A DNA stretch of 57,609 nucleotides from a candidate division WWE3 bacterium CG_4_9_14_0_2_um_filter_35_11. Its GTDB lineage: Bacteria; Patescibacteriota; WWE3; 2-01-FULL-39-13. The stretch spans positions 1 through 57,609 of the forward strand of contig PFSJ01000018.1 of NCBI GenBank assembly GCA_002789015.1, read 5' to 3'. How positions within the stretch are numbered: the stretch's first letter is position 1; the number at the start of each line of letters is the position of its first letter. The translations under genes and the position numbers were made by a program. Positions 1 through 57,609 of this stretch are shown one piece after another. The notes under the pieces were generated by a model. It was given only the letters and a program-made list of their open reading frames with translations. It ran no database searches and was not told the DNA's origin.

Positions 1-1
1 T

Positions 2-610
2 TCGAATGTTGATATAAAAAAATCGAATGAAGAGTTAGAGGATTTGAAAAAAAGTGCAGTTGAAAATGCGTCCAATATTTCTATGGAAAGTATTTCGGAT
101 ATGCCTTCTATTAATTCATATCGAAACTTGTTTAAAAAATCCGGAACCGATTTTCATAGCAAAAGGCCTTCACCTGAAGCATTGCTAAGACGTGTAATTC
201 AAGGCAAAGGAATTTATAACATAAATACTGCAGTCGATGCATACAATCTTGCAGTTTTGGAATCACATATTGGACTCGGTGGATTTGATTCCGATCAGAT
301 TTCAGAGCCAATTGTGCTTAGATATTCAAAAGAAAAAGAAGAAATGGTACTTCTTGGCGATGATGTTCCAACGACTCTTAGAGATGGGCAAGTAATTTAT
401 GTTGATGCAAAAGGTCCAATAACAATGGATTTAAATTATAGAGATATAGATAGAACAAAAATTACAGAAAAGACTAAAAATATTATTCTTTTTGCTGATG
501 GCGGAGTCGGAATTAGTGAAGAAGATATAATGTCCGCTCTTAAAAAAGGAGCCGAAAATATACAGAAATATTGCGGTGGGGAGATTGGAGAATACACTTT
601 AATAAATTAA
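2..610 (+). CDS. B3/4 domain-containing protein (PheRS-beta B3_4-like), 5' end probably outside window
   Basis: The reading frame is open to the left window edge. The run RPSPEALLRRV...NTAVDAYNLAVLESHIGLGGFD...VLRYSKEKEEMVLLG looks like B3/4 domain (COG3382-type) proteins. Confidence 0.7.
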   Translation, partial: SNVDIKKSNEELEDLKKSAVENASNISMESISDMPSINSYRNLFKKSGTDFHSKRPSPEALLRRVIQGKGIYNINTAVDAYNLAVLESHIGLGGFDSDQISEPIVLRYSKEKEEMVLLGDDVPTTLRDGQVIYVDAKGPITMDLNYRDIDRTKITEKTKNIILFADGGVGISEEDIMSALKKGAENIQKYCGGEIGEYTLIN

Positions 611-612
611 TC

Positions 613-1197
613 ATGACTAAGGATCAAGCAATAGAGCTTTTACACAAGAATATGCAAAATCAGAATTTGCGCAGGCATTGTTATGCGGTTGGTTTTGCGA
701 TGAAAGGAATTTACGAGTATTTGGATTCGATTTCCAGAACTCCGGCCGAAAGTGTTGAAGATTGGCAGGTTTTAGGAATCTTGCATGATTCCGATTATGA
801 GATTACGAAAGAAGACTGGACAAGACATACGATTTTACTTTTGGAATGGTTGAAGGAATTTGGAATGTCCGAAACAGATCCAATTTATCTAGCTGTAATG
901 TCTCATAATAATAAGGTCACGGGGCTTCGTGAGCCTGTTACCGACATGGAATGGGCTTTAGAGTGTTGTGACGAGCTAACTGGTTTTATTGTCGCTTGTG
1001 CATTAGTAAAGGGCGGAAAATTAAGTGAAGTAACTTTAGAAACTGTTAAAAAGAAATGGCCGCAAAAGGCATTTGCTGCTGGAGTTATACGAGAACAAAC
1101 AGAACAATGTCAAGAAAAATTAGGAGTTAGTCTAGATGGATTTATTAGTATAGTGTTAAAATCTATGCAGGAAAACTGTGACAAATTAGGTCTTTAG
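613..1197 (+). CDS. HD-domain metal-dependent phosphohydrolase
   Basis: LRRHCYAVGFAM ... LGILHDSDYE gives the H...HD signature. I prefer the ATG at 613 (MTKDQAIELL) to the track start at 571, which overlaps the upstream CDS. Confidence 0.75.
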   Translation: MTKDQAIELLHKNMQNQNLRRHCYAVGFAMKGIYEYLDSISRTPAESVEDWQVLGILHDSDYEITKEDWTRHTILLLEWLKEFGMSETDPIYLAVMSHNNKVTGLREPVTDMEWALECCDELTGFIVACALVKGGKLSEVTLETVKKKWPQKAFAAGVIREQTEQCQEKLGVSLDGFISIVLKSMQENCDKLGL

Positions 1198-1203
1198 TTT
1201 TAA

Positions 1204-1216
1204 AAGGGCTACCCTT
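1204..1216. repeat. AAGGG-CTA-CCCTT mini-hairpin directly abutting the serS ATG
   Basis: A 5-bp stem AAGGG/CCCTT with loop CTA. The 17-mer AAGGGCTACCCTTATGC (1204-1220) recurs exactly at 13388-13404 inside sufS. Confidence 0.8.
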
Positions 1217-2491
1217 ATGCTAGATATAAAATTTATAAGAGAAAATCCAGAAATAGTAAAAAAAGCTATAAAAGACAAGCAATTTTCTGGAACTATTGAC
1301 ATTGATGAACTTTTAAAAATTGACTCCGAAATTCGTGAAATTGAACTTAAGCTTAATGATTTAAGACAAAAACGAAACGATTTAAATGACAAAATCAAAA
1401 ATGCAAAAGATCCATCCGAGCGCGACGTTTTAATCAAAGAAAATTCTATATTGAAACCACAAGTTCAAGAATTTGAAACAAAGCTTTCTGAACTAACTCC
1501 AGCATTTGATGAGCTTATGCTCTGGGTTCCGAATGTCCCTGCAAGTGATGTGCCATTTGGAGAAGGTGAAGAAGGAAATGTCGAAGTCAAAAAAGTTGGT
1601 GAGATTCCAACATTTAAATTTACTCCAAAAGATCATTTAGATATTGCAGAGGGTCTGGATATTATCGATGTGAAAAGAGGATCAAAAATTGGTGGATTTA
1701 GAGCCTACTTTTTAAAAGGTAAGGGCATGGTTTTAGAGCAAGCAATCTTAAGATATGCTTTGGATTTTATGATTGAAAACGGTTTTATTCCAATGAGTGT
1801 CCCTGTCATGGTAAATGACGGTGCATTAATTGGAACAGGGTATTTCCCGTGGGGGAAAGATGATCATTATAGAACTCAAGATGATCAGGCTTTAATTGGA
1901 ACTGCAGAAGTTTCATTAACTGCATATCATTCTGGAGAAGTATTAAAAGAAAGTGATTTGCCTGTAAAACTTGTTGGACAATCTCCATGTTTTAGGCGCG
2001 AAGTTGGAAGTCATGGGAAAGATACAAAAGGTGTTTTTCGCATTCATTACTTTAATAAAGTAGAGCAAGTTGTTTTAATTCCCGCAGATGAAAATCTATC
2101 ACGCGAGTGGCACGACAAAATGCTGGGATATGCAGAAAGTATTTTGCAAGGATTAGGTCTTTCATATCATGTTTTATTAATGTGTACAGGCGATATGGGT
2201 CCAGGACAAAGAAAAAAATACGATGTTGAAACTTGGTTTGCCGGCCAAAATAAATATCGAGAAACTCATTCTGATTCATATTTTAATGATTTCCAATCAA
2301 GAAGGCTTAATATTAAATATGTAGATTCCAAGGGCGAAAAGAAATATGTTTACACGTTAAATAATACAGTTGCGGCAACTCCAAGGCTTTTAGCAGCTGT
2401 AATTGAAAACTATCAAAATGAAAAAGGTGAGATTGTTGTTCCAGAAGTTTTAAGAAAATATACTGGTTTTGATTTGATAAGTAATGATTAA
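1217..2491 (+). CDS. serS: seryl-tRNA synthetase
   Basis: N-terminal coiled-coil arm, class II motifs (FRREVGSHGKDTKGVFRIHYFNKVE; TLNNTVAATPRLLAAVIENYQ), 424 aa. Confidence 0.95.
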   Translation: MLDIKFIRENPEIVKKAIKDKQFSGTIDIDELLKIDSEIREIELKLNDLRQKRNDLNDKIKNAKDPSERDVLIKENSILKPQVQEFETKLSELTPAFDELMLWVPNVPASDVPFGEGEEGNVEVKKVGEIPTFKFTPKDHLDIAEGLDIIDVKRGSKIGGFRAYFLKGKGMVLEQAILRYALDFMIENGFIPMSVPVMVNDGALIGTGYFPWGKDDHYRTQDDQALIGTAEVSLTAYHSGEVLKESDLPVKLVGQSPCFRREVGSHGKDTKGVFRIHYFNKVEQVVLIPADENLSREWHDKMLGYAESILQGLGLSYHVLLMCTGDMGPGQRKKYDVETWFAGQNKYRETHSDSYFNDFQSRRLNIKYVDSKGEKKYVYTLNNTVAATPRLLAAVIENYQNEKGEIVVPEVLRKYTGFDLISND

Positions 2492-2981
2492 TCCACTATA
2501 TACGCTTGCTGATATTCTTGTTGCCCTTCATCTGCTGGTTGTTTTTTTATACATATTTGTAAACCACAAAAATAAGGTTTTGGATTATTTATTTTCTTTA
2601 CTTTTGACGGTTGCATTATCTGAAGGATTGAAATTTTTTATTGATAAACCACGCCCTGTTTTGGAACTTGAAGGCGGGAGCTTTCCATCTACTCATACAG
2701 CAGTTGCATTTAATGCTGCTTGGTTTGTTTTATTTGCTTGTCATACATTGTCAAAACATCAAAATAGGGAAGGTAAGTGGTTCTTGTTGTTGAATAAATT
2801 TGAAAGTATGACAAAAAAACAGTTTTTAAGCATAATATTTGCCTTCGCCTTTGTGATTGGAGCATTAAGGGTTCTCTCAGGGGTGCACTATATAATAGAT
2901 GTAATTGCTGGAGGTTTATTTGGATTATTAACTGCTGTGGTATTTAAATATTACGACGTTAGTGCTAGGAAATTAAAATGA
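2484..2981 (+). CDS. PAP2-family (type 2 phosphatidic acid / polyprenyl-diphosphate) phosphatase
   Basis: All three PAP2 motifs are present: KFFIDKPRP, PSTH, SGVHYIIDV. Polytopic membrane protein. Confidence 0.8.
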   Translation: MINPLYTLADILVALHLLVVFLYIFVNHKNKVLDYLFSLLLTVALSEGLKFFIDKPRPVLELEGGSFPSTHTAVAFNAAWFVLFACHTLSKHQNREGKWFLLLNKFESMTKKQFLSIIFAFAFVIGALRVLSGVHYIIDVIAGGLFGLLTAVVFKYYDVSARKLK

Positions 2982-3811
2982 CGCTCACCCAGTCGGTTAT
3001 ACTTGGAATTACACAGGGAATTACAGAATTTTTACCTATTTCATCATCTGGGCATTTAATCTTGGTTCCAGCAATGTTTGGCTGGGAATTACAAGACTTA
3101 AGTTTTGACGTGGCGTTACATTTAGGAACTGCAATTGCAGTTTTACTATATTTTTGGAGGGACTGGTTTGACATGTTAATTTCATTGAAATTAGATGTCA
3201 TTGATTTAGTATCTGGAAAACTCCACGGTATGCACACATTACGACATCCCGCTATTTTGCTTTTTACATTGATAGTTGTTTCTATTCCTGTGGGATTAAT
3301 TGGATTCCTTTTAGAAAGTACAGTTGAGGAAACTTTCAGATCCCCTATTTTTGTATCATTTATGCTTGTCATAATATCCTTTTTCATGTTTTTTGCAGAT
3401 AAATATTCTGATGTACGAGAAAAAAAAGAAAAACTTAATTTCATTGATTATTTAATTATTTCATTAAGTCAAATTGTGGCATTATTTCCTGGATCATCAA
3501 GATCAGGAATGTCAATTTCAACTGGGCTTTTTCGCGGGCTTGACCGCGAAAAAGCCGCTAAATTTTCTTTTTTACTTGCAACACCAATAATCCTTGGAGC
3601 AAGTATTGTAAAACTCCCCGATTTATTTTCTTCACCAAGTGATCAAATCCAAATCATGCTAATTGGGCTTGCCACTTCTTTTATTACGGGAATGATTTCC
3701 ATCAAGTGGTTGATGTTTTTTTTGAAAACTAAAAGCCTAAAGGTTTTTGTTGTGTATCGCATTTTGTTGGGAGCGGTTATCCTGATACACTACTTCAGTT
3801 ATGCTATCTAA
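2978..3811 (+). CDS. uppP: undecaprenyl-diphosphate phosphatase (BacA/UppP)
   Basis: ITEFLPISSSGHL and SRSGMSISTGLFRGLDREKAAKFSFLLATP signatures. 277 aa, multi-TM. Confidence 0.9.
   Translation: MTLTQSVILGITQGITEFLPISSSGHLILVPAMFGWELQDLSFDVALHLGTAIAVLLYFWRDWFDMLISLKLDVIDLVSGKLHGMHTLRHPAILLFTLIVVSIPVGLIGFLLESTVEETFRSPIFVSFMLVIISFFMFFADKYSDVREKKEKLNFIDYLIISLSQIVALFPGSSRSGMSISTGLFRGLDREKAAKFSFLLATPIILGASIVKLPDLFSSPSDQIQIMLIGLATSFITGMISIKWLMFFLKTKSLKVFVVYRILLGAVILIHYFSYAI
3525..3556. other. perfect 13-bp stem / 6-nt loop hairpin inside uppP
   Basis: GGCTTTTTCGCGG gcttga CCGCGAAAAAGCC, every pair verified by hand. It lies over the conserved RGLDREKAAKF coding region. Confidence 0.85.
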
Positions 3812-6332
3812 GTTAATTGGACGATTCACAAATAATAATGAAAATAAGCTTTCAAATATAAAGTCTATTGTTTCTGAAATAAATGAACTTGAATCAAAAT
3901 ATAAAAAGTTTTCTGACGAGGAGATAAAAGCTCAAACTATAAAATGGCAAAAACATTTAAGAAGTGAAAATTTCTCTTCGGATGAGGTTTCAAAATATCT
4001 TGATGCGATTTTACCTGATGCATATGCAATGGTGCGTGAAATAGCAGTTAGAAAGATGAGCCAACGTCATCGAGATGTTCAGATTTTGTCTGGAATTATT
4101 TTGCATCAAGGTAAAATCGCCGAACAAAAAACTGGTGAAGGAAAAACTTTGACTGCAACACTTCCCCTTTATCTTAACTCTTTGACTGGAAATGGTGTTC
4201 ATCTTGTAACTCCAAATGATTATTTATCAAAACATGGCGTTGGTTGGTATGGACCAATATTTGAAGCTCTAGGAATTAATGCGGGCGTTATTGTTCATGA
4301 TTCTGCTTTCGTTTACGATCCTTCGTACGATTCTCAAGATTCTATCGATACATATTCAAGACATTTAAAGCCTTGTTCACGAAGTGAAGCTTACAAGTGT
4401 GATATTACTTATGGGACAAATCACGAATTTGGTTTTGATTATTTGAGAGATAATATGGCTGTTTCTAAAGAACAGATAAGCCAGACTAATCCGAATGAAA
4501 ATTATGGTAAACATTTTTTTGCGATTGTTGACGAAGTCGATTTTGTTTTGATAGATGTCGCAAGAACTCCATTAATTATTTCCCAACAAAAGGATTTGCG
4601 ACCAGACAGGTATTATCAATTTGCAACGCTTTCAAACGAGCTTGTTCCAAATACTGACTATGATATTGATGAAAAATATAAGACGGTAACAATGACTGAA
4701 CTTGGAATTAATAAGATAGAAAGAAAGCTTGGTGTAAAAAATTTGTACGAAAATGATTTTGAGACAGTTCACCATATCGAAAACGCATTAAGAGCAAAAG
4801 AGCTTCATGTTAAAGATAAGGATTACGTCGTAAAAGATGGCAGGATTATTATTGTAGATCAAAACACAGGTCGACTTTTAGATGGAAATCGCTGGAGCGA
4901 TGGCTTGCATCAAGCTGTTGAAGCAAAAGAAGGTTTGGAAATTCAGCCAGAATCAAAAACTGTCGCAACAATTTCATATCAAAACTATTATAGGCTTTAT
5001 GAAAAACTCGCCGGAATGACAGGAACTGCAATGACTGAATCTGAAGAGTTTTTTAAGATGTATAGTCTTGATGTCGTTTCTATTCCAACTAATAAACCGA
5101 TAAAAAGGCTTGACCAATCGGATGTAATTTATAAAACTCAATCTGCAAAATTTCGAGCAGTTGCAAATGATATTGCACAGAGGAACAAGCTTGGTCAGCC
5201 GATTTTAGTTGGTACAACTTCGGTAGAGAAATCACAGCTTCTCTCTGGTTTCCTAAAAAGGCTTAAAATTCCACATGAAATACTAAATGCAAAAAACAAT
5301 GATAAGGAAGCAGGCATAATTGCTCAAGCAGGTAAAAAAGGATCAGTTACGGTTTCTACGAATATGGCTGGTCGAGGCGTTGATATTATTTTGGGTGGAG
5401 ATCCTTATAGTGAAACAAACTACAATAACGTCGTAAGTTCAGGGGGACTTTATGTCATAGGTACAGAGCGTCATGATTCAAGAAGAATTGATAACCAATT
5501 AAGAGGAAGAGCTGGACGACAAGGTGATGTCGGAGAGTCTAGATTTTATATGTCTTTACAAGATGACCTACTTCGAATCTTCGGCGGTGAAACTATTGAA
5601 TCATTTATGAATAAGATGGGAGTTGATGAAAATCTTCCTATCGAGGCAAGGCTTATTTCAAAATCTATTGAGAATGCTCAAAAGAAAGTTGAGGGTATGA
5701 ATTTTGATCAACGTCGAAGTATTGTTGATTATGACGACGTTATGAATGTTCAAAGAGAGTCTATATATAGTATGCGAAGAAGGATTTTGTTATCAACTCC
5801 CGGCGAGAAATTTTTTGATTTCATTTTAGATAAATTATCAACTTATGTTGACGATGATTTTGCGAAGGTTTGGGTTTCAAAAAATCAAAAATATGGAGAT
5901 GAGCTTTGGCATGAGGTTGTAAAAAGAGTTTCTCTGGAAGTTATCGATGTTTTATGGATGGATCACATTGATTTGATGGATGATTTAAGAAGTGGAGTTA
6001 GGCTTCGTGGATATGGACAGGTTGATCCGTTGGTTGAATATAAACGTGAAGGTAGACAAAAATATGAAGAGCTTATGATTCAAATTTGGTCGACTATTTC
6101 AGATCGGCTTTTAAAAGTTGAAGTTCAGGTTGAAAAAAGACAAGAAGTCAGAGAATCTCCAATCGACAAAGGAAACATAGATTACAAACAAGGCAACTTT
6201 GAAAGCGGAGTCGCAAATGAAGTGCAAGGCTTGATCTCCGATGACTCCGCTAATAAAAAAGACAAACCTGGAAGAAACGATTTATGCTACTGCGGAAGCG
6301 GAAAAAAGTATAAAAAGTGTCATGGCAAGTGA
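3801..6332 (+). CDS. secA: preprotein translocase ATPase SecA
   Basis: Walker A AEQKTGEGKTLTATLP, VDEVDFVLID, TNMAGRGVDI, and a C-terminal zinc SEC-C motif CYCGSGKKYKKCHG. 843 aa. Confidence 0.95.
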   Translation: MLSKLIGRFTNNNENKLSNIKSIVSEINELESKYKKFSDEEIKAQTIKWQKHLRSENFSSDEVSKYLDAILPDAYAMVREIAVRKMSQRHRDVQILSGIILHQGKIAEQKTGEGKTLTATLPLYLNSLTGNGVHLVTPNDYLSKHGVGWYGPIFEALGINAGVIVHDSAFVYDPSYDSQDSIDTYSRHLKPCSRSEAYKCDITYGTNHEFGFDYLRDNMAVSKEQISQTNPNENYGKHFFAIVDEVDFVLIDVARTPLIISQQKDLRPDRYYQFATLSNELVPNTDYDIDEKYKTVTMTELGINKIERKLGVKNLYENDFETVHHIENALRAKELHVKDKDYVVKDGRIIIVDQNTGRLLDGNRWSDGLHQAVEAKEGLEIQPESKTVATISYQNYYRLYEKLAGMTGTAMTESEEFFKMYSLDVVSIPTNKPIKRLDQSDVIYKTQSAKFRAVANDIAQRNKLGQPILVGTTSVEKSQLLSGFLKRLKIPHEILNAKNNDKEAGIIAQAGKKGSVTVSTNMAGRGVDIILGGDPYSETNYNNVVSSGGLYVIGTERHDSRRIDNQLRGRAGRQGDVGESRFYMSLQDDLLRIFGGETIESFMNKMGVDENLPIEARLISKSIENAQKKVEGMNFDQRRSIVDYDDVMNVQRESIYSMRRRILLSTPGEKFFDFILDKLSTYVDDDFAKVWVSKNQKYGDELWHEVVKRVSLEVIDVLWMDHIDLMDDLRSGVRLRGYGQVDPLVEYKREGRQKYEELMIQIWSTISDRLLKVEVQVEKRQEVRESPIDKGNIDYKQGNFESGVANEVQGLISDDSANKKDKPGRNDLCYCGSGKKYKKCHGK

Positions 6333-7396
6333 GCCAATTCTTCGTTTATCTCCCCAATCAACTGCGGACCTTCGAATATCATTCCTGTTACGAGTTGAAC
6401 GAGTTTTGCGCCATTGTCTAATTTCTTTTGTGCATCCTTTGCGTTAAATATTCCTCCGCAACCGATTATTGTCGTTTTGTTTCCAAATTTTTTGCTGATG
6501 TGTGAAATTAATTCATTCGAGTTGACTTGAGTTGGTTTCCCACTAAAATTTCCTTTTAATTGTTCAACACCTTTGATTTCATTTTGATCAAACGATTTGT
6601 TTGTTCTTTTCTTAACTAGATTAGAGAATATAAAACCTTTAATGAAGTTGAACTTTATTGATAATTCAACTAAATTTTCAGTTTCTTTTAAACTTAACTC
6701 ATTTGCCATTTTTATATAGATTGGCTTTTGGATTTTTAATTTTTCGATGCTTTGCAAAAGTTGTTTTAGGTTTTTTGACTCTGCAAATGTTTCTGACATT
6801 TCGGCATTTGGACAACTTATGTTTAATTCAAAGTATTTGATATAGCTTTTATTTTTTAATTTATCAAAAGTATAAATATAATCATCAATTGCTTTTGGAA
6901 TTGTGTTAATAGATGGAAGATTTGAACTTCCTACGCTTACACCAAGAATAATATCTGTGAGGTTTTTTGATTCAAGCCTTTTTATAACTTTATCTACTCC
7001 TTCTGATTTGAAACCTTTATTTACAAGAAGTGATTTTGATTTTGGAAGCCTTTTTAGTCTTGGCTTTTGATTTCCTTCATATTCTCTTGCTGTAACAGTT
7101 CCAACTGTATTAAATCCAAACCCGACGCTTTTCATTATTTCTGCAAGATGACCGTCGTAATCGAAGCCTGCTGAAAGGCCTATTGGGTTTGGAAATTTGA
7201 TTCCATCGATTTCCCTTTCTAAATTAGTATTTTCGTAGTTAAACATTGAGGAGGTTATCGTTTTTGTTATTTCATATGATCCCAAAAATTCTCCGACAGC
7301 TGAAAATAAATTATGGATAATCTCAGCGTCAAACCTAAATAGTATTGGCTTAATTATGTATTTATATTTTACTGATATTAGTTTTGTTTTTGTCAC
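6320..7396 (-). CDS. pyrD: dihydroorotate dehydrogenase-like flavoenzyme (class-2-like architecture)
   Basis: FPNPIGLSAGFDYDG, GFGFNTVGTVT, GNQKPRLKRL, NISCPN, GCGGIFNAKDA, VQLVTGMIFEGPQLI. Its 3' end overlaps the secA 3' end by 13 nt in convergent orientation. Confidence 0.75.
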   Translation of the reverse strand: MTKTKLISVKYKYIIKPILFRFDAEIIHNLFSAVGEFLGSYEITKTITSSMFNYENTNLEREIDGIKFPNPIGLSAGFDYDGHLAEIMKSVGFGFNTVGTVTAREYEGNQKPRLKRLPKSKSLLVNKGFKSEGVDKVIKRLESKNLTDIILGVSVGSSNLPSINTIPKAIDDYIYTFDKLKNKSYIKYFELNISCPNAEMSETFAESKNLKQLLQSIEKLKIQKPIYIKMANELSLKETENLVELSIKFNFIKGFIFSNLVKKRTNKSFDQNEIKGVEQLKGNFSGKPTQVNSNELISHISKKFGNKTTIIGCGGIFNAKDAQKKLDNGAKLVQLVTGMIFEGPQLIGEINEELAHLP

Positions 7397-7399
7397 TTT

Positions 7400-8698
7400 T
7401 TATTTTTTTGATAACACTTGTTCCATCATCTTTGTTGTCTCTTTGTCAATTTTGCCATAGGCGATTGAATTTACTTCATTAAGGTTTATATATTGTTTGA
7501 TTGATTTGTTTATTTCATTCACAGAGAAATTTTTTATAGTTTCGTTCATTCTTTCTAATTCATAGAATTCCTTGCCATTTAGTAATGTTGATGAAATTAA
7601 TTTAGAGTAAGAATGGATGTTGTCGTAATGTACAAGGTTCCTGTTGCATATATATTCAGTGATATGATTTAGTTCGCTTTTTGAAACTCCGTATTCAGCC
7701 AGCTTTTTGAGTTCCTCTATTACGATATTAAATGTTTTTTCAAATTGATCTTGAATTGATTCATAATAAACTCCAATTATTCCAAATGGTTTATATGAAA
7801 AATGTGTGCAAGAAATGTAATAAAGAAGGCTTTCCTTTTCTCTAAGTCTTTTATTTAGTCTGCTTGAATTTGGTCCAGCAATTATTTTGCTTATGACATC
7901 AAATTGTAAATCCTGCTTTGTCGGAATTTCTATGTCGCCTGGTGTATTAAAAAAAAGTGTGTTTGTAATTAAACGTGTTTCGTTATCATATCCAGAATCT
8001 ATGAATGACTTTTTAAGTTTCTCATTTGGAAATTCTTCTTTTGGATATATTGATTTGATGTCGTTAAAATATTTATCAATTAATGTTTTAGTTTTATTGA
8101 CGTCAAAATTTCCAACTATTAATAATTGTAATTTTGACGGATCATGAAGCTCCTTTATCTTTTTTTCCACATTTAGATAATTAAAGGATATTATTGATTT
8201 TTCAGTTCCCAATATTTCGTGTACATATCCAGAGTTCATTATTGATATTACTTTTGTTGTATAGGAATTGTTTCTGTAACCGACATCATCCATGTTTTTT
8301 GATAATTCATCTAAAATTATGATCTTTTCTTTTTCGACTGCTTCTTCGCTGATTTTGGGATGAAATAGTACTTGATAAATATATTCTAAGCCAAAGTCCG
8401 CTTTGTTGTATGGAACGTTAATATAATAGGATATTGCTTCTTTTGATGTCCATGCATTTGCGTCGCCACCGTTGAATTCAATGGTTTCATTGAGCGATTC
8501 TTTTGTCGGCCATTTTTCAGTTGCGGAGGAACATAAATGCTCAATGAAATGTGTAATGCCATGCTCCTTTTCGTTTTCAAGTGCCGATCCTGAATTGATG
8601 TAGGATTTTATTGTTAGTGAATAGGTTTCTGAATTTGGAATAAGTAAGACTTCTATACCGTTTGCGAGTTTATAAAATTCGTAATTTATTTTTATCAC
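7400..8698 (-). CDS. M16-family (insulinase/pitrilysin-like) zinc peptidase
   Basis: Inverted zinc motif HFIEHL (HxxEH) near the N-terminus. 432 aa, two-lobe size. Confidence 0.8.
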   Translation of the reverse strand: MIKINYEFYKLANGIEVLLIPNSETYSLTIKSYINSGSALENEKEHGITHFIEHLCSSATEKWPTKESLNETIEFNGGDANAWTSKEAISYYINVPYNKADFGLEYIYQVLFHPKISEEAVEKEKIIILDELSKNMDDVGYRNNSYTTKVISIMNSGYVHEILGTEKSIISFNYLNVEKKIKELHDPSKLQLLIVGNFDVNKTKTLIDKYFNDIKSIYPKEEFPNEKLKKSFIDSGYDNETRLITNTLFFNTPGDIEIPTKQDLQFDVISKIIAGPNSSRLNKRLREKESLLYYISCTHFSYKPFGIIGVYYESIQDQFEKTFNIVIEELKKLAEYGVSKSELNHITEYICNRNLVHYDNIHSYSKLISSTLLNGKEFYELERMNETIKNFSVNEINKSIKQYINLNEVNSIAYGKIDKETTKMMEQVLSKK

Positions 8699-8727
8699 CT
8701 GAGTATTTTAACACTAAGCCTATAAAT

Positions 8728-9024
8728 TTATTTCTCTCTACGGTTTTTGAGGATTTCTTTAATTTTCTCTAGCTCTGCTTGAATGTTGTTCATTTTAATA
8801 TCTAGATCGATTTCCACATTTCTGTCATCTGTGAAGTATGCAAGTGGTTTATTAGTTTTTTTTGCAATTTTGTTTAAGGTTTCAATGTTTGGTTTTGTTC
8901 TTCCAGCTTCATATGAGCTTACCGATTTTTCGTTTACAACAAGAGCTTTGCTAAGTTCAATTTGTGACAGATTTGCTTCAAGCCTAGCTTCTTTTATTTT
9001 TCTTGCTAATAATGTAGTTGACAT
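8728..9024 (-). CDS. XRE-family helix-turn-helix transcriptional regulator
   Basis: LARKIKEARLEANLSQIELSKALVVNEKSVSSYEAGRTKPNIETLNKIAK is a classic Cro/C1 HTH. 98 aa. Confidence 0.75.
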   Translation of the reverse strand: MSTTLLARKIKEARLEANLSQIELSKALVVNEKSVSSYEAGRTKPNIETLNKIAKKTNKPLAYFTDDRNVEIDLDIKMNNIQAELEKIKEILKNRREK

Positions 9025-9050
9025 ATTCCCAAATTCTAATGTATTCTTTC

Positions 9051-9075
9051 CCTACAAGGAGTAGGTAAATACCTA
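9051..9075. promoter_or_regulatory. operator-like palindromes in the divergent XRE/hypothetical intergenic region
   Basis: CCTAC-aagga-GTAGG (9051-9065) overlaps the 14-nt palindrome TAGGTA-AA-TACCTA (9062-9075). It sits between divergent starts at 9024 and 9103. Confidence 0.35.
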
Positions 9076-9102
9076 TTCTAAATAGACCGCCAACCTAACG
9101 AA

Positions 9103-9804
9103 ATGATTGTAGGTCTGCTCCTTTCCGATAATAACACAATGTATAAAGGTCTGATAGAGATAAATCCAGGTCATGTTACTTGGTATAAACTGTCTTTATC
9201 CTCTACCTCGATAGAGATTCTAGATTCTAAAGAAATCAAAATTAACAAAATTCTAAACTTTTCATTTGATGACAGAAATCTATTTTTATTTGAGGATATT
9301 ATTGAACTTGCTAAGATAGATTTAGCAAAACTAAATTGTTTTGATGTTGAGGTAATTGCTGTTTCTGACTTTCCGCCGATGTTGATCGCAAGGTTACGAG
9401 AACGAAATGAGATAAATAAAATTAATAATGATAGGTGGCAGAGTATTGTGAGCCCTTTGATTACGTTAAATTCGATAAATCTTTGGTTTGAAAGAGATTA
9501 TGCGAAAATCGCTTGGATAAAACGCGGGACAGAACATGTTCAAAGAATTCCATATATAAAGCTTAGTTGTGATGATTCTAAAGTGGAGATAGTAAAAGAA
9601 ATTTCAAGAATATTTGCACTATATGATTTTCAAACAAACATTAAAAAAATAAATGTTGGAGGGCTTTTTGATTCTTTTTATGACGATTTTGTAAGTTGTG
9701 TAATTTTGGTTTTGAGTAAGATGTTTCCATACGCAGAAATATCATATGATTTGCCTGCTTTCATCGAGTTATACACAGGACTTAAGTTGAAAAGTTACTC
9801 TTGA
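9103..9804 (+). CDS. hypothetical protein
   Basis: 233-aa ORF with no motif I recognise, divergent from the XRE regulator. Confidence 0.4.
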   Translation: MIVGLLLSDNNTMYKGLIEINPGHVTWYKLSLSSTSIEILDSKEIKINKILNFSFDDRNLFLFEDIIELAKIDLAKLNCFDVEVIAVSDFPPMLIARLRERNEINKINNDRWQSIVSPLITLNSINLWFERDYAKIAWIKRGTEHVQRIPYIKLSCDDSKVEIVKEISRIFALYDFQTNIKKINVGGLFDSFYDDFVSCVILVLSKMFPYAEISYDLPAFIELYTGLKLKSYS

Positions 9805-9810
9805 TCCGAT

Positions 9811-9823
9811 GTCTAGTATAGAC
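9811..9823. promoter_or_regulatory. short inverted repeat upstream of the ArsR-like gene (possible operator)
   Basis: GTCTA-gta-TAGAC, 15 nt upstream of the ATG at 9838. Overlapping TAGT/ACTA and TATAG/CTATA symmetries. Short and AT-rich, so weak. Confidence 0.2.
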
Positions 9824-9837
9824 TATCATCTATACGT

Positions 9838-10104
9838 ATGAAAACAGCATGTACAAAATGTTTCAAAAACTTAGGTGTAAATTCTAGGTCAAAATTATTT
9901 TCTTACATTGAAGGTAAGGGTGAGTGTAGCGTTTCAGAATTGACGAAATTCTTAGGTTTAAGACAGCCAACTGTTAGTTATCATTTAAAAGAAATGTCAG
10001 ATTCTGGTTTGTTGAAAAAAAGAGCAAATGGAAAAAGTGTAATTTATTCATTGAATGTATCTTGTCCGCATGATGGTAAACCATGCGTAGTTTCAGGTAA
10101 ATGA
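9838..10104 (+). CDS. ArsR/SmtB-type winged-helix regulator with N- and C-terminal Cys pairs
   Basis: LRQPTVSYHLKEMSDSGLLKK recognition helix. Cys at CTKC and CPHDGKPC. It sits immediately upstream of sufC. Confidence 0.65.
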   Translation: MKTACTKCFKNLGVNSRSKLFSYIEGKGECSVSELTKFLGLRQPTVSYHLKEMSDSGLLKKRANGKSVIYSLNVSCPHDGKPCVVSGK

Positions 10105-10116
10105 AAGGATCAATCT

Positions 10117-10866
10117 ATGTTAGAAATCAAAGACCTAAAAGTAAAAAGAGACAATAAGGAAATATTAAAAGGAGTTGATCTTGTTATAAAACAAGGAGAA
10201 ATTCATGCGTTAATGGGGCCAAACGGAAGTGGAAAATCAACTTTGGCCGCAACCCTAATGGGTCATCCAGATATCGAAGTTTCCAAAGATAGCGAAATTT
10301 TAATCGATGGAAAAAACTTGTCCGAAATGACGCCGGACCAAAGAGCAATGGCTGGTTTATTTTTAGCTTTTCAGTATCCAATTGAAATTCCGGGCGTTCC
10401 TTTTTTAGAATTCTTAAGAGTTTCATATAACAGTATTATGAAAGATCGAATCGGTGAATCATTCAGGCCACTTTCTCCATATAAATTTAAACAATTGGCG
10501 AGTGAGAAGATGAAAATTCTGAAAATGGATGAATCATTTTTAGAAAGAAATTTGAATGAGGGTTTTAGCGGAGGAGAAAAAAAGAAAGCCGAAATTCTTC
10601 AAATGTCTATTTTAGAACCTAAATATGCAATTTTAGATGAAACTGATAGCGGTCTTGATGTTTCAGCTTTAAAAATTGTTGCAAAAGGCGCAAAAAAACT
10701 TTCGGAAGAATTCAATATCGGGATACTTGTAATTACACACTATAAAAGGATTTTGGAGTATTTAAAGCCTTCATACGTTCATTTGTTAATAAATGGCGTG
10801 ATTCAAAAAAGTGGTGGGTATGATTTAGCGGAAAGCTTAGATCAAGAAGGGTATGAAGATGCCTAA
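10117..10866 (+). CDS. sufC: Fe-S cluster assembly ATPase SufC
   Basis: [39 protein letters not shown]. 249 aa. Confidence 0.9.
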
Positions 10867-12280
10867 GGAATTAAGCAATCAAGAAATTCAATTTAAAAAT
10901 TCAAATTCACAATATAAAGAAGGCTTTCACATGCCCGATTCGAGTACTAATAAATTTAAAATGGGCTTGAATGAAGATGTTGTAAGAAATATTTCAAAAT
11001 TAAAAAATGAACCAAAGTGGATGTTGGATTTTCGGTTGAAATCTTATGGCATTTTCATGTCCATGAAAATGCCAGATTGGGGTGCTGATCTTTCTGGAAT
11101 TGATTTTGGAAAAATTCATTATTATGTTAAGCCTTCTGATAAGCAAGAAGTTTCTTGGAATGATGTTCCCGATGACGTTAAAACCACATTTGATAGATTA
11201 GGAGTTCCACAAGCAGAGAGGGAATTTTTATCGGGTGTAAAAGCTCAATATGATTCAGAGGTTGTTTATGGATCGTTGATTAAGGAAATGTCAGAAAAGG
11301 GAGTTATTTTTTTGGGAACTGATGAGGCTTTAAAAAAATACCCAGAGTACTTTGAGGAATATTTTGGAAAAATTATAACTCCTGCTGATAATAAATTCGC
11401 CGCTTTAAATAGTGCTGTTTGGTCAGGCGGATCTTTTATTTATATCCCAAAAGGAGTTTCAATTACGAAGCCTCTTCAAGCATATTTTAGAATTAATGCC
11501 GCAAATATGGGCCAGTTTGAAAGGACTTTAATTATTGCAGATGAAGGTTCTTTTGGACATTATGTTGAAGGATGTTCGGCCCCAGTTTATACGTCAGCTT
11601 CATTGCATTCAGCAGTTGTTGAGATTGCTGTTAAAAAAGGTGCAAGATTTAGATATACGACAATCCAAAATTGGTATAGCAATGTTTATAATCTTGTTAC
11701 AAAAAGAGCGTATGCATATAAAGATGCAACTATGGAGTGGATTGATGGAAATATTGGGTCAAAGGTCACGATGAAGTATCCTTCTGTTTATTTGATGGAA
11801 GAGGGCGCAAGAGGTGAGGTTTTGTCATTAGCTTTTGCAGGTGAAGGACAGCATCAAGATACAGGAGCGAAGATGGTTCACCTTGCGCCGAATACTTCTT
11901 CTAATATTATTTCTAAGTCGATTTCGAAAAAGTCAGGGCGCGCAAGTTATCGAGGGCTCGTCAAGGTTTCCAAAAAAGCAACGAATGTTAAATCAAATAT
12001 TGTTTGTGACGCACTTTTGCTTGATCCAGAATCAAGAACAGATACTTATCCATTTATGAAGATTGATAATAAGCATGTGAAAATTGGTCACGAGGCAAGT
12101 GTTAGTAGATTGGGAGCAGAGCAGCTCTTTTATTTGATGAGTCGGGGCCTTTCTGAAGAAGTTGCGTCTGCTTTGATTGTGAATGGTTTTATTGAGCCGA
12201 TCATAAAAGAGCTGCCGATGGAATATGCTTTGGAATTAAATCGTCTTATTGAATTAGAAATGGAAGGATCTGTTGGATGA
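10853..12280 (+). CDS. sufB: Fe-S cluster assembly scaffold SufB
   Basis: 475 aa. [56 protein letters not shown]. Confidence 0.9.
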
Positions 12281-12810
12281 TCAAGCTCGAAATAGGAAAA
12301 GGCTATGAAAAAGAAAAAATAATTGTATCCAAAAACGAGGAAATTTATGTTGTTGGAAATTCCGGCGGAAGCTTGGATTTAGAGGTTATTTTAGAAAAAG
12401 AAGGTGCGTCAGCAAATATCTATGGAATCGTTATTGGACGGGGTAACGATTCCTACAAGATAAGAACTACAAGTTTTCATAATGCTCCAAATACAAATTC
12501 AAGAGTTCATTTAAAAGGTGTTTTTATGGATTCGTCTTCTATGGATTTTTTTGGAATGATAAATATTGATAAAGTTGCACAGCTTTCAGATGCTTATTTG
12601 AAAAATGATAATTTGATGATTGGCGAAGATTGCAGAGTTAATTCTTCTCCTCAACTTGAAATTAAAGCCGATGATGTGAAGGCTTCTCACGGTGTTACAA
12701 TTTCAACAATTGATGATGAGCATATGTATTACCTGATGTCTCGTGGGATTTCATTTTCAGATTCTAGGGATCTTCTTATCGAAGGTTTTATTAACGAGAT
12801 TAAATTATGA
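12277..12810 (+). CDS. sufD: short SufD-like protein (C-terminal beta-helix core only)
   Basis: [15 protein letters not shown]..., [34 protein letters not shown]. Only 177 aa. Confidence 0.75.
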
Positions 12811-14036
12811 TTAAAGATTGTAGGTCTGATTTTCCAATTTTAAAAAGGTGCATTCATGGTAAAAGATTAGCGTATTTGGATAGTGCGGCAACTTCCCAAA
12901 TTTCAAAATATGTTTTAGATGCAATCTATGATTTTGAAGTAAACCATAGAGCTAATGTCCACCGTGGTGTTCATACTTTGAGCGAGGAAGCATCGCAGAT
13001 GTTTGAGGACGCAAGATTAAAGGTTTCAAAATTCATTGGAGCAGTTGTCCCACGCGAGGTTGTTTTTACAAGTGGTTGCACGGATTCAATAAATTTAGTC
13101 GCATATTCGTGGGGTCTTTCAAATTTAAAAAGGGGTGATGTAGTTTTGGTTTCAGAAGTTGAACACCATTCAAATTTTGTTCCATGGCAGGAAGTTTGCA
13201 AGATGACTGGCGCTGAAATTAAATATATTTCAGTTGATTCAAATGGCGATTTGGATATTAAAAATACAAATGTAGATTGGGAAAAAGTGAAACTAGTTGC
13301 TTTCACTCAAGTTTCGAATGTTCTTGGAAGAATCATTGATGTTAAAAATGTGGTGAAGATCATTAAAAAGGGCTACCCTTCTAAAATAAGGGCTACCCTT
13401 ATGCCAAAAATTCTCGTCGACGGTTCTCAAGCGATTGCGCATCTTCCAGTTAATGTTCAAAGTTTTGGAATTGATTTTTATGCATTTAGTGGACATAAAA
13501 TGTATGGCCCGATGGGTATAGGTGTTTTGTGGGTTAATAAAGAAATTTTTGATGAGCTAAAGCCATTCAAATTCGGTGGCGGAATGATTAATGAAGTTAC
13601 TTATGAGAATTCAAATTTTGCAGATATGCCAGAGCGCTTAGAAGCTGGAACGCCAAATGTGTCCGGGGCAATCGGAATTGGTGCAGCTTGTGATTACATA
13701 TCTAATATTGAAATTAAGAATATCGTGGATCACGATAAAAGCTTGATGGATTATGTTGTTTCGAAACTCCGTGAAGATAAAGACGTTATTATTTATGGAT
13801 CTCCTAATTCAAGTTTAATTTCATTCAATGTTAAGAATATCCCATCGCATGATTTAGCCTCTGTTTTAGATACTTGTGGTGTCGCGGTTAGGTCCGGACA
13901 TCATTGTGTTATGCCTTGGCACAAAAAGCAAAATGTTACTACAACGGTTCGAGTCAGCTTTGGCATATATTCTGGCTTTGATGATATTGATCAACTTATG
14001 GAAGGTATTAAAAAAGCGAAAGGGATGTTTTTATGA
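12807..14036 (+). CDS. sufS: cysteine desulfurase SufS (class V aminotransferase)
   Basis: YLDSAATSQ, EHHSNFVPW, FSGHKMYGPMGIGVL (PLP Lys), RSGHHCVMP (catalytic Cys loop). Confidence 0.9.
   Translation: MIKDCRSDFPILKRCIHGKRLAYLDSAATSQISKYVLDAIYDFEVNHRANVHRGVHTLSEEASQMFEDARLKVSKFIGAVVPREVVFTSGCTDSINLVAYSWGLSNLKRGDVVLVSEVEHHSNFVPWQEVCKMTGAEIKYISVDSNGDLDIKNTNVDWEKVKLVAFTQVSNVLGRIIDVKNVVKIIKKGYPSKIRATLMPKILVDGSQAIAHLPVNVQSFGIDFYAFSGHKMYGPMGIGVLWVNKEIFDELKPFKFGGGMINEVTYENSNFADMPERLEAGTPNVSGAIGIGAACDYISNIEIKNIVDHDKSLMDYVVSKLREDKDVIIYGSPNSSLISFNVKNIPSHDLASVLDTCGVAVRSGHHCVMPWHKKQNVTTTVRVSFGIYSGFDDIDQLMEGIKKAKGMFL
13368..13400. repeat. two tandem AAGGGCTACCCTT mini-hairpins (20-nt period) inside sufS
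   Basis: Copies at 13368-13380 and 13388-13400. They encode GYPSKIRATL between the conserved VSNVLG... and ...ILVDGSQA segments. Confidence 0.85.
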
Positions 14037-14410
14037 CAGATCAATTATATAAGGAGGAATTTTTATTCCATTTTAAAAATCAAAATCATAATAGACTGCT
14101 TAAAAGTAAGTCACATTTTGGAAGGGATGTTAATACTTCTTGTGGTGACGAAGTTTTGATTGAGCTTAGTGTAGAAAATGAAATTATTAAAGATGTTGGT
14201 TATGTTTCCGGGGGTTGTATTATTTCAACAGGCGCAATTTCAATATTATCTGATTTTATAATTGGCAAAACGATTGAGTATGCGAAGGCTCTAACCGAAG
14301 ATGAATATATAAATCTTTTGGGAATTGATTTAACATTTGCAAGAAAAAAGTGTGCATTAGTTGGCTTTAATGCTTTAAAAAAAGCAATAGGAAACAATGA
14401 AAAAGGATAA
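14033..14410 (+). CDS. sufU: SufU/IscU-family Fe-S scaffold (NifU N-terminal domain)
   Basis: CGDEV, GGCIIS and KCALVG Cys motifs. 125 aa. Confidence 0.8.
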   Translation: MTDQLYKEEFLFHFKNQNHNRLLKSKSHFGRDVNTSCGDEVLIELSVENEIIKDVGYVSGGCIISTGAISILSDFIIGKTIEYAKALTEDEYINLLGIDLTFARKKCALVGFNALKKAIGNNEKG

Positions 14411-14636
14411 AATAACGATTACTAAAGATACAAATATTGCGGAGCTTGTTAATTTGTATCCGAAAGCAATCGAGGTTTTTACTGCTTTTGGTCTTCATTG
14501 CGTTGGGTGTTTCGCTAGTGCATTTGATACTATTGGTGAAGGTGCACAAATACATGGGATGATAGATGAGGAAATTAAAGAAATGTTAGAAGAAGTAAAT
14601 GTTGTTTTAAATAACGAGAAATCACAAGATGATTAA
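14397..14636 (+). CDS. DUF1858 (hybrid-cluster-protein-associated redox disulfide) domain protein
   Basis: ITKDTNIAELVNLYPKAIEVFTAFGLHCVGCFASAFDTIGEGAQIHG. 79 aa. Confidence 0.7.
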   Translation: MKKDKITITKDTNIAELVNLYPKAIEVFTAFGLHCVGCFASAFDTIGEGAQIHGMIDEEIKEMLEEVNVVLNNEKSQDD

Positions 14637-15333
14637 AGCTAGTGCAAAACTAAAATTAAAAAGACAACTCGCAAATTTTGTGTGGGAATTTACGTTTGAG
14701 ATGAATGAATCTTGCAAATTATGTTTCGAAGCAGGGCAGTATATTGCAATTATTGTTGACCCAAAAACAAGAAGACAGTATTCGATTGTCTCATCACCTT
14801 TAACAAGTGAGGGCGAATTTATCTTGACGATTGATGTAAAACCTAATGGAGTTAGCACTAACCTTCTTATGACGTTAAATATTGGGGACGAAATTTCCTT
14901 TATAGGTCCAATTGGAAATTTCGTCTTGCCTAAAACGCTTTCGACTAATTTATTTTTTGTTGCAACGGGAACTGGCATTGCCCCACTTCGGTCTATGATT
15001 GAAACACTCATTTTTAATAAATCGAATTTAAAGCATAATATTCATTTGCATTTTGGTACAAGAAATATTAATGATTTGTTTTATACGGATTTATTTGATG
15101 GATATTTTAAGGACGGATCAATAAAGGAATATGTTAAATATTTATCACGAGAGTCTTCACCGGAAACTAAGGATGGCTATGTGACACAATTTATTCCAGG
15201 ACTTTCTGGTGAGATAATTTCTGATTCGCAGTTTTTCGTTTGTGGTGGTACTGAGATGGTAAAATCGACTGAAGATATGCTTTTGGAAAAAGGAGTTTTA
15301 GTTTCAAATATTTTCCACGAGAAATTTTATTAA
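14629..15333 (+). CDS. ferredoxin-NADP reductase-like FAD/NAD(P)-binding oxidoreductase
   Basis: RQYSIVS (RxYS FAD motif), GPIGNF, ATGTGIAPLRSM (NAD(P) motif). 234 aa. Confidence 0.7.
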   Translation: MIKASAKLKLKRQLANFVWEFTFEMNESCKLCFEAGQYIAIIVDPKTRRQYSIVSSPLTSEGEFILTIDVKPNGVSTNLLMTLNIGDEISFIGPIGNFVLPKTLSTNLFFVATGTGIAPLRSMIETLIFNKSNLKHNIHLHFGTRNINDLFYTDLFDGYFKDGSIKEYVKYLSRESSPETKDGYVTQFIPGLSGEIISDSQFFVCGGTEMVKSTEDMLLEKGVLVSNIFHEKFY

Positions 15334-15338
15334 TAATT

Positions 15339-16415
15339 ATGACTGGTTTTAAAGATCAATTTTTAAAAAAACTTAATAGCCTTAGTAAAGTCGACAAGAA
15401 ATTGTTCGATCAGATTTATTCATTTTGGGAAACAAAGGGTGAGCTTGCCCTTCCGACTGAAATGGATTCGTGGGTACAAACGAATTTTGGATCTATCGCT
15501 GATGTAAAAAAACAAGATTTTATTCGAATTACAAATACTGTCACCTATGAAGGTGCAATTTTCAATGAACTTAGAACTATGCGTCCTTTGGTTGAAAGTG
15601 GTTATAACTTTAATGACGTTATGGATCAGATTAAAGCAACGGAAGGAGATCCTTTTTTGCATCCTGAAACAGGAACTCCTGCTGATGTCTTTGGCCGAGT
15701 AAAAGGTGATTATTGTATAACAGCTTCAAATGTGGCTAAGTACGACGGCTTTCATGGTCTTATCATTTTCGATGATCATAATCCATTATTATTTTCCAGA
15801 AAAAGAGTAAGAGATTATTTTGATGTGGCTTATAAGTGGTTTGAAAAAGCGAATAAATATAATCCGTTAGCTATATATCCACTTTTTACGTGGAATTGTC
15901 TATGGAGAGCTGGAGCTTCCGTAATTCATGGTCACGCACAAGTTGTTTTAACCGAATCTCAAGCCTATGCAAAAGTTGAAGATTTAAGAATTTCTTCACA
16001 CAACTATCAAGAAAGGAATCGAAGTAACTATTTTGATGATGTTTACGAAATTCATAAAAAGTTTGGTCTTGCATATAAAGTTGGTGATGTTCGAGTTTTG
16101 GTCAATATTACTCCAATTAAAGAAAAGGAGATTATGATTTTTGGTATGGGCTTAAATAAGGAATTAGCAGATGTTGTAAGTGATACGTTAAATACAATGA
16201 AAGAAAGGCTTGGGGTTTCTAGTTTTAATTTATCTATAATTTTGCCACCTTTGTCAAAAACCGCAGAAGTTTGGGAGCATATGCCAATTATTGTTCGAAT
16301 TGTTGATCGTGGATCTTTATCAGCAAAGACTTCAGATATTGGTTCGATGGAGCTTTATGCTCAAAGTGTCATCGGCAGCAACCCCTATCTTGTCTTTGAC
16401 GCCATCAAAAGATGA
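15339..16415 (+). CDS. GalT-branch HIT-superfamily nucleotidyltransferase/phosphorylase-like protein
   Basis: NELRTMRP ... [18 protein letters not shown] resembles the GalT-family HxHxQ nucleotidyl-histidine motif. Two-lobed size of 358 aa. Confidence 0.5.
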
Positions 16416-17419
16416 CTATTATAGAGCGTGCCACGAAAATTAAAGAGAATTTAGATAAAGGTTCTTTGCAAAAAAGAGCAAAAGAGATAGAAGGTTTGAT
16501 GAGTGGTTCCTCTTTTTGGAATGACCGTGAAAATGCAGCATCCGTTTCCCAAGAATTATCTGAAATAAAAAAAACTATTGATGAAATTGATCTTTTGGAT
16601 TTATTACTTTTAGACGAAGACGAAAAAGAGTTGGAACAATTAGTTAAGGATTTGGAAATTTTGCTATATCTTTCTGGCAAATATGATAAAGGTGGTGCTT
16701 TTTTTACATTGCATTCGGGAGCTGGCGGAACTGAAGCCATGGATTGGACTTGGATTTTAGAAAGGATGTATACGAGATATTTCGAGCGCAAGAAATGGAA
16801 CTTTTCGATGATTTACAAAGTAGACGGGGAAGAGGCTGGAGTAAAGACAGTCACATATAAAGTTGAAGGACTTTATGTTTATGGTTTTTTAAAACAGGAA
16901 ATTGGAATTCATAGACTTGTTAGACTTTCACCTTTTAATGCGCAGAATTTAAGACAAACTTCTTTTGCAAAAGTTGAAGTTCTTCCAATCATTGAAAAAA
17001 GTGCGGAGATTGAAATCAAAGATGAGGATATTGAAATGACAATGATGCGCTCAAGTGGTGCTGGCGGGCAAAATGTAAATAAAGTGGAAACTGCAGTAAG
17101 ACTTAAGCATATTCCAACTGGCATTGTTGTTGCTTCTCAACAGGAAAGATCTCAAATTAAAAATAGGGAAATTGCTATGCACATGCTTATGTCAAAACTT
17201 GTTCAAATTGAGGAAGAAAGAAGACGCAAAGAAGAATCCGATTTTAGAGGCGAATATAAGGAAGCCGGCTGGGGAAATCAAATTAGATCATATGTATTAC
17301 AACCTTATAAATTAATTAAGGATCACCGAACTGATTATGAATCGACTAATCCTGATGCCGTTTTAAGTGGTGATTTAGATGGGTTTATCAATGCATCGCT
17401 TTTAGCTTCTGATGTTTGA
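16412..17419 (+). CDS. prfB: peptide chain release factor 2
   Basis: SPF tripeptide ([16 protein letters not shown]), GGQ loop ([17 protein letters not shown]), [15 protein letters not shown] single uninterrupted ORF whose ATGA overlaps the upstream stop. Confidence 0.92.
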
Positions 17420-17828
17420 TATACTCGAATTAATGCCAGAAGAAAAATATAATTCTTATAGAAATCTTGCGTATCTTGTTATAGCTACGTTATTAGTAGT
17501 CGGTGTATATGAGGTTTTCAATGGTTTTGATTCTAATAAAACAGTCAACAAATCTGAAGAAAGTCCAAACGCATATTTCCAGCCAGATTTACTTAAAGAT
17601 CAAAATAAATCGGTTTCCGGAGTTATTAGAATAGTGCCTCAAATGGATAATGTCCGTTATGAATATGGCTTATACGATGAAGGTGGTAAATTAATTTCAT
17701 ATTTAACTTCTTCTAAAATCGACTTTAGCCTTTCAGATGGCCTAAATGTCGAAGTTCAGGGAACTTCCACAGTAAATGGTTCTGATGGATATGCAATAAT
17801 GGAAGTGACTAGTGTTAAACTAAAATAG
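17412..17828 (+). CDS. hypothetical membrane-anchored protein
   Basis: One N-terminal TM ([15 protein letters not shown]) followed by a small beta-rich domain. 138 aa. Confidence 0.4.
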
Positions 17829-17830
17829 AT

Positions 17831-18526
17831 ATGCCTGCTAAAAAAAATATTATTGAATTTAAGAATGTTTCCAAGAAGTTTCGAGATGGAACGTCGGCTT
17901 TAGATGGAATTAATTTTTCAATAGAACCTGGAGAATTTGTATTTTTAATCGGATCTTCTGGTGCTGGAAAAACTACGATAATGAATCACATTGTCAAAGA
18001 AGAAGACCCAACAGAGGGTGATGTGATTGTTGATGATATAAATCTTTCCGGCATGAAAAAGAAAGATTTCCCATCTTTAAGGCGAAAAGTTGGTTATATA
18101 TATCAAGATTTTAAATTGCTTGATTCCAGCAATGCGTTTGAAAATGTTGCACTATCTTTATATGTTGTCGGAAAGCCTTCTTCAGAAATAGAACAAATCG
18201 TACCTAATTTGTTGAATTTAGTGGGACTTGGTGACAAGGCCTTAAGATTCCCAAAAAATTTATCTGGTGGAGAGAAGCAAAGGTTAGCAATTGCAAGAGC
18301 TTTAGCACACGAACCGAAAATATTGCTTGCAGATGAACCAACTGGAAATCTTGATAGTACAGCTTCTTGGGTTGTAGTTGACCTAATTAAAAAAATAAAT
18401 AAATGGGGAACGACGATTATTTTTGGAACTCATGATGAAGATATTGTAAATTCCTTGAAAAAAAGAGTAATTCATATCGAAAGGGGCAAGGTTGTAAATG
18501 ATAAAAAGGAAGGGAAATATGAATAA
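17831..18526 (+). CDS. ftsE: cell-division ABC ATPase FtsE
   Basis: GSSGAGKTT, LSGGEKQRLAIARAL, LLADEPTGNLD. It is followed by ftsX. Confidence 0.9.
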   Translation: MPAKKNIIEFKNVSKKFRDGTSALDGINFSIEPGEFVFLIGSSGAGKTTIMNHIVKEEDPTEGDVIVDDINLSGMKKKDFPSLRRKVGYIYQDFKLLDSSNAFENVALSLYVVGKPSSEIEQIVPNLLNLVGLGDKALRFPKNLSGGEKQRLAIARALAHEPKILLADEPTGNLDSTASWVVVDLIKKINKWGTTIIFGTHDEDIVNSLKKRVIHIERGKVVNDKKEGKYE

Positions 18527-19397
18527 TTCTATTTTCGCAAGAACAGCATTAAGCATAAAAAGAAGCGGCTGGAGAGCTTATGCTGTCATTTTCATGATGT
18601 CGACGACATTTGTAATACTTGGAGTTTTATTGACGTTAATTTATACATCAAATTCGATATCAGTTTATTTTACACAAAAGCCAGAAGTTATTGGGTTTTT
18701 TAAAGATGATGTTTCCGAGGAACAGGTTTTGGAAGTAAAGAAATCCTTGGAGTCTATGGATTTTGTTGCGGAAGTAAAATATGTCTCTAAAGAAGAGGCT
18801 ATGCAATCTTTTATCGAAGATGCAAAAGATAATCAAGATATTATTGAAGGTGTTACATCAAATGTTTTCCCGTCACATCTAAATGTGAAATCGACTTCGC
18901 TAGATAAAATATCTGCGGTTGGTGATTATTTCAAATCAAATGATCTAATAAGTGATGTTTTGGCTTCGGAAAATGTGGTTTCTACTTTGGCAAAAATTGT
19001 GTTTGGAATACAGCTATTTGGTGGAACGCTCCTTTTGGTTTTTACGATTTCAACGATTTTAATAATTTTCCTAACGATCGGTATAACAATATATTCACAA
19101 AAGAGCGAAATTATAATTATGAAGTTAGTTGGTGCAACAGATTGGTATGTTAGAGCGCCTTTTATTTATCAAGGAATATTCTCTACTGTTGTTTCGATTT
19201 TAATTGCATCTTCTATAATTGTTCCGATTTTATTGACTCAATATCAAAATGTTATGTCGCTTGTGCTTGGCGACTTACAAGTTTCAAGTATTGATTTTTC
19301 TGTGATAGCAATTGGCTTATCGGTTGAGCTTGCTTTTGGAATATTGCTTTCAACCATAAGTGGATATTTTGCAACCCGCAGATATATTAATTATTAG
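18498..19397 (+). CDS. ftsX: cell-division permease-like protein FtsX
   Basis: TM1, a periplasmic-type domain (KPEVIGFFKDDVSEEQV...VKYVSKEEA), then 3 TMs with MKLVGATDWYVRAPF. The real start may be the ATG at 18519. Confidence 0.8.
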   Translation: MIKRKGNMNNSIFARTALSIKRSGWRAYAVIFMMSTTFVILGVLLTLIYTSNSISVYFTQKPEVIGFFKDDVSEEQVLEVKKSLESMDFVAEVKYVSKEEAMQSFIEDAKDNQDIIEGVTSNVFPSHLNVKSTSLDKISAVGDYFKSNDLISDVLASENVVSTLAKIVFGIQLFGGTLLLVFTISTILIIFLTIGITIYSQKSEIIIMKLVGATDWYVRAPFIYQGIFSTVVSILIASSIIVPILLTQYQNVMSLVLGDLQVSSIDFSVIAIGLSVELAFGILLSTISGYFATRRYINY

Positions 19398-19403
19398 CCT
19401 CAA

Positions 19404-20636
19404 ATGTCCTTAATTAAAAACAGAATCTTTAAAAACCGAGGGATATTGTTTTATGGCACATCAATTTTATTTGCACTTTTGATATCTTTTTCATTACCCT
19501 TTGCTTTTGGATATAAGGAAGTTGATGCTTCAAAAGAGTCTGACCTTCAAGCCGAATTCGATAGACTTACAAAGGCGCTTGAAATTACAAAAAACAAAGG
19601 TGTCTCATTACAGAGAGAAAAAGAAATAATTGAAGGTGACATCGCATTAAAGAATATCCAAATCAGGCAGGCTAATTATCAGATTGAACAAAAGCAAGAA
19701 GAACTAAAATTGCTTCAGGAAGACATTGATCTATTGGAGATTAGATTATCTCGATTGGGTGAAACAATTGATTATCATAAAGGACTTTTAGCGAAAAGGA
19801 TTAAGCGTGAATATATCGAGCATCGATATACAACATTTGAACTCTTAATTAGTTCAGATAGTCTAAGTGATTTTATGGCTAGAATTAAATATATACAAAA
19901 AGTAGAAGCAGAAGATAAAGAGCTTTTGGATAAAATGAATTCAACAAAAGATAATTATGAAATCGAGCAGGAAGTTTTAGCGGATAAAAAACAGCAAGTT
20001 ATTGAAATTAAAAAACAAATTGAAGGTCAAAGGGCTCAAGCTGAAAGTTTTAGAGCTTCACTTGAACAACAAAAGCAAGCAAAAGATAGTCTTATTGCTA
20101 TAACGAAAAACGATGAGAAGAAATATCAAGAATTATTAAGACAGGCGAAGGCAGAGTTAGAAGCAATTCAAAATATTGTTAATAGCATTAATTTTAAGGA
20201 TGGAAAAGAGATCAAGGAAGGAGAACTAATTGCCATTATGGGCAATTCTGGTTATCCCAATTGTTCGTCAGGTGCTCATTTGCATTTTGAAGTCAGAAAA
20301 AACGGTGTTGTTGTTGATCCAGCGAAGTACTTAACGTCTAAGAATTTGTATGTATACGATTATAGCTCTGGCAATAAATCGATAGGATCTGGTGATTGGT
20401 CTTGGCCGATGAAGGATCCTACCATCAACCAACGTTATGGGAAGACTCCTTGGTCTTGGCGGTATGCTAGTGGTAAACATGATGGATTGGACATGGGGTC
20501 TTCTGACACATATATATATGCACCAGGAGATGGTGTTTTAGCTAAAGGTACTATGAAATGTGGCGGTCCAGTGATTAAGTATGTTGCTATAAATCATGGT
20601 GATGGTATCGTCAGCTATTATCTACACGTAAAATAG
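19404..20636 (+). CDS. coiled-coil M23 (LytM-type) peptidoglycan metalloendopeptidase, EnvC/PcsB-position partner of FtsEX
   Basis: N-terminal TM/signal, about 230 aa of heptad-rich coiled coil, then SSGAHLHFEVRKNG (HxH), followed later by GKHDGLDMG (HxxxD) and YYLHV. Confidence 0.8.
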   Translation: MSLIKNRIFKNRGILFYGTSILFALLISFSLPFAFGYKEVDASKESDLQAEFDRLTKALEITKNKGVSLQREKEIIEGDIALKNIQIRQANYQIEQKQEELKLLQEDIDLLEIRLSRLGETIDYHKGLLAKRIKREYIEHRYTTFELLISSDSLSDFMARIKYIQKVEAEDKELLDKMNSTKDNYEIEQEVLADKKQQVIEIKKQIEGQRAQAESFRASLEQQKQAKDSLIAITKNDEKKYQELLRQAKAELEAIQNIVNSINFKDGKEIKEGELIAIMGNSGYPNCSSGAHLHFEVRKNGVVVDPAKYLTSKNLYVYDYSSGNKSIGSGDWSWPMKDPTINQRYGKTPWSWRYASGKHDGLDMGSSDTYIYAPGDGVLAKGTMKCGGPVIKYVAINHGDGIVSYYLHVK

Positions 20637-20730
20637 GTTAGTCCCACAACTATTTTCTAGTGGTATTACCTTTCTACGAAAAAATGTTTTTATACTTGCA
20701 TTTGAAATAAGTCTTAATTGGGAATAGTAT

Positions 20731-21039
20731 TTGTTAAATATGAAATTATTCGAAGATGCTTTTGTTTTGGTACATATTAGGATTTCTAGTTGTAAAATTT
20801 TTGGTGTAAGTGCACGACTTTTTTTGACAGGAAGCGCCGTTTTTTTCATACTTGCAAATGCAGTTCAAATGTATCTATCGACATCAGCAGGTGGAATAAG
20901 TTGGGGGTCTTTTGTTGAAGCTGCTTTGTTCACAGTAATTACAATTTACGCAACTCTAATATGGATGATATCTTGGCCAAAAGCTAATAAGATGTTGAAC
21001 AAAGCAGTCGAATATGAAAAATCCCATAAGCATTCATAA
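20731..21039 (+). CDS. hypothetical small membrane protein
   Basis: Two predicted TM helices and no recognisable motif. The start is uncertain (ATG also at 20740). Confidence 0.35.
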   Translation: MLNMKLFEDAFVLVHIRISSCKIFGVSARLFLTGSAVFFILANAVQMYLSTSAGGISWGSFVEAALFTVITIYATLIWMISWPKANKMLNKAVEYEKSHKHS

Positions 21040-21042
21040 ATT

Positions 21043-21882
21043 ATGTTTCACAAGACTTTAGTAACATACGTTTTTTTTATACTTTCTATAATATTTATCA
21101 ATTTTGTTTTGGTCCTTAAAGTGCCAGATATTTTAGGATATGCAACGGATGTGAAAGTCAATGATTTATTATTTTATACAAATGACCTCCGCGAAAAAAA
21201 AGGCCTAGCGGATCTTACTTTGAATGAAACTTTGTCAAAGGCCGCGAACGCAAAGGCAAATGATATGTTCAAAGAAGATTATTGGGCACACACTTCGCCA
21301 AGCGGAAAGGAGCCTTGGGATTTTATAATCGGAACTGGATATGATTATATCTACGCTGGTGAAAACTTAGCTGTAGATTTTTCCAAATCAAAAGACGTTG
21401 TTGTCGCTTGGAATAATTCCCCATCACACAGAGATAATTTATTGAGTCCTAAATATAATGAAATTGGATTTGCTGTTGTAAATGGTGAACTACAAGGCCG
21501 AAAAACAACTTTGGTTGTTCAGATGTTTGGATACCAAAGAGGGAAAGCTCAATTAGCAACGACTCCTCCTGCAACGAGTAAAACTCGTGATGTTAAATCA
21601 GCGAATACTCAAGCGGCGGTGCCTATTCCAGAAGTTAAGGAAGTTCCAGAGGCAATTCCAGCTGTTATCGGGTCAGTTTTAAGTTCTGCAACTGTAATGA
21701 GCGCATCAAAATATATTGCACTCGCACTCGGCCTTTTTATTTCAATATTTATGTCAATCGATTGGTTATACGTTAAAAGAACTGGAATCATAAAAGTTTC
21801 CGGACATACATTTTTTCATATTTTGTTGCTTTTGTTTGCGGTTGCAGGTATTTGGTACACGAATATTGGTTTAGTGTTATGA
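21043..21882 (+). CDS. CAP/SCP/PR-1-like domain protein with N- and C-terminal TM segments
   Basis: YWAHTSPSGKEPWDFI, GENLA, WNNSPSHRDNLLSPKYNEIGFAV. A Pro/Thr/Ala-rich linker leads to two C-terminal TMs. Confidence 0.75.
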   Translation: MFHKTLVTYVFFILSIIFINFVLVLKVPDILGYATDVKVNDLLFYTNDLREKKGLADLTLNETLSKAANAKANDMFKEDYWAHTSPSGKEPWDFIIGTGYDYIYAGENLAVDFSKSKDVVVAWNNSPSHRDNLLSPKYNEIGFAVVNGELQGRKTTLVVQMFGYQRGKAQLATTPPATSKTRDVKSANTQAAVPIPEVKEVPEAIPAVIGSVLSSATVMSASKYIALALGLFISIFMSIDWLYVKRTGIIKVSGHTFFHILLLLFAVAGIWYTNIGLVL

Positions 21883-21889
21883 TTTTTAT

Positions 21890-22165
21890 ATGAAAAGTAA
21901 GCATCATATTATTATAATTTCTATACAGTATGTTGTTTTGATTTTGGCTATGTTTGTAGCATCTTTGCTTTTCCAAAAAACTGCAGATAATTTTAGCCGA
22001 TTTTATATTTTATTAATTTTATCTTTGCTTTATATTTTGTGGGGCGTTTGGCATCATGGATTCACCGAAAGACTTGATAAATTAATTTTGTTGGAGTATT
22101 CATTAGTCTCTGCTATTGTGATACTGTTATCTGCGTTGGGCCTTGGAATCATAAGGTTTTTCTAG
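21890..22165 (+). CDS. hypothetical small membrane protein
   Basis: 91 aa with three hydrophobic helices. Confidence 0.3.
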   Translation: MKSKHHIIIISIQYVVLILAMFVASLLFQKTADNFSRFYILLILSLLYILWGVWHHGFTERLDKLILLEYSLVSAIVILLSALGLGIIRFF

Positions 22166-22180
22166 TGCCTACATAATAAA

Positions 22181-23362
22181 ATGAAATTTGTCGTAGTTAT
22201 TCCTACTTATAACGAAAAAGAAAATATTAAAAGAACTATTAACGCTTTGCAGTCTTCGTTTAAATCGATTCTGGGTCATGAAATGCATATACTTGTTACT
22301 GATGCGAATTCTCCAGATAAGACAGCAGATGAAGTTCGTGATTTAATAAAACAAGATTCTAATATTCACCTTATTGTTGAAAAGGAAAAAAGAGGTTTGG
22401 GCGTTGCTTATTCTGGTGCTATGAATTATGCATTTGATGTTATTAAAGCTGATTCTGTGATCACTTTTGATGCTGATCTTTCACACGATGCAAAAAAGAT
22501 TCCTGAGTTTGTAAAAGCGATAGAAGATGGAGCTGATTTCGTGTGTGGAACAAGGTATAAAAAAGGTGGAGGCATTCCGCCAGAATGGGGAATACACAGG
22601 AAACTTTTGAGTAGGATTGGAAATCTTTATGCAAAAGTTTTATATCTCGAAAGCGGAGTTACAGATTTTACATCTGGATATAAAGGTTTTACAAAAAAAG
22701 TTTATCAGAAAATTAGAGATAAGATTTCAGTACACGGTGGATATACTTTTGCAATTTCCACTAATATAGAGCCAATTCGAGAAGGGTTTTCTGTTTCTGA
22801 AATTCCATATCATTTCGTGGATCGTGTAAAAGGGAAATCCAAAATGAAATCAGAATATTTTTTTAATGCATTTTTGTTTGTTACGAAAATAAGAATCTTG
22901 GACTTTTTTGCGTCTAGGTTCGGAAAAGTTTTTGTAGCAGGTGGTGTTGGCGCAGTTTTGCAACTTGTTACATATGGAGTAGTTTTTCATCCAGTGATAG
23001 AGTTTTCAAACGTATTTAATTTAGCATTTGATTCGTTTTTATTTGGTGTAAAAATTCATCCAAGATTTTTATTATCACAGTTTCTAGCAATTGAGGTAGG
23101 TGTTGCTTCTTCTTATTTGGCAAATAATTACTGGGCTTTTTCAGACAAGAAAAGGTCTGGTTTTAAATTGTTCACTGGTTTTTTTAAGAACAATACAATT
23201 ATCGCAGGTGCAATATTGATACAGCTTGTAATTGGTCAGTCTTTAGCGTTTTTATTTGGATCAGGCATTTTAAGAAACTATGTGTATCAAGTTGTTGGCA
23301 TTTTAGTCGGGCTTTTTTGGAATTTTCATTTCTATAAAAAAGTTATTTGGAAGTCAAAATAA
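22181..23362 (+). CDS. GT2 polyprenol-phosphate mannosyl/glycosyltransferase (DPM1/Ppm1-like) fused to a GtrA-like 4-TM domain
   Basis: VVIPTYNEKENI, TDANSPDKT, FDADLSHD, GTRY. The C-terminal 150 aa has GtrA-like helices (VFVAGGVGAVLQLVTYGV ... NNYWAF). Confidence 0.85.
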   Translation: MKFVVVIPTYNEKENIKRTINALQSSFKSILGHEMHILVTDANSPDKTADEVRDLIKQDSNIHLIVEKEKRGLGVAYSGAMNYAFDVIKADSVITFDADLSHDAKKIPEFVKAIEDGADFVCGTRYKKGGGIPPEWGIHRKLLSRIGNLYAKVLYLESGVTDFTSGYKGFTKKVYQKIRDKISVHGGYTFAISTNIEPIREGFSVSEIPYHFVDRVKGKSKMKSEYFFNAFLFVTKIRILDFFASRFGKVFVAGGVGAVLQLVTYGVVFHPVIEFSNVFNLAFDSFLFGVKIHPRFLLSQFLAIEVGVASSYLANNYWAFSDKKRSGFKLFTGFFKNNTIIAGAILIQLVIGQSLAFLFGSGILRNYVYQVVGILVGLFWNFHFYKKVIWKSK

Positions 23363-23364
23363 TA

Positions 23365-24126
23365 ATGAAGCAAACTTACATTTCGATTGTCATGCCTGCA
23401 TATAATGAAGAGCAGAGAATTAGTAAGTGCTTACTTTCTATAAATGAATTCATGAAGACGCAAGATTATGAATATGAAGTAATTGTTTCAGACGATGGAT
23501 CTACAGATAAAACTATAGCAATTGTTGAGGAATTTATGCATGAATGGAAATCACTAAAGATTATAAAGAATAAGCACAAAGGGAAAGCACCTGCAATTAT
23601 TTCCGGTGTTTATGCATCTAACTCTAAATTTACTTTGCTTACAGATGTTGATTTGTCTGTTCCTATTAATGAGCTTCCAAAACTTTTAAACTGGGTTGAC
23701 GAGAAGGGTTTTGATGCTGCGATAGCAAGCAGAGAAGGAGTAGGTGCAAAAAGAATTAATGAGCCACTTTCAAGGCATATTATGGGAAGGGTTTTTAATC
23801 TTTTAGTTCAATCCCTTGTTTTACCTGGAGTTAATGATACTCAATGTGGTTTTAAACTTTTTAGTTCTGATGTTATTAAGACTGTTTTTAAACATACGAT
23901 TTTATATGGTGTTGATGATGAAGAAATAAAGGGTGCAAAAGTTTCTGCATTTGATGTGGAATTGTTGTACGTCGCAAAGCTTCTTGGATACAAAATAAAA
24001 GAAGTTCCCGTAACTTGGACGTATAAAGACAAAAGTAAAGTTCATAATTTAAAAGATTCATATTATAATGCGAAAGATGTAGTCAGAGTTCGTTTAAATA
24101 GTTTGAAAGGTTTATATAAAAAATGA
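23365..24126 (+). CDS. GT2 polyprenol-phosphate glucosyltransferase-like (ALG5/DPG-synthase-like)
   Basis: ISIVMPAYNEEQRI, SDDGSTDKT, TDVDLS, DTQCGFKLF. I prefer the ATG at 23365 to the track start at 23347. Confidence 0.8.
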   Translation: MKQTYISIVMPAYNEEQRISKCLLSINEFMKTQDYEYEVIVSDDGSTDKTIAIVEEFMHEWKSLKIIKNKHKGKAPAIISGVYASNSKFTLLTDVDLSVPINELPKLLNWVDEKGFDAAIASREGVGAKRINEPLSRHIMGRVFNLLVQSLVLPGVNDTQCGFKLFSSDVIKTVFKHTILYGVDDEEIKGAKVSAFDVELLYVAKLLGYKIKEVPVTWTYKDKSKVHNLKDSYYNAKDVVRVRLNSLKGLYKK

Positions 24127-25439
24127 AAATCACTTTAATTGGAACGGGATACGTAGGCCTAGTATCTGGAGCAGTTTTTGCAGATTGGGGACATGAAGTT
24201 GTTTGTCTTGATATAGATCAAAAAAAGGTAGACAAGATTAAAGACGGAATAATGCCAATATACGAAGAAGGATTGGAGGAATTAGTTAAACGTGTCCAAG
24301 CAGAAGGCAAATTTGTCGCTACAACTGATTATGAAATGGCAGTTAATCATGGTGAGCTTATTTTTATTTGTGTTGGAACTCCAAGCAACGAATCGGGTGC
24401 TGCTGATTTGAGCTATGTTTTTTCAGCTGCTGAATCAATTGGAAAATACATGAAGGAAGGCGAATACAAAGTTGTAATAACAAAAAGCACAGTTCCTGTA
24501 AAAACTAGTGAAAAGGTTAGTGAACATATTAAAGTTGGAGCTGGTTCAAAAAAGGTTGATTACGATGTTGCATCAAATCCTGAATTTTTAAGAGAAGGAA
24601 CTTCTATTTTTGATGCGAATAATGCAGATCGTGTTGTTATTGGTTCAGGTTCTGAAAAAGCGTTGAATCTACTTGAGTCTTTATATGCTGGCTTAAATAC
24701 AACTATTGTTAAAACTGATCTTGCAAGCTCAGAACTTATTAAATATGCAGCTAATGCATTTTTAGCAACAAAGATTTCTTTTATAAATGAGATTTCTCAA
24801 ATTTGCGAAAGAACCGGAGCTGATGTTAAATCCGTTGCAATCGGTATGGGTTTAGATAATAGAATTGGGCCAAAATTTTTAAATGCTGGAATTGGGTATG
24901 GTGGATCTTGTTTTCCAAAAGATGTAGAAGCTTTGTATAGGACAAGTAGTCAAAATTTGTATGACTTTAGACTTTTGCGTGGAGTTATGGATGCAAACGA
25001 GAGACAGAAAATTTATTTTATGAATAAAATTTGGGATAAATATGGAACTAATCTTTCAAAATATACATTTGGAATTTTAGGCGCCGCGTTCAAAAACGAT
25101 ACCGATGATACAAGAAAATCAGTTGCAATAGAAATAATTAAGATCCTCCGCGGCGCCGGAGCTAAAATGAAATTGTTTGATCCAGCCGCAATGGAAAATG
25201 CAAAAAAAGAGTTAGGCAATGATTACATTACATACATGGAATCAGCTGAAAATTCTTTTGAAGCAGTAGACGCTATAATAATTTTAACCGAGTGGAAAGA
25301 ATTTGCGTCTTTGGATTACGAAAAGCTTTCTTCAAAAATGAAGGGAAAAGTAGTTTTTGATGGAAGAAATTTGCTTGATCCAAAAGAAATGAAAAAACTT
25401 GGATACGAATATTTCGGTATCGGAAGACATAAAGTTTAA
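24123..25439 (+). CDS. ugd: UDP-glucose 6-dehydrogenase
   Basis: GTGYVGLVSG Rossmann motif, NPEFLREGT, GYGGSCFPKD (catalytic Cys). 438 aa. Confidence 0.92.
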   Translation: MKITLIGTGYVGLVSGAVFADWGHEVVCLDIDQKKVDKIKDGIMPIYEEGLEELVKRVQAEGKFVATTDYEMAVNHGELIFICVGTPSNESGAADLSYVFSAAESIGKYMKEGEYKVVITKSTVPVKTSEKVSEHIKVGAGSKKVDYDVASNPEFLREGTSIFDANNADRVVIGSGSEKALNLLESLYAGLNTTIVKTDLASSELIKYAANAFLATKISFINEISQICERTGADVKSVAIGMGLDNRIGPKFLNAGIGYGGSCFPKDVEALYRTSSQNLYDFRLLRGVMDANERQKIYFMNKIWDKYGTNLSKYTFGILGAAFKNDTDDTRKSVAIEIIKILRGAGAKMKLFDPAAMENAKKELGNDYITYMESAENSFEAVDAIIILTEWKEFASLDYEKLSSKMKGKVVFDGRNLLDPKEMKKLGYEYFGIGRHKV

Positions 25440-25446
25440 AAAAAAT

Positions 25447-26439
25447 ATGAAAATTTTAGTAACCGGAGGTGCAGGCTATATCGGATCGCATACGGTTTTG
25501 GAGCTTTTAAATGCAGGACATGATGTAGTGGTTTTTGATTCTTTGGAAAAGTCGACTTTAAAAAACCTCGATGAGATCAAAATAATGACAGGAAAGAATA
25601 TTTCTTTTATGAAAGGAGATCTTCTTTCATATGATTTAGCTTCGCTTCTTAAGGAGCAATCTCCAAATGCCATCATTCACTTCGCAGGTTATAAAAATGC
25701 AGGAGAGTCGGTTAAGGAGCCTTCCAAGTATCACAGGACAAACGTTTATGGGACTTTTTTACTCTTAGAGGCGATGAGGGAAACTAACGTCAATAAGATT
25801 GTTTTTTCTTCGTCATGTTCGATTTTTGGAAATCCTGAAAAATTACCTATTTCAGAAGACTTACTTCCAAATCCAATTAGTGCATATGGAAAAAGCAAAT
25901 TAATGGTTGAATATATGCTAAAGGATTATGAAATTGCATATGGAATTTCATCAGTAGCTCTAAGATATTTTAATGCAGCGGGTGCGCATGAATCCGGCAA
26001 AATCGGTGAAGAAGTAAAAGCAACTGGAAATATTATTCCTTTGATTATGGAAAACCTTCTTGGTCATAGATCTGGTTTTACTTTATTTGGAGATAAATTT
26101 AATACACCCGATGGAACACAAGAAAGAGACTATGTTCACGTAATGGATTTAGCAAATGGGCATTTGAAGGCATTAGAAAAATTAGAGTACTCCGAAGGAT
26201 TTTTCTTTTACAATCTTGGTACGGGAACTCCTTCAAGTAACAAAAAGTTAATTGAGCTATCAGAAAATATTTCTGGCAAAAAACTTGCATATGAGATTTC
26301 AGGGCCAAGAGCGGGAGATCCTGATTTTGTTTATGCAGATCCTAAAAAAGCAAATACAGAATTAGGTTGGACGCCAAAATATTCAATTGAAGAAATCATA
26401 AAGGCGGCTTGGAATTGGCATTCGAAGAATCTTTCTTAA
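25447..26439 (+). CDS. galE: UDP-glucose 4-epimerase
   Basis: MKILVTGGAGYIGSH, SSSCSIFG, YGKSK (YxxxK), DYVHVMDLA. The ATG at 25447 gives the canonical N-terminus. Confidence 0.92.
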   Translation: MKILVTGGAGYIGSHTVLELLNAGHDVVVFDSLEKSTLKNLDEIKIMTGKNISFMKGDLLSYDLASLLKEQSPNAIIHFAGYKNAGESVKEPSKYHRTNVYGTFLLLEAMRETNVNKIVFSSSCSIFGNPEKLPISEDLLPNPISAYGKSKLMVEYMLKDYEIAYGISSVALRYFNAAGAHESGKIGEEVKATGNIIPLIMENLLGHRSGFTLFGDKFNTPDGTQERDYVHVMDLANGHLKALEKLEYSEGFFFYNLGTGTPSSNKKLIELSENISGKKLAYEISGPRAGDPDFVYADPKKANTELGWTPKYSIEEIIKAAWNWHSKNLS

Positions 26440-26788
26440 TTCCTTTTGTAATTATCGCCAAGAATACACTTCCCCAACCGACGATAAAAAATCCAAGAGG
26501 TAGTAGTTTTTGAAATGTATGAACAAGTATTGATCTAAATCCTGCATCTTCATTTTCAAGGGATAAAGATTCTAATGTTTGGTTTTGAAGTCCTTCTATT
26601 ATATGTTTGTCGTATTCAAATCCAACTAAAAGTGTCAAAAATCCAACTAACAATAGGGTTGCAAATCTAGAAGGTTTATATAGCAAAAGTCCAAGTGCAA
26701 TTAATGCCCCAATAAAAAATGCGATTGCATATTGATTGTGCGCGAATGTTAAAAAAGCTGTGTTAAAAAGACTTTGTTTTAATCCCAT
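26396..26788 (-). CDS. hypothetical small membrane protein
   Basis: 130 aa with about 4 TM. Its 3' end overlaps galE by 44 nt in convergent orientation. Confidence 0.35.
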   Translation of the reverse strand: MGLKQSLFNTAFLTFAHNQYAIAFFIGALIALGLLLYKPSRFATLLLVGFLTLLVGFEYDKHIIEGLQNQTLESLSLENEDAGFRSILVHTFQKLLPLGFFIVGWGSVFLAIITKGIKKDSSNANSKPPL

Positions 26789-26812
26789 GAATTTAGTTTA
26801 ACATTAATGCAA

Positions 26813-28606
26813 TTATATTTTTTTGAGTTTTCGAGCGAGCATTTCTGTTTCTAATAGAAGATCTTGGATTTCTTCGATGCCTTTTTGCCAAAAGTCTTTT
26901 TTGGAAATATCAATTCCTAAATCCATAAATATATCTTGAGGTGATTTGGAAGTTCCCGCTGACATGAAGATTTTCACTTTGCTTATATAGGAATTATCAC
27001 TTTTCACTTGGTTTTGAAGAGATTTTGAAATTAAAAGGCCACTTGCATATGAATACACGTAGAAAAATGATCTAATGTGGCTCCAATATACCCACCAGTT
27101 TTCAGATCCTTTCATCTTTTTCACATAACTTCCCATGTAAGATTTCATATGTTTTGAAAAAATTTCGCCAATTTTTTCTTTTGGTAAATATCCATCTTTT
27201 CTAAATTGTAAGTGGAGTTCCTGCTCGAATTTATAACATGCAACTTGTCTAAAAATTGTGCTTACGTCATCGTTTAGTTTCATCATCATTAAAGAAAGCT
27301 TTGTCCCGTCATCACACGATTTAAGAAGTTCATCTGTGACAAAGTCTTCCATGAATGTGCTTGCGACTTCAGCAGTTGAAAGAGGAGTTCCAAAATTCAA
27401 ACCATTTTGTGATTTTTTTATTAACTCGTTATTTATTCCGTGGCCTAATTCATGCGCAAGGGTTAATACGTCTTGCAATTTGTTGTCGTGATTAAGAAGT
27501 ACAAATGTCGGTTGATTAATTGTTCCGTGTATGCAAAAAGCACCACTATGTTTTCCCTTATTCGGAAATACATCAATATTTCCATCTTCTAAAAATTTAT
27601 TAAAGATTTCTGAAAACTCTGTATCTAAATTATTAAATGTGGTTTTTACAAGTTCGACTGAATTTTCAAATGTATATTCTTTTTGGAATTCTCCATATGG
27701 AACATTTCTCTCGTAATATTCAAGTTTTTTTTGTGAAAATAGTTTTGCTTTTAACTTGTAGTAATCTTTTGATATTTGGAAATTATCTGAAACAGATTTA
27801 ATCATTACATCTACAACTTCACTTGAAATGTCATCGCTAATGTGTCTGGCTAAATCCGGTCTATCAATTTTTCTAAGTTCATCATTAATTTTTTTATCTT
27901 GCAAAATAGAATTAAATTCATGTTCTGCAATTTCTGCATATTTGCTTTGAATTTTATTAAATGCTTTTGCGGAATCTTTTCTTACATCTTTATTGACGCT
28001 GTTCATTTGGCTTGATATTTCAGAAATGTTTTTTTTAATTTTCTTTTTAGTTTTTTCATCCAAAACAATTGCTTCCTCTTTTGACAAAAATTCTGACGTC
28101 ATCTTTACCCAGTTAGAATGTGATGTTTGTGATTTTAAATTCAAAATTTTTTCTTCTGGTTCAGAAAGTAAATATTTAGCTTCAACAAAAAGACTTTCTA
28201 AAAAATGTTTATATGGTGATAACAATTTTGATTCCAGAAATGTTTTTTGAACTTCTTTTGAAATCTTTGCGATTCGCATAGTGAAAAACTGCATATCGTT
28301 TGAAATTTTTGTTTCGAAATCCGTGATTTGGTTAATCTTTGCTTTAACATTTGAATCTGTCTCATCAAGTGCTGATTTTAAAGAAAAATAATATCCAACA
28401 TTGTTTTCGCCATAATTATTTTGCCAATTTTCAAAATCTATTAATGCTTTATATAAAACTTCTGGATTTGTAAGATACTCGGTGCTTCCTTCCCATTTTG
28501 AGATGAATGCGTTTGTCGCCTTTCGAAGATCTTTAAGTTGTTTTGAAATTAGTTCGTCATTTTCTGAATCCAATAATTGTTTTAAGTTCCATGAAGTTTG
28601 ATACAT
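26813..28606 (-). CDS. pepF: M3B oligoendopeptidase F-like zinc peptidase
   Basis: HELGHG zinc motif followed by TAEVASTFMED, about 600 aa. The likely start is MYQTSWNL (28606) rather than the track start at 28720. Confidence 0.8.
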   Translation of the reverse strand: MYQTSWNLKQLLDSENDELISKQLKDLRKATNAFISKWEGSTEYLTNPEVLYKALIDFENWQNNYGENNVGYYFSLKSALDETDSNVKAKINQITDFETKISNDMQFFTMRIAKISKEVQKTFLESKLLSPYKHFLESLFVEAKYLLSEPEEKILNLKSQTSHSNWVKMTSEFLSKEEAIVLDEKTKKKIKKNISEISSQMNSVNKDVRKDSAKAFNKIQSKYAEIAEHEFNSILQDKKINDELRKIDRPDLARHISDDISSEVVDVMIKSVSDNFQISKDYYKLKAKLFSQKKLEYYERNVPYGEFQKEYTFENSVELVKTTFNNLDTEFSEIFNKFLEDGNIDVFPNKGKHSGAFCIHGTINQPTFVLLNHDNKLQDVLTLAHELGHGINNELIKKSQNGLNFGTPLSTAEVASTFMEDFVTDELLKSCDDGTKLSLMMMKLNDDVSTIFRQVACYKFEQELHLQFRKDGYLPKEKIGEIFSKHMKSYMGSYVKKMKGSENWWVYWSHIRSFFYVYSYASGLLISKSLQNQVKSDNSYISKVKIFMSAGTSKSPQDIFMDLGIDISKKDFWQKGIEEIQDLLLETEMLARKLKKI

Positions 28607-28750
28607 GATGTTATCCATTGTATCAACAAATACTATATAATGATCCACATGAATGTTTTGCATGTAATTAAAAATGGTGAAGACGCAGACTACAATCTTC
28701 AAAAGCTTGTTAATATCCAAACGAAATCTTTAAAATACAATATTTCCGTT

Positions 28751-29461
28751 ATGACAGTTAGAAAGGCTTTATTTAGTGCATCAATCAGGAAGTTCTTTGG
28801 CAGGCCATTTGATGCTATTCATGTTCACGCTAGAACAAGTAAGTTCAATAAACTATCAAAAAATGTTATTAATCAAGACATTTCCGATTTTTTTTTGAAA
28901 AAGGAATTCTATGCTGATTCTGAATTTCAACTTTTATTAAATAAAGAAATTCTTTTTTATTATTCTGATGGAAATCAAAAAGCAGTAATTAGCCTTATTG
29001 AATCAATAAAATATCTTTCGTCTGAATACACTTTAAGAATTATAAAAAATATTCCCGAAGCAGATTTAAAAGCATTTAAGGAATTAATTGAAAACCTCAA
29101 TATCAAACACAGAGTTAGTTTTGGTTTATCCAGTGAAAATTTATCAATTCGCGATTTAGCGAAAGCATATAAAGATTCGAGATTAGTTGTATTTAATTCC
29201 ATTGGCACAAATCTGAAAATGAAAATAGTAAAAGCATTGGCATGTGGAATTCCAGTTATAGCATTTTCAAATGAAAAATATTTAGAAATTCCAGGTCTGA
29301 AGTTTACAGAATTACAGGGGCCAAAGGCACTCGCAAAGAAGATTAGAGATATCGTAGAAGATGATTTTTGGGTCGATATTGAAAGTGTTTATAATACGTA
29401 TAGCCTTGAATCACTCGCTGAGTCTCTTGATAAAAAATACCAGGGTTTGAATAATAATTGA
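28751..29461 (+). CDS. truncated GT4-like protein (N-domain largely missing); possibly degenerate
   Basis: It retains FDAIHVH (the end of a GT-B N-domain) and a C-domain-like LVVFNSIGTNLKMKIVKALACGIPVIAF. It lacks the first ~90 aa seen in the neighbouring GT4s. The start is uncertain. Confidence 0.4.
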   Translation: MTVRKALFSASIRKFFGRPFDAIHVHARTSKFNKLSKNVINQDISDFFLKKEFYADSEFQLLLNKEILFYYSDGNQKAVISLIESIKYLSSEYTLRIIKNIPEADLKAFKELIENLNIKHRVSFGLSSENLSIRDLAKAYKDSRLVVFNSIGTNLKMKIVKALACGIPVIAFSNEKYLEIPGLKFTELQGPKALAKKIRDIVEDDFWVDIESVYNTYSLESLAESLDKKYQGLNNN

Positions 29462-29482
29462 ATTACGCATTATAATGAATTT

Positions 29483-30628
29483 ATGAAGATTCTTTTGCTT
29501 TCCTCAAGATTTTTTCCTCATGTTGGTGGTGTTGAAAAAGTCATAGAGTCTTTGGCAAAAAAATTATCAAAAAATAACGATATTACTGTTCTTTCGTCTC
29601 TGGATGAAACCTCTAAAAACATTTTAAAAATCGAAACAGAAATTATTAACAAGGATTCCTATAGATTAAAAAGAATTTGGATGAATGTTCCAAGAAGTTT
29701 TTCCGGATTTTTAATTTTCCCATTTCGATTTGTAAGAGGAATATTCGGCCTTGTTCGTTTTTTGAAATCCGAAAAGCCGGATGTTATTAACTTTCATTTT
29801 CTTGATGATGTAAGCCTTTATTTATGGGCTTCAAGATTTTTCTATAAAACTCCTTTGGTTGTAAATATTCATGGTAACGATTTGCATGTATTTAGCAAAA
29901 ATTTATTTTATAGTTTTTTTATTTCTAGTTTATTAAATGGTTCGGATAAGATAATCGTCAATTCTAAATACATGATGAACGATTTATTAAATTTCTTTAA
30001 ACTTGATTCATCAAAAATTGAAATAATTCCAAATGGGATTGATCTTAAATACATTGAAGGGATTAAACCAAAAAAGTATATTAAGGAAGATTATATATTT
30101 TATGTTGGAAGGTTTGTTCGTAAAAAAGGCGTCGACATTTTGATTAGAGCATTTAGTGAAATAAAAAGCAAAGATTTGAAGTTGGTTATAGAAGGAAAAG
30201 GCGAGGAACTTAATTCAATAAAAAGTTTAATATCCGATATTAAATTATCAGATAGGGCTATTTTAGCAGGTGGAAATCTTTCCGATGAAGAAAAGTTTTC
30301 ATATATGAAAGGTGCGTTAGCTGCTGTCATTCCTTCTAGAATTGAGCCTTTTGGAATCGTTGCACTTGAATATTTATCATCCGGAGTCCCGCTAATTGCC
30401 TCAAAAACAGGTGGGCTAGTCGATTTGTTAGAAGATAAAAAAAATTGTTTATTTTTTAATAATGAGGATATAAATGATTTAACTTCTAAAATTGACACGC
30501 TGATTGATAATAAAAATTTACAAGAAAAACTTTCAGGAAATGGTTTAGAGTTAGCCAGAGAATACACTTGGGATGAGGTTTCTGACAAGTATTTAAAATT
30601 ATATAAATCAGTTTTAATTAAACCTTAA
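29483..30628 (+). CDS. GT4-family (GT-B fold, Glycos_transf_1) glycosyltransferase
   Basis: GGVEKVIESL, PDVINFHF, YVGRFVRKKGVDILI, SRIEPFGIVALEYLSSGVPLIASKTGG. Confidence 0.85.
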   Translation: MKILLLSSRFFPHVGGVEKVIESLAKKLSKNNDITVLSSLDETSKNILKIETEIINKDSYRLKRIWMNVPRSFSGFLIFPFRFVRGIFGLVRFLKSEKPDVINFHFLDDVSLYLWASRFFYKTPLVVNIHGNDLHVFSKNLFYSFFISSLLNGSDKIIVNSKYMMNDLLNFFKLDSSKIEIIPNGIDLKYIEGIKPKKYIKEDYIFYVGRFVRKKGVDILIRAFSEIKSKDLKLVIEGKGEELNSIKSLISDIKLSDRAILAGGNLSDEEKFSYMKGALAAVIPSRIEPFGIVALEYLSSGVPLIASKTGGLVDLLEDKKNCLFFNNEDINDLTSKIDTLIDNKNLQEKLSGNGLELAREYTWDEVSDKYLKLYKSVLIKP

Positions 30629-30630
30629 TT

Positions 30631-31911
30631 ATGAATATTGTTGTAATATCAAGGTCTACAAACGCACATTTTATATCAGGCGGAATGGAAACTCAATTAA
30701 AAAATCTACTCGAAGGTTTAGTTGACTTAGGTCATAAAGTATTTGTAATCACAACTTCTTATCCATTAGATGGTGAAATCTTTAAGGAAAACAAATTGGA
30801 AAAAATAAACGGAGTTGAATATTTTTATATCGGTGATACAACTTCTGGCCTTTTGCCCTTGTCTTTTATTGAGTTCCCGTGGAAGTTATTAGGCATTTTG
30901 GATCGTGGAAATAAAAAAGAAGGAAGTAAGAATTTTTTCGAAGAAAGTCTAAAAGTTTTTAATGAACAAAATGCAAAGAAAAAATTCGATATAATAATTT
31001 CTCAAAGTACTGGGGCATATGGCATCGCGGGGAAGACAAATCTACCAATAGTCTCAATATCGCACGGAACGATTACTAATGAGATAAAAAATAGATTAAA
31101 AACATTAAGGACCTTAAAGAATTGGTTTAGATTTCTGTTAATTGACTTGCCAAAATCGGAATTAGAATTATTAATGTCAAATCGAAAGTTTTATGAACAG
31201 GCTTCATCGATTGCTTGTGTCAGTAATATTTTAAAATCGCAATTTCTAGAGGAATATTCAGGGGATCAAAAAAAACGTATATCAAAGAAAACCACAGTTA
31301 TTTACAATGGCGTTGATTCGGATAAGTTTTCTCCATCAAAAGAAATAAACGATAAATTTAAGGTTTTGTATGTTGGAAGAGTCGATAGAGAAAAAGGAAT
31401 TGATCTGATTATAAGGGCAATGTCTGAATTGAAATCGCGTAAACTTGATATTTCAGCTGATATTATTGGTGGAGGAATCGAGGAAGCTGATTTAAAGAAT
31501 TTGGCAACGTCTCTTGATGTTTCAGATAGAGTCAAATTCTTGGGCCAAGTACAAAATGATAAATTAACTAAGTATTATAACGAAGCGAGCTTGTTTGTGT
31601 TTCCAAGTAGAAGATTAGAGGGTCAGCCTATGACGGTTGTTGAATCTTTCTGCTCTGGGCTCCCGGTAATTGCGACAAGATCTGGTGGGCTTTCAGAAAT
31701 AATTGAGGATGGCGTTAACGGAGTTTTCGTCGAATCAGAAAATTACATTGATATTGCAGATAAGGTTGAGGCGCTTTTTGTAAACAAAAAGCGCCTGATT
31801 GAAATGTCAAAAAACGCTAGGATTTCGGGCTTAGAGAAATTCAGTAAAGTTTCGATGGTGAAAAGTTATGAAAAGTTGTTAGAATCATTAAGTAATGGAA
31901 AAGGAAACTAA
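30631..31911 (+). CDS. GT4-family glycosyltransferase
   Basis: GGMETQLKNL, YVGRVDREKGIDLII, PSRRLEGQPMTVVESFCSGLPVIATRSGGLSEII. Confidence 0.85.
   Translation: MNIVVISRSTNAHFISGGMETQLKNLLEGLVDLGHKVFVITTSYPLDGEIFKENKLEKINGVEYFYIGDTTSGLLPLSFIEFPWKLLGILDRGNKKEGSKNFFEESLKVFNEQNAKKKFDIIISQSTGAYGIAGKTNLPIVSISHGTITNEIKNRLKTLRTLKNWFRFLLIDLPKSELELLMSNRKFYEQASSIACVSNILKSQFLEEYSGDQKKRISKKTTVIYNGVDSDKFSPSKEINDKFKVLYVGRVDREKGIDLIIRAMSELKSRKLDISADIIGGGIEEADLKNLATSLDVSDRVKFLGQVQNDKLTKYYNEASLFVFPSRRLEGQPMTVVESFCSGLPVIATRSGGLSEIIEDGVNGVFVESENYIDIADKVEALFVNKKRLIEMSKNARISGLEKFSKVSMVKSYEKLLESLSNGKGN
31769..31796. other. perfect 12-bp stem / 4-nt loop hairpin inside a GT4 gene
   Basis: AGGCGCTTTTTG taaa CAAAAAGCGCCT, pairs checked by hand. 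It encodes part of EALFVNKKRLI. Confidence 0.85.
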
Positions 31912-33652
31912 AAATTTTAAATTGTCGTTTCCAATTGTAATAATAATATCTTTGATTATTGTTTTTTCGATCTTTATCCGAGCACAAGGACTTTCTTATT
32001 CCGGCTTTCAAGGTGACGAAGTAAATCCAATGACATTCCTTTATGGAATGAAAGACGGACCACTTTCTTATTTGATAGAGCAAAAAAGAGCTCCAATGCA
32101 GTACATAATCAACCTGATTAATGTTTCTATTTTTGGATATCACAATGAGGGCCAAATTAGATTTCCATATTTGATATTCGGAATTCTCGCTTTCTATACA
32201 ATTTATAAACTTTCGAATAAGATTTTTGATAAGAATGTAGCCATTTTTGCGACTTTTTTTATGGCGGTTAATGGTCTTTTTATAGCATTTTCTAGAATTA
32301 CTCAATATCAATCGTTTATGTATTTTTTGATTCCTATTGCGGTTTTGCTTTTTATAAAAGCGCATGAGGCAAATTCACAAAAATTATATTTTTATTCTGG
32401 TCTTTTGATGTCTGTTGCTTTGCTTGCGCATTTTGACACTGTTTCAGTAATGCCATTTTTTGTCGTTGTATTTTTATCAGATTTGATTCGCGGATTCGAT
32501 GTAAAAATATTTAAGAAAAATTTACCTTTTGTTTTAAAATCTGGTTTTACTTTTTTTATAGCTTTTTTAATTCCAGCGGCGATCTATTACATCCCTTACT
32601 TTATGCATCCGTCGTTTTCAGATGGAACTTCCGGTTATTTAGAGGGCCGGCTTTTAGGTGGAGGTTTTATGCCAAGAACTCAAATAACTTTAAAGCTTTT
32701 GAAAATGTACATTCCGAAATTTCACCTTTACACATTATTTATTCTGGGAAGTTTAGCTCTTGTTTTTAAATCAAAAGATTTAGATATCATTAAGTTCCTC
32801 AAATTTAAATTTTCAAAAGGAATTGTTCAAAAGGTTTATTTGCTTTTAGTGTTTGCATTTGTCTTTGCTTCTGAATTTAGCATGTATCCTGTAAAACCAA
32901 GACTTTCTACACTAATGGTTTTGGGAACGTCAATTCTTATAAGTGGAATTTTAATTATTTCAAAGAAAATTGATTATAAATTTGCAGCCTTAGCAACTTG
33001 GTTTTTGGGAACTTATGCTTTTTATTTTTATGTTATGAAGGATCCAAGAACTCATGTTTATGTTTCGATTTTGCCACTTTTCATTTTAGCAGGTTATGGA
33101 TTTTGGAAGCTTATAAATATTTTGAAATCGAATTCGTTGCGATATTTGTCGATTTTTATTTTGTTGTTATCGATTTTGTATGTGTGCGGCGTTAACTGGA
33201 TGATGTTTGTAGATAAGTCTCCAGAGTATCCATGGTGGGATAAGGACTTTTTAGGAACAGCTATTTATCGAATTAAACGCGTAAGGTACGAAAAGATTGA
33301 AGGCGTTTTTGGATTTAACCAGTATCGCGGCTGGGATCAAGTCGCTGACATGTATAAAAAAGGATGTCTTGTAGGAACTTATAATTCTAACGAAAAAGAT
33401 GGTATTACATATTTTTATTTGAGGCATCATCAGGAAAAAGGTGGCCTTTGGGAATTACAGACAGAAAATGTTGATAATTTAATTGTTGTCCCAGGTCCAC
33501 ATAGTTGGGTTTATACAGGTCTTGGCGGAGTTGATGATAAGGATTTTATTTTACTTAAGAAAATTTATTCAAAATATTATTCAGATGAACCGATTTCATA
33601 TATTTATGGCTTAAAGACGCTTTATCCTGAAGGAAAATTATTATGCGAATAA
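31895..33652 (+). CDS. GT-C-fold polytopic membrane glycosyltransferase (PMT_2/ArnT-like)
   Basis: 585 aa with more than 10 TM. Acidic first-loop motif FQGDEVNP, then the RFPYLIFGILAFYTIYKLS ... FSRITQYQSF pattern typical of GT39/GT83-like enzymes. Confidence 0.7.
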   Translation: MEKETKNFKLSFPIVIIISLIIVFSIFIRAQGLSYSGFQGDEVNPMTFLYGMKDGPLSYLIEQKRAPMQYIINLINVSIFGYHNEGQIRFPYLIFGILAFYTIYKLSNKIFDKNVAIFATFFMAVNGLFIAFSRITQYQSFMYFLIPIAVLLFIKAHEANSQKLYFYSGLLMSVALLAHFDTVSVMPFFVVVFLSDLIRGFDVKIFKKNLPFVLKSGFTFFIAFLIPAAIYYIPYFMHPSFSDGTSGYLEGRLLGGGFMPRTQITLKLLKMYIPKFHLYTLFILGSLALVFKSKDLDIIKFLKFKFSKGIVQKVYLLLVFAFVFASEFSMYPVKPRLSTLMVLGTSILISGILIISKKIDYKFAALATWFLGTYAFYFYVMKDPRTHVYVSILPLFILAGYGFWKLINILKSNSLRYLSIFILLLSILYVCGVNWMMFVDKSPEYPWWDKDFLGTAIYRIKRVRYEKIEGVFGFNQYRGWDQVADMYKKGCLVGTYNSNEKDGITYFYLRHHQEKGGLWELQTENVDNLIVVPGPHSWVYTGLGGVDDKDFILLKKIYSKYYSDEPISYIYGLKTLYPEGKLLCE

Positions 33653-35214
33653 AATTACCTAGATTTCCAAACGTTGTTTTTTATTTTTTTATTTTTGGAC
33701 TTCTTTTAAGAGTTGTCGGAATTTGGTTTGGGCTTCCACTTCAGTTAAATATTGATGAACCAACCTTGGTTAGTTCTGTCTTGGATTTAAAGCAAAATAT
33801 TAATCTTGGACATTTTGAATGGCCTCATTTATATTTCTATATAAATTTGTTCTTTTACGTTATTTTTGGTGCTTTCCGGAAAATTGTTTCATTAATTATT
33901 GGAACCCCTTGGTTATACGAAAACCCAAGTCCTTATTTTTTAATCTCAAGATTTCTTTCTGCCGTATTTGGTTCACTAACTATATTTTCCGTATATTTGA
34001 TTTCAAAAGAAATCTTTTCTGAAAGAGTAGGAAAAATTTCTGCTTTAGTTTTAGCCGTTTTGCCAGTTGCTGTTTATGAAGCACATTTGGCGAAGATGGA
34101 TACAGCAAATACTTTTTTTACATCAGTTGCCGTTTATTTTATATGGCAGGTTCATAAAAAAGGCGATTTAAAAGCCTTTATATATTCAGGCATTTTAATT
34201 GGACTTTCAACTTCTATAAAATATAATGGGGCATTATTGTTTTTGCCTTTACTTATTGCTTACTTACTTCGGAGTGAAAAATACTCAAAAATATTTAGTA
34301 TTCAGACTTTGAAGAAGTTTTTGTATTCTGGGATTTCTTCAATTATAGCTTTTTTGATAGGTACTCCATTTGCAATTATTGATTACAAGAAGTTTTTTTC
34401 TACAGAAAGAAATGTCGGTGCTCTGTGGCAATTTCAAAATGTTGGACAAGTTGAGTGGATAAATTTCCCAAATGAAATCTATAACACATTTATTTTAATG
34501 TATAGACAACAGCTGGGATTATTTCTTTGGCTTATTTTTTTAATTCTTATTATCTTGTTTTTATTTTTCAACAAAAGATCAAAGGAATATGTTTTTTTAA
34601 TGTTTCCTGCGATTTTCTTTTCGCTTTATATAAGTCGATTTGACAGGTCTCCAGGTCACTATTTTTTATTTTTGATACCGTTTTATGTCCCTGCTTTGTC
34701 AGGATTTATTGTGGAAATTTATGATTTTATGCAATTAAAATTTAAGAATGTTGTCACGAATAAATTGAACCTATATACATTTGTTACGTTAATTTTATTG
34801 ACATCAATATATCCTATTTTACAGTCAGACTTTTTGCTTTCAAAAAAGGATACAAGAAATTCTGCATATGAGTGGGTGCAATCAAACCTAAATCAGGATG
34901 TGGATTTTCTTTATGTTGTGGGTGAGGAGTTGAAATCTATTCCATTTCAGAAAAATAATACTGAAAAAATTAAAAAGCTTGATAGAAGTTTGATAAAAGT
35001 TCCAGCGCCATTTTATATAGTCATCGGAGTGGAGGGTATTATAAAAGAGGACCTTTTAGGTGGCGATCGGGACCCTGATTCATTAAGCGGAAATTCAGGT
35101 CCAATCTTAAGTGATGCAACGTTAGAATTTTACGCAGATAATAAAGATAGACTTGGTCCGCCGATTTATATATTCAAGGTTAATTCAGTGGAGCCAGAAG
35201 CTGCTGAAGATTAG
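33643..35214 (+). CDS. GT-C-fold membrane glycosyltransferase (PMT_2/ArnT-like); paralog of 44275..45717
   Basis: First-loop NIDEPTLV, HFEWPHLYFYINLFFY, SRFLSAVFGSLTIFSVYLISKE, GLSTSIKYNGALLF. 523 aa. Confidence 0.72.
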   Translation: MRIKLPRFPNVVFYFFIFGLLLRVVGIWFGLPLQLNIDEPTLVSSVLDLKQNINLGHFEWPHLYFYINLFFYVIFGAFRKIVSLIIGTPWLYENPSPYFLISRFLSAVFGSLTIFSVYLISKEIFSERVGKISALVLAVLPVAVYEAHLAKMDTANTFFTSVAVYFIWQVHKKGDLKAFIYSGILIGLSTSIKYNGALLFLPLLIAYLLRSEKYSKIFSIQTLKKFLYSGISSIIAFLIGTPFAIIDYKKFFSTERNVGALWQFQNVGQVEWINFPNEIYNTFILMYRQQLGLFLWLIFLILIILFLFFNKRSKEYVFLMFPAIFFSLYISRFDRSPGHYFLFLIPFYVPALSGFIVEIYDFMQLKFKNVVTNKLNLYTFVTLILLTSIYPILQSDFLLSKKDTRNSAYEWVQSNLNQDVDFLYVVGEELKSIPFQKNNTEKIKKLDRSLIKVPAPFYIVIGVEGIIKEDLLGGDRDPDSLSGNSGPILSDATLEFYADNKDRLGPPIYIFKVNSVEPEAAED

Positions 35215-35233
35215 ATCAATTCTTAAAATCTTA

Positions 35234-35272
35234 CTTTGTAATCATATGCAAGTCTTTGTAATCATATGCAAG
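35234..35272. repeat. tandem direct repeat, 2 x 19 nt (20-nt period), in a convergent intergenic gap
   Basis: CTTTGTAATCATATGCAAG occurs at 35234-35252 and again at 35254-35272. Confidence 0.9.
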
Positions 35273-35290
35273 ATTTCAGTTCCTGAAATC
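35272..35290. terminator. 8-bp stem / 3-nt loop hairpin at the convergent gene junction (candidate weak terminator)
   Basis: GATTTCAG ttc CTGAAATC, followed by TTTGT on the + strand. It overlaps the stop codon of the minus-strand GT-C gene. Confidence 0.3.
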
Positions 35291-36982
35291 TTTGTACTGA
35301 TTTGTTACGCCTTCACATTTATATAGTTTAACGATATCGTATCCAAAAGGTGCTTTGGGTCCAAAGGTTTTCAGCAAGTAACATTTGTTTGCCAATTCTG
35401 AATCAAGTACAAGGTAATCATATTCTGGCCTTGTTATTATGTAATCCGCAAAATAACCATTTTGCATTAATTTTGGATTCGCATAGGTTTTCCCTAGGAA
35501 GAATGGTGGGAATGTCCTCATTTGTTCACGGTGCGAAAGGACGACATTTCTTACTTCTGGTTTTGCATCTTTTTTATTTATATATTTTGCAGCTTGTGCA
35601 TAGAATTCGCCTCTATTTTTAATCGGTAATCCAAAATATTCAAGCCCCTTTGGACCGCCGATTAATTCGGAATGATAGAAAGAATAGACTGGATGATATT
35701 TATATGCTGTTAATATATAAAAGAACACGAATACTCCTGAAACAAAATATTTTATGAATTTTTTTGATACGTAGCATTTATACCAAAATAAAGCTACTAA
35801 AACTGACATCGGAGGATATAAATTTATTAGGTATCTGTCTTTTATTTTTTCTGGGATTGAAAGTATTGCAATATTAAATACAATAAAAAAAAGTGTCCAC
35901 GATAAAATTTGTGTGTAGTTTTTATATTTTGAATTGCTGAAATTTTTAAGTGTTAATATAATTCCTCCAATTAGCCCTAAAAAGAATGTAGGTAAACTTC
36001 TTATTAATATAGTTTCTGGATAAAACATAAATCTAATTTTTGATATCGTTTCAGCACCTGAACTATCAAATGCAGTTTCCAATATGCCTTCAGAAATTAT
36101 TTTTTTGATTGTCCAAATAGGCGCTACCCACATTGATGGAAACAAAATATAGAATGTAAAACAAATTATGAATGTATGTAAGAAGCCAGCTCTTAAGATA
36201 TTTAAAATTGTTTGTGTGTTTAATATTTTGGCTCTATTAAATTCATAAAATATTATAATTAATGCATTAACAGGAAGTGCAATTACTGCATCTACTTTTG
36301 TAAGAGCTCCGAGTCCAAGAAGTATTGATGAAATGTAAAAATATTTTTTGTCTTTTCTTGATGTGTGGTAGTGATAAAAAAGTGCTAAGAATGATGCAAA
36401 CATGAACATAGCAGTTAGCGCAGAAAGATGTAAAAATCTACTTGTTCCTAAAAAGAATGGTTCTAAAGAAAGAACAATTGCGAAAAATATGCCAAATCTT
36501 TTATTAACTAATTTAGAAATTAAATAATATTGGAATACACCTAAACCAGAGATCATTACGACTAGGGGAAATATAGATGCAAAATTTAATCTAGGAAATT
36601 GTGAGGCCATGAATCTTGGGTTATAGTGAAATGTTTTTTCAAACGCTTTTTCGAATATGTATTTCGATGTTCCACTAGTCCAAAGCATGGTTACACCAGG
36701 ATGATATTTCTGATATGTCAGTTTATATTCACCTCGTATAATATTTTTTGTAAAATTATCCATGCGTGGATACCAGAATGAGGCGTCGTAGTTTGAAATA
36801 TCGCCTCCAAGGCCTATGACTCTTGGTATGAAAAATATAAGAAAGATCAACGTATATATAGTTTTTATATACTTGTTGTAAAGGTGTTTTATCACTGCCA
36901 CAATGTTATCATAAGCTTTAGATGCACAAAATGTACAAATATATAAATGATAATAAGCCTTTTTTCTACTTTCTTTTGTCAT
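35276..36982 (-). CDS. GT-C-fold membrane glycosyltransferase (PMT_2-like); paralog of 45683..47251
   Basis: 568 aa, multi-TM. DISNYDASFWYPRMDNF...YHPGVTMLW parallels DFINNDAFLWKSRSYEF...YHPGIPLLW in the paralog. The only minus-strand gene inside the island core. Confidence 0.68.
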   Translation of the reverse strand: MTKESRKKAYYHLYICTFCASKAYDNIVAVIKHLYNKYIKTIYTLIFLIFFIPRVIGLGGDISNYDASFWYPRMDNFTKNIIRGEYKLTYQKYHPGVTMLWTSGTSKYIFEKAFEKTFHYNPRFMASQFPRLNFASIFPLVVMISGLGVFQYYLISKLVNKRFGIFFAIVLSLEPFFLGTSRFLHLSALTAMFMFASFLALFYHYHTSRKDKKYFYISSILLGLGALTKVDAVIALPVNALIIIFYEFNRAKILNTQTILNILRAGFLHTFIICFTFYILFPSMWVAPIWTIKKIISEGILETAFDSSGAETISKIRFMFYPETILIRSLPTFFLGLIGGIILTLKNFSNSKYKNYTQILSWTLFFIVFNIAILSIPEKIKDRYLINLYPPMSVLVALFWYKCYVSKKFIKYFVSGVFVFFYILTAYKYHPVYSFYHSELIGGPKGLEYFGLPIKNRGEFYAQAAKYINKKDAKPEVRNVVLSHREQMRTFPPFFLGKTYANPKLMQNGYFADYIITRPEYDYLVLDSELANKCYLLKTFGPKAPFGYDIVKLYKCEGVTNQYKDFRN

Positions 36983-38529
36983 ATGTCTTTGTAAGAATTT
37001 TTTTAATAAACGTTAATTTTACCGAATGGGGAGATACTTTCCGAATGATACGTGGTGCAAGTTATTTGAGTAGTGGATCTTGGCCATTTGATGAAAAAAG
37101 ATTGCCATTTTATTCACTACTTTTAGTTCCTGGCATTTGGCTAAATGCTGAAGTTTTGTGGGGAAGACTACTTTCTCTTGTTTCATCTTCTGTAACACTT
37201 TTGTTTGTCTATCTATTTTATTTGAAATTCATTTCTACTAACAAGAAATTTGCATTGTTATCTGTAATTACTCTTTCCGTAACGTCTGTTTTTGCATATT
37301 GGGGTTTTCGTGTAATGGCTGATCCAATTTTTACGATGCTTATTATTTCATTCATTTATTTTTTCATGTTTTTTTATACCAGCTCTAAGGGCAAAAGTTC
37401 ATTAACATTTAAGCAGGCTGGAATTCTTTCTTTTATTTTACTCACTGTTACAATGACTCGAATTGAAGGGGCGTTCTTGGCTTTTGGTGTTGGGTTCTTT
37501 TTTCTATTCAATAAAAAGTGGCGCGATGCATTTATTTTTTTTGTCCCACAATCACTGATACATGTGCCGTGGATGATTTACACGAAGTTTATATATTCTG
37601 GGAATATTCAGAATGATTACTTCGAAGAACTCAGGGGCTTTATTTTTGACATAAAGCGTTTTGAATATTTCTTTTCTTATACAACATTTGTGTTGGTTGT
37701 CCCATGTCTAATAGTTTTTTTATTATTTGGAATTTCATATTGGAAAAAAAATAAACTTTTTGGATCAAGTTTATGGATGCCACTTTTAACTTTTCTACTT
37801 CTTGAGATAGCGATTGGTTTTATTTGGACTCCTTCTTTGCCAAGAATTTATATGCCAATAATTCCATTCGTTGTGATGTTGTCGGTTTTTGGTATAGAAA
37901 AAATAGATTTATCCAAACATAAGATTTTATTTGTTGCTTTGAATTTAGTTTCATTGGGACTATTTATCTATCTGCAGTCTTCCCAGAAATTATATTTTCT
38001 AGGAGCTTCAAAATTATTGTTTATTAGTATTATCGGCTTTTCCATATTGATTTCAGTTTCTGCGTTTTTTTCTAAGTATTTTCATAGAATAATTTTTAGT
38101 TCAATTATTATTTCAAGCACTTTGATTTCAGGTATTGTTATATACAATCAAAAAGATGTATACAAAACCGTAAAGCAGGGAATTGATTTTATAATCGCTG
38201 ATCCAGGATTTACTGCATATTCTGATGAGACCGGAAATACGGAATGGTATTTAAAAGATAATTCTGTCTATCTTCCGCAAAATATACAAATGAATGGTGA
38301 AGTTCAATATCGAGTATTGAAAAAATGGGATGCTAAATATTTATTATGGACAAATGAATTTAATAGAGGAAGTACATTCGTTGATCCGAAAGCAGATCCG
38401 AGATATACGCTTTTAGCTGTTTTTAAACAAGAAATCAAAGATCCTTTTGATGTATTATTGAATAGTTTGAGAATCGTAAATGATGAAAATGCTCAAGTGT
38501 TTTATACAAAGGTATATCTAGTTAATTAA
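36922..38529 (+). CDS. polytopic membrane protein, probable GT-C-type glycosyltransferase
   Basis: 535 aa with more than 10 TM. First loop FTEWGDTFRMIRGASYLSSGSWPFDEKRLPFYS, then WGFRVMADPIF. The start overlaps the divergent gene's 5' end. Confidence 0.55.
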   Translation: MHKMYKYINDNKPFFYFLLSYVFVRIFLINVNFTEWGDTFRMIRGASYLSSGSWPFDEKRLPFYSLLLVPGIWLNAEVLWGRLLSLVSSSVTLLFVYLFYLKFISTNKKFALLSVITLSVTSVFAYWGFRVMADPIFTMLIISFIYFFMFFYTSSKGKSSLTFKQAGILSFILLTVTMTRIEGAFLAFGVGFFFLFNKKWRDAFIFFVPQSLIHVPWMIYTKFIYSGNIQNDYFEELRGFIFDIKRFEYFFSYTTFVLVVPCLIVFLLFGISYWKKNKLFGSSLWMPLLTFLLLEIAIGFIWTPSLPRIYMPIIPFVVMLSVFGIEKIDLSKHKILFVALNLVSLGLFIYLQSSQKLYFLGASKLLFISIIGFSILISVSAFFSKYFHRIIFSSIIISSTLISGIVIYNQKDVYKTVKQGIDFIIADPGFTAYSDETGNTEWYLKDNSVYLPQNIQMNGEVQYRVLKKWDAKYLLWTNEFNRGSTFVDPKADPRYTLLAVFKQEIKDPFDVLLNSLRIVNDENAQVFYTKVYLVN

Positions 38530-38535
38530 AATTTA

Positions 38536-39237
38536 ATGTCAAAAAAATTATCAATAGTTATCCCTGTTTATAACGAGGCCGGATCCGTTTTGAAAGTTTT
38601 AGATTCATTAAAAGAGCTTCCAATAGAAATCGAAATCATTGTTGTTGATGATGGCTCAACAGATGGAACTCGCACACTTTTAGATAAATATTCAAAATCT
38701 AATAAGCAAATAAAAGTTATTTTAATGGAACAAAATGGTGGGAAGGGGACTGCTCTCCGAGAAGGATTTAATCATGTAACAGGTGATTATACCGTTGTTC
38801 AAGATGCTGATTTTGAATATGACCCGAATGATTTAATCACAATGTTTAAATTTGCTTTAGATAATAATGTCGATGTTGTATATGGAAATAGATTTTCAAG
38901 CAAAAGATTTTATACAGGCATGGATTGGAAAAACTTTTTAGGAAATAATATTGTACTACCAACAGTGGCAAGCATACTTTATGGCCAATATATTCCAGAT
39001 GAAGCAACTTGCTACAAAATGTTTAGAACTAATGTTTTGAAATCCATCCCTTTAGTTTGCAAAAGATTTGAGTTTTGTCCAGAAGTTACAGCAAAAGTTA
39101 GAAAGAAGGGTTATAGAATTTATAATATCCCGATTAAATATATGCCAAGAACCACAAATGCAGGCAAAAAGTTAAATGCTTTAAAAGATGGATTAGAAGC
39201 GATATCGACACTTTTGCGATTTAGATTTTTCGATTGA
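38536..39237 (+). CDS. GT2 polyprenol-phosphate glycosyltransferase-like (soluble DPM1/DPG-synthase-like)
   Basis: LSIVIPVYNEAGSV, VVDDGSTDGT, GGKGTALREG, QDADFEYDPND, YGNRF. Confidence 0.8.
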   Translation: MSKKLSIVIPVYNEAGSVLKVLDSLKELPIEIEIIVVDDGSTDGTRTLLDKYSKSNKQIKVILMEQNGGKGTALREGFNHVTGDYTVVQDADFEYDPNDLITMFKFALDNNVDVVYGNRFSSKRFYTGMDWKNFLGNNIVLPTVASILYGQYIPDEATCYKMFRTNVLKSIPLVCKRFEFCPEVTAKVRKKGYRIYNIPIKYMPRTTNAGKKLNALKDGLEAISTLLRFRFFD

Positions 39238-39241
39238 TAAT

Positions 39242-41308
39242 ATGAAACCTTTTGGTGGAAAATTTTTCCAATATATAGTGCTAACAATCATTGGAGTTGT
39301 TTTTTTGATTTATGCATTTACCCTTGCATATAAAAGATATGTGAATTTTGAATACGGCAAATTTGATCTAGGGAATATGTCACAGATGGTTTGGAATACT
39401 TCACGTGGACGCTTTATGGAGGTTACCGACCAATTTGGAACAAATATGCCACGCTGGGGAATGAGTCATGTTGATCCTATCCTCGCGGTTTTCGCTCCGA
39501 TATATTTGTTTTACGATAATCCAATGATTTTAGTTTTTGTTCAGCACGTTGTAATTATTTCCGCAATTTTCCCGATATATCTTCTTTGTATAAAAAGATT
39601 CAAAAATAAGATCGTTTCTTTTTCTGTCGTTTTAACATATTTAATGTATCCAGCAATCGGATTTACTTTAGTTTGGACTGGATATCACGGGATTTCATTT
39701 GTTGCCCCTTTTTTTATTTGGCTTGTTTGGATTTTAGAGAAGAATGATTTTTTTGGCAAAAAAACGACTTCCCAAAAAGGTTTAATTATTTATTGGATCT
39801 TAATTATTCTAATGTTGCTTGGGAAAGAAGAAGTTGGGGCAATACTTTCCGTTTACGCATTATTTATATATTCAAAAAACAAGAAACTTGCAATTCAAAC
39901 TTTTTTAATAAGTTTTATTTGGTTTGCTTTCGCATTTTTCATTGTTATTCCTGCATACTCTGATTTGCGAAAGCAAAGTATAGATACATTTATTGAGAAG
40001 ACTGCAATGTTTGACGGGAATCCTGATGGTATCGATCAAGGCAATTTTTTTATTCACAGATATGAATATCTTGGTTCTACATATGGTGAAATGATAAAGA
40101 ATTCAATATCTAGGCCTTGGCTAATAACAAATGTAGTGTTTTCAAAGGATAAACTTTTGGCATTAAATAATTTGTTTGGGCCACTTGGATATCTTGTTTT
40201 TTTAGTTCCCGTTTGGATTGTTTCTGTTCCTGATCTAGCCATAGTTTTATTAAGTAAAGATGAGATTTTTGACATTTCAAATCATAGAATTGCTTTTATG
40301 ATTTCGGCTTTATTTCTTTCTTATATATATTTCTTATCAAGATTTAAGATTTTCGACAAGAAAATACTGAATGTTAGTTATCGGGTTATTTTCTCTATAT
40401 CAATATTATTTGTTACATTTTATTTTTCCTTAATAACCAAAAACCCAATTTATGTCTCTGTAGAAAGTCTTATTCAAAACAAGATTATTGGTAAGGTTTT
40501 TTCAAAAAGCAATGATGCCTTTATCTCATATAAGCTTGGTGAAATAAGGCGAGCGAGTATTCCAAGAAATGATAATGAATGTTTAAACGAAATGTCGGAT
40601 TTAATTTCAGATAAGAATCCAGAAATTTATAGTGGCCCAGATTATCTTGGTGCACAAAGTTCGAATCGGTTAGTTAACGCTTTATATCCTGCAAGATATT
40701 GGGATGCCGATTTAATTTTATCTGATATTTTTGAAACTAAAACCATTGGTCCACTTGATTATAGCGGATGGACATTTAACAAAGAGACATTAAGGCGATT
40801 GATAGAATCCAATAATTATAGGCATGTCTACAGTTGTGGAAAAATTTCTGCATTTGAAAAGGGGAAAATAAACGATTTTTCAACTTTTGTTGAATTGGCA
40901 AGTTATAAGGATTTTGATCGATCGAAAGTTGAGTTTGGGACCGATAGAATAAAATTGAACCTTTCAACAGAATATATTAAAGTTTCAGAAAAAATAAGTA
41001 GACACGGTGCAGGCTATATAAGAATTTTATTACAAAAAGTAGGTGGTAATTTTTTGGATAAGGCGACGTTTTGGACATTTGAGAATGTTGAAGATAAGAA
41101 CGAAAAGTTTGTGGTGATTGATTACTTATCAAATGGATTCATGGGATCGTTGGATCGTTCTGATTATGGACAATTAGTCCTTGAAACTTATTATCCAATT
41201 ATCCCTGAGAGATTTTCAGCTGGAAAATACAATGTATTTTTTGGTGTTGGTGATCTTCTGAACGCTAAAGAGATTTTTATTGGCCAAACAGAATTAGTAA
41301 ATGATTAA
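39242..41308 (+). CDS. DUF2079-like polytopic membrane protein (GT-C-like) with large C-terminal extracytoplasmic domain
   Basis: GKFDLGNMSQMVWNTSRGRFMEV ... RWGMSHVDPILAVFAPIY matches my memory of the DUF2079/COG3463 N-terminal signature. 688 aa. Confidence 0.65.
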   Translation: MKPFGGKFFQYIVLTIIGVVFLIYAFTLAYKRYVNFEYGKFDLGNMSQMVWNTSRGRFMEVTDQFGTNMPRWGMSHVDPILAVFAPIYLFYDNPMILVFVQHVVIISAIFPIYLLCIKRFKNKIVSFSVVLTYLMYPAIGFTLVWTGYHGISFVAPFFIWLVWILEKNDFFGKKTTSQKGLIIYWILIILMLLGKEEVGAILSVYALFIYSKNKKLAIQTFLISFIWFAFAFFIVIPAYSDLRKQSIDTFIEKTAMFDGNPDGIDQGNFFIHRYEYLGSTYGEMIKNSISRPWLITNVVFSKDKLLALNNLFGPLGYLVFLVPVWIVSVPDLAIVLLSKDEIFDISNHRIAFMISALFLSYIYFLSRFKIFDKKILNVSYRVIFSISILFVTFYFSLITKNPIYVSVESLIQNKIIGKVFSKSNDAFISYKLGEIRRASIPRNDNECLNEMSDLISDKNPEIYSGPDYLGAQSSNRLVNALYPARYWDADLILSDIFETKTIGPLDYSGWTFNKETLRRLIESNNYRHVYSCGKISAFEKGKINDFSTFVELASYKDFDRSKVEFGTDRIKLNLSTEYIKVSEKISRHGAGYIRILLQKVGGNFLDKATFWTFENVEDKNEKFVVIDYLSNGFMGSLDRSDYGQLVLETYYPIIPERFSAGKYNVFFGVGDLLNAKEIFIGQTELVND

Positions 41309-42848
41309 ATTTAAATTTCGAAACGACTATATAATTTGGGTCGTAGGGCTTTTACTCCTTTTATTGATGACTCCATTAGTAAGTCGCATTAATTTTATGC
41401 AAAATGATGATTGGGTTTATTATAAAACCGTTGAGAATTTCCTAAAATATGATTTTAAATTGGCCCCGATGATTGGCAGTACTTTTTTTACTCAAGGATT
41501 TTTTGGATATATTTTTTCAAAAATATTTGGTTTGATGAATTTACCGTTTTTAACGTTGGCTGTTTCTGTCGGAAACTTTGTAATAATATCTTTTATACTG
41601 AATAAGCAAGTTAAAATTTCTATCTTAAAATCTATTTTGTTAGGACTACTTTTGTTTTTATCTCCGCTTCATTTTTATTCTACTTTTGGTTTTATGACTG
41701 AAAATTTTGTTTTGTTTTTTCTTCTAGTTGGAATTTATTTTACAAACGAATTTTTTCACACTGAAAGAAAGTTGCCTTTTGTGTTATCAAATTTGTTTTT
41801 TATACTTGGGTTTTTCACTAAGCAATATCTTGTAGTTGCATTTATATCAATTGCGATTGTTTTACTAGTAAGAAAATTCTACAAGTATTTATTTATTGAA
41901 ATTCTAATTACACTTGTTCTAATTTTGTATTATTACATTTTTTTTCCAAAAACAGGTATAATTGAAAATCAATCTGTGCAGCTTTCGAATTTATTTAATT
42001 TGGGGAAATCGTATCCACTGATATTTATATCGTTTATCTATTTTTCAGCAATGCTTTTGCCTTTAGTTTATCTTTTTATATTAAATAGTTTGAGAGGACG
42101 CTCGTATTCCAAAATCACTTTATATTTAATTTGTGCAGTTTGCCTTGCGTTTGTATCTAAGAATTTATTTTTATCGACCGATTACTATCTTAAAGATTTC
42201 CCATATACTGGGAACACTTTTGATAGAAAAGGATTTTTTCCTGGAGATCTTGATGGAAATAAATATTCATGGAGGGGTATTTTTGATGTTATGAGGTTCT
42301 GGGATTTGTTGTCAGTGTTTGGATTTTCGACCTTTGCTATTTTAGCTTTTTCTAAATTCAAATTTAAGCTTATTGAAAACATGAATTTCATTTCTGTTTT
42401 TTTTGTTTTATATCTTGGGTTGTTTTTAGTTTCTTGGAATACATATGATAGATATTTTCTGCCCTTAATAGCCACTGGGGTTTTAGCATTATCTAAATAT
42501 ATGGATTTTAATAAATTTAAATTTGTAAATATTAGCTTAATTTTATTTTTGTTATTTCTAGGATTTATTGATTTTCAGTTTTCTAAAGATTATGTCGGTT
42601 GGCAAAACTATGTTTGGAATAAATCGAATGAGATTTCCAAAAATCAAAAGATAGCGAAGGATAGAATATCTTCCTCCAGAGCATGGAACAAGTATTACAA
42701 TGTCACTTCGGACTATGACTACAAATTCTCATTTGATTCACTGGGTTTGCTTGAAAATCCTAATGAATATAATCTGATTGAGGCGTATAAAAATTACTAT
42801 AAATTCAGCATTTTTATTAATCCGTATGTTTATCTGTATTCAAAGTAG
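41301..42848 (+). CDS. polytopic membrane protein, probable GT-C-type glycosyltransferase
   Basis: 515 aa. First-loop MQNDDWVYYKTVENFL followed by many TM helices. Confidence 0.55.
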   Translation: MIKFKFRNDYIIWVVGLLLLLLMTPLVSRINFMQNDDWVYYKTVENFLKYDFKLAPMIGSTFFTQGFFGYIFSKIFGLMNLPFLTLAVSVGNFVIISFILNKQVKISILKSILLGLLLFLSPLHFYSTFGFMTENFVLFFLLVGIYFTNEFFHTERKLPFVLSNLFFILGFFTKQYLVVAFISIAIVLLVRKFYKYLFIEILITLVLILYYYIFFPKTGIIENQSVQLSNLFNLGKSYPLIFISFIYFSAMLLPLVYLFILNSLRGRSYSKITLYLICAVCLAFVSKNLFLSTDYYLKDFPYTGNTFDRKGFFPGDLDGNKYSWRGIFDVMRFWDLLSVFGFSTFAILAFSKFKFKLIENMNFISVFFVLYLGLFLVSWNTYDRYFLPLIATGVLALSKYMDFNKFKFVNISLILFLLFLGFIDFQFSKDYVGWQNYVWNKSNEISKNQKIAKDRISSSRAWNKYYNVTSDYDYKFSFDSLGLLENPNEYNLIEAYKNYYKFSIFINPYVYLYSK

Positions 42849-42881
42849 CGTGTATACTTCAAGAAAGTTTTTTAATCTATT

Positions 42882-44306
42882 ATGAAATTTAGCTGGTCGG
42901 TTATATCTATAATATCTAGATTTTTTGCTGTCGCAATTGGACTTATTCAATCAGTTATTATTGTTAAGCTTTTGACGGTTTCGGATTATGGGCTTGTAGG
43001 CCTTGTTACATCAATTGCGGCAATTGTTGGTGTGTATCAAAACTTAGGAATATCTTCCGGTTCTACACGGGAAATTGCTGCTGCCAAAAATAAGGACGAG
43101 GCATTTAAAGTATTTATCGGATCTACCATTGTTCGGTATTTCATTTCTTTGCCTTTAGTCTTAGGACTTTTTATTTTCGCACCATATTTAGGAAATGTTT
43201 ATTATCATAGACCTGAAATCATAAATCCTTTAAGAATTTTTAGTCTAATCCTTTTTATACAAGCTTTACAATCCGTTTTGAATTCCGTAATACAAGGTAT
43301 AAAAAAATTTAAATTTTTATTTATTTTTCAGGCTTTAATTTCTATCGTTAGCATAATTATTTACATACCCTTTTTAATTGAATATGGCTATCTCGGGTAT
43401 TTTTATGCATTGCTTGCTTTTAATATAGTTTCAACGCTTGTTCTAGGAATTTATGTTCTGAAAGTTTTTTCAGGACACTTGGTATTACCTGATGGGGCGG
43501 AGTTAAAAATGATTGTTCTTTCAGTTTTTAAAATCGGACTGTTTGTATACTTTATAAAAATATTGTTCATGCAGTGGCAAAAGTTGGGGCCAGTACTTTT
43601 AGGAAAGGATTTATCCGATGAAATGATTGGTATTTTTAGTTTCGCATTACTTGTTGCATCGAAAATAACAACAATTTCTGATGCTGTAACAGATGTCACT
43701 TTACCATCAATGACTTCTGTTTTTGAAAAGTCAAAACACGAATTCAAAAATGTATTTTTGAAAGGCAATGGTAAGGCATATTTTTTAATTTTATTTTCAT
43801 CTGTTTTTTTAATCATTTTTAAATTTGAATTATTTCAATTTGTTGATTTTATTTTTAGTTTTATTGGCAAAGATCCGATAACGACAAGATATTCTAGTGC
43901 CTTCAGGCTTATGGATCCGTTGATTTTGGCTTTTTGGGCATATTCACATATTAATTTGTTAAAATCTGGAGTTGCTGTTCCTGTAAGAAAATTGTGGGGG
44001 GCATTAATCTCATATGCGATCATGTTCTTGCTTACTATAGCGATTTATTATTCATATGGGTTTTCGGATTCACTTATGTGGTTTTCAGTTGCAATGGGGC
44101 TTGGTGGATTAGTTGCCTATATTGTATTCATTTTCTTTATTAAAAAAGAAGTTGGTTTTTATCCAATTACTAAAGGGGACATTGTTTATACCTTTTTATC
44201 TTTATTCCTTCTAGTTGGATATTATTCCAACTTGAGTCATTTGATATTAGGTTTTATCTATTTAGGCATAAGCTATGTATTATATAATAAGGTTTATTCT
44301 AAGTAA
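42882..44306 (+). CDS. Wzx/MOP-superfamily oligosaccharide flippase-like protein
   Basis: 474 aa with about 12-14 TM. The N-terminus SRFFAVAIGLIQSVIIVKLLTVSDYGLVGLVTSIAAIVGVYQNLGISSGSTREIA is typical of polysaccharide-biosynthesis (Wzx) proteins. Confidence 0.7.
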   Translation: MKFSWSVISIISRFFAVAIGLIQSVIIVKLLTVSDYGLVGLVTSIAAIVGVYQNLGISSGSTREIAAAKNKDEAFKVFIGSTIVRYFISLPLVLGLFIFAPYLGNVYYHRPEIINPLRIFSLILFIQALQSVLNSVIQGIKKFKFLFIFQALISIVSIIIYIPFLIEYGYLGYFYALLAFNIVSTLVLGIYVLKVFSGHLVLPDGAELKMIVLSVFKIGLFVYFIKILFMQWQKLGPVLLGKDLSDEMIGIFSFALLVASKITTISDAVTDVTLPSMTSVFEKSKHEFKNVFLKGNGKAYFLILFSSVFLIIFKFELFQFVDFIFSFIGKDPITTRYSSAFRLMDPLILAFWAYSHINLLKSGVAVPVRKLWGALISYAIMFLLTIAIYYSYGFSDSLMWFSVAMGLGGLVAYIVFIFFIKKEVGFYPITKGDIVYTFLSLFLLVGYYSNLSHLILGFIYLGISYVLYNKVYSK

Positions 44307-45717
44307 TAAAGAACTTTGCTTAATCTTTTTGCTAGCATTAATTTTACGGTTAATTGGTATTACTCATGGATATCCGTTCATCTATAATATCGATGAACCC
44401 GCGTTGGTAAGGAGTACCTTAGGTTTAAATTTTACGCCTTTAATAGATCATTTCGATTGGCCACATTTTAACTATTATTTTAATTATTTTTTCTATTTCA
44501 TATTTATTAAGGCTAGAGCGTTAATCCAAATTTTAAATTTGAGACCTGTAGTCGAAGGCCTTTTGCCGATTATCTGGAATGACCCATTTATTTTTTACTT
44601 GATATCAAGAATTTTGAGTGCGATTTTGGGTGCGGTAACTGTTGTCCCAATTTATTTTTTGACTTTGGAAATTTCGAAGAATAGCAAATCTGCATATTTG
44701 GCCGGACTTTTTATGTCGGTAATCCCGTTTCATTCATACTATTCACACTTTGCGCTACAAGACGGAATAATGCTTTTTTGGATTAGTTGCGGAGTTTATT
44801 TTTCGTATATTGGTGTAATAAGAAACAACTTGAAATCATATTTATTATCAGGATTATTTTTTGGTTTAGCAGTCGGGACAAAATATAACGCTATTTTATT
44901 TATGGCTATGGTTCCAGCTTTTTCAATTGAAAAATATTTATCAGATCGTAAAGACTTTTTCCAAATGTTTAAAAATGGAATTTATTTATCCATAGTTTCT
45001 GGAATTACTTTTGTTTTGACAACGTATAGTTTGATCTTTAAGTGGTCAATTTTTTGGTCTGAAGAATTTGGGAAAGGAATGTTGTGGCAACTTAAATATA
45101 ATGTTATTGCGTTGCCATTTTCAGAGTATCCACAAGCAATTATAGAAAATATAAAAGAATTGAGTCAGGATTTTAGCATTTTTGGTTTAGCAATTATAGC
45201 TTTAGGAGTTATTAATATTTTAAGGAGTAAAAAAAGTATTGGTGTGACATCGATGATTTTAGCTTCCACTATATATTTTCTATATGTGTCGAGATTTAAT
45301 AGGAGTCCATCTCATTATTTTTTACCTATATATTTATTTTTGCCGATTTTTGCTAGTTATGCATTTTTATTTAATTCAAAGAAGATGAATTTTCTACTTT
45401 ATTTGTTGCTTTTTTCTATGTTTATTACAACTTTCTGGTCGACGATAAAATTTATCAGGTTAAATACGAAAACAGAAGCTATAAATAAATACGCCGAAAC
45501 ATACAAAAATAAAATTTACTATAATGGCGAAGGGCTCGATTCCGCAAATGGAATAAATAATATAGGCATGAAGAAATATAATGATGATATTGTCTTGACA
45601 TCAGACAATATATTAATTTCAGAAATAGAAATTAAAAGTGATAAAATCAAACAAGTTGAATATATAGATTCAAAAAACAGATATGGAAATTCAATATATG
45701 TATACACAGGTAATTAA
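44275..45717 (+). CDS. GT-C-fold membrane glycosyltransferase (PMT_2/ArnT-like); paralog of 33643..35214
   Basis: NIDEPALVRSTLGL, HFDWPHFNYYFNYFFY, SRILSAILGAVTVVPIYFLTLE, GLAVGTKYNAILF. Confidence 0.72.
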   Translation: MYYIIRFILSNKELCLIFLLALILRLIGITHGYPFIYNIDEPALVRSTLGLNFTPLIDHFDWPHFNYYFNYFFYFIFIKARALIQILNLRPVVEGLLPIIWNDPFIFYLISRILSAILGAVTVVPIYFLTLEISKNSKSAYLAGLFMSVIPFHSYYSHFALQDGIMLFWISCGVYFSYIGVIRNNLKSYLLSGLFFGLAVGTKYNAILFMAMVPAFSIEKYLSDRKDFFQMFKNGIYLSIVSGITFVLTTYSLIFKWSIFWSEEFGKGMLWQLKYNVIALPFSEYPQAIIENIKELSQDFSIFGLAIIALGVINILRSKKSIGVTSMILASTIYFLYVSRFNRSPSHYFLPIYLFLPIFASYAFLFNSKKMNFLLYLLLFSMFITTFWSTIKFIRLNTKTEAINKYAETYKNKIYYNGEGLDSANGINNIGMKKYNDDIVLTSDNILISEIEIKSDKIKQVEYIDSKNRYGNSIYVYTGN

Positions 45718-47251
45718 CAAAATTAAAAATTTACCAACGACTCTTTATATATTTTTGTTTGCTTTTTTGTATCGCTTGCCATCTTTGGGCGTGGATTTTA
45801 TAAATAACGATGCATTTTTATGGAAAAGTAGAAGCTACGAATTCGGAAAAGCTTTGATGTCATTAGATTTTGCGAAAACTGCTGTTACGTATCATCCCGG
45901 AATTCCTCTTTTGTGGAGCCAATTTATAGCAATAAAAATTTATTCGCTTTTAGATTTTCTCATATATAAAGGGGTGCTATCTCCGAACGCTGAATTTATT
46001 ACAAACCACATTATTCAAAAAACAGTTTTAGTTTTTTTTACTTCTGTATTAGTTGCTTTAGCATTCTTCTTACTCAAAAAAATAATTGGTCAAAGATCTT
46101 CGATTCTAGTAATTATGTTTGTTCTTTTGGAGCCTTTTTATTTAGGTCTTTCAAGAGCAATCCATACAGATACCATGATTTCACTTTTCATGTTTATCTC
46201 GTGTTTATACTTTTATATCGCATTTTCTAAAGACAACATAATTGAAAGAAATGGTAAAGAGGCGATTTTATCTGGTGTTTTTATAGGTTTGGCAGCTTTA
46301 ACAAAAAGCTCTGCATTATTTTTAATTCCATTTTATGTTTTGGGATACCTAATTTTAAGAAGGTTTGATTTTTCTGAAATAAAAAAATTATTAATTGTTT
46401 ATCTATTTTTTATATTAAGTTTTTTTGCTTTTTGGCCTGCCATGTGGGTAAATCCAGTCGGGTCCTTAAATCTTTACCTATTTAAGGGAGTTGAAGGGGT
46501 GGCCCTCGAAGAGGGCCACGGACATATATGGTTTGGTGTAGAAACACTTGATCCGGGTCCACTTTTTTATCCGATAGCGTTTGTTTCTCGGTATTCAATG
46601 TTTATGGTTTTGATGTTTGTATTCGGGATTTATTTTTCAATTAAAAATTTTAAAAGAAAGTACAAGTTCAACATTAACCTTATTTATTGGTTTGCCTTTA
46701 TTGCATTCTATTTTTTGATGTTGACTTTTGTTTCAAAGAAGTTGGATAGATATCTTCTTCCTATAACTTTTCCAGTTGCTATTTTTTCTGTATATTGGAT
46801 TAGAAATTACTTTTCTAAAAAAGTTTTGGCCCTAATTTTTTCACTTTTTGTTTTTGGTAGATTTGTAATTTTATTTGGCCTACATCCGAACTATTTGGCT
46901 TATTACAGTCAACTAGTTGGTGGAATGGAAAATGGAAGAACTTTGATTGAACCTAAATGGTTGATTGCATATGATAAAGTCGCACTATTTTTTAATAGTG
47001 ACGATGAACCAGAAAAAGTAAAAGTTGCGATCGCCGATTTTGATTATTTAAGACCATTTGCGAAATTTGAGGTTTTGAATATAAGAGTAGAAGAGGAGCG
47101 CAATAAAGCTGATTATTTTGTTTTGCCAGTGTATAGGGAAGAGCGAAATAAATTTTATCTTGATAGCTATAATTTGGAAAAATTAAATGATGTGATAACT
47201 GTTTCAGGCGTAGAGTATTATCAAATTTATAAAAGCCGAGGCAAAAAATAG
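45683..47251 (+). CDS. GT-C-fold membrane glycosyltransferase (PMT_2-like); paralog of 35276..36982
   Basis: 522 aa. NNDAFLW...TYHPGIPLLW, SRAIHTDTMISLF, GLAALTKSSALFLIP. Confidence 0.7.
   Translation: MEIQYMYTQVINKIKNLPTTLYIFLFAFLYRLPSLGVDFINNDAFLWKSRSYEFGKALMSLDFAKTAVTYHPGIPLLWSQFIAIKIYSLLDFLIYKGVLSPNAEFITNHIIQKTVLVFFTSVLVALAFFLLKKIIGQRSSILVIMFVLLEPFYLGLSRAIHTDTMISLFMFISCLYFYIAFSKDNIIERNGKEAILSGVFIGLAALTKSSALFLIPFYVLGYLILRRFDFSEIKKLLIVYLFFILSFFAFWPAMWVNPVGSLNLYLFKGVEGVALEEGHGHIWFGVETLDPGPLFYPIAFVSRYSMFMVLMFVFGIYFSIKNFKRKYKFNINLIYWFAFIAFYFLMLTFVSKKLDRYLLPITFPVAIFSVYWIRNYFSKKVLALIFSLFVFGRFVILFGLHPNYLAYYSQLVGGMENGRTLIEPKWLIAYDKVALFFNSDDEPEKVKVAIADFDYLRPFAKFEVLNIRVEEERNKADYFVLPVYREERNKFYLDSYNLEKLNDVITVSGVEYYQIYKSRGKK
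46499..46519. other. perfect 9-bp GC-rich stem / GAA loop inside a GT-C gene
   Basis: GTGGCCCTC gaa GAGGGCCAC, encoding VALEEGH. Confidence 0.85.
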
Positions 47252-48819
47252 TGAAAAAGGATATTTTGATAATTCTTGCGATTTTTCTGTTTTCTTTTGG
47301 TTTTAGATTGTGGAACATAACGAAACACTTTGAAGTTTGGGACGAAACCGCGGTTGTTAGGGTCGGGGAAATCTATATTAATTCAATTAAATCTCTTGAT
47401 TTTAGTGAAAATACATGGAAATTAAATAAGGAACATCCGCCTTTTTCGAAATATTTTTATGGAGCATCAAGAATCGTTACTTTGAATTCTGATTATTTAA
47501 GCAATAATATTGATCAGGATTTTCCACTCGGAAGAAGATATTCATTACAAAGAATCTTAAGCGCTTTTGTTGGCTCTATTACAATTGTTCTTTTATATAT
47601 ATTGGCAAGTAAGTTCTACAATTCGAAAATTGCATTGATATCAAGCCTTATATTATCTTTGACGCCCCATTATTTTGCACATAGCAGAGTTGCAACCCAA
47701 GAGAATTTTGTTTCCTTTATGACTTTAGTCACAGTTTGCTTTTTCTTTTTTGCATTACGTACACGAAAACTTAAACATCGGTTTTACATTATCTCTGGAG
47801 TTTTGTTAGGACTTTCAATTGCAACAAAATATAACTCACTTTTCTTTTTAGTATTGTTTTTACTTCTCACTCTGTCTGAGTTTGGTCGTCGTTTTTTAAA
47901 ATCAAGATTCTTGATTTTAAAAAACGACCTAATTTTAATTCCATTTTTAGCTTTAGGAACTTTCTACGCTGTTTGGCCGTGGCTTTGGCCAGATCCAGTT
48001 GGAAGATTTTTATCAAGCGTAAGTCGTATAAATGGTTCAAGATATTTCGAATACTTTTTAGGACAATTTCCATCTCCGCACTCTTGGTATTATTTTTTTG
48101 TTTATTTATTTGCTACAACGCCCCCAATTATTTTGCTTGGAGTTTTCCTTTTTGGGATTAAATTCATATTCAAAAGGGGAAAATACGATTTTTGGTTTCT
48201 GATGTATTTTTTAACGCCATTAATGGCTACGTTTTCACCTCTTAAAATGGATGGCATAAGATATATATTTCCAATATATCCTGCAATGGCAATTATTTCT
48301 GGAGTAGGATTTTATTTTCTAATCGATATTTCCGGAAAATTTATAGATTCGACATATAAATCAATTGTTGAATTTGCAACTCCAGTTATTGTATTCGGAA
48401 TACTTTTTATGACGATACTAATATATCATCCATTTTATTTCGATTACTATAATATATTTTTTGGAGGCCCATCAGGAGTTTATAAAAACCGATTATTTGA
48501 TTTTGGTTATTGGGGAGAAGGATTAAGAGACGGCATGAATTTTATATATAAGGAGGACCCAGATATTAGAAAGAAAGTATATCTTAAGATTTTACCAGTG
48601 CACGTATTGCCACCTTATAAAAATAACACTGTATACGTTGATGAAATTGAGAAAGCTGACTACGTGATAATAAATCCTGCTGGAGAGTGGTTAAATCAGA
48701 CAAATTATCTTGATTATGATTTTCCATACAATTTTGATATCGTATTTGAGGAAGCATTGATGGATGCTCCGATTGTTCAAGTTTATAAAAGGAAGTTTCC
48801 GTATATCGGGAAATTATGA
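47251..48819 (+). CDS. GT-C-fold membrane glycosyltransferase (PMT_2/ArnT-like)
   Basis: GTG start overlapping the upstream TAG (TAGTG). WDETAVVRVGEIY ... NKEHPPFSKYFYG, SRVATQENF, GLSIATKYNSLFF. Confidence 0.72.
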   Translation: MKKDILIILAIFLFSFGFRLWNITKHFEVWDETAVVRVGEIYINSIKSLDFSENTWKLNKEHPPFSKYFYGASRIVTLNSDYLSNNIDQDFPLGRRYSLQRILSAFVGSITIVLLYILASKFYNSKIALISSLILSLTPHYFAHSRVATQENFVSFMTLVTVCFFFFALRTRKLKHRFYIISGVLLGLSIATKYNSLFFLVLFLLLTLSEFGRRFLKSRFLILKNDLILIPFLALGTFYAVWPWLWPDPVGRFLSSVSRINGSRYFEYFLGQFPSPHSWYYFFVYLFATTPPIILLGVFLFGIKFIFKRGKYDFWFLMYFLTPLMATFSPLKMDGIRYIFPIYPAMAIISGVGFYFLIDISGKFIDSTYKSIVEFATPVIVFGILFMTILIYHPFYFDYYNIFFGGPSGVYKNRLFDFGYWGEGLRDGMNFIYKEDPDIRKKVYLKILPVHVLPPYKNNTVYVDEIEKADYVIINPAGEWLNQTNYLDYDFPYNFDIVFEEALMDAPIVQVYKRKFPYIGKL

Positions 48820-49943
48820 ATAAAAAAAGATTGTTGATGTGTTATCACTCATCAGAATATGGTGGAGTAGAAAAACAAATACTAGATATTATAAAAGGGC
48901 TTTCTGAAAAGATTGAAATTATTGTGGTTTGTCCAGAAGGTCCAATGGTAAAGGAATATTTAAGTGGCGGGGCGATAAAGCATATTGCTTTATCGCCCCG
49001 CCATGAAGCGGATTTGCAGTATGCACTGCAAATCCGCCAACTCATAATTCTAGAAAAAATAGATATCGTACATTCTCATGAACTTTTAACTGGATCTCTT
49101 GCAACTTTTGGTGGGTGGCTTGCTTCATTTAGAAAACCTGTAAAAAGAATTTATCATGTTCATACACCTTTTTCTTGGTGGAGACACAATTTTCTCAAAA
49201 GTTTACCAGCACTTTTCATAAATACATTTGTTAATTTTATTGTCGGTAATATTTTTGCAACGGATGTTTTAGCACTTACTCCATCTATTAAAAGACATAG
49301 AATATTTAATGAATTTATCTCTCCAACAAAAATCAGAGTACTTCCAAATGGAATTGAGAATGAGTACTTCAGTTTTTCGCAATTACAAAGAAATTCCTTT
49401 AGAAAAAAATGGCGCATTCCAGTTGACACATTTGTTATAGGAAATATTTCTCGTTTTACAAAGGAAAAAGGTCATGAAGTTTTAATTAACGCTTTTTCAC
49501 AAATTAAGAAACAAAATCCAGGTAAGAATATGCTTTTGCTTCTTGCTGGTGGAGGAATTCTTTTAAACGAGATAAAGTCTTTATCTAAAAACCTTGGTAT
49601 TTATGAAAGTGTAATTTTTACAGATCAATTTTTAGAATCGGATAAGATTGGAATATTATCTTCAATTGATTTATTTGTATTTCCATCCTATGCCGAAGGC
49701 TTTGGAATTGCTATTCTTGAATCAATGTCTATGGGAATTCCTACAGTAGCTTCTAACCTACCTGTATTAAAAGATGTTGGTGGCGATGCTGTAATTTATG
49801 CGAAAACAGGAGATCCCAGCGATTTTGCGGCTAAAATGAGGGCTATCCCTGATGTTTCATCAGGGGTAGCCCTCCTAAAAAGGGCCGAAGTCTTTTCGAT
49901 GCGAAATTTCATCAAGAATTATTCAGGCCTTTATAACCTATGA
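48816..49943 (+). CDS. GT4-family glycosyltransferase
   Basis: EYGGVEKQILDI, IDIVHSHE, ISRFTKEKGHEVLI, PSYAEGFGIAILESMSMGIPTVASN. Confidence 0.85.
   Translation: MNKKRLLMCYHSSEYGGVEKQILDIIKGLSEKIEIIVVCPEGPMVKEYLSGGAIKHIALSPRHEADLQYALQIRQLIILEKIDIVHSHELLTGSLATFGGWLASFRKPVKRIYHVHTPFSWWRHNFLKSLPALFINTFVNFIVGNIFATDVLALTPSIKRHRIFNEFISPTKIRVLPNGIENEYFSFSQLQRNSFRKKWRIPVDTFVIGNISRFTKEKGHEVLINAFSQIKKQNPGKNMLLLLAGGGILLNEIKSLSKNLGIYESVIFTDQFLESDKIGILSSIDLFVFPSYAEGFGIAILESMSMGIPTVASNLPVLKDVGGDAVIYAKTGDPSDFAAKMRAIPDVSSGVALLKRAEVFSMRNFIKNYSGLYNL
48965..49037. other. twin GC-rich perfect hairpins inside the GT4 gene
   Basis: Hairpin 1 (48965-49003): GGCGGGGCGATAAAGC(a) tat (t)GCTTTATCGCCCCGCC, a 16-17 bp perfect stem plus an outer T-A pair. 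Hairpin 2 (49008-49037): GCGGATTTGCAGT atgc ACTGCAAATCCGC, a 13-bp perfect stem. Confidence 0.9.
49838..49874. other. 17-bp stem (one G-T) / TTT loop hairpin carrying the GGGCTAYCCC core, inside the same GT4 gene
   Basis: GAGGGCTATCCCTGATG ttt CATCAGGGGTAGCCCTC. It is followed by CTAAAAAGGGC, which resembles the spacer-plus-repeat start of the sufS element. Confidence 0.85.
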
Positions 49944-51124
49944 AAATATTATTTCAATCGCGAGTAGATCTTTATAATCCAAGAGGTGGCGATACATTTC
50001 AAATTGAAAAAACAAAATCCGCAATTGAAAAACTTGATCCAAATATAAAAATTGATATTTCATTAAATGTTCATGAAAAGAATATTTCTGATTATGATAT
50101 TGTTCATCTTTTTAATATAGATTGGGTTTGTGAAACTTATATGCAAGCAAAATTTGCAAAGGATCATCATAAGCCGCTTGTTATTTCAGCTATACATCAT
50201 TCATACAAAGAAGTTTTAGATTTCGAAAATTTTGCAAGATATGACATAAGACGAATTTATAATCTTATTGTGAAAAGCCAGCCATTAAGAGATGTTGGCA
50301 AAAATGTGTATCGTAGTTTTTTCAATAGAAAAAAGCTGTACCCGACAATTTTGCAAGTTTTAATGGGTATAAGAAATCAGCAGAGGAAAATTCTTCGCAT
50401 GTCAGATATCGTTTTAGTTCAAACTAAGCAGGAATCTAAAGATTTGATTACTGATTTTGGCGTATCTGATTTTAAATCGGAATTAGTCGTAAACGGCGTA
50501 GATGCTGATATTTTTAATAATGCTTCAAGATCTCCGTTTCAAAAGTTTTTTATGGAAAAATATTCAGTTGATATTTCTAAAAAGAAGGTTTTGTTGAATG
50601 TTGGAAGAGTTGAACCACGAAAAAACCAATTAAATTTAATTAAAGCTTTTGAAATGTTAAAGGAATCGCAAAGTTTTGATGGCTATATTTTAATTTTTGT
50701 AGGAGTTCTCTCAGAACGAAGTCCAGAATATATTTATAGGTTTAATAGTGAAATTAAAAATCATGAAGACATTTTTTATGTTGGAGCTTTACCTCAACAG
50801 ATGTTAGCTTCCGCAATGTCACAAGATGGAATTTATGTTCATCCAAGTTGGTTTGAAACAACAGGCCTTGTTTCTTTAGAGGCTACTTTAGCAGGTATGA
50901 CTCCAGTTGTTTCTGGCGATCGTGTTAAAGAGTATTTGGGTGATTATGGCTATTATTGCGATCCAAAAAGCCCCGAAAGTATAAAGAATGCTATACTAAA
51001 AGCGAGTGAAAGCTCGAAAAATACTGATGTATTAAGAAAGCGTATTCTTCGTGAATTTACTTGGGATAATGCGGCTTTACAAACTATTTTTGTTTATAAA
51101 AGCTTGTTATCTAAATCAAAATAA
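49940..51124 (+). CDS. GT4-family glycosyltransferase
   Basis: NVGRVEPRKNQLNLI, PSWFETTGLVSLEATLAGMTPVVSG. 394 aa. Confidence 0.8.
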   Translation: MKILFQSRVDLYNPRGGDTFQIEKTKSAIEKLDPNIKIDISLNVHEKNISDYDIVHLFNIDWVCETYMQAKFAKDHHKPLVISAIHHSYKEVLDFENFARYDIRRIYNLIVKSQPLRDVGKNVYRSFFNRKKLYPTILQVLMGIRNQQRKILRMSDIVLVQTKQESKDLITDFGVSDFKSELVVNGVDADIFNNASRSPFQKFFMEKYSVDISKKKVLLNVGRVEPRKNQLNLIKAFEMLKESQSFDGYILIFVGVLSERSPEYIYRFNSEIKNHEDIFYVGALPQQMLASAMSQDGIYVHPSWFETTGLVSLEATLAGMTPVVSGDRVKEYLGDYGYYCDPKSPESIKNAILKASESSKNTDVLRKRILREFTWDNAALQTIFVYKSLLSKSK

Positions 51125-54100
51125 ATGGATTACATAATGCTCCTCCCAGCTTTAGCAATTTTCATACTGTCTTTTATTTTAGGAATCAAAAATTTAAGAA
51201 TTTCTTTTCTACTTTTAATAATTTTGACGCCTTTAGTTCATAAAGAGTTATTTAGCCTTGGTGGAATTTGGGATTTGCTCCCTATTAGAGTTGCCTTCGG
51301 TGGTATCGCTTTATCTTCTGTTTATCATTTTTTTGTTTGGGCAAAAAAAGCAGGTTACAAAAGATTTTTACATTCGAGTTTAGAGGCTTTGAAAAAAGAT
51401 CCATTTTTAGTTTTGCTTTTATCTTTGTGGCTGCTTCGACTTTTATGGATCAAAAAATCAGCTTCTTTTGACGAAAGTTTTAAACTGTACATTTTTTATT
51501 CTTCAATTGTTGGCATTTATTTTATTTTTAGAAATTTATATGAAAAGCATGGGTTGAAATTTATAAGAAAGTCTATTGATCTTTATTTAGCCATGGGCTT
51601 TTTTGCGGCCTTAATTGCTGTTTTGCAATTTTATTTAAGGATTTGTTGCAGGTTTAGCGTTGGAGGAGTTTGGGTTGTCCCAGGTTATACTCCTCGTCTC
51701 GGCTCGACTTTTTGGGATGTAAATCATTTTGGCGGTTATTTAGTAACGATGATTCCTATTTTATTTGCAATGTTTTTCATGAAGCACAAAAATAGGTTTG
51801 CTAAATTTTATTACCTTTTTTCAGCATTTTTCCTGTCTGGAATTTTATTTTTCACTCAATCTAGAAGTTCGTGGATGGGACTTGCGGTTGGACTTGGTTT
51901 ATCCTTATTCATATATTATTTTTCAAGTTTAAAAAAGATTTTATATTCGTTTGCGATACTTGTATTAGTCGGAATTGTAGGACTTTTATCGTACACAACA
52001 TACAAACATATTTCCATAAATGAAAAGGTTGCTTCTTTTATGCACTACAGACTTGATTCTACTGACACACATATGCTTCTTTTAGACGGCGCAAGTGAAG
52101 TTTATTTTGATAACTTTTTGATTGGTGCTGGGTATGGAAATTTTGATCACGCATTTAGAGGTACGCCAATATCGGATATCTATTTTAATAGGGAGCCAAA
52201 ACTTAAAGAGATGAAAGTTCCACCTCATAGTGTGTGGGGCGAAGTTTTAGCAGAAACAGGATCAGTAGGTATGACTTTATATGCACTTTTTGCAGGTCTT
52301 ATTTTGGCAAGCCTTGTTGTTTCAATCTTTACGTCTAAATCAAATGATGTGAAATATTTAGGCACTGGTCTTCTTGGTGGCGCCGTTTCCATATTTGTTG
52401 CTGGACTATTTTATTCTTACAATATGGAATTTTATTGGATTTATCTTTTTATATGTATCGGGTTTTCTATTATGACAATTGGTAAGAATCGGAATTTACC
52501 TTATGTTCTAAATTGGTGGTCTAAAAATCCGATTACACCATATTTGATAATCTTGCCTATTTCAGCTTTTTATATTTTCATAAGACTTGGTTCTACGACC
52601 TTAATTGATTGGGACGAAGCCATTTATGCAAAAGTTGCAAAAAATATTGTTTTATCTAACGATTGGTTGACTTTGCATTGGACGGACATGAAAGACTATT
52701 GGTTTGAAAAGCCACCATTTTATATGTGGCTTACGGCTTTAGCATTTAAGATTACAGGATTTAATTCATTCGGTGCAAGAATAGTTTCTGCCACTTTCGG
52801 GATTTTTGGAATAATGGCAACATATAAATTAGGAAGTAAACTTTACAACAAACTAACAGGTATTACTGCATCGTTGATTTTGTTATCAACCGCTCATTAT
52901 TTGTACTATTCACGAAATGGAATGTTAGATGTCACAGCAACATTTTTTATTGTGTTGTCGATATTCTATTTTTATAGAGGGCTGTCGTTGAGCGATAAGC
53001 GAAACGCAGCCCTCATAAGCTGGCTCCTTTCGGGAGCCAGCATCGGCTTCGCCGTTATGACAAAGGGAATCATTGGTTTTATACCACTGCCAATTATTTT
53101 TATTTATTTGTTGGTTTTAGATATAAAAAATCTCAAAAAATATTTGAAACCATTTTTATTCATTGTAATTGGTATTTTATTAATAGCAGGGCCATGGCAT
53201 ATTTACTCATTGATTAAATACGGGAATGATTTCTGGGATACATATTTTATTGATCACATGATTGGTCGTGGACTTTCTGGTTTTGGTCACGAGAAACCGG
53301 TTTTGTGGTTTTTAGATGTAATAAGGACTTCATTTAGAATTTGGATTCTGCCACTTTTTGGTGCTTTGGTTTTGCTTCCATTTTTTGATAAGGATAGAAG
53401 GCAGTATTATCTTCTTCTGATTTCTACTTTTTTTGTTTTAATTTTCTTTTCGGTATCAAAAGATAAATTGCAGTGGTATATAATGCCGATTTATCCGTTC
53501 ATTGCTATTTTGTCTGCACGTTTTATAGAAAGATCTATATATATTCTTAATTCATTTTTAAGAAGTGAAATAAGGTTTGATAATAAATACTCAAGAATTT
53601 TATTAGTATTTTGTGCTTCTTTAGTTGCCATTTTCTATGTAGTAATTATCCGAGATAAAGTTTATTTGTCCGATTTCAATAAGGACAAGGTCGCATTGGT
53701 AGAGATAAATAATAAGAATTATCCAATTGAAGACTATCCAGATCGAAAATTATATTTCAGTAGAATTGAACCTCCTGTGTTGCGTTTTTATAGCGATCAT
53801 GTTGTTAAGTCAGTTGATGAGCCAACTATTTTAAGAATGATAGACGATGCCGGGCCTTTAGAAAACTATAGCTTTTTGGTTCCAGATTCGGTCTATTATA
53901 AATTGCAAAGTAAGGGAGGCAGGATTAAGGCTCCACTAGTTTTAGACATTAAAGGTACGTCTGGAGGTTGGGTATTATTAAAATCTGTTTCTAGGGTAGA
54001 GCTATTGAGATCTCAACTTGAAACGCTCATGTCAAGACATAAGACATTTATTGATAGGTTGATATTGGGCGAAAAATTAACACTACTCGAAAAGATGGCG

Positions 54101-54199
54101 TTTGATGAAATTAATATAGAAATCGCTGATGTATCAACTAAGCTTACGAATTATGGGTATCCACCAGACCCTATAGAAGATCCTTTTTATGTTAAATAA
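51125..54199 (+). CDS. fusion protein: O-antigen-ligase/Wzy_C-like N-terminal half + ArnT/PMT_2-like GT-C C-terminal half + soluble C-terminal domain
   Basis: N half: FTQSRSSWMGLAVGLG and PPHSVWGEVLAETGSVG (Wzy_C-like). From about aa 465: LIDWDEAIYAKVAKNI...WFEKPPFYMWLTALAF...GARIVSATFGIFGIMATYKLG...GFAVMTKGIIGFIPLP (ArnT/PMT_2-like). 1024 aa. Confidence 0.7.
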   Translation: MDYIMLLPALAIFILSFILGIKNLRISFLLLIILTPLVHKELFSLGGIWDLLPIRVAFGGIALSSVYHFFVWAKKAGYKRFLHSSLEALKKDPFLVLLLSLWLLRLLWIKKSASFDESFKLYIFYSSIVGIYFIFRNLYEKHGLKFIRKSIDLYLAMGFFAALIAVLQFYLRICCRFSVGGVWVVPGYTPRLGSTFWDVNHFGGYLVTMIPILFAMFFMKHKNRFAKFYYLFSAFFLSGILFFTQSRSSWMGLAVGLGLSLFIYYFSSLKKILYSFAILVLVGIVGLLSYTTYKHISINEKVASFMHYRLDSTDTHMLLLDGASEVYFDNFLIGAGYGNFDHAFRGTPISDIYFNREPKLKEMKVPPHSVWGEVLAETGSVGMTLYALFAGLILASLVVSIFTSKSNDVKYLGTGLLGGAVSIFVAGLFYSYNMEFYWIYLFICIGFSIMTIGKNRNLPYVLNWWSKNPITPYLIILPISAFYIFIRLGSTTLIDWDEAIYAKVAKNIVLSNDWLTLHWTDMKDYWFEKPPFYMWLTALAFKITGFNSFGARIVSATFGIFGIMATYKLGSKLYNKLTGITASLILLSTAHYLYYSRNGMLDVTATFFIVLSIFYFYRGLSLSDKRNAALISWLLSGASIGFAVMTKGIIGFIPLPIIFIYLLVLDIKNLKKYLKPFLFIVIGILLIAGPWHIYSLIKYGNDFWDTYFIDHMIGRGLSGFGHEKPVLWFLDVIRTSFRIWILPLFGALVLLPFFDKDRRQYYLLLISTFFVLIFFSVSKDKLQWYIMPIYPFIAILSARFIERSIYILNSFLRSEIRFDNKYSRILLVFCASLVAIFYVVIIRDKVYLSDFNKDKVALVEINNKNYPIEDYPDRKLYFSRIEPPVLRFYSDHVVKSVDEPTILRMIDDAGPLENYSFLVPDSVYYKLQSKGGRIKAPLVLDIKGTSGGWVLLKSVSRVELLRSQLETLMSRHKTFIDRLILGEKLTLLEKMAFDEINIEIADVSTKLTNYGYPPDPIEDPFYVK
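52977..53041. other. twin GC-rich hairpins inside the ArnT-like half of the fusion gene
   Basis: Hairpin A (52977-53014): outer GAGGGCTG/CAGCCCTC, inner CGTT/AACG and GC/GC. Hairpin B (53019-53041): GCTGGCTCC tttcg GGAGCCAGC, a 9-bp perfect stem. By hand count 39 of 65 nt are G/C. Confidence 0.85.
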
Positions 54200-56300
54200 A
54201 ATTTCTAAATATTTAATTTATCTGTTAGTAATCTCAATTCCATTTACGCATAAGGAAATGTTTTCGATTTTTGATCCTGATCTTGTTATTTCAAAGTTTT
54301 TTTTAATTTTAGTTTCTGTTTTGGGAATATTTTATTTCTCAAAAAATTATAGTTTATATTTAAAAGATAAATTGTTTGTGTTTCTCTCCTTGATTGTCCT
54401 TTTTCAACTGTTAAGCCTTCTTCAAAGTCGCGACATTATGAATTCGATTAGAATGATATTTTTTCAAGGAGCGATTTTATTTTCATATCCAACATTTAAA
54501 GAATATATAATTTCAGAAAAAGGGAGTATCTCGAGGTTGGTCAATGTTTATAAATACACATTTTTATTTGTTTTTGCGTTTTTACTTTATCAAATGTATT
54601 TGCAGGAAACAAAAGGCATTGCAACAGGTGGAGTTTGGCCAGTCCCTGGATATCCAACAAGGTATGGTTCTGTATTTTGGGATGTAAATCATTTTGCGGC
54701 TTATCTTTCATCTTTATTTTTTATTGTTTTGGCAAGTTTGTTGGCTACAAAAAAGCGGGCGGGAAAATACTTTGATTTTGTGCTAATTATCCTAATTGGT
54801 ATTTCGCTATATTTTACAAGCTCAAGAAGTGCAACGATCGGATTTGCATTTGGACTTTTATCGTTCATGTATATTTATATTGGAATTTATAAAAAGATTA
54901 GATTTAAATTTGGAACATTTACTTGGGCCGGAATTGCTATAACTTTTGTTACATTACCTTTGTCTATTTTATATCTATTTCAGGATATAATTAGGCAATC
55001 ATTTTTATATAGATCTGTATCATTTTTTTCTCATCTTTTTTTAATGAAAGTTGGAATTAATGTTGGACTTGAAAACTTTTTGTTTGGAATAGGAACGAAT
55101 TCATTTCACGCTTATTTTCATACATCAAAGTGGGCAAATGCTTATTACTATATAGATAAAGCGGCATTAAGTTATAAGTTGCCACTTCACAATTTATGGC
55201 TTGAGGTCTTTGCCGAAACTGGTGTTTTTGCATTAATTTGCTTTATTTTGTTTTGGGTTTTGTTACTTTACATGCTTTCTAGATCAGTTTCGGCAAAGAC
55301 CCTAAATCTTACTTCAGTCGGTTTTTTTGCAGGTATAATTTCATTTTTAGTAGGTGGGGTTATGTATTCATATAAATCTGAATTCTTTTGGATTTACGTC
55401 GTGATTGCGTGTGCTTATGTAACGTATCACTTCAAAAATATTGATTTAAAACTGCCGACATTTAATCTACCGACACTTTATTCTTTTGCTACTTATGTTT
55501 TTATAGGGGTCTCTTTTTTGTTGCCACTTTTTTATCTTATGTCTCCTATAACTTATGATGAGATGTTAATAATTTATTCAGAAAAAAGTCTGTATTTTTT
55601 AGATTTGTTTAGATATATTTTAGGAAATTTTTCGTTTACGGATAGATCTTTTTCTTTGATTTTTTATATCGGTAGCATTTTACTTTTGTTCGGAATCTTT
55701 AGAAAGACGTGCAAGGGAAAAAGAGCACTTGTTTCAACGGCTATTGCTTTTAATTTGATTAATATTTTTGTTCCTGGTGTTTATGTTTCAACGAAATGGA
55801 TTGTTTGTTTTTTTGTTTTAGTTCTTATGTCGTTTGGAATGAAGTTTTTGAAGCTTACGGGTCATTTTGTTTGTCATTTGAAGTGGGCAAATAAATCAGT
55901 TTATGCGTTTGTTTTGATTTTGTCTTTTTTGCTAGCGATGTTTTCTGCAAATTCATATAGCAAGAAGTATTCGTATGATAGTGATTTGTCTTTTTTGCTT
56001 GAGCTTGCATCGAATCGATTGCTTTTTGAGAAGTCTTCTATTTGGGTTGATTCAAGCGTTGATTTGCCTTTGGCTCATTATTATTGCGATTCTATGAGTA
56101 AGAAGGATGGTGTTTTTAGCCTGAATTCATGTGATATTAATGTTTTGAACAAGAACGCTATTTCTGTCGCAAATGCTCCAAAGCTAATTATTATTGGCAA
56201 GTCTGATTTTATTGATAAGATTTCTATTCTCGGCGATGAGTTTCATCATGGCGAGAATTATTTAAAAAGCGGCGAGTATATGATGTCGGTTTTGGATTAG
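54189..56300 (+). CDS. O-antigen-ligase/Wzy_C-like polytopic membrane protein with extra C-terminal TM and soluble region; paralog of the N-half of 51125..54199
   Basis: GGVWPVPGYPTRYGSVFWDVNHF (compare GGVWVVPGYTPRLGSTFWDVNHF), FTSSRSATIGFAFG, PLHNLWLEVFAETGVFA. Confidence 0.65.
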   Translation: MLNKISKYLIYLLVISIPFTHKEMFSIFDPDLVISKFFLILVSVLGIFYFSKNYSLYLKDKLFVFLSLIVLFQLLSLLQSRDIMNSIRMIFFQGAILFSYPTFKEYIISEKGSISRLVNVYKYTFLFVFAFLLYQMYLQETKGIATGGVWPVPGYPTRYGSVFWDVNHFAAYLSSLFFIVLASLLATKKRAGKYFDFVLIILIGISLYFTSSRSATIGFAFGLLSFMYIYIGIYKKIRFKFGTFTWAGIAITFVTLPLSILYLFQDIIRQSFLYRSVSFFSHLFLMKVGINVGLENFLFGIGTNSFHAYFHTSKWANAYYYIDKAALSYKLPLHNLWLEVFAETGVFALICFILFWVLLLYMLSRSVSAKTLNLTSVGFFAGIISFLVGGVMYSYKSEFFWIYVVIACAYVTYHFKNIDLKLPTFNLPTLYSFATYVFIGVSFLLPLFYLMSPITYDEMLIIYSEKSLYFLDLFRYILGNFSFTDRSFSLIFYIGSILLLFGIFRKTCKGKRALVSTAIAFNLINIFVPGVYVSTKWIVCFFVLVLMSFGMKFLKLTGHFVCHLKWANKSVYAFVLILSFLLAMFSANSYSKKYSYDSDLSFLLELASNRLLFEKSSIWVDSSVDLPLAHYYCDSMSKKDGVFSLNSCDINVLNKNAISVANAPKLIIIGKSDFIDKISILGDEFHHGENYLKSGEYMMSVLD
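55205..55301. repeat. 17-bp perfect inverted repeat flanking a 63-nt segment inside the ligase-like gene
   Basis: GGTCTTTGCCGAAACTG (55205-55221) is the exact reverse complement of CAGTTTCGGCAAAGACC (55285-55301). Confidence 0.9.
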
Positions 56301-56320
56301 TTTAATATCGGATATTAAAC
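56300..56320. terminator. 21-nt perfect palindrome spanning stop codon to stop codon of convergent genes (candidate bidirectional terminator)
   Basis: GTTTAATATC g GATATTAAAC. It begins in the TAG of the + gene and ends in the CTA (TAG on the minus strand) of the - gene. The stem is AT-rich and there is no clear U-tract. Confidence 0.4.
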
Positions 56321-57540
56321 TACTTGCAATTTATTTCAAATACAGTAACAGTGTCAAATTTATCGGCAGAGAAGTTTTTGTTTGGTCTGCTCGCGATTAT
56401 TTCATCATTTGTATATTCCTTTATTAATTTTAGTTTAGGATCATATAATAAAAAGTTTTTCATATTTTTAGTAATTTGTTCTTTTTCGAGGTCCTGGTCT
56501 GTTTTAGGAACGTGATTTCCAAATACAGGGGAACCCCAACTTTCTGCCATAGCGACTTTTAGTTGAGGTGTAACGACTCCAGTTTTCATGAATTTTTGAA
56601 CATACTTTTGTCTGTTTAGTTCTTTTTCGTGGTAGAAGAGGTATTTGACATCAAGTTTGTTAGAAAGATCACAAAATAACTTTTCTCGTTCCACCAAATC
56701 TATTGGTATCAAGGCATTTTCACGCTTTAATATTATATCTTCTAAAAGTTTTGCGTCTCCTCTTGTTACGAGGTATGGATTTATGATTTCTATGTTTGCG
56801 TCGTATGTGTAAAGGTGGTCGGTATAATCTGCGCGTGATGGAATTTCAATATACTTAAGTGGAGATTGTTGCAAAGATGCTTGTTCCCGAAGCCATTCGT
56901 ATGGTGGAGTTGGCTCAATTGATATTAAATGTTTTCCAGGTATAAATTCAAAAATTGCGAGTGCGGAGATTGTGATTATCAGCAAATTCTGTTTAAGTTT
57001 TTGATGCGATTTGTTAATGAATGATTTAGAAATTAAATGTTCAAGTCCAATAACTGCCAAGATTGTGTTTCCTATGAATACAAAAATTCCATATCTTGCA
57101 TATGCTCTAAATTGTGGCAAAAAGTCATAAATAAAATGAGAGGGGAAGTATATCTTGAAATTATTCAAGCCAATATATGGCGGCATGCTAAAAATAAAAG
57201 CAGTTACTGCAATAATCAAAAAGAAAGTGACATTAAATTTTTGGTCTCCTGTAATAGTTTTTTTAACATATGTTTGCCAAATTGTATAAATTGATAGAGC
57301 TATAAGTGTATAGCCCAAAAACAAAGTATGTTCTTTTGGGAAAAACGGTTCGGTTAAATAATACGGAGGATGTTGCCAAATCCAGAAGTTTACACGAACG
57401 GCTAAATCACCAAAAACAGGGTGATCAATATCAGGAATCAAATAATTCCATGGCCTTGCCGAAAAAGCAAAGCGGTCGGAAGGGGATCGGGTGATCTCGG
57501 TTATTGGGATAAGTTGATTATTTATTTTATTCATATTCAA
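56320..57540 (-). CDS. hypothetical polytopic membrane protein with C-terminal soluble domain (possibly glycan-related)
   Basis: 406 aa with about 5 TM in the first half. No motif I can name. It ends the island in convergent orientation. Confidence 0.35.
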   Translation of the reverse strand: MNMNKINNQLIPITEITRSPSDRFAFSARPWNYLIPDIDHPVFGDLAVRVNFWIWQHPPYYLTEPFFPKEHTLFLGYTLIALSIYTIWQTYVKKTITGDQKFNVTFFLIIAVTAFIFSMPPYIGLNNFKIYFPSHFIYDFLPQFRAYARYGIFVFIGNTILAVIGLEHLISKSFINKSHQKLKQNLLIITISALAIFEFIPGKHLISIEPTPPYEWLREQASLQQSPLKYIEIPSRADYTDHLYTYDANIEIINPYLVTRGDAKLLEDIILKRENALIPIDLVEREKLFCDLSNKLDVKYLFYHEKELNRQKYVQKFMKTGVVTPQLKVAMAESWGSPVFGNHVPKTDQDLEKEQITKNMKNFLLYDPKLKLIKEYTNDEIIASRPNKNFSADKFDTVTVFEINCK

Positions 57541-57609
57541 TAAATGTATATTTAATACTAAATATGAAAATATTATTGTAGAAAATATGTAAAGTGATAT
57601 TTTAAAAAA

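Follow-up and report, generated by a model that had tools for sequence, protein, structure and literature searches.

A conserved WWE3 glycan locus combines about ten GT-C-type membrane glycosyltransferases with a Wzy_C/ArnT-like fusion protein

What does a candidate-phylum bacterium with a tiny genome (∼0.9 Mb) build when it devotes at least 35 kb to a conserved array for assembling sugars outside its membrane? The glycan locus that raises this question belongs to a WWE3 (Patescibacteria/CPR) bacterium and runs from position 22181 to the end of the 57.6-kb stretch of DNA analysed here (the window, 57,609 nucleotides), extending past its edge. WWE3 genomes are described as having no LPS genes and unusually many glycosyltransferases (PMC3812714). 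One by one the parts of the locus are familiar; here a single array unites at least ten membrane glycosyltransferases, among them a fusion protein. Pfam places in it three GT2 genes, ugd, galE, four GT4 genes and a truncated fifth, one Wzx-type flippase gene and two Wzy_C genes, an inventory already drawn up in a first-pass annotation and recovered at or near the positions given there. Ten of the proteins are supported as GT-C and an eleventh is uncertain. Apart from the fusion at 51125, listed below, they are as follows.

31895–33652, plus strand: GT-C (PMT_2, 54.0 bits), first-loop motif GDE
33643–35214, plus strand: GT-C (PMT_2, 68.2 bits; PMT, 39.6 bits), first-loop motif IDEP
35276–36982, minus strand: GT-C (PMT_2, 29.8 bits)
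36922–38529, plus strand: remote GT-C (PMT_2, 22.2 bits, under the gathering score of 26.1)
39242–41308, plus strand: polytopic DUF2079 protein (96.8 bits) with a C-terminal outer domain of ∼295 aa, probable GT-C
41301–42848, plus strand: divergent GT-C by AlphaFold model, no Pfam or NCBIfam match, first-loop motif NDD
44275–45717, plus strand: GT-C (PMT_2, 45.2 bits; PMT, 43.9 bits), first-loop motif IDEP
45683–47251, plus strand: GT-C (PMT_2, 40.1 bits; PMT, 38.3 bits)
47251–48819, plus strand: GT-C (PMT, 68.2 bits; PMT_2, 58.8 bits), first-loop motif WDE
56320–57609, minus strand: polytopic protein, C-terminal two thirds of 586 aa (cut by the window end), possible remote GT-C

The estimate of about ten polytopic GT-C-type proteins made in that annotation holds up in HMM, profile or structure tests, and the acidic first-loop motifs it listed were located in the polytopic proteins. 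Seven proteins (31895, 33643, 35276, 44275, 45683, 47251 and 51125) exceed the gathering score of PMT_2 or PMT; the other three are supported by DUF2079 (39242), by a subthreshold score together with profile comparison (36922) and by predicted structure (41301). The 31895 protein, with ∼10 hydrophobic segments and a first loop reading ...FQGDEVNP, has orthologs in the syntenic relative OZ246395.1 and in locus L017. Orthologs of 44275 occur in L011, L013, L017 and L020 and those of 45683 across many WWE3 loci; a GT4 gene stands in place of 47251 in OZ246395.1. The paralogs are mutually 21–35% identical (33% for 33643 against 44275; 27% across 552 residues for 35276 against 45683), and they are old.

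The remote members were assigned by several routes. In hhalign comparisons, 36922 (∼11 hydrophobic segments) matches the fusion's GT-C domain with 94.5% probability over 310 columns and the 44275 family with 93.2%. The DUF2079 protein has >360 homologs, for the most part in Patescibacteria, an invariant first-loop D42 within GKFDLGN, and no sequence match in the PDB; it is a probable GT-C by its 81% profile match to the 41301 family, which is co-linear at the N terminus, and by its family's membership of what we take to be the Pfam GT-C clan. In the 41301 family, PMT_2 is found in 13 of 49 homologs, and N35 and D36 are invariant. The AlphaFold model (pLDDT 89.8) gave GT-C folds in Foldseek for all of the best 19 PDB matches (STT3, ArnT, ALG12, PglB, Pmt4, EmbC), with marginal E-values. 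For the uncertain eleventh, 56320, which has no Pfam match, a full-length counterpart exists in L089; its family profile matches the fusion GT-C domain with 92.9% probability over 274 columns, and members of the family start with G-x-x-D-N/Q, with no membrane helix ahead of this motif.

If GT-C enzymes act at the outer face, their lipid-linked donors may be supplied by the three GT2 genes listed here; two sugar-nucleotide genes follow them in the list.

22181–23362, plus strand: GT2 (Glycos_transf_2, 97.8 bits) with a C-terminal GtrA/DPMS-type membrane domain (GtrA_DPMS_TM, 33.2 bits), candidate polyprenyl-phosphate hexose synthase
23347–24126, plus strand: short DPMS/ArnC-like GT2 of 259 aa (Pfam GT2, 105 bits), candidate second polyprenyl-phosphate sugar synthase
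38536–39237, plus strand: short ArnC/GtrB/AglJ-like GT2 of 233 aa (GT2, 136 bits), candidate third polyprenyl-phosphate sugar synthase
24123–25439, plus strand: UDP-glucose 6-dehydrogenase, Ugd (all three UDPG_MGDP_dh domains)
25399–26439, plus strand: UDP-glucose 4-epimerase, GalE (382.5 bits for TIGR01179, whose cutoff is 262.3)

DPMS, ArnC and GtrB are among the best solved relatives of all three GT2 proteins, with DPMS or ArnC ranking first, in keeping with their earlier description as polyprenol-phosphate-sugar synthase-like. The 22181 protein matches Pyrococcus furiosus dolichol-phosphate mannose synthase (5mlz) over its full length, membrane domain included (residues 1–380 against 23–362, E 8.6e-24), with ArnC second. 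The best PDB relatives of 23347 are DPMS 5mlz (6e-16), chondroitin synthase (7e-13), ArnC and GtrB sll0501, and its top NCBIfam matches, all below cutoff, are PgfS, ArnC and dolichyl-phosphate hexose transferase. For 38536 they are ArnC (3e-16) and GtrB sll0501 (1e-15), with DPMS (1.5e-12) behind chondroitin synthase; it scores 117.7 bits, below cutoff, against the AglJ model. Alternatively, the two short proteins may be GT2 enzymes of the ordinary cytoplasmic kind, with the lipid-linked glycan as their substrate. Ugd exceeds the cutoff of the NCBIfam NDP-sugar dehydrogenase model (458 bits) and falls under that of TuaD (517 bits against 700). Among the locus proteins only GalE reaches an NCBIfam equivalog cutoff of a characterised pathway, so the families do not fix the donor sugars. 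Because of the GT-C tests, the GT2 relatives and this lack of other equivalogs, stepwise glycosylation at the outer face, as first proposed, is the natural reading.

The cytoplasmic side of the pathway would be provided by the GT4 genes, and the passage across the membrane by a flippase.

28598–29461, plus strand: truncated GT4, C-terminal Rossmann half only (Glyco_trans_1_4 and Glycos_transf_1 over residues 116–256 only)
29483–30628, plus strand: cytoplasmic, nucleotide-sugar-dependent GT4 (Glycos_transf_1, 123.5 bits; Glyco_transf_4, 84 bits)
30631–31911, plus strand: GT4 glycosyltransferase (Glycos_transf_1, 144 bits; NCBIfam matches below cutoff)
48816–49943, plus strand: GT4, first of two core GT4 genes upstream of the fusion across WWE3 (Glycos_transf_1, 104 bits)
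49940–51124, plus strand: GT4, the second core GT4 gene (Glycos_transf_1, 73.8 bits)
42882–44306, plus strand: Wzx-type (MOP family) flippase (Polysacc_synt_3, 68.7 bits; Polysacc_synt, 36.5 bits)

The flippase keeps its position in relatives. The NCBIfam matches of 29483 (Agl16, BshA, PglJ) are all below cutoff. The truncated gene, which has no NCBIfam match and is missing from OZ246395.1, is probably a remnant.

Two proteins with Wzy_C domains follow the core GT4 genes. Both had been noticed in the first-pass annotation and are confirmed by Pfam, but it overlooked the ArnT-like GT-C fused to one of them and the core role of that protein.

51125–54199, plus strand: 1024-aa fusion of an N-terminal Wzy_C (WaaL-like) and a C-terminal ArnT-like GT-C domain (Pfam)
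54189–56300, plus strand: second Wzy_C protein (51.9 bits, Pfam), 703 aa, ∼13 hydrophobic segments

In the fusion, Wzy_C (62 bits) covers residues 233–386 and PMT_2 (74 bits) residues 529–691. Its AlphaFold model (pLDDT 86.6, pTM 0.83) matches ArnT 5f15 in the C-terminal half (E 5e-15) and WaaL 7tpg in the N-terminal half (E 1.4e-5), while no sequence-level match to WaaL was found. The family profile aligns with Cupriavidus ArnT 5ezm (E 4.7e-47), including DExxYA, FEKPP and SKLxxYIxP; the C-terminal half is a genuine ArnT-like domain. Across 28 diverse members, invariant charged residues occur in both halves, D497-E498, R247 and H368 among them. The family comprises 86 full-length clusters and 241 loci. 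Such a fused ligase-like/ArnT-like enzyme is part of no studied pathway, and it is a conserved core gene of this locus. The second Wzy_C protein shares 32% identity with the N-terminal half of the fusion, and its own C-terminal half is unassigned. The resemblance to the Arn pathway (ArnT, GT83) thus extends to sequence and fold, and ArnC-like GT2 proteins and Ugd are present as well; however, ArnA, ArnB, ArnD and ArnE/F were not found in the window by Pfam, WWE3 has no lipid A, and the ArnT-like domain is fused to Wzy_C. Likewise, the two Wzy_C domains above the Pfam threshold, the WaaL fold match, Wzx, GT4 and Ugd recall WaaL and Wzx/Wzy pathways, whereas WWE3 lacks a lipid A-core acceptor and has its ligase-like domain in one polypeptide with a GT-C domain.

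The families matched above bear on another reading, protein O-glycosylation, which we regard as unlikely but worth weighing. PMT_2-type GT-C enzymes would modify Ser/Thr of secreted, S-layer or pilin proteins on the model of Pmt in actinobacteria and Pgf in Streptococcus mutans, the Wzy_C proteins would serve as O-oligosaccharyltransferases (PglL/WsaB-like) that pass the Wzx-flipped glycan to protein, and the many paralogs would imply many protein targets or linkage types. Indeed, PMT and PMT_2 are protein mannosyltransferase families, PgfS is the top NCBIfam match for two of the three GT2 proteins (all GT2 matches being below cutoff), GalE is present as in Pgf, and the Wzy_C family includes protein O-oligosaccharyltransferases. 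The suggestion by Kantor et al. of glycoproteins or a glycosylated S-layer in WWE3 (PMC3812714) points the same way. However, by structure and sequence the core GT-C domain is closest to ArnT, which modifies lipid, and not to Pmt; none of the Pfam matches in the locus points to an acceptor protein, an S-layer or a pilin; and PMT_2 also covers the polymer-decorating GT-C enzymes GtlB, GacL and CsdD (PMC8035078).

We compared 35 related loci that hold the fusion core, 10 kb either side of the fusion gene. Both core GT4 homologs lie directly upstream of it in 32 loci; a Bac_transf phosphoglycosyltransferase is found in 30 and Wzx in 29. This company ties the fusion to a lipid-PP-linked pathway, and the phosphoglycosyltransferase beside the core is a further likeness to Wzx/Wzy systems. 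Extra GT-C genes number 0 or 1 in 27 of the 35 loci and five in the same span of the window, a density far above the local norm. The lineage-wide WWE3 core is the fusion with its two preceding GT4 genes, not the GT-C array; the large array is an expansion within one subclade, to which the second Wzy_C protein is also confined (3 of 35 loci).

The 57.6-kb window yielded neither an initiating phosphoglycosyltransferase nor a chain-length regulator nor an LCP-type ligase, and the first of these would not be required by a lipoglycan pathway resembling mycobacterial lipomannan/LAM synthesis. There, the two core GT4 enzymes would glycosylate a membrane lipid, like PimA/PimB or LTA-anchor synthases, and the flipped glycolipid would be elongated and branched outside by GT-C enzymes with polyprenyl-phosphate sugars from GT2. 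A DPMS-like synthase with many GT-C enzymes resembles Ppm1 with PimE, MptA-C, Emb and Aft, and PimE, AftA, AftB, AftD and Emb are among the fold matches. The core GT4 proteins do match IagA/BgsA LTA-anchor and diacylglycerol glucosyltransferases, GlcNAc-phosphatidylglycerol synthase and MshA, but these matches are nonspecific and far below cutoff. We consider this pathway improbable, given the Bac_transf gene beside the same core in most related loci and a Wzx and two Wzy_C domains that have no place in the mycobacterial scheme.

The block had also been called a contiguous island and an operon-like array, which overstates its unity.

26396–28720, minus strand: 130-aa ORF without a family and M3 oligopeptidase F (Peptidase_M3, 126 bits; Peptidase_M3_N), not glycan genes

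The peptidase gene and the ORF split the block, and three genes within it are on the minus strand; the block therefore consists of several transcription units. Many neighbouring genes overlap by 1–35 nt, which suggests co-expression. Nor is the block a mobile island: this is a vertically conserved WWE3 chromosomal locus, and a relative at ∼50% protein identity has near-identical gene order. The G+C content of the block is only slightly under that of flanking DNA. The split could instead mark several independent systems, neighbours in a compact genome with different targets, in which Gtr/Csb-type GT2/GT-C pairs adjoin a separate Wzx/Wzy polysaccharide locus. In addition to the peptidase and strand changes, 38536 and the DUF2079 gene, adjacent here and in OZ246395.1, are arranged like a classical GT-A/GT-C pair, the core lacks most of the extra GT-C genes in other WWE3 genomes, and multiple independent pairs occur in Bacillus subtilis and Lactococcus lactis (PMC8035078). 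We give this reading a low probability: nearly the whole gene order, peptidase gene included (in matching position in OZ246395.1), is retained in the ∼50%-identity relative, tight overlaps run throughout 38536–56300, and three GT2 against at least ten GT-C genes cannot be paired one to one.

On balance, the locus is probably the main cell-surface glycoconjugate locus, in which two known kinds of machinery are joined: most likely a Wzx/Wzy-type lipid-linked glycan pathway and many outer-face additions dependent on polyprenyl-phosphate sugars. Family, fold, motifs, gene order and lineage distribution are observations; from the families present we infer all of the steps, with their sugars, order and acceptor. 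GT4 enzymes would assemble an oligosaccharide from nucleotide sugars on a cytoplasmic polyprenyl-diphosphate carrier, with UDP-GlcA and UDP-Gal supplied by Ugd and GalE, and Wzx would bring it to the outer face, where polymerisation, transfer to an acceptor, or both would fall to the two WaaL/Wzy-like Wzy_C domains. In a parallel branch, the three DPMS/ArnC/GtrB-like GT2 enzymes would place single sugars on polyprenyl phosphate, and, once flipped, these would be added singly by the ∼10 GT-C enzymes, whether to the glycan while still lipid-linked, to the completed polymer or to the acceptor. The core fusion would physically couple WaaL-like and ArnT-like active sites, so lipid-PP-glycan and lipid-P-sugar transfers probably occur on the same acceptor molecule. 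Lipid A cannot be that acceptor, which is probably one of three things: a polymer (wall or secondary), a protein (surface or S-layer) or a membrane lipid.

The first-pass annotation could map the array to no described pathway, yet its modules fit Wzx/Wzy assembly together with multi-component transmembrane glycosylation. Synthesis of mycobacterial lipomannan, lipoarabinomannan and arabinogalactan uses more than ten GT-C enzymes. In that mycobacterial/corynebacterial assembly, a DPM1-like synthase (Ppm1) feeds many GT-C enzymes (PimE, MptA/B/C, EmbA/B/C, AftA-D) that lengthen the glycan step by step outside, and GT4 enzymes prime it inside; the genes are dispersed over a 4-Mb genome, and neither Wzx nor Wzy_C is used. 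The WWE3 locus shares the DPM1-like synthase, the GT4 enzymes and the many GT-C proteins, with mycobacterial GT-C enzymes among its fold matches, but has no sequence-level orthology with them. The statement that such pathways make do with one GT-C enzyme or a few fails for these glycans. It stands for Firmicutes and Gram-negatives (PMC8035078). Multi-component systems there include GtrA/GtrB/GtrC of Shigella phage and the Gram-positive CsbB/GtcA/YfhO, GtlA/GtlB, CsdAB/CD/EF and GacI/J/K/L (PMC8035078), and share with the WWE3 locus GT2-made polyprenyl-phosphate sugars, GtrA- or Wzx-type flipping and PMT_2-type GT-C enzymes with an acidic first loop. A GT2 synthase, flippase and GT-C decorating wall polymers are a documented paradigm (PMC8035078). 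Known organisms have one to three scattered GT-A/GT-C pairs, whereas the WWE3 locus has three GT2 and at least ten GT-C genes in one place, and its window holds a GtrA domain only as part of 22181, with no separate small GtrA. Weak NCBIfam matches to TuaB, TuaC, TuaD, TuaE and TuaG, all below cutoff, call to mind the tuaA-H operon for teichuronic acid in Bacillus subtilis; TuaA and TuaF were not found in the window. In eukaryotes and archaea, the lumenal phase of N-glycan synthesis (DPM1/ALG5; ALG3/9/12/6/8/10; RFT1; OST; AglJ/AglS/AglR) follows the same logic of cytoplasmic GT4-type steps, a MOP-family flippase, GT2-made dolichol-phosphate sugars, far-side GT-C enzymes and en bloc transfer. 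The fold matches include ALG9, ALG12, ALG3 and STT3, and AglJ, Agl16 and Agl23 matches fall below cutoff; however, no STT3/PglB/AglB homolog was found in the window, and the WaaL-like domain would do the transfer. The resemblance, as we read it, is one of architecture, not orthology.

Finally, two called gene starts probably lie too far upstream. PDB matches to GalE (to E 5e-83) begin at residue 17–18, and its true start is probably ∼16 codons downstream of the called one; the ortholog of 35276 in OZ246395.1, also on the minus strand, is 534 aa long.

The 25 ORFs between 22181 and the end of the window, and the other window ORFs of at least 100 aa, were all scanned with Pfam models. The scan bears out the gene inventory that the first-pass annotation had drawn up for a 35-kb glycan block at 22181-57540. 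Apart from the GT-C membrane proteins treated below, the block holds the following features, with genes named by their window coordinate.

22181: GT2 domain with a GtrA/DPMS membrane domain (Pfam)
23347 and 38536: GT2 (Pfam)
24123: Ugd (Pfam)
25399: GalE, the sole protein of the block exceeding an NCBIfam equivalog cutoff
26396-28720, minus strand: M3 oligopeptidase gene and a small ORF, interrupting the block
28598: GT4 remnant, C-terminal half only
29483, 30631, 48816 and 49940: GT4 (Pfam)
35276 and 56320: also on the minus strand
39242: DUF2079 (Pfam)
42882: Wzx (Polysacc_synt_3, 68.7 bits)
51125 and 54189: Wzy_C (62 and 51.9 bits)

The minus-strand M3 gene and small ORF break what had been described as a single contiguous block, and the extent ending at the window's edge has to be revised as well, since longer contigs carry the remainder of the 56320 gene and then a gene for a 1320-aa protein. 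Further along in one relative lie more glycosyltransferase and methyltransferase genes. The protein beyond the window end (1316-1320 aa, minus strand; L089 19258-21128, L009 8952-12902) has only a weak DUF5667 match; it adjoins the 56320-type gene, an arrangement conserved among the closest relatives, and could be a large surface protein that belongs with the locus.

The window's first 22 kb is housekeeping (serS, PAP2 phosphatase, uppP, secA, the suf operon, prfB, ftsEX, M23 peptidase). G+C is ~32% throughout, near-identical contigs occur in several groundwater metagenomes, and the nearest relatives of the window proteins come from candidate division WWE3 (Patescibacteria/CPR) or unclassified Patescibacteria. 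Because the complete genomes of relatives measure only ~0.88-0.95 Mb (878,109 and 945,287 bp), the block amounts to ~4% of the genome; an investment of this share, at least 35 kb, suggests that the glycan product is probably central to the organism's life. A scan of the window for promoters and terminators gave counts no higher than in shuffled sequence. About 18 kb upstream of the block, at 2484-3811, the PAP2-family phosphatase adjoins UppP (BacA, 257 bits), and both may serve to recycle the polyprenyl carrier, for which the glycan locus would have a high demand. In the suf operon, a 177-aa ORF at 12277-12810 matches the C-terminal part only of the SufBD core domain (profile positions 94-232) and looks like an unusually short SufD.

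About ten GT-C glycosyltransferases with acidic motifs in their first loop had been proposed for this block. PMT_2 or PMT scores above its gathering threshold in seven proteins (31895, 33643, 35276, 44275, 45683, 47251 and 51125), and the threshold is not reached by 36922 (22.2 vs 26.1 bits), 41301 or 56320. A crude hydropathy count gives 7-11 hydrophobic segments per GT-C candidate and ~18 in 51125, the Wzy_C/ArnT-like fusion described below; the acidic motifs are indeed present (GDE, IDEP, EWGD, NDD, IDEP, WDE, DWDE). A profile of 36922 and its ortholog matches the GT-C domain of 51125 with 94.5% probability over 310 columns. The protein 41301 has no Pfam match, yet 13 of its 49 homologs carry PMT_2, and N35-D36 is invariant across the family. 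Comparison of predicted structures covered two proteins, the fusion and 41301, and both match GT-C folds; for 41301 (pLDDT 89.8) the 19 best PDB matches are all GT-C, at marginal values (E 1e-3 to 0.4, TM-scores 0.3-0.47). In OZ246395.1, the closed chromosome of a relative, the gene positionally equivalent to 41301 encodes a protein with a weak PMT_2 match and no BLASTP-detectable similarity to 41301. The DUF2079 profile (39242) aligns with the 41301 family at 81% over 214 co-linear columns, the remaining comparisons falling below 12%. A sequence profile search found no PDB match for DUF2079 and a literature search no mention of it; we take it to belong to Pfam's GT-C clan. Finally, the window edge truncates 56320, a protein of 586 aa when complete; its family matches the fusion's GT-C domain at 92.9%, its acidic motif lies at the start without a preceding membrane helix, and we keep it as an uncertain GT-C candidate. 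The proposed number is thus correct, with seven GT-C proteins firm by Pfam, three supported on other grounds (36922, 41301 and, as a probable member, 39242), and a doubtful eleventh. Since the paralogs are mutually only 21-35% identical, the array must be old, and recent tandem duplication of its genes is ruled out.

The most informative single gene of the locus is 51125, which had been tallied once, as a Wzy_C protein. Its 1024 aa comprise a Wzy_C domain (~1-460) and an ArnT-like GT-C domain (~470-1024). The profile of 28 diverse family members matches Cupriavidus ArnT with an E-value of 4.7e-47, bringing the motifs DExxYA, FEKPP and SKLxxYIxP into register. The AlphaFold model of the fusion (pLDDT 86.6, pTM 0.83) matches ArnT with an E-value of 5e-15 and a TM-score of 0.69 on target, and WaaL with an E-value of 1.4e-5. 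For the N-terminal half, no match to WaaL is seen at the sequence level, and its resemblance to WaaL is suggested by the Pfam Wzy_C match and the predicted fold. Because the family strictly conserves D497-E498 together with a set of Arg and His residues of the Wzy_C half, both halves look active from their sequences.

The fusion family comprises 86 full-length clusters at 90% identity. A search of 1.84 billion representative proteins gave, among its best 150, ~35 representatives at 50% identity that span both domains, and some shorter or split forms also occur. In species-representative genomes the fusion is found at 241 loci, nearly all labelled WWE3 or Patescibacteria, and our literature search found no paper mentioning it. 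In some WWE3 genomes it appears instead as separate Wzy_C and ArnT-like genes (365 + 598 aa), or as three fragments; examples of split or short forms are L086 9941-12902, L084 10143-12540 and the representative proteins P0314 and P0323, among others, and one group of ~850-aa relatives spans profile positions 23-700 only. These could be natural forms, frameshifts or assembly errors; if real, the split forms would support functional coupling of both domains. In 54189, the second Wzy_C protein, residues ~410-703 add ~five hydrophobic segments and a ~115-aa tail, and this C-terminal half matched no family and no GT-C profile.

The GT2 domains of 22181, 23347 and 38536 score 98-136 bits in Pfam, and the top PDB matches of all three include DPMS, ArnC and GtrB, with DPMS or ArnC first; chondroitin synthase is also among the best solved relatives of 23347 and 38536. 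Full-length alignment with Pyrococcus dolichol-phosphate mannose synthase, membrane domain included, is seen for 22181, the only one with a membrane anchor (GtrA_DPMS_TM, 33.2 bits); no membrane segment was detected in the short proteins 23347 and 38536. NCBIfam matches of the GT2 proteins (PgfS, AglJ, ArnC, dolichyl-phosphate hexose transferase, PpgS) all fall far under their cutoffs. With Ugd and GalE as neighbours, UDP-GlcA and UDP-Gal (or UDP-GalNAc) are likely to be at hand as precursors.

A survey of synteny, which the first-pass annotation had called for, finds the gene order almost unchanged in OZ246395.1, where the proteins are ~50% identical to those of the window. The order there is M3, GT4, GT4, three PMT_2, an unassigned protein, GT2, DUF2079, PMT_2, a further unassigned protein, Wzx, two PMT_2, three GT4, the fusion, Wzy_C and a 56320-type gene. 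The locus, at a G+C of 0.29-0.34, is like its flanks (0.31-0.36) in composition, and the window contains no tRNA, no Rfam match and, among the scanned ORFs, no integrase family. With this composition and an order retained in a distant relative, the term "island" does not fit, and a mobile element or horizontal transfer is ruled out.

Thirty-five related loci of at least 20 kb each were then compared, counting the genes up to 10 kb away from the fusion. In 32 of the 35, the fusion comes directly after homologs of the two core GT4 genes (48816 and 49940); a Bac_transf phosphoglycosyltransferase is found in 30, DUF4012 in 29 and Wzx in 29. Extra GT-C genes number zero in 12 loci, one in 15 and two to five in eight, the window's subclade being at the top of this range, and a second Wzy_C gene is confined to that subclade among these loci. 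From these counts, therefore, the lineage-wide core is a Wzx/Wzy-type pathway built on the fusion, and the long GT-C array is an elaboration specific to one subclade. That the genes merely form a neighbourhood of independent glycosylation systems, sharing no single pathway, seems improbable to us. In L008, a related locus, a small Bac_transf phosphoglycosyltransferase is followed by a 665-aa DUF4012 protein (15242-17931); both are absent from the window, and the DUF4012 protein may belong to the core pathway.

We consider it reasonably probable that the locus merges Wzx/Wzy assembly with multi-component transmembrane glycosylation. From the families, motifs, synteny and distribution observed, we infer the following donors, order of steps and acceptor. 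The GT4 enzymes would build a lipid-diphosphate-linked oligosaccharide, which Wzx would flip and the Wzy_C domains would polymerise or ligate. The three GT2 enzymes would make polyprenyl-phosphate sugars, to be spent by GT-C enzymes on the outer face in extending or decorating the glycan or its acceptor. The existence of the fusion points to a coupling of two transfers, one of a lipid-PP-glycan and one of a lipid-P-sugar, to the same acceptor. Lipid A cannot be this acceptor, because the genes for LPS are missing from WWE3 (PMC3812714). That the locus acts instead as a protein O-glycosylation machine of the Pmt/Pgf/PglL type we regard as unlikely.

Wzx and Wzy_C are both present in the window, whereas the phosphoglycosyltransferase that initiates a Wzx/Wzy pathway was not found there, neither among ORFs of at least 100 aa nor by a six-frame search with a WWE3 Bac_transf protein; no chain-length regulator and no LCP ligase were found in the window either. 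A lipoglycan pathway resembling lipomannan synthesis, with a membrane lipid as primer, would account for the missing enzyme and also for the weak glycolipid-synthase matches of the core GT4 proteins, but the phosphoglycosyltransferase does occur in most of the related loci, and we give this pathway a low probability.

The array had been judged impossible to map to any described pathway. For the Arn pathway, the window has ArnT-like and ArnC-like proteins and Ugd only; ArnA, ArnB, ArnD and ArnE/F were not found, and WWE3 lacks lipid A genes (PMC3812714), ruling out membership. Membership in the teichuronic acid operon (tuaABCDEFGH) is likewise ruled out: TuaD scores 517 bits against a cutoff of 700, TuaB, TuaC, TuaE and TuaG score 19-65 bits against cutoffs of 400-580, and no TuaA or TuaF was found among the locus proteins. 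The modules do fit Wzx/Wzy and multi-component schemes, and to this extent the array can be mapped. Mycobacterial lipomannan, lipoarabinomannan and arabinogalactan synthesis is an exception to the rule, invoked in the first-pass annotation, that characterised bacterial pathways use one or a few GT-C enzymes. The rule fits the reviewed multi-component transmembrane systems, with one to three GT-A/GT-C pairs per organism (PMC8035078), and the present locus would extend that scheme to ten or more GT-C enzymes in one array.

Every domain of the locus comes from a known family. As far as we found, three features are new: the WaaL-like/ArnT-like fusion as a lineage-wide core; a single conserved locus with ten or more GT-C genes in a ~0.9-Mb genome; and three candidate lipid-phosphate-sugar synthases that would serve a GT-C array. 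The glycosyltransferase richness of WWE3 has been remarked on earlier (PMC3812714), as it has for other Patescibacteria; our literature searches on GT-C arrays or PMT_2/ArnT in CPR, and on Katanobacteria glycosyltransferases, yielded no specific report, just comments of a general kind on how abundant glycosyltransferases are. The locus as described is a prediction built from families, and as such would be a good entry point to CPR envelope chemistry. Patescibacteria make up a large share of bacterial diversity and are mostly uncultured and attached to other cells; to our knowledge, their surface chemistry is essentially undescribed. The locus offers a lineage-wide fusion whose catalytic motifs are clear, GT2 and GT-C enzymes amenable to expression and assay, and a series of genomes, from minimal core to expanded array, that allows genes to be correlated with glycan structure.

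WWE3 reportedly has neither LPS nor a complete peptidoglycan pathway. In this setting a bolder reading, to which as a whole we attach little probability, is that the main surface glycan is built largely on the outer face, paralleling eukaryotic N-glycan synthesis in the ER lumen. A short lipid-diphosphate-linked oligosaccharide made by GT4 enzymes would be flipped by Wzx; DPM1/ALG5-like synthases would supply up to ten GT-C enzymes, which would extend the oligosaccharide residue by residue; and the bifunctional fusion would prime or modify a non-LPS acceptor through its ArnT-like domain and ligate the glycan through its WaaL-like domain. If so, the glycoconjugate could be a principal envelope component and the determinant of host attachment.

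Several perfect palindromes lie within coding sequence, in genes 47251, 48816, 30631, uppP and sufB.

47888-47928: palindrome, arm 20 nt, in the GT-C gene 47251
48965-49003: palindrome, arm 18 nt, in the GT4 gene 48816
49008-49037: palindrome, arm 13 nt, inside coding sequence
3525-3556, 11047-11074 and 31769-31796: palindromes, arms 13 nt each, inside coding sequence

Against 144 blocks of 400 nt, with a typical longest arm of 5-7 nt, they stand out as outliers, and the orthologous genes of relatives are without them. The palindrome at 48965-49003 is GC-rich in a 32% G+C genome and preserves a conserved protein sequence. Contigs of five other assemblies start within it and seven contigs read through it, and a 172-kb contig of a related species stops ~40 nt past it. 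At 57491-57609, the 5' part of the minus-strand 56320 gene exists in two versions. One, upstream of the peptide RSPSDRF, is shared by the window and L003-L005, in contigs that reach no more than ~200 nt further; the other, in L002, L089, L090 and L092, yields the full 586-aa protein. This split at 57491, between the window with three assemblies and four others, indicates two alleles or a variable junction. Either the strains are mosaic here, or the junction bordering the glycan locus is difficult to assemble.

What the first reader, a model, noticed from the sequence alone, without database searches (positions are those of the whole stretch)
31769..55301. A class of GC-rich perfect stem-loops overprinted on coding sequence, concentrated in the glycan operon
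The glycan genes contain at least seven perfect or near-perfect inverted repeats entirely inside ORFs:
- 31769-31796
- 46499-46519
- 48965-49003 and 49008-49037
- 49838-49874
- 52977-53014 and 53019-53041
- 55205/55285 (long-range)

A further one lies in uppP (3525-3556). Stems of 9-17 bp are built from codons that are otherwise rare here (GGC, GGG, GCG, TCG, CCC, CGC, CTG, CTC, GCC, ATC). Nucleotide-level structure therefore seems to be selected, or recently imported, on top of protein coding.

The host proteins do not look obviously lengthened relative to paralogs or family norms. This differs from simple in-frame insertion of Rickettsia-palindromic-element type. The operon has almost no intergenic space, so these may be embedded equivalents of REP/BIME-like elements, RNase processing or stability signals, pause or attenuation sites, or protein-binding cruciforms.
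Basis: seen in the sequence. Interest (0 to 1): 0.7.

Follow-up and report, generated by a model that had tools for sequence, protein, structure and literature searches.

The report
Coding palindromes in a CPR bacterium
Genes of an AT-rich candidate-division WWE3 (Patescibacteria) bacterium carry far more perfect, GC-rich hairpin-forming inverted repeats than chance allows; some are kept by compensating changes in relatives and others are newly made, so pairing is constrained on top of protein coding.

Summary
All listed hairpins are at the stated coordinates.

**Statistics.** Against synonymous-codon shuffles of the 47 ORFs:
- Perfect stems of at least 12 bp: 6 observed, 0.16 expected.
- 48-nt windows at or below -21 kcal/mol: 6 observed, 0.35 expected.

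The extremes cluster at 46-53 kb, but housekeeping genes also show excess.

**Source.** A WWE3 (Patescibacteria) genome with about 32% GC.

**What relatives at 70-88% nucleotide identity show:**
- Four hairpins have invariant stems (31769, 46499, 48965, 49008). Third codon positions in conserved stems differ 2/38, against 37% elsewhere.
- The long-range stem 55205/55285 co-varies, with a sense-strand U·G intermediate.
- A palindrome just past the window keeps perfection through three double changes, two of which alter amino acids.
- 49838, 52977 and 53019 exist only in this lineage. They sit in dense, GC-enriching mutation clusters that add 6 and 36 nt in frame.

**What they are not.** They are not a repeat family, not terminators and not Rfam RNAs. 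No transposase is nearby.

**Best reading.** These are in-situ coding palindromes, made by pairing-directed mutation and held by a pairing constraint that is at least partly at RNA level. Their function is unproven.

The parts
3525..3556 (+). 13-bp perfect GC-rich hairpin (6-nt loop) inside uppP. It encodes the conserved GLFRGLDREKAAKFSF segment.
   Evidence: -27 kcal/mol; BacA family. No relative was available for this region.
11047..11074 (+). 13-bp perfect hairpin inside sufB.
   Evidence: (SUFBD_core).
31769..31796 (+). 13-bp perfect hairpin in the GT4 gene 30631-31911. The stem is invariant in two relatives and only the loop differs.
   Evidence: L062 at 82% nt identity, L063 at 79%; 0/26 stem positions differ vs 17-19% outside.
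46499..46519 (+). 9-bp GC hairpin GTGGCCCTC-GAA-GAGGGCCAC in a PMT_2 gene. It lies in the longest identical run (62 nt) between the window and L001.
47888..47928 (+). L001 has only a 14/20 quasi-palindrome here. The right arm is shared with L003.
   Evidence: the window's left arm matches rc(L001 right arm) 15/20 and L001's left arm 12/20.
48965..49003 (+). 18-bp perfect hairpin (-37 kcal/mol) on conserved residues GGAIKHIALSPRH of GT4. It is nucleotide-identical in L001, L002 and L003 and absent from homologues at 53-55% identity.
49008..49037 (+). 13-bp perfect hairpin 4 nt after the previous one. The stem is identical in relatives and the loop varies (G/T).
49838..49874 (+). 17-bp hairpin with one U.G (sense strand only). 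It is found only in the window lineage, adds 6 nt, and sits in a 72-nt cluster of private, GC-enriching changes.
   Evidence: 10-nt reverse-complement match to the ancestral AGGGCTACCC.
52977..53014 (+). Imperfect GC-rich hairpin found only in the window lineage. It corresponds to a 36-nt in-frame length gain. Its termini GAGGGCT...AGCCCTC are shared with 49838.
   Evidence: (restores the loop length typical of the wider family).
53019..53041 (+). 9-bp GC hairpin found only in the window lineage. It was made by about 11 substitutions with no length change.
55205..55221 (+). 5' arm of the 17-bp long-range stem. It encodes the Wzy_C motif LEVFAETG.
   Evidence: kept in 5 lineages; two pairs co-vary; U.G intermediate in L052.
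55285..55301 (+). 3' arm of the long-range stem.
   Evidence: codon position 3 pairs with position 3.
30224..30244 (+). AT-rich palindrome AGTTTAATATCCGATATTAAA inside GT4, found only in the window lineage. The same word recurs at 56298.
56298..56322 (+). 12-bp palindrome over the stop codon of the last glycan gene. It holds the reverse complement of the 30224 word and is absent from relatives.
51657..51710 (+). Sense-specific imperfect hairpin (-21.9 sense, -15.8 antisense). It shows an A-U/U-A swap relative to relatives.

Best explanation
These are 'coding palindromes': hairpin-forming inverted repeats that arise in place inside ordinary genes of a WWE3 (Patescibacteria) lineage. They are not copies of a mobile repeat.

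**Origin (inferred).** A weakly self-complementary stretch is driven to a perfect or near-perfect stem in one of two ways:
- Clustered, pairing-directed changes. These are template-switch-type copying of one arm from the other, sometimes with small in-frame length changes.
- Stepwise, mostly synonymous AT>GC substitutions in both arms.

**Maintenance (shown).** Once formed, the pairing is held.
- Where codon third positions pair with third positions, the arms co-vary.
- Where they pair with first or second positions, the stem is frozen.

**Level and function.** At least part of the constraint acts on the sense RNA; this is supported by U.G intermediates and a sense-only excess. The most likely function is inferred and untested: structural elements of the very long, overlap-packed mRNAs that slow decay or processing, or modulate ribosome passage. 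This would do inside ORFs what intergenic REP-like hairpins do in a related Patescibacterium.
For: **Excess over synonymous shuffles**
-.

**Frozen stems**
- Third codon positions differ 2/38 in conserved stems against 37% outside (Fisher p=6e-6).
- The 31769 stem differs 0/26 in two relatives.
- In 31769 and 49008 only the loops vary.

**Co-variation in the long-range stem**
- One pair is C-G or U-A.
- Another pair is U-A, U.G or C-G.
- 97.6% of cells are paired, against 31-58% when the partner is slid.

**Palindrome just beyond the window, same genome**
- L056 21220-21254 is perfect (14 bp). L053 13223-13257 is perfect (16 bp).
- They differ by three double changes. Two of these alter amino acids on both arms.

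**Pairing phase**
- Co-variation occurs only in the two stems with 3-3 pairing phase.

**RNA level**
- Hairpins of -17 to -21 kcal/mol: 12 observed vs 4.4 expected on the sense strand, 2 vs 2.2 on the antisense strand.
- The single non-Watson-Crick pair of 49838 is U.G on the sense strand.
- L052 built its own hairpin with 6 private substitutions. Five are synonymous, they fall in both arms, they include wobble-to-Watson-Crick changes, and one G.U is kept.

**In-situ origin**
- The two strongest clusters of window-private changes in the alignment upstream of the divergent 3' end of the Wzy_C gene (49.3-55.6 kb) coincide with 49838 and 52977-53041.
- Within those patches AT>GC:GC>AT is 28:3, against 191:82 outside.
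- At 47888 the left arm resembles the reverse complement of the relative's right arm.

**Comparator**
- L011 has REP-like GC hairpins between its glycan genes.
Against: - No expression, RNA-end or structure-probing data exist, so the function is wholly inferred.
- Eight of the roughly eleven strongest hairpins are perfect Watson-Crick palindromes, mostly with loops of 1-4 nt. That pattern fits a strand-symmetric DNA process (arm conversion) better than RNA selection, which tolerates G.U.
- Arm conversion combined with protein-level purifying selection would mimic synonymous-site conservation without any function. This argument was made for Nematomorpha, PMC6649704.
- Transversion double changes (C-G>A-U) have no wobble intermediate.
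- Positions within genes follow no common rule.
- Relatives gain and lose sites, so none is indispensable.
- Co-variation rests on 2-6 sequences. In one search, 14 of 500 shuffles reached the observed score.
- The 52977-53059 patch has no local template. It could be imported DNA.
Confidence: 0.5

Rival explanations
1. The palindromes are functionless and self-perpetuating by-products of replication template switching. Quasi-palindromes are converted to perfect ones, and mismatches are repeatedly erased by copying one arm from the other. Protein-level selection then filters the outcomes. This yields perfect, apparently conserved and co-varying stems with no role for the hairpin.
For: - The stems are perfect, with loops of 1-4 nt.
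- Multi-base clusters with small indels occur at 49838 and 47888.
- Three double changes, including transversions and amino-acid changes, preserve perfection at L056/L053.
- Different lineages carry different sites.
- Literature:
  - Perfect inverted repeats are enriched and conserved in Proteobacteria, attributed to template switching (PMC5941160).
  - Template switching can create and maintain stems (PMC8794818).
  - The same argument was made for Nematomorpha coding palindromes (PMC6649704).
Against: - The sense-only excess of intermediate hairpins.
- A U.G intermediate and a residual G.U in the long-range stem and in the L052 hairpin.
- L052's corrections lie in both arms and skip an internal G.T, so they are not one conversion tract.
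- 53019 needs about 11 AT>GC changes in both arms. Copying local AT-rich sequence cannot produce that.
- The stems are GC-rich against the genome's composition.
Confidence: 0.3
2. The function is at DNA level. The perfect palindromes extrude as cruciforms or bind a dimeric protein, for example a gyrase or IHF-type partner as at REP/BIME, a regulator or a recombinase. They would manage supercoiling or recombination in a long, membrane-protein-rich operon.
For: - The strongest sites are strand-symmetric and perfect.
- The antisense excess at <= -21 kcal/mol (5 vs 0.28) equals the sense excess.
- The same 21-nt palindromic word occurs at both ends of the glycan cluster, 30224 and 56298.
Against: - The hairpins share no common sequence motif that a protein could recognise.
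- G.U-type evidence points to RNA.
- The long-range stem, with arms 63 nt apart, is unlikely to extrude as a cruciform.
Confidence: 0.08
3. The hairpins are small mobile or imported palindromic elements (RPE-, PARCEL-, REP- or GC-cluster-like) inserted or recombined in frame into genes.
For: - 52977-53014 is a 36-nt in-frame gain inside an approximately 100-nt GC-rich private patch. 49838 adds 6 nt.
- Those two share the termini GAGGGCT...AGCCCTC (2 found, 0 expected).
- A 21-nt word is duplicated.
- Short recombination patches do occur between strains.
- A relative has a true REP-like family with GGGCTGAGCCC cores.
Against: - Most sites add no length and overprint conserved residues.
- The interiors are unrelated, and no other copy exists in 57.6 kb or in any held locus.
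- No transposase or RAYT is in the window.
- The 36-nt gain restores the loop length normal for the protein family. It looks like homologous sequence rather than a foreign element.
Confidence: 0.07
4. The signal is chance, an amino-acid-composition effect or an assembly artefact.
For: - Palindromes do disturb the assemblies. Several contigs end at them.
Against: - Synonymous shuffles that keep the protein and the codon usage never reach the observed counts.
- The same hairpins occur in six independent assemblies at 99.8-99.99% identity and in diverged relatives, always in frame.
Confidence: 0.02

Closest known systems
[quoted passage not shown] 2019, PMC6649704)
   Same: - Perfect inverted repeats lie inside functional protein-coding genes.
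- Both arms encode conserved residues.
- Genetic-code degeneracy is used to keep pairing.
- Gains and losses differ between lineages.
- The candidate mechanism is template switching or arm conversion.
- The function is unknown.
   Different: - This case is a bacterial chromosome, not mtDNA.
- Arms here are 9-20 bp, not up to 284 bp.
- The stems are GC-rich in an AT-rich genome.
- Some stems carry sense-strand G.U pairs.
- There is a sense-only excess of imperfect hairpins, which that paper did not report.
Excess and conservation of short perfect inverted repeats in bacteria, attributed to template switching (Lavi et al. 2018, PMC5941160; Monttinen & Loytynoja 2022, PMC8794818)
   Same: - Perfect inverted repeats exceed null expectation, more so with longer arms.
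- The exact repeat is conserved across orthologous regions.
- There are multi-base compensatory changes.
   Different: - Those analyses concerned non-coding repeats (E. coli and relatives) and RNA genes.
- Here the repeats are inside ORFs, are built from rare codons, and in one case drag amino-acid changes along.
Selection for local mRNA secondary structure in bacterial coding regions (Katz & Burge 2003; cited from my own knowledge, not retrieved here)
   Same: - Native coding sequences fold more stably than codon-shuffled versions.
- The excess is on the sense strand.
   Different: - That effect is a modest genome-wide shift.
- Here there are discrete 13-20-bp perfect stems of -20 to -37 kcal/mol.
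REP/BIME elements and their RAYT transposases (e.g. PMC3733652)
   Same: - Short GC-rich hairpins associated with operons.
- Sometimes arranged in adjacent pairs (48965+49008; 52977+53019).
- A plausible shared role in mRNA stabilisation.
- A related Patescibacterium (L011) has genuine intergenic REP-like repeats in its glycan cluster.
   Different: - REPs are extragenic.
- REPs are a repeated sequence family with a conserved GTAG/CGTC tag, and they have a RAYT partner.
- These hairpins are intragenic and have unique sequences, and no RAYT was seen.
Rickettsia palindromic elements (RPE) and PARCELs (PMC2996958)
   Same: - Palindromic DNA tolerated in frame inside protein-coding genes.
- 52977 and 49838 add residues in a loop.
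   Different: - RPEs and PARCELs are 100-150-bp repeated families. They insert extra peptide segments and decay with time.
- Most hairpins here add nothing, are 21-41 nt long, have unique sequences, and stay perfect.

Membership tests
REP/BIME (RAYT-associated repetitive extragenic palindromes) | Many copies of one sequence family in the genome | tested here: not met
   blastn-short of each hairpin against the window and all 63 loci finds only orthologous copies. Only 57.6 kb of this genome plus about 6.7 kb from L056 could be searched.
REP/BIME (RAYT-associated repetitive extragenic palindromes) | Extragenic location | tested here: not met
   All sites lie inside Pfam-supported ORFs and are translated in frame.
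REP/BIME (RAYT-associated repetitive extragenic palindromes) | Cognate RAYT (IS200/IS605 TnpA-like) gene in the genome | tested here: inconclusive
   None among the 47 ORFs of the window. The rest of the genome was not available.
Rickettsia palindromic elements / PARCEL-type in-frame mobile palindromes | Insertion adds an extra peptide segment relative to orthologues | tested here: not met
   - No added length at 31769, 46499, 47888, 48965, 49008, 53019 or 55205.
- Length is added only at 49838 (+2 aa) and 52977 (+12 aa). The latter restores the family-typical loop length.
Rickettsia palindromic elements / PARCEL-type in-frame mobile palindromes | Repeated family of about 100-150 bp with recognisable consensus | tested here: not met
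   The elements are 21-41 nt with unrelated interiors. Only the 7-nt termini of two sites and one 21-nt word recur.
Intrinsic (Rho-independent) terminators | GC-rich stem followed directly by a U tract | tested here: not met
   The terminator scan finds 8 sites against 5.9 expected. Of the hairpins, only 47888 is flagged, and weakly. The flanks were read directly.
Known structured RNA families (Rfam 15) | Covariance-model match at the gathering score | tested here: not met
   0 matches in the whole window. In 46-56.5 kb only two chance-level hits, E 0.66-0.75.
Coding palindromes (Nematomorpha type; a phenomenon, not a sequence family) | Perfect inverted repeat inside a functional ORF, with both arms encoding conserved residues | tested here: met
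   48965/49008 lie on conserved GT4 residues, 3525 on the uppP motif and 55205 on the Wzy_C motif.
Coding palindromes (Nematomorpha type; a phenomenon, not a sequence family) | Arms evolve in concert and perfection is kept despite divergence | tested here: met
   L056 and L053 are both perfect after three double changes. Stems are invariant at 20% divergence.
Template-switch (quasi-palindrome) mutation products | The derived sequence is the reverse complement of neighbouring ancestral sequence, arriving as one multi-base cluster | tested here: inconclusive
   - Fits 47888 (15/20 vs 12/20).
- Fits 49838 partly (10-nt reverse-complement match).
- Fails for 52977-53041, which has no local template.
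- Fails for L052's hairpin, where changes lie in both arms and an internal G.T is skipped.
Conserved cis-acting RNA structure | Compensatory base-pair changes across lineages, with G.U intermediates on the transcribed strand | tested here: met
   Long-range stem: 2 pairs changed on both sides, plus U.G in L052 and G.U in L054. Only 5-6 sequences were available, and 14 of 500 shuffles reached the score.

The most novel reading that the evidence does not exclude
This WWE3 lineage may have an active, possibly enzyme- or element-driven process that writes GC-rich hairpins into coding sequence. Hints are the shared GAGGGCT...AGCCCTC termini, the duplicated 21-nt palindrome, and four or more gains within 8 kb since about 15% divergence. 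On this reading the products serve as a new class of intragenic cis-regulatory RNA elements. They would be embedded functional equivalents of REP/BIME, for RNA processing or stability, in CPR operons that have lost their intergenic space.
Probability: 0.12. Interest if true: 0.8.

Novelty: new member of a known kind. Interest (0 to 1): 0.55.

Why it matters
**If the pairing constraint is functional.** CPR bacteria with overlap-packed operons would carry their mRNA stability or processing signals inside ORFs. Protein sequences would then partly evolve to serve RNA or DNA structure. One palindrome here changes amino acids on both arms in order to stay perfect.

**If it is not functional.** This would be a clean bacterial example of self-maintaining coding palindromes. 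It would show that arm conversion can mimic purifying selection at synonymous sites. That matters for dN/dS analyses and for RNA-structure inference.

**Practical point.** These palindromes break short-read assemblies of such genomes at reproducible positions.

Tried and rejected
- **Rfam**: nothing found.
- **Terminator and promoter scan**: the hairpins are not terminator-like.
- **Repeat-family search**: each hairpin was searched in the window and all loci, and the GAGGGCT..AGCCCTC pattern was searched separately. No copies were found beyond orthologues.
- **Donor search for the 52977-53059 patch**: DNA and peptide were searched against all held loci and paralogues. None was found.
- **Local template-switch source for 52977**: none found.
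- **Metagenome scan for close relatives**: gave only one useful contig, and it duplicates L001.
- **P0002 and two ENA contigs**: could not be fetched.
- **Programmed frameshift or bypass**: rejected by direct reading. There is no slippery heptamer upstream of the two hairpins I read for this, 48965 and 49838; the ORFs stay open, and the encoded residues are conserved.
- **DGR target, HIP1, DNA-uptake sequence and CRISPR**: considered and dropped. There is no template repeat, only a single GCGATCGC, no repeated motif and no array.
- **One-mismatch class test** (G.T 3, A.C 0): too few cases to carry weight.
- **Homologous site in L052's divergent GT4** (45% identity): no hairpin there.

Full report
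**1. What the window is**

The window has about 32% GC and a strong positive GC skew on the + strand.
- Bases 1-29 kb hold housekeeping genes: serS, a PAP2 gene, uppP, secA, pyrD, the suf genes, a release factor, ftsEX-like genes and others.
- From about 22 kb to 56.3 kb lies a glycan cluster. It holds GT2 and GT4 enzymes, many PMT_2 (GT-C) membrane transferases, a flippase-like protein and two Wzy_C proteins. One of these is a 1024-aa Wzy_C+PMT_2 fusion.
- The nearest named genome is a candidate division WWE3 (Patescibacteria/CPR) MAG.
- Six independent assemblies hold the same strain at 99.8-99.99% identity.

**2.

All listed inverted repeats are at the stated coordinates.

- A 20-bp perfect palindrome at 47888-47928.
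- A 13-bp one in sufB at 11047-11074.
- A 21-nt palindromic word present at both 30224-30244 and 56298-56322.

I shuffled synonymous codons within each of the 47 ORFs, which keeps the protein and the codon usage.
- Perfect stems of at least 12 bp: 6 observed, 0.155 expected. No shuffle of 200 gave more than 2.
- GC-rich stems of at least 9 bp: 8 observed, 0.18 expected.

For 48-nt folding windows against 40 shuffles:

| Threshold (kcal/mol) | Observed clusters | Expected |
|---|---|---|
| <= -17 | 18 | 4.8 |
| <= -21 | 6 | 0.35 |
| <= -25 | 4 | 0.05 |

Stems use rare codons. GC3 is 0.65 against 0.25, and mean RSCU is 0.85 against 1.39.

The excess is not limited to the glycan genes.
- At <= -17: 10 vs 2.4 in the glycan part and 8 vs 2.4 in the rest.
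- At <= -21: 5 vs 0.2 and 1 vs 0.15. The extremes sit at 46-53 kb.

**3. Not insertions, mostly**

The GT4 protein 48816-49943 aligns without gaps to homologues across the double hairpin 48965-49037. That stretch encodes conserved residues (GGAIKHIALSPRHEADLQYALQIR).

Homologues at 53-55% identity have no hairpin there. They fold at -16 to -28 kcal/mol per 150 nt, against -62 to -64.5 in the window clade.

One homologue (L007) keeps a left-arm-like sequence. So it was mainly the right arm that was remodelled.

**4. Relatives**

I assembled syntenic DNA from these relatives:

| Locus | Nucleotide identity to window |
|---|---|
| L003 | 88% |
| L052 | 85.5% |
| L004/L053 | 83.5% |
| L062 | 82% |
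| L063 | 79% |
| L001/L002/L050 | 78-81% |
| L054 | 74% |
| L055 | 70.5% |

Three behaviours appear.

(a) Frozen stems.
- 46499 sits in the longest identical run (62 nt) between the window and L001.
- 48965 and 49008 are base-identical in three distinct lineages. Flanks and one loop base vary.
- The 31769 stem is identical in L062 and L063, with a loop change in L063.
- Third codon positions in the conserved stems differ at 2 of 38 sites, against 37% elsewhere (Fisher p=6e-6). For 31769 the figure is 0 of 8 against 34%.
- Caveat: these stems were picked because they are conserved.

(b) Co-variation in the 17-bp long-range stem 55205-55221/55285-55301.
- It is kept in five lineages.
- One pair is C-G in the window, L052 and L004, and T-A in L001, L054 and L055.
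- Another pair is T-A in the window, L001 and L055, C-G in L004 and L054, and T.G in L052.
- 97.6% of cells pair, against 31-58% when the partner is slid.
- The T.G state is a wobble only on the sense strand.

(b, continued) A palindrome just beyond the window, in the same genome.
- L056 21220-21254 lies in a GT4 gene on the other strand and is a perfect 14-bp palindrome.
- In L053 the homologous site is a perfect 16-bp one.
- They differ by three double changes: C-G>T-A, C-G>A-T and A-T>C-G.
- Two of these alter amino acids: N/K on one arm, and A/D paired with A/S.

(b, continued) Pairing phase.
- These two are the only stems in which codon position 3 pairs with position 3.
- The frozen stems pair position 3 with position 1 or 2, where a compensating change would alter the protein.

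(c) Lineage-specific gains.
- 49838 (+6 nt), 52977-53014 (+36 nt, in frame) and 53019-53041 (no length change) are absent from all five relatives.
- 47888 is perfect in the window. Its right arm is shared with L003. L001 has only a 14/20 quasi-palindrome.
- In the alignment upstream of the divergent 3' end of the Wzy_C gene, the two densest clusters of window-private differences are 49815-49887 and 52953-53059.
- Within those patches AT>GC:GC>AT is 28:3, against 191:82 elsewhere.
- Other lineages make their own hairpins. L052 built a 12-bp hairpin at window position ~49415 with six private substitutions.
  - Five are synonymous and all increase pairing.
  - They are spread over both arms and include wobble-to-Watson-Crick steps.
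  - One internal G.U is left.

**5. Origin**

Template switching on quasi-palindromes fits 47888. The window's left arm matches the reverse complement of L001's right arm at 15/20, and L001's left arm at 12/20.

It partly fits 49838, where a 10-nt core is the inverted ancestral AGGGCTACCC.

It does not fit 52977-53041:
- No local template exists.
- Both arms of 53019 changed by AT>GC.
- The 36-nt gain restores a loop length that is normal in the wider protein family, while the close relatives are 12 aa shorter.

That patch may be imported homologous DNA. Short recombination patches do occur between strains (10 SNPs in 26 nt). No donor was found.

L052's hairpin looks like stepwise selection rather than one conversion tract.

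**6. DNA or RNA**

Folding the antisense strand with the same shuffles gives these counts:
- <= -17 kcal/mol: 7 observed vs 2.5 expected.
- <= -21 kcal/mol: 5 observed vs 0.28 expected.

So the perfect palindromes are symmetric, as they must be. The class between -17 and -21 is in excess only on the sense strand: 12 vs 4.4, against 2 vs 2.2 on the antisense strand.

Together with the U.G states, this shows that part of the constraint is on the mRNA.

Against a purely RNA reading, about eight of the eleven strongest hairpins are flawless Watson-Crick palindromes, mostly with loops of 1-4 nt. Transversion double changes also have no wobble route.

Arm conversion plus protein-level selection can mimic synonymous conservation without function. 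Mikhailov et al. argued this for Nematomorpha coding palindromes (PMC6649704). Lavi et al. (PMC5941160) and Monttinen & Loytynoja (PMC8794818) argued it for bacterial inverted repeats and RNA stems.

**7. What they are not**
- No Rfam family matches.
- They are not terminator-like.
- They are not a repeated family.
- No transposase or RAYT is in the window.
- They are not assembly artefacts. They occur in frame in six assemblies and in diverged relatives, although they do break assemblies.

A related Patescibacterium (L011) carries true REP/BIME-like GC-rich hairpins in the intergenic gaps of its glycan cluster. It is not a membership claim.

**8. Verdict**

These are in-situ coding palindromes and hairpins under a pairing constraint.
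- **Shown:** excess over chance, frozen or co-varying stems, lineage-specific gains in mutation clusters, and a sense-strand component.
- **Inferred:** generation by template switching plus point substitutions, and a role as mRNA structural elements (decay or processing barriers, or modulators of translation).

The main rival is functionless self-maintenance by arm conversion, to which I give 0.3.

The phenomenon belongs with known inverted-repeat excess, template switching and the Nematomorpha coding palindromes. What is new is the setting: a CPR bacterium, with GC-rich stems in an AT-rich genome, and amino-acid changes made in step on both arms.

Noticed in passing
window 47911, 48970-48998, 49044 (ends of L003, L050, L060/L061 and L004; N-gap in L058): Contigs from at least five independent assemblies start, stop or carry a scaffold gap exactly at the coding palindromes 47888-47928 and 48965-49037. 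These hairpins systematically break short-read assemblies of this lineage.
   Followed up: partly
window 56851-56876: Strains otherwise 99.9% identical (L056, L060) differ from the window by 10 substitutions within 26 nt of the minus-strand gene 56320-57540. This looks like a short recombination patch. No direct or reverse-complement template lies nearby.
   Followed up: partly
L011 7204-7261 and 8684-8791: Another Patescibacterium (32% GC) has a repeated family of very GC-rich hairpins (GGGCTGAGCCCG-NNN-CGGGCTCAGCCC). They occur in paired, inverted arrangement in the intergenic gaps of its glycan gene cluster, in the manner of REP/BIME elements.
   Followed up: partly
window 30224-30244 and 56298-56322: The same 21-nt palindromic word, AGTTTAATATCCGATATTAAA, occurs inside the first large GT4 gene and, as its reverse complement, over the stop codon of the last glycan gene. 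Both copies are absent from relatives (L063; L001 and L004). It could be an operator or recombination site, or a templated copy.
   Followed up: partly
window 35270-35292: A 10-bp hairpin between the convergent genes 33643-35214 (+) and 35276-36982 (-) is identical in L063. It is probably a shared, bidirectional transcript-end structure.
   Followed up: no
window 55641-56268: The C-terminal third of the Wzy_C gene 54189-56300 is a dense block of window-private differences, including a 17-nt indel. The rest of the gene is about 85% identical to L052 and L004. This is a hypervariable or recombined segment of a surface-glycan polymerase or ligase.
   Followed up: no
window 57491-57609: Alignments to four of the near-identical strains (L056, L057, L059, L060) stop at 57491, whereas L058 continues to 57609. 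There is strain-level structural variation at the window's right end.
   Followed up: no
L056 21220-21254 and L053 13223-13257 (GT4 gene about 5 kb beyond the window's right end): A further coding palindrome is perfect in both lineages (14 and 16 bp) despite three compensated pair changes, two of which alter amino acids on both arms. This is the clearest co-variation case found.
   Followed up: yes
window 51125-54199: A 1024-aa fusion of an O-antigen-ligase-like Wzy_C domain with a PMT_2 (GT-C) glycosyltransferase. The same architecture is conserved in more than 80 Patescibacteria homologues.
   Followed up: no

Follow-up and report, generated by a model that had tools for sequence, protein, structure and literature searches.

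The N-domain of a GT4 gene in a groundwater WWE3 (Patescibacteria/CPR) bacterium carries two perfect hairpins, H1 and H2, in tandem. They are coding palindromes overlaid on an ordinary conserved stretch of a functional gene whose protein length is unchanged, and on balance they appear to have been born by template switching and locked by the coupling of codon phases. The window, that is, the whole stretch of 57,609 nucleotides that was analysed, is chromosomal and contains housekeeping genes (serS, uppP, secA, pyrD, sufCBDSU, prfB, and ftsEX) as well as a glycosylation run of about 20 kb, in which PMT/ArnT-like, GT4, and Wzy_C genes all lie on one strand, mostly with 4-nt overlaps. At its start the host GT4 gene shares 4 nt with the upstream PMT gene, and the hairpins are situated 150 nt into the gene; their placement in the N-domain by the preliminary description is correct. 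The locus consists of the following features.

Positions 48816–49943, + strand: host GT4 gene, intact, 375 aa, Glyco_transf_4 + Glycos_transf_1.
Positions 48965–49003, + strand: H1, an inverted repeat with a perfect stem of 18 bp and a TAT loop, TGGCGGGGCGATAAAGCA-TAT-TGCTTTATCGCCCCGCCA.
Positions 49004–49007, + strand: spacer between H1 and H2, in the region of the His63 codon.
Positions 49008–49037, + strand: H2, an inverted repeat with a perfect stem of 13 bp and an ATGC loop, GCGGATTTGCAGT-ATGC-ACTGCAAATCCGC.

Direct reading bears out the perfect 13-bp stem of H2 and the perfection of the H1 stem, which had been counted as 17 bp and is in fact one pair longer. The 4-nt gap reported between the hairpins holds with H1 at 18 bp and becomes 5 nt (ATGAA) with 17 bp. 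A recount again gives 39 G/C among the 73 nt of the hairpin segment, against 31% in the 500-nt flanks, so that the segment is indeed G+C-rich in an A+T-rich background, and its in-frame translation within ORF 48816–49943 is GGAIKHIALSPRHEADLQYALQIR, as described before. H1 encodes (S)GGAIKH-IALSPR(H) and is a phase-1 coding palindrome, in which codon position 1 pairs with position 1 and position 2 with position 3; H2 encodes ADLQY-ALQIR and is a phase-2 coding palindrome. The antisense ORF at 48845–49045 also exists; the special explanation by palindromy that had been offered for it is not needed, because antisense ORFs of 50–130 aa are common in the window.

The stems are far beyond what chance would produce, as had been supposed. 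When perfect stems of at least 13 bp with a loop of at most 10 nt are counted over the whole window, six are found, compared with about 0.05 per dinucleotide shuffle. For a 93-nt stretch with both hairpins the folding energy is -58.6 kcal/mol for RNA (z = -12.2) and -40.5 kcal/mol for DNA (z = -12.7), and none of 200 shuffles of this stretch folds equally well. The codons of the H1/H2 block are rare and G+C-rich (GC3 0.54 versus 0.25), and their typicality falls in the bottom 0.2% of the window's 24-codon windows. The G+C richness of H1 arises largely because Gly-Gly-Ala codons pair with Ser-Pro-Arg codons in phase 1; selection for stability could be a contributor to the rare G+C-rich codons in both arms of H1.

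H1 and H2 are real and not assembly artefacts. Both are present in three different assemblies of diverged strains (L001, L002, and L003), which differ by 12–18% in nucleotides and whose GT4 proteins are 88, 81, and 81% identical, respectively, to that of the window. The Logan contig of run X1 spans both hairpins with 0 differences. In other runs the contigs break here: in X2–X5, X19, X20, and X24 there are ends at 48972 and/or restarts at 48994–48996, points that are symmetrical about the centre of H1, in X6 the break runs from an end at 48959 to a restart at 48985, and in X21 from an end at 48979 to a restart at 49033, the latter inside H2. Altogether nine runs besides X1 have hairpin-broken contigs, including groundwater, soil, and lake samples of other studies. 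An NCBI MAG contig (L004, at its start) and a JGI contig (L050, at its end) also terminate at the hairpins. When a 101-nt hairpin stretch was searched in the runs, X1 alone held it complete, because the Logan contigs break at the palindrome, and a metagenome scan for close GT4 relatives yielded 2 loci only, one of them stopping at H1. For k-mer assemblers that meet a palindrome, such breaks inside the hairpins are the expected behaviour. An artefact of assembly, for example a palindromic chimeric join, was the one outcome said beforehand to refute the hairpins; for such an artefact, or one of amplification, speaks the exact coincidence of so many breaks with H1. This reading fails when checked against the three independent assemblies, whose strains carry identical hairpins in frame despite their divergence, against the exact spanning contig of X1, and against the intact reading frame and conserved residues; its probability is negligible.

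A side effect of these breaks is visible in public assemblies, in which contigs end at H1/H2 and GT4 gene calls such as P0002 are truncated at the N-terminus, because k-mer assemblies break at palindromes. In practical terms, these palindromes break such assemblies at fixed points and thereby lead to truncated gene calls in public CPR MAGs.

Insertion of a mobile or repetitive palindromic element in frame (REP/BIME, Rickettsia-type RPE, MITE, or PATE) is very unlikely and is already contradicted by the evidence. The twin layout, the G+C-rich palindromes in an A+T-rich genome, and the 36-nt difference from L002 at another locus of the window (52977–53014) are in its favour. However, the 24 codons of the block (residues 51–74) align without gaps with 15 GT4 homologues, in which residues P61, E64, D66, and Y69 are invariant, so that both arms encode conserved residues and no length has changed. 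The suggestion that the segment is an insertion or replacement is not supported by this alignment, which holds in every homologue. RPEs are insertions of 100–150 bp that add peptide, are present in many copies, and decay over time. H1/H2 resemble RPEs and in-frame MITEs in that palindromic sequence is tolerated within ORFs; they differ from RPEs in adding no peptide, having no other known copy, and showing no decay, and the candidacy of an RPE or in-frame MITE insertion was rejected since there is no extra peptide relative to the orthologues. REP/BIME elements are extragenic, multi-copy, imperfect palindromes with a GTAG/CGTC head and an association with RAYT transposases (PMC3733652). The likeness that had been drawn to them extends to short G+C-rich palindromes that are sometimes paired, and REPs can act as mRNA 3' barriers. 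The distinguishing REP traits listed first are all missing for H1/H2. Both hairpins are intragenic, inside ORF 48816–49943, where they encode conserved residues; there is no GTAG/CGTC head; and within the window the arms have no match but themselves, nor is there a second copy in the viral contigs or in the 56 fetched loci outside the orthologous gene. Membership of the REP/BIME family was rejected on these grounds and the analogy does not hold.

A different Patescibacteria MAG (RA.bin45; locus L011) contains five G+C-rich hairpins of one family (GGGCTGAGCCCG...) within about 1.8 kb, at 204–261 and 1684–1791. In contrast to the hairpins of the window, which are single-copy, these have the look of a genuine REP-like repeat family.

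The hairpins are restricted to a narrow WWE3 clade. Within it, the H1/H2 region folds at -54 to -57 kcal/mol. In homologues at or below 60% amino acid identity the same peptide region is present, encoded by A+T-rich codons, and the fold is -6 to -16 kcal/mol; because these homologues encode the region without the structure, the hairpins arose in the narrow clade. The stems are frozen within the clade, apart from the terminal pair of H1. This conservation is documented by three full lineages (L001–L003) and, indirectly, by the contig breaks. H1 is identical in L001 (17 bp) and in L002 and L003 (16 bp plus a terminal G·T), and the one stem change is in the terminal pair, where the G-C of the window corresponds to G·T in L002 (G·U on the sense strand). 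All other variable sites of the block are limited to the spacer, in which CA is replaced by TT (His to Phe) in L002 and L003, and to the loop of H2, in which G is replaced by T (Ala to Ser) in L001–L003. No synonymous change is found among the 22–23 same-residue codons of the block, compared with 21–30% elsewhere (P = 4e-3 and 4e-4). At third codon positions, 24 of 24 sites agree with L002, versus 61% in the flanks (0.61^24 ~ 7e-6). Among the 72-nt windows of the gene the block is the one most conserved within the clade, and the longest invariant run of the gene, 36 nt, lies wholly in H1. The clade-specific residues L67 (TTG) and Q72 (CAA) pair together in H2 and represent a coupled double change; the ancestral F (TTT) and K (AAA) codons at these two sites were also capable of pairing. 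The freeze would be equally expected from selection on a functional RNA or DNA structure.

Other hairpins in the window, referred to here as siblings, are informative about how such palindromes are formed.

Positions 49838–49874, + strand: hairpin at the C-terminus of the same GT4 gene, 17 pairs with one T·G, phase 3.
Positions 47888–47928, + strand: 20-bp perfect palindrome in the upstream PMT gene, phase 1.
Positions 11047–11074, + strand: 13-bp perfect hairpin in sufB.
Positions 46499–46519, + strand: 9-bp G+C-rich hairpin in a PMT gene, GTGGCCCTC-GAA-GAGGGCCAC, identical in L002 and L050.
Positions 3525–3556, + strand: 13-bp perfect hairpin in uppP (BacA).
Positions 31769–31796, + strand: perfect 13-bp hairpin in another GT4 gene, close to its 3' end.
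Positions 52977–53039, + strand: second twin-hairpin locus (52977–53014 and 53021–53039) in a Wzy_C/PMT gene.

The hairpin at 49838–49874 is specific to the lineage of the window, and L001 and L002 are 6 nt shorter there, a gain on the side of the window; its second arm in the window, GGGTAGCCCT, is the reverse complement of the AGGGCTACCC carried by L001 and L002. An independent run, X5, spans this hairpin without differences and also confirms that at 47888–47928. At the latter site L002 has only a quasi-palindrome (MFE -8 versus -22 kcal/mol in the window), and the differences between the window and L002 in the PMT gene cluster at the hairpin. The stems of the sufB hairpin are kept in L055 (87% nucleotide identity), with the loop changed from TC to GA, and the hairpin is missing from the outgroup L056 and from all other SufB sequences compared. 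Relative to the outgroup, 7 of 13 positions are changed in the first arm of the hairpin (E to G, K to M) and 2 of 13 in the second, and the first arm is the exact reverse complement of the second, which encodes a conserved M-K-M-P. The mutation hotspots at quasi-palindromes in E. coli are products of template switching. Template switching has been described to create and maintain perfect hairpins (PMC8794818; Mönttinen and Löytynoja, 2022), and the siblings are like those cases in that clustered changes make one arm the exact reverse complement of the other. The sufB, PMT, and GT4 C-terminus siblings are template-switch footprints, at which the process is seen directly. The published cases and the reporter hotspots concern RNA genes and reporters, whereas the products in the window are protein-coding and are kept under a double constraint.

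The second twin locus, with the sequence GAGGGCTG...CAGCCCTC followed by TGGCTCC-TTTC-GGGAGCCA, coincides with the length difference from L002 mentioned above (12 codons) and has the lowest codon typicality of the window. The polarity of this indel is ambiguous, given that homologues differ in the length of the loop, and no inverted or direct source for the 36 nt was found nearby. The recurrence of the twin layout may be no coincidence. Strong hairpins as a whole cluster at 46–54 kb, in glycosylation genes.

A GAGGGCT start and an AGCCCTC end are common to the hairpins at 49838–49874 and 52977–53014, and that at 46499–46519 has GAGGGCC and GGCCCTC. A GAGGGCY...RGCCCTC hairpin family was considered and dropped: the full pattern is present in two hairpins with one more related, there are no copies in other loci, and the 7-mer excess is accounted for by the hairpins themselves. 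The shared GAGGGC base may be a coincidence or a preferred switch site. The only hairpin flagged by the promoter/terminator scan was the palindrome at 47888–47928, which was called terminator-like (19 pairs, tail CTAATTTTAA) despite its mid-gene position in PMT.

The kind of pairing that is enriched also bears on the origin. The window holds 6 perfect hairpins versus 1 with a single mismatch, a small sample. Stems containing G·T are at the chance level (7 versus 4.65 ± 1.7), as are those containing A·C (2 versus 1.7). Because the excess is limited to perfect Watson-Crick stems, it suggests that the signal stems from copying of a DNA template, not from selection at the RNA level. The asymmetry of G·U on the sense strand was also considered as a test of RNA selection and discarded, since the count of 7 versus 2 is accounted for by base composition.

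Taken as template-switch products, H1 and H2 would have originated by replication template switching that perfected a quasi-palindrome: in the ancestor of the clade one arm would have been re-copied from the other, so that a perfect stem was made at a single stroke. The closest homologue that lacks H1/H2 is 60% identical, too distant to display the switch event for these two hairpins. Their persistence may be explained by the phases of the two palindromes. The third codon positions pair with second positions in H1 and with first positions in H2, and because of this phase-1 and phase-2 pairing a synonymous change breaks a pair, and the compensating change alters an amino acid. Any pairing pressure therefore freezes the whole block. 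This pressure could be recurrent correction by template switching or selection on the structure; that the rate of correction suffices to hold a palindrome against drift is an assumption. Non-adaptive, self-maintaining palindromes are ranked first, ahead of a secondarily acquired role in mRNA.

Such a role is possible, though doubtful. As a selected mRNA structure, the twin hairpins would be a cis-element embedded in the overlapping glycosylation genes, acting as a 3'-exonuclease barrier, as an RNase III or other processing site, or as a translational pause, and would set the levels of the upstream PMT genes relative to those of the downstream GT4 genes. The very stable fold described above (z = -12), the conservation of rare G+C-rich codons with all third positions frozen, and the tight 4-nt gene overlaps, which leave no intergenic space, are consistent with this, as is the fact that the single stem change, in L002, turns G-C into G·U on the sense strand. 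The 18-bp stem of H1 is compatible in length with the dsRNA stem of roughly 20 bp of an RNase III site. On the other hand, the window's own copy has no G·U among its 31 pairs, stems with G·U are not enriched over the window, where only perfect Watson-Crick stems are, and the siblings are at no consistent position in their genes and turn over between close lineages. The promoter/terminator scan called nothing at H1 or H2, and their tails, ATGAAGCG and CAACTCAT, have no U-tract, so that an intrinsic terminator, a G+C-rich stem with a U-tract behind it, was rejected. Likewise, an Rfam search of 46–54.5 kb at E values up to 1 gave no match at the hairpins; a weak rncO match at 53009–53161 (E = 0.6, below the Rfam threshold) lies away from H1/H2. 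Direct reading of the sequence upstream of H1 revealed no X XXY YYZ heptamer as a signal for -1 frameshifting.

A function at the DNA level is unlikely. The hairpins would then be sites of cruciform extrusion or of binding by a dimeric protein, with a signalling role in recombination, replication, or regulation at a locus for surface glycans. The strictly Watson-Crick complementarity would suit such a site, the A+T-rich centre of H1, clamped by G+C, favours extrusion, and the concentration of strong hairpins in the glycosylation genes at 46–54 kb agrees with it. Nevertheless, no sequence motif is common to H1, H2, and the siblings, the possible GAGGGCY base is present in only two or three hairpins, and the ORFs of the window that were scanned included neither a recombinase nor an HUH nuclease.

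It can tentatively be suggested that in gene-dense CPR genomes, where overlapping genes leave no space between them, perfect hairpins born by template switching are co-opted as cis-regulatory elements inside coding sequence. If this is true, the co-opted hairpins would be operon-internal signals for mRNA processing, stability, or pausing, or DNA structural signals, and H1/H2 would be a conserved dual-coding element that tunes expression in a surface-glycosylation operon.

H1/H2 are statistically strong, but features of their kind have been described before. Nearest to them among known phenomena are the coding palindromes in the mitochondria of Nematomorpha, in which both arms are coding and perfection is all-or-none (PMC6649704; Mikhailov et al., 2019). 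These palindromes prefer phase 1, are gained and lost dynamically, and have an unknown function, and conversion or template switching has been proposed to maintain them (PMC6649704). H1/H2 share with them perfect inverted repeats within coding sequence, conserved residues in both arms, and an unchanged gene length, which is the defining combination of the Nematomorpha type, and the window hairpins as a group share the atypical codons of the arms, the gain and loss between relatives, and the all-or-none perfection, given the small sample of 6 perfect stems against 1 with a single mismatch and the chance level of wobble stems. As regards the phase-1 preference, the cases are few: H1 (18 bp) and the 20-bp palindrome at 47888 are in phase 1, H2 is in phase 2, and the hairpin at 49838 (17 bp) is in phase 3. 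The Nematomorpha palindromes are mitochondrial and have stems of up to 284 bp, whereas those of the window are on a bacterial (CPR) chromosome, measure 13–20 bp, and number a few per 57 kb. A further difference is that H1/H2 are documented as frozen across diverged strains. The locus is thus a clean bacterial example in which perfect hairpins coexist with a conserved protein and are still perfect across strains that have diverged by 12–18% in nucleotides. It offers a tractable case for the question of whether palindromes are held by structural selection or by self-correcting mutation, with template switching as a drive.

Comparison with related contigs also revealed differences elsewhere in the window. 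The uppP gene (2978–3811), situated between a PAP2 gene and secA, is missing at the same place in the related contig L055 (469–1184), which has a small reverse ORF instead. L055 also has additional DUF4365 and KilA-N genes between secA and pyrD (3732–5361). The presence or absence of uppP and the extra genes of L055 are strain-level indels. The sufD-like ORF at 12277–12810 is short (177 aa) and matches just the C-terminal part of the SUFBD core; since the versions in L055 and L056 are 184 and 182 aa, respectively, the short form is conserved in the clade.

Follow-up and report, generated by a model that had tools for sequence, protein, structure and literature searches.

A WWE3 (Patescibacteria) protein family that joins a WaaL/Wzy_C-type module to an ArnT-type glycosyltransferase module

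Introduction

The closest precedent for the protein described here is WadA of Brucella and Mesorhizobium, a bimodular O-antigen ligase that combines CAZy families GT121 and GT25 (PMC10920833). The published reading of WadA is one of coupled action, in which attachment of the glycan by the ligase follows addition of the last acceptor sugar by the glycosyltransferase (PMC10920833). WaaL (CAZy GT121) uses two arginines that bind the pyrophosphate of undecaprenyl pyrophosphate (Und-PP) and a histidine that activates the acceptor (R191, R265 and H313 in CmWaaL; R215, R288 and H338 in EcWaaL). The Wzy_C family has been described as carrying an arginine triad and a catalytic histidine (PMC12800693), and in the GT-C1 clan the ligases have a histidine at the position of the Asp/Glu of inverting polymerases (PMC10920833). 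TacL, the lipoteichoic-acid ligase of S. pneumoniae, belongs to the Wzy_C family, acts in a monoderm, and has been proposed to move a polyprenyl-PP-linked chain to a membrane glycolipid (PMC5727136); ligase-type Wzy_C enzymes therefore work without LPS.

Single sugars are transferred at the outer face by other enzymes. ArnT, the Und-P-L-Ara4N:lipid A transferase (GT83; structures 5EZM/5F15), contains the motifs RYA and YFEKP in loop 1 and depends on a C-terminal Glu, E493 in B. cenocepacia (PMC5377068). In three-component GtrA/GtrB/GtrC systems, the polyprenyl-P-sugar made by a GT2 is exported by a flippase, and on the outer face a GT-C enzyme passes its sugar to a lipid-linked glycan (PMC11127046); in the systems described, this GT-C enzyme is a protein distinct from both the WaaL ligase and the Wzy polymerase. 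Outer-face glycosylation that is en bloc or dependent on a lipid-P-sugar is also known from PglL/PglS/PilO and TfpW. We found no description in the literature of a GT-C_B/GT-C_A fusion.

Results

The window (the whole 57,609-nucleotide stretch PFSJ01000018.1:1-57609, from candidate division WWE3 bacterium CG_4_9_14_0_2_um_filter_35_11) contains an ORF at 51125..54199 (+) that encodes 1024 aa, begins with ATG, and runs uninterrupted with 0 internal stops, exactly matching the single ORF given in a preliminary description of this DNA. That description considered a hidden stop or frameshift near 52450-52550; none occurs around nt 52440-52560 in the window sequence. An upstream GT4 gene, whose TAA stop lies at 51122-51124, directly adjoins the ORF. 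The parts of the gene are as follows, with their basis in brackets.

51125..54199, + strand: whole fusion gene, in which a linker joins the WaaL/Wzy_C-type module to the ArnT-type module (ORF, Pfam, homologs, AF2 model)
51125..52489, + strand: N-module, residues 1-455, GT-C_B/O-antigen-ligase-like, 12 TM helices (Pfam Wzy_C, Foldseek, hhalign, conservation)
51821-52282, + strand: Pfam Wzy_C core, residues 233-386 (Pfam)
52490..52534, + strand: cytoplasmic linker, residues 456-470, 15 residues (AF2 secondary structure, linker lengths, gene-split position)
52535..53647, + strand: ArnT-type (GT-C_A) transmembrane module, residues 471-841 (profile vs. PDB, Pfam PMT_2 and PMT)
53648..54196, + strand: extracytoplasmic C-terminal domain, residues 842-1024 (Foldseek alignment to ArnT)

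Domain calls were judged by the Pfam curated gathering cut-offs, and matches in the N-half were listed at E <= 0.01. Wzy_C matched residues 233-386 (62 bits vs. a cut-off of 31.7, E 7e-17), PMT_2 matched residues 529-691 (74 bits vs. 26.1, E 2e-20), and PMT matched residues 479-699 (61 bits vs. 22.7). At this threshold Wzy_C was the only family in the N-half, and neither PglL_A nor Wzy_C_2 was detected in the fusion protein; Pfam likewise returned no MIR domain and no GT25 domain, the partner being of PMT_2/ArnT type. The motifs quoted in the preliminary description were all located, namely FTQSRSSWMG (residues 243-252), PPHSVWGEVLAETG (366-379), IDWDEAIYAKVAKNI (494-508), WFEKPPFYMW (526-535) and TKG (646-648), and its second module, said to begin at about nt 52500, agrees with a linker of residues 456-470 at nt 52490-52534. 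Its assignment of the N-half to the Wzy_C family was borne out by the Pfam score above cut-off and by a WaaL-like fold in Foldseek. The C-half likewise belongs where it had been placed, in the PMT_2/ArnT families, as a complete ArnT-type GT-C by Pfam, by a profile match in the PDB, by the ArnT loop-1 signatures and by the Und-P-binding residues. We conclude that the gene encodes a single polypeptide with what are predicted, from the sequence and the models, to be two complete, outward-facing glycosyltransferases that depend on lipid-linked sugars.

The N-module resembles WaaL in its 12 TM helices, its GT-C_B fold and the outward position of its conserved residues. Foldseek matched it to WaaL 7TPG with TM(target) of 0.60 and 0.62 (E 2e-5 and 5e-6) for two models, with RodA and FtsW as weaker matches. 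It differs from WaaL in lacking a match at the sequence level, as a search of the N-half against the PDB gave 0 matches, including WaaL, and in being joined to a second enzyme. Its outward-facing invariant residues are R191, W197, D198, N200, H201, T244, S246, R247, R309, D311, S312, H316, H368, W371, Y430 and E435, and in the 12-TM topology a 76-residue outer loop spans residues 294-369. In a weak hhalign alignment with E. coli WaaL (probability 10%, E 0.003), R247 fell on the essential R215 and H368 on the essential H338; in the same alignment R288 of EcWaaL fell on H316, which is not an Arg, with R309 seven residues away. The invariant His suggests that the N-module has ligase-type chemistry. 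The N-terminal motifs HKELFS and FWDVNHF are conserved in the fusion family and appear to be family-specific.

The only PDB match of the family profile was C. metallidurans ArnT 5EZM (E 1.7e-46). Residues D55, E84, K85, D158, R270 and Y345 of CmArnT correspond to D497, E528, K529, D602, R715 and Y785 of the fusion, all of them invariant. Loop 1 of the C-module holds D497-E498, Y501-A502 and F527-E528-K529-P530, and the other key residues are D602, K647, R715 and Y785; D497 is kept in 73/73 genomes and E498 in 72/73. Thus the YA and FEKP motifs of ArnT (residues 501-502 and 527-530) are invariant in the fusion family, and the Arg of RYA is replaced by Ile. In Foldseek the C-half aligned with ArnT over ~560 columns with TM(target) 0.64-0.69, and since the target has ~540 residues the alignment takes in the soluble domain of ArnT; the likeness covers the whole fold, periplasmic domain included, with TM(target) of 0.67-0.69 across the full length of ArnT. 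Structures of Pmt1/Pmt2/Pmt4 gave partial and poorer matches than ArnT (TM(target) 0.25-0.6). The fusion shares with the PMTs (GT39) its Pfam PMT/PMT_2 scores and the acidic D497-E498 pair in loop 1, and differs from them in having no MIR domain. The NCBIfam ArnT model NF009784 scored 123 bits, far below its equivalog cut-off of 567, and matched only at profile positions 10-339 of 539.

The preliminary description noted a soluble tail of about 170 aa. A tail is present and measures 183 aa (842-1024), but it is no add-on to the enzyme: it comprises an alpha/beta part (~842-955), which is equivalent to ArnT's periplasmic domain, and a helical hairpin (957-1009). The hairpin is confined to the subclade of the window and is lacking in P0069. 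This C-terminal domain is weakly kept (median identity 21%, length 52-190 aa), and an equivalent of the C-terminal Glu of ArnT was not identified in the poorly conserved tail.

In a topology of 12+11 TM helices, K+R make up 26% inside vs. 11% outside, and every invariant polar residue faces outward. The AF2 model of the window protein had a pLDDT of 90 and a pTM of 0.87, and between TM12 and TM13 its linker forms a short amphipathic helix at residues 458-467, in a junction that is modelled with confidence. AlphaFold modelling, proposed earlier as a way to see whether the modules pack together, gave high pTM for two models (0.87 and 0.89) whose source sequences are 32% identical; pTM served here as the only proxy for the packing of the two modules.

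As a genuine single gene, the fusion is conserved throughout the WWE3 class of Patescibacteria, a group of uncultured, ultra-small bacteria. It occurs as one ORF at 77 independent genome loci, almost all in WWE3/Patescibacteria and including the complete genome CP006914; these loci come from species-representative genomes and were retrieved with motifs of the N-half only. We recovered 86 full-length homologs with both domains, and relatives that share 88-91% identity with the window protein were full length as well. 'Broken' copies came only from contig ends or from frameshifts within the N-module. Among the 73 species representatives, at an overall identity of ~31-38%, the candidate residues (22 in the N-half and 20 in the C-half) were mostly kept in 72-73, and a few in 67-71. 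The two halves diverge together (r = 0.95), and the linker is 13-15 residues long in 66/73 genomes. Judged from these sequences, both sites are under selection. A search of related genomes for split and fused versions, another suggestion of the preliminary description, turned up both: besides the 77 fused loci there is a natural two-gene form (L085/L086, on 6 contigs, and L087) in which the order is the same, the break falls precisely at the linker between the modules, and all motifs are kept. This natural split form supports a functional coupling of the modules.

The surroundings of the gene are those of a conserved, Wzx-dependent cluster for a surface glycan, with the following neighbours.

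22181..23362, + strand: GT2 fused to a GtrA/DPMS-type TM domain, at the start of the glycan cluster (Pfam Glycos_transf_2 and GtrA_DPMS_TM)
38536..39237, + strand: small GT2 of 233 aa, polyprenyl-phosphate glycosyltransferase-like (Pfam Glycos_transf_2)
42882..44306, + strand: Wzx-type flippase (Pfam Polysacc_synt_3/Polysacc_synt)
44275..45717, 45683..47251 and 47251..48819, + strand: three stand-alone PMT_2 GT-C genes (Pfam)
48816..49943 and 49940..51124, + strand: two GT4 (GT-B) cytoplasmic glycosyltransferase genes, directly upstream of the fusion (Pfam)
54189..56300, + strand: tandem paralog of the N-module, 703 aa, with Wzy_C at residues 199-353 (Pfam) and a TM-rich C-terminal extension of ~270 aa

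The conserved order of the locus is GT4, GT4, fusion, Wzx, then GT4, Bac_transf (the initiating transferase) and DUF4012. The same GT4 cluster was found at position -1 in 64/66 related loci, with 62 more copies at -2, and a Polysacc_synt flippase adjoined the fusion in 53/72. The fusion loci yielded no Wzz/PCP co-polymerase, and pilin or S-layer genes were not among their conserved neighbours. The three stand-alone PMT_2 genes are distant from the fused C-half (<=29% identity, partial alignments).

Both GT2 genes could supply a donor for the C-module. The small GT2 may make the lipid-P-sugar; none of its best NCBIfam matches (AglJ, ArnC, Dol-P-hexose transferase, PgfS and PpgS) reached the cut-off, and similar small genes are present in both split loci, L085 and L087. 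For the GT2-GtrA protein, which gave PgfS, AglJ and ArnC-type matches that were likewise all below the cut-offs, we propose a candidate lipid-P-sugar synthase, possibly with a flippase component. The GT2 cluster is not a universal neighbour, lying within 10 kb of the fusion in only 14/74 loci. With GT2 genes of this type, one of them carrying a GtrA-like domain, and many GT-C modules, the window resembles the three-component systems, from which it departs in that the GT-C is covalently joined to a Wzy_C-type enzyme.

The gene downstream had been described as a stand-alone paralog of the N-half, and its Wzy_C domain and an hhalign E-value of 1.8e-40 against the family profile confirm this. Its start overlaps the end of the fusion by 11 nt, it has a weak TuaE-like match, and it occurs at +1 in only 7 loci, all in the nearest subclade. 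The alternative that it is a decayed copy of the whole fusion failed a separate test, the extension alone giving E 0.26 against the ArnT module.

Discussion

In the assembly of a surface glycan, the fusion probably links two steps that take place on the outer face. We favour, at roughly even confidence, a reading in which a ligase-type N-module acting en bloc and a single-sugar ArnT-type C-module serve the same acceptor. Cytoplasmic glycosyltransferases would assemble an oligosaccharide on Und-PP, which Wzx would flip outward. The invariant arginines of the N-module (R247 with R309 or R191) may hold the pyrophosphate and the invariant H368 may activate the acceptor hydroxyl, so that the glycan would be moved en bloc by ligase-type inverting chemistry. 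In the ArnT-type module, K529, R715 and Y785 would hold a polyprenyl-phosphate monosaccharide, and D497, E498 and D602 would help to move that one sugar to the same acceptor or product. By the order published for WadA, the ArnT-type module would place the acceptor sugar and the ligase-type module would then add the oligosaccharide. We infer the coupling of both transfers on one acceptor, and this is strengthened by the split form, the linker length and the pTM. Weighing against the favoured reading are the weak alignment behind the WaaL residue mapping, the empty PDB search of the N-half, the position of the fusion as sole Wzy_C-type protein in most WWE3 loci, the scarcity of the GT2 cluster near it and the missing counterpart of the ArnT C-terminal Glu.

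CPR bacteria are not Gram-negative and have been reported to lack a Gram-negative envelope (PMC6744442), and lipid A is an unlikely acceptor in such a monoderm host. For this reason the fusion would not be a functional WaaL ortholog, and glycolipids of the membrane, wall glycans and surface proteins are the candidate acceptors. The expected absence of the lipid A-core acceptor of WaaL, and of the lipid A acceptor of ArnT, sets the host apart from both systems; the C-module further differs from ArnT in lying behind a ligase-like module. TacL is a ligase-type Wzy_C enzyme of a monoderm too, with a kinship known at the level of the Pfam family, but it stands alone at 397 aa.

The N-module could instead be a Wzy-type polymerase, a reading that we regard as possible but on the unlikely side. 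It would join flipped, Und-PP-linked repeat units, the ArnT-type module would act as the GT-C of a three-component system and add a side-branch sugar from a polyprenyl-P-sugar donor to the growing Und-PP-linked polymer, and another enzyme would attach the product to the wall. The sole Wzy_C-type protein of a Wzx-type cluster is the usual place of the Wzy polymerase. The fusion holds this place in most WWE3 loci, and in the main WWE3 clade no other such protein accompanies Bac_transf, the GT4s and Wzx, a setting in which one would look for a polymerase. That periplasmic GT-C enzymes decorate Und-PP-linked polymers is well documented (PMC11127046), DUF4012 is linked with CPS/EPS clusters, and the TuaE-like match of the paralog, though weak, agrees with this reading. 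The residue criterion speaks against it because H368 is an invariant His, aligned, if weakly, with the catalytic His of ligases where inverting polymerases of the same clan have Asp/Glu. The loci also lack a Wzz/PCP co-polymerase, and the fusion is deeply conserved, unlike typical Wzy polymerases, which can fall as low as 16% identity between serotypes; these three points lean away from a polymerase without being decisive. Glycosylation of Ser/Thr in emerging secreted proteins (pilins, S-layer) by a PglL/PilO-like N-module and a PMT-like C-module seems improbable to us. In its favour, both Pfam families include protein-glycosylating members, the C-half scores above cut-off for PMT and PMT_2, and there are PgfS-like GT2 genes. 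CPR bacteria rely on type IV pili and have Gram-positive-like envelopes, and GT-C enzymes such as TfpW glycosylate pilins. Yet the PglL_A and Wzy_C_2 domains that would tie the N-module to PglL/PglS/PilO were not detected by Pfam, MIR is likewise missing, the C-half is much nearer to ArnT (E 1e-46, TM 0.68) than to Pmt1/2/4, and the gene context, with no conserved pilin or S-layer neighbour, points to no protein acceptor.

Degenerate GT-C modules occur in other multi-domain enzymes, and one half of the fusion might be such a module, kept as a scaffold or for substrate binding and serving stability or localisation. The weakly kept C-terminal soluble domain would fit this, but in either half every mapped residue for catalysis or donor binding is kept in 72-73/73 at the identities given above and no motif is lost in the split-form genes, and we consider it very unlikely that only one half is catalytic. 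Two-gene versions elsewhere might also raise the thought of neighbouring genes joined through a missed stop or frameshift in assembly or annotation; the chance of this is negligible given a single ORF in 77 independent assemblies, CP006914 among them, full-length relatives at 88-91% identity, a conserved linker length and a junction that AF2 models confidently.

Returning to the favoured coupling of ligase-type and ArnT-type transfer, the resemblance to WadA is one of shared logic, not of membership. Both proteins hold an O-antigen-ligase-type membrane module and a single-sugar glycosyltransferase of the same pathway in one polypeptide. The GT25 partner of WadA is globular, cytoplasmic and nucleotide-sugar dependent, whereas the partner in the fusion is a polytopic GT-C_A enzyme of ArnT type with an outward-facing site and an expected polyprenyl-phosphate sugar. 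WadA acts on the LPS core in diderms, whereas the fusion belongs to a monoderm CPR bacterium. In these organisms, the fusion unites two membrane sugar-transferring enzymes that are usually made as separate proteins.

Architecture and authenticity of the fusion gene

The fusion gene begins with an ATG directly after the stop of a GT4 gene that ends at 51124, and it contains no internal stop:

51125..54199, plus strand, fusion ORF of 1024 codons

The preliminary description had presented it as a single ORF joining a Wzy_C/O-antigen-ligase-like domain to an ArnT/PMT_2-like one. The stretch around the junction, nt 52440–52560, was found to be ordinary coding sequence with no stop or frameshift between the halves, and every motif cited in that description lies where it was placed. 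The two-family architecture was likewise borne out by profile searches. Pfam Wzy_C matched residues 233–386 with 62 bits (cut-off 31.7) and PMT_2 matched residues 529–691 with 74 bits (cut-off 26.1), while PMT, also over its cut-off, covered residues 479–699 with 61 bits. The NCBIfam ArnT equivalog profile aligned to residues 476–808 with 123 bits, far under its 567-bit cut-off. The fusion is thereby confirmed, well beyond chance.

A search of 5.8 billion protein clusters recovered 86 full-length relatives of 917–1073 aa and one 660-aa partial protein, with identities down to 31%; PF04932 and PF13231 were both present in every one of the 86. Where named, these proteins are called 'glycosyltransferase family 39 protein' and come from WWE3 or Patescibacteria. 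A genome scan restricted to one genome per species, using two peptide patterns that were both taken from the N-half only, gave 99 relatives; 78 loci were kept, and a single ORF of 846–1057 aa was found in 77 loci. Exceptions to the single ORF were four genes truncated by contig ends and two related loci, L081 and L083, with frame changes at query residues 210–239 and 358–363. These changes fall inside the N-module, which rules the two loci out as natural split forms; they are errors or pseudogenes. The closest match to the window protein was from a WWE3 MAG (88% identity), which assigns the window to a WWE3 bacterium, and the complete genome CP006914 (RAAC2_WWE3_1; locus L048) also carries the fusion. 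One contig labelled 'Candidatus Woesearchaeota archaeon' (JAWABG010000068.1, locus L012) encodes a fusion 40% identical to that of the window together with the tandem paralog, like the bacterial subclade of the window, and is probably mis-binned.

When the N-half alone was used in an exhaustive HMMER search of 1.84 billion representatives, only 60 proteins were matched at E ≤ 1e-30, most of them 850–1070 aa long. Judged by these matches, the family is small, closed, and essentially always fused.

Two-gene forms of the module pair

Of the short matches (~430–570 aa) from the exhaustive search, most proved to be incomplete proteins that end with their contigs and were therefore rejected as split genes. 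The comparison of split and fused versions among relatives left two loci that are genuine two-gene forms:

L085/L086 (one locus under two handles): GT4; 460-aa Wzy_C; 55-nt spacer; 497-aa PMT_2; GT4; second Wzy_C (428 aa); Wzx
L087: GT2; GT4; GT4; 431-aa Wzy_C; in-frame TGA plus 9 nt; 483-aa PMT_2

The identical L085/L086 sequence was recovered from six contigs, including one of 285 kb. Its 460-aa Wzy_C gene is 34% identical to fusion residues 23–443 and ends in TAG, and the 497-aa PMT_2 gene, which lies in another frame, is 36% identical to residues 472–908 with all motifs intact. The spacer (L085 7384..7438, 55 nt) holds a perfect 7-bp stem (GGTCGTC, loop TAGG, GACGACC) and an A-run just 5' of the second ATG; the stem may be a regulatory or processing element. 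At L087, represented by a single contig, the modules are separated by the in-frame TGA (4651..4653) and 9 nt, and the second gene has its own ATG. Recoding of this TGA was ruled out, as TGA terminates neighboring genes at sensible positions too; the junction may reflect a fission that happened very recently, or else its stop may permit read-through.

About a dozen more stand-alone orthologs of the C-half were found, one of them upstream of a block of GT4, Bac_transf, DUF4012, and RecO genes, as in WWE3. The same ordered module pair is thus encoded by two adjacent genes in some lineages and by one gene in WWE3, a classic signature of proteins that work together, and on this pattern the two modules would function together. 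In a rough neighbor-joining tree of N-modules, built with no support values, the split forms grouped together beside the subclade of the window, which fits either fusion or secondary fission.

Candidate active sites and their conservation

By sequence, the family profile matched a single solved structure, ArnT (5EZM, E 1.7e-46). In this profile alignment, ArnT D55, E84, K85, D158, R270, and Y345, which we take to be the catalytic and undecaprenyl-phosphate-binding set, align with fusion residues D497, E528, K529, D602, R715, and Y785. In Burkholderia and Salmonella ArnT, the loop-1 motifs RYA and YFEKP were demonstrated by experiment, as was the essentiality of Tyr, Lys, and Arg residues (PMC5377068); the fusion counterparts are I-Y501-A, W-F-E-K529-P, and R715. 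Direct sequence searches of the N-half against the PDB gave no relevant match. A weak profile comparison with E. coli K-12 WaaL (E 0.003, probability 10%) placed TQSR247 opposite TQTR215 and H368 opposite H338.

A separately built alignment of 73 species-representative fusions showed that the 22 candidate residues of the N-half and 20 of the C-half were mostly kept in 72–73 of the 73 proteins, a few in 67–71. Median identity to the window protein was only 31% for the N-half and 38% for the C-half transmembrane region, and the divergence of the two halves was correlated (r = 0.95). Since the candidate residues are kept despite low identity and the halves co-diverge, purifying selection acts on both candidate active sites, and the fusion is inherited as one unit.

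Predicted structure and topology

AlphaFold2 was run on two alignments, each of 56 family members, one with the window protein at its head and the other with P0069, a distant homolog 32% identical to the window protein. The resulting models reached pLDDT values of 90.0 and 90.2 and pTM values of 0.87 and 0.89, respectively. A pTM this high for a two-module protein of ~1000 residues implies that the models place the modules in a defined relative arrangement. The best Foldseek match was C. metallidurans ArnT (5F15/5EZM), over ~560 columns against a target of ~540 residues (TM(target) 0.64–0.69); the N-half matched WaaL (7TPG; TM(target) 0.60–0.62), with RodA and FtsW weaker. Because the ArnT alignment takes in the periplasmic domain of that enzyme, the soluble tail noted in the preliminary description is present but is not an extra part: it corresponds to ArnT's own extracytoplasmic domain (~842–955) and is followed by a helical hairpin (957–1009). 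The tail is the least conserved region of the fusion (median identity 21%, length 52–190 aa). The predicted two-helix hairpin (window 53993..54151), at the extreme C-terminus, occurs in the subclade of the window and is absent from P0069; it may serve in oligomerization, for example.

Topology was derived from the helices of the AlphaFold2 model combined with hydropathy. The N-module is predicted to cross the membrane with 12 helices and the C-module with 11, the N-terminus and linker lying inside and the C-terminal domain outside; Lys plus Arg content was 26% in inside loops vs. 11% in outside segments. Every invariant polar residue maps to the predicted outer face or to the outer end of a helix. 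In 66 of 73 genomes, TM12 and TM13 are connected by a linker of 13–15 residues, and so short and constant a linker would force the two helix bundles side by side.

Genomic context

The window carries an enlarged version of the locus, which runs for ~35 kb from 22181 through the end of the sequence. It encodes a GT2 fused with a GtrA-like domain, two more GT2, a UDP-glucose dehydrogenase, an epimerase/dehydratase, five GT4, seven stand-alone PMT_2 proteins, one DUF2079 protein, and one Wzx:

Selected genes of the window cluster (start only where a single coordinate is listed)
22181..23362, GT2 catalytic domain with GtrA/DPMS-type transmembrane domain
23347..24126, third GT2 (Pfam only)
24123, UDP-glucose dehydrogenase
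25399, epimerase/dehydratase
31895, 33643, 35276 (minus strand), 36922, 44275, 45683, 47251, stand-alone PMT_2 genes
38536, GT2 of 233 aa
39242, DUF2079 membrane protein
41301..42848, plus strand, predicted protein of 515 aa, no Pfam or NCBIfam match
56320..57540, minus strand, predicted protein of 406 aa, no Pfam or NCBIfam match

The gene at 22181..23362 may unite two parts of a three-component glycosylation system, the lipid-P-sugar synthase and the flippase. The best matches of this GT2-GtrA fusion, of the 233-aa GT2, and of the small GT2s of the split loci were polyprenyl-phosphate glycosyltransferases (AglJ, ArnC, Dol-P-hexose transferase, PgfS, and PpgS), informative at the family level only; such GT2s would be candidate donor makers for the ArnT-type module. 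GT-C gene density is unusually high in 31895..48819, with the seven PMT_2 genes and DUF2079 inside 17 kb. The stand-alone PMT_2 proteins share only 21–35% identity with one another and at most 29% with the fused C-half, which rules them out as recent copies of it. So dense and divergent a set of GT-C genes suggests that the organism builds much of its glycan outside the membrane, using lipid-P-sugars. The cluster of the 406-aa protein is common to 24 related loci (525 aa in CP006914) and thus represents a conserved, uncharacterized component of the glycan locus. A CAP/SCP-domain (cysteine-rich secretory protein family) gene at 21043..21882 separates the cell-division genes (FtsE/FtsX-like and M23 peptidase) from the beginning of the glycan cluster.

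The gene following the fusion (54189..56300, plus strand, 703 aa) had been described as a stand-alone paralog of the N-half, and this holds; it carries in addition a transmembrane-rich C-terminal extension of ~270 aa that has no similarity to the ArnT module and no detectable homology. An hhalign alignment extending to profile position 568, with 'YDE' facing 'WDE', had hinted that the gene arose as a copy of the entire fusion and then decayed. That origin was rejected, as the C-terminal 274 residues alone gave E 0.26 with the wrong region aligned. Most candidate catalytic residues are kept in the paralog, with D311 replaced by V and G372 by L. A tandem Wzy_C paralog was found in only seven related loci, all of the nearest subclade.

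The neighborhood was surveyed in 74 related loci and proved remarkably uniform. The same GT4 cluster occupies position −1 in 64 of 66 loci and contributes another 62 copies at −2; a GT4-like gene lies at −3 in 49 loci. A stand-alone PMT_2-like GT-C gene, usually at −4, was present in 48. Position +1 holds a divergent Polysacc_synt (Wzx) flippase in 53 of 72 loci, and farther downstream are GT4 (51 loci), the initiating phosphoglycosyltransferase Bac_transf (48), DUF4012 (45), and RecO (41). What emerges is a surface-glycan locus of Gram-positive style, Wzx-dependent and adjoining housekeeping genes, and no variable island. The fusion is its sole Wzy_C-type enzyme in most of the clade.

Discussion

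The WaaL/Wzy and ArnT/PMT classes are the two main kinds of bacterial outward-facing glycosyltransferases that use lipid-linked sugars. They are normally separate proteins, and their cooperation on one glycan has been deduced mostly from genetics. Wzx/Wzy steps, WaaL ligation, and three-component GT-C decoration are likewise carried out by separate proteins in canonical systems (PMC11127046). The CPR envelope is not of the Gram-negative type, and DUF4012 has been linked to CPS/EPS clusters (PMC6744442). Gram-positives also have ligase-family enzymes (PMC10920833), and TacL is proposed to attach teichoic acid to a glycolipid (PMC5727136).

In the reading that we prefer, to which we give about an even chance, the N-module would perform ligase-type, en bloc transfer of a flipped Und-PP-oligosaccharide, and the ArnT-type module would add a single sugar from a polyprenyl-P-sugar, coupled on the same acceptor and preferably in the order 'prime, then ligate'. 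The results above bear out the architecture, its conservation, the topology, and the coupling of the modules; the substrates, the step order, and the acceptor are what we infer here. With residue roles taken from PMC10920833 and PMC12800693, the invariant H368 at the position of the WaaL His tilts the N-module toward ligase-type chemistry: in GT-C1 ligases, two Arg bind Und-PP and a His activates the acceptor, whereas inverting polymerases of the clan have Asp/Glu there (PMC10920833). The main rival, that the N-module polymerizes a glycan that the C-module decorates, draws on its being the only Wzy_C enzyme of a Wzx cluster in most of the clade, which tilts it toward a polymerase; with H368 against it, we consider this rival rather unlikely. 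DUF4012, for which no solved relative was found, did not help with the polymerase-versus-ligase question. Next comes a protein O-glycosylation variant, which we judge distinctly improbable.

A bolder form of the ligation reading is doubtful. It would make the fusion an obligate two-site hand-over machine, a rigid complex whose product would be the characteristic envelope glycoconjugate of an entire CPR class, made in a lipoglycan or glycoprotein pathway without LPS, an LCP ligase, or a separate polymerase. The ArnT-type site would add an anchor sugar to a membrane lipid or surface protein, and the ligase-type site would join the Wzx-flipped oligosaccharide to this new sugar. If true, this would be the first natural GT-C_B/GT-C_A tandem and a structural template for ligase/polymerase-type enzymes cooperating with lipid-P-sugar transferases.

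The closest known parallel is the bimodular O-antigen ligase WadA, whose GT121 domain is joined to a GT25 glycosyltransferase domain responsible for the last core sugar, an arrangement its authors read as coupled action (PMC10920833). The bimodular logic is the same, so the fusion is not a new category of system; it differs in that its partner is a complete polytopic GT-C_A enzyme on the same membrane side as the ligase module, and in that the host lineage is monoderm. The paper that sets out the CAZy classification is silent on fusions with GT39 or GT83, and full-text literature searches found no description of a GT-C_B/GT-C_A architecture or of the WWE3 locus. The proteins are already deposited, auto-annotated as 'glycosyltransferase family 39 protein', and the architecture is visible in databases. 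Given this visibility, the WadA precedent, and a function that is predicted only, the practical value is moderate. Intact candidate sites, a short fixed linker, confident models, and a two-gene form make the family well suited to structural and reconstitution studies of how en bloc glycan transfer is coupled with single-sugar addition. Kept throughout a class of ultra-small bacteria that have not been cultured, the fusion points to an apparent core pathway for envelope glycans in WWE3, whose surfaces probably mediate attachment to hosts.
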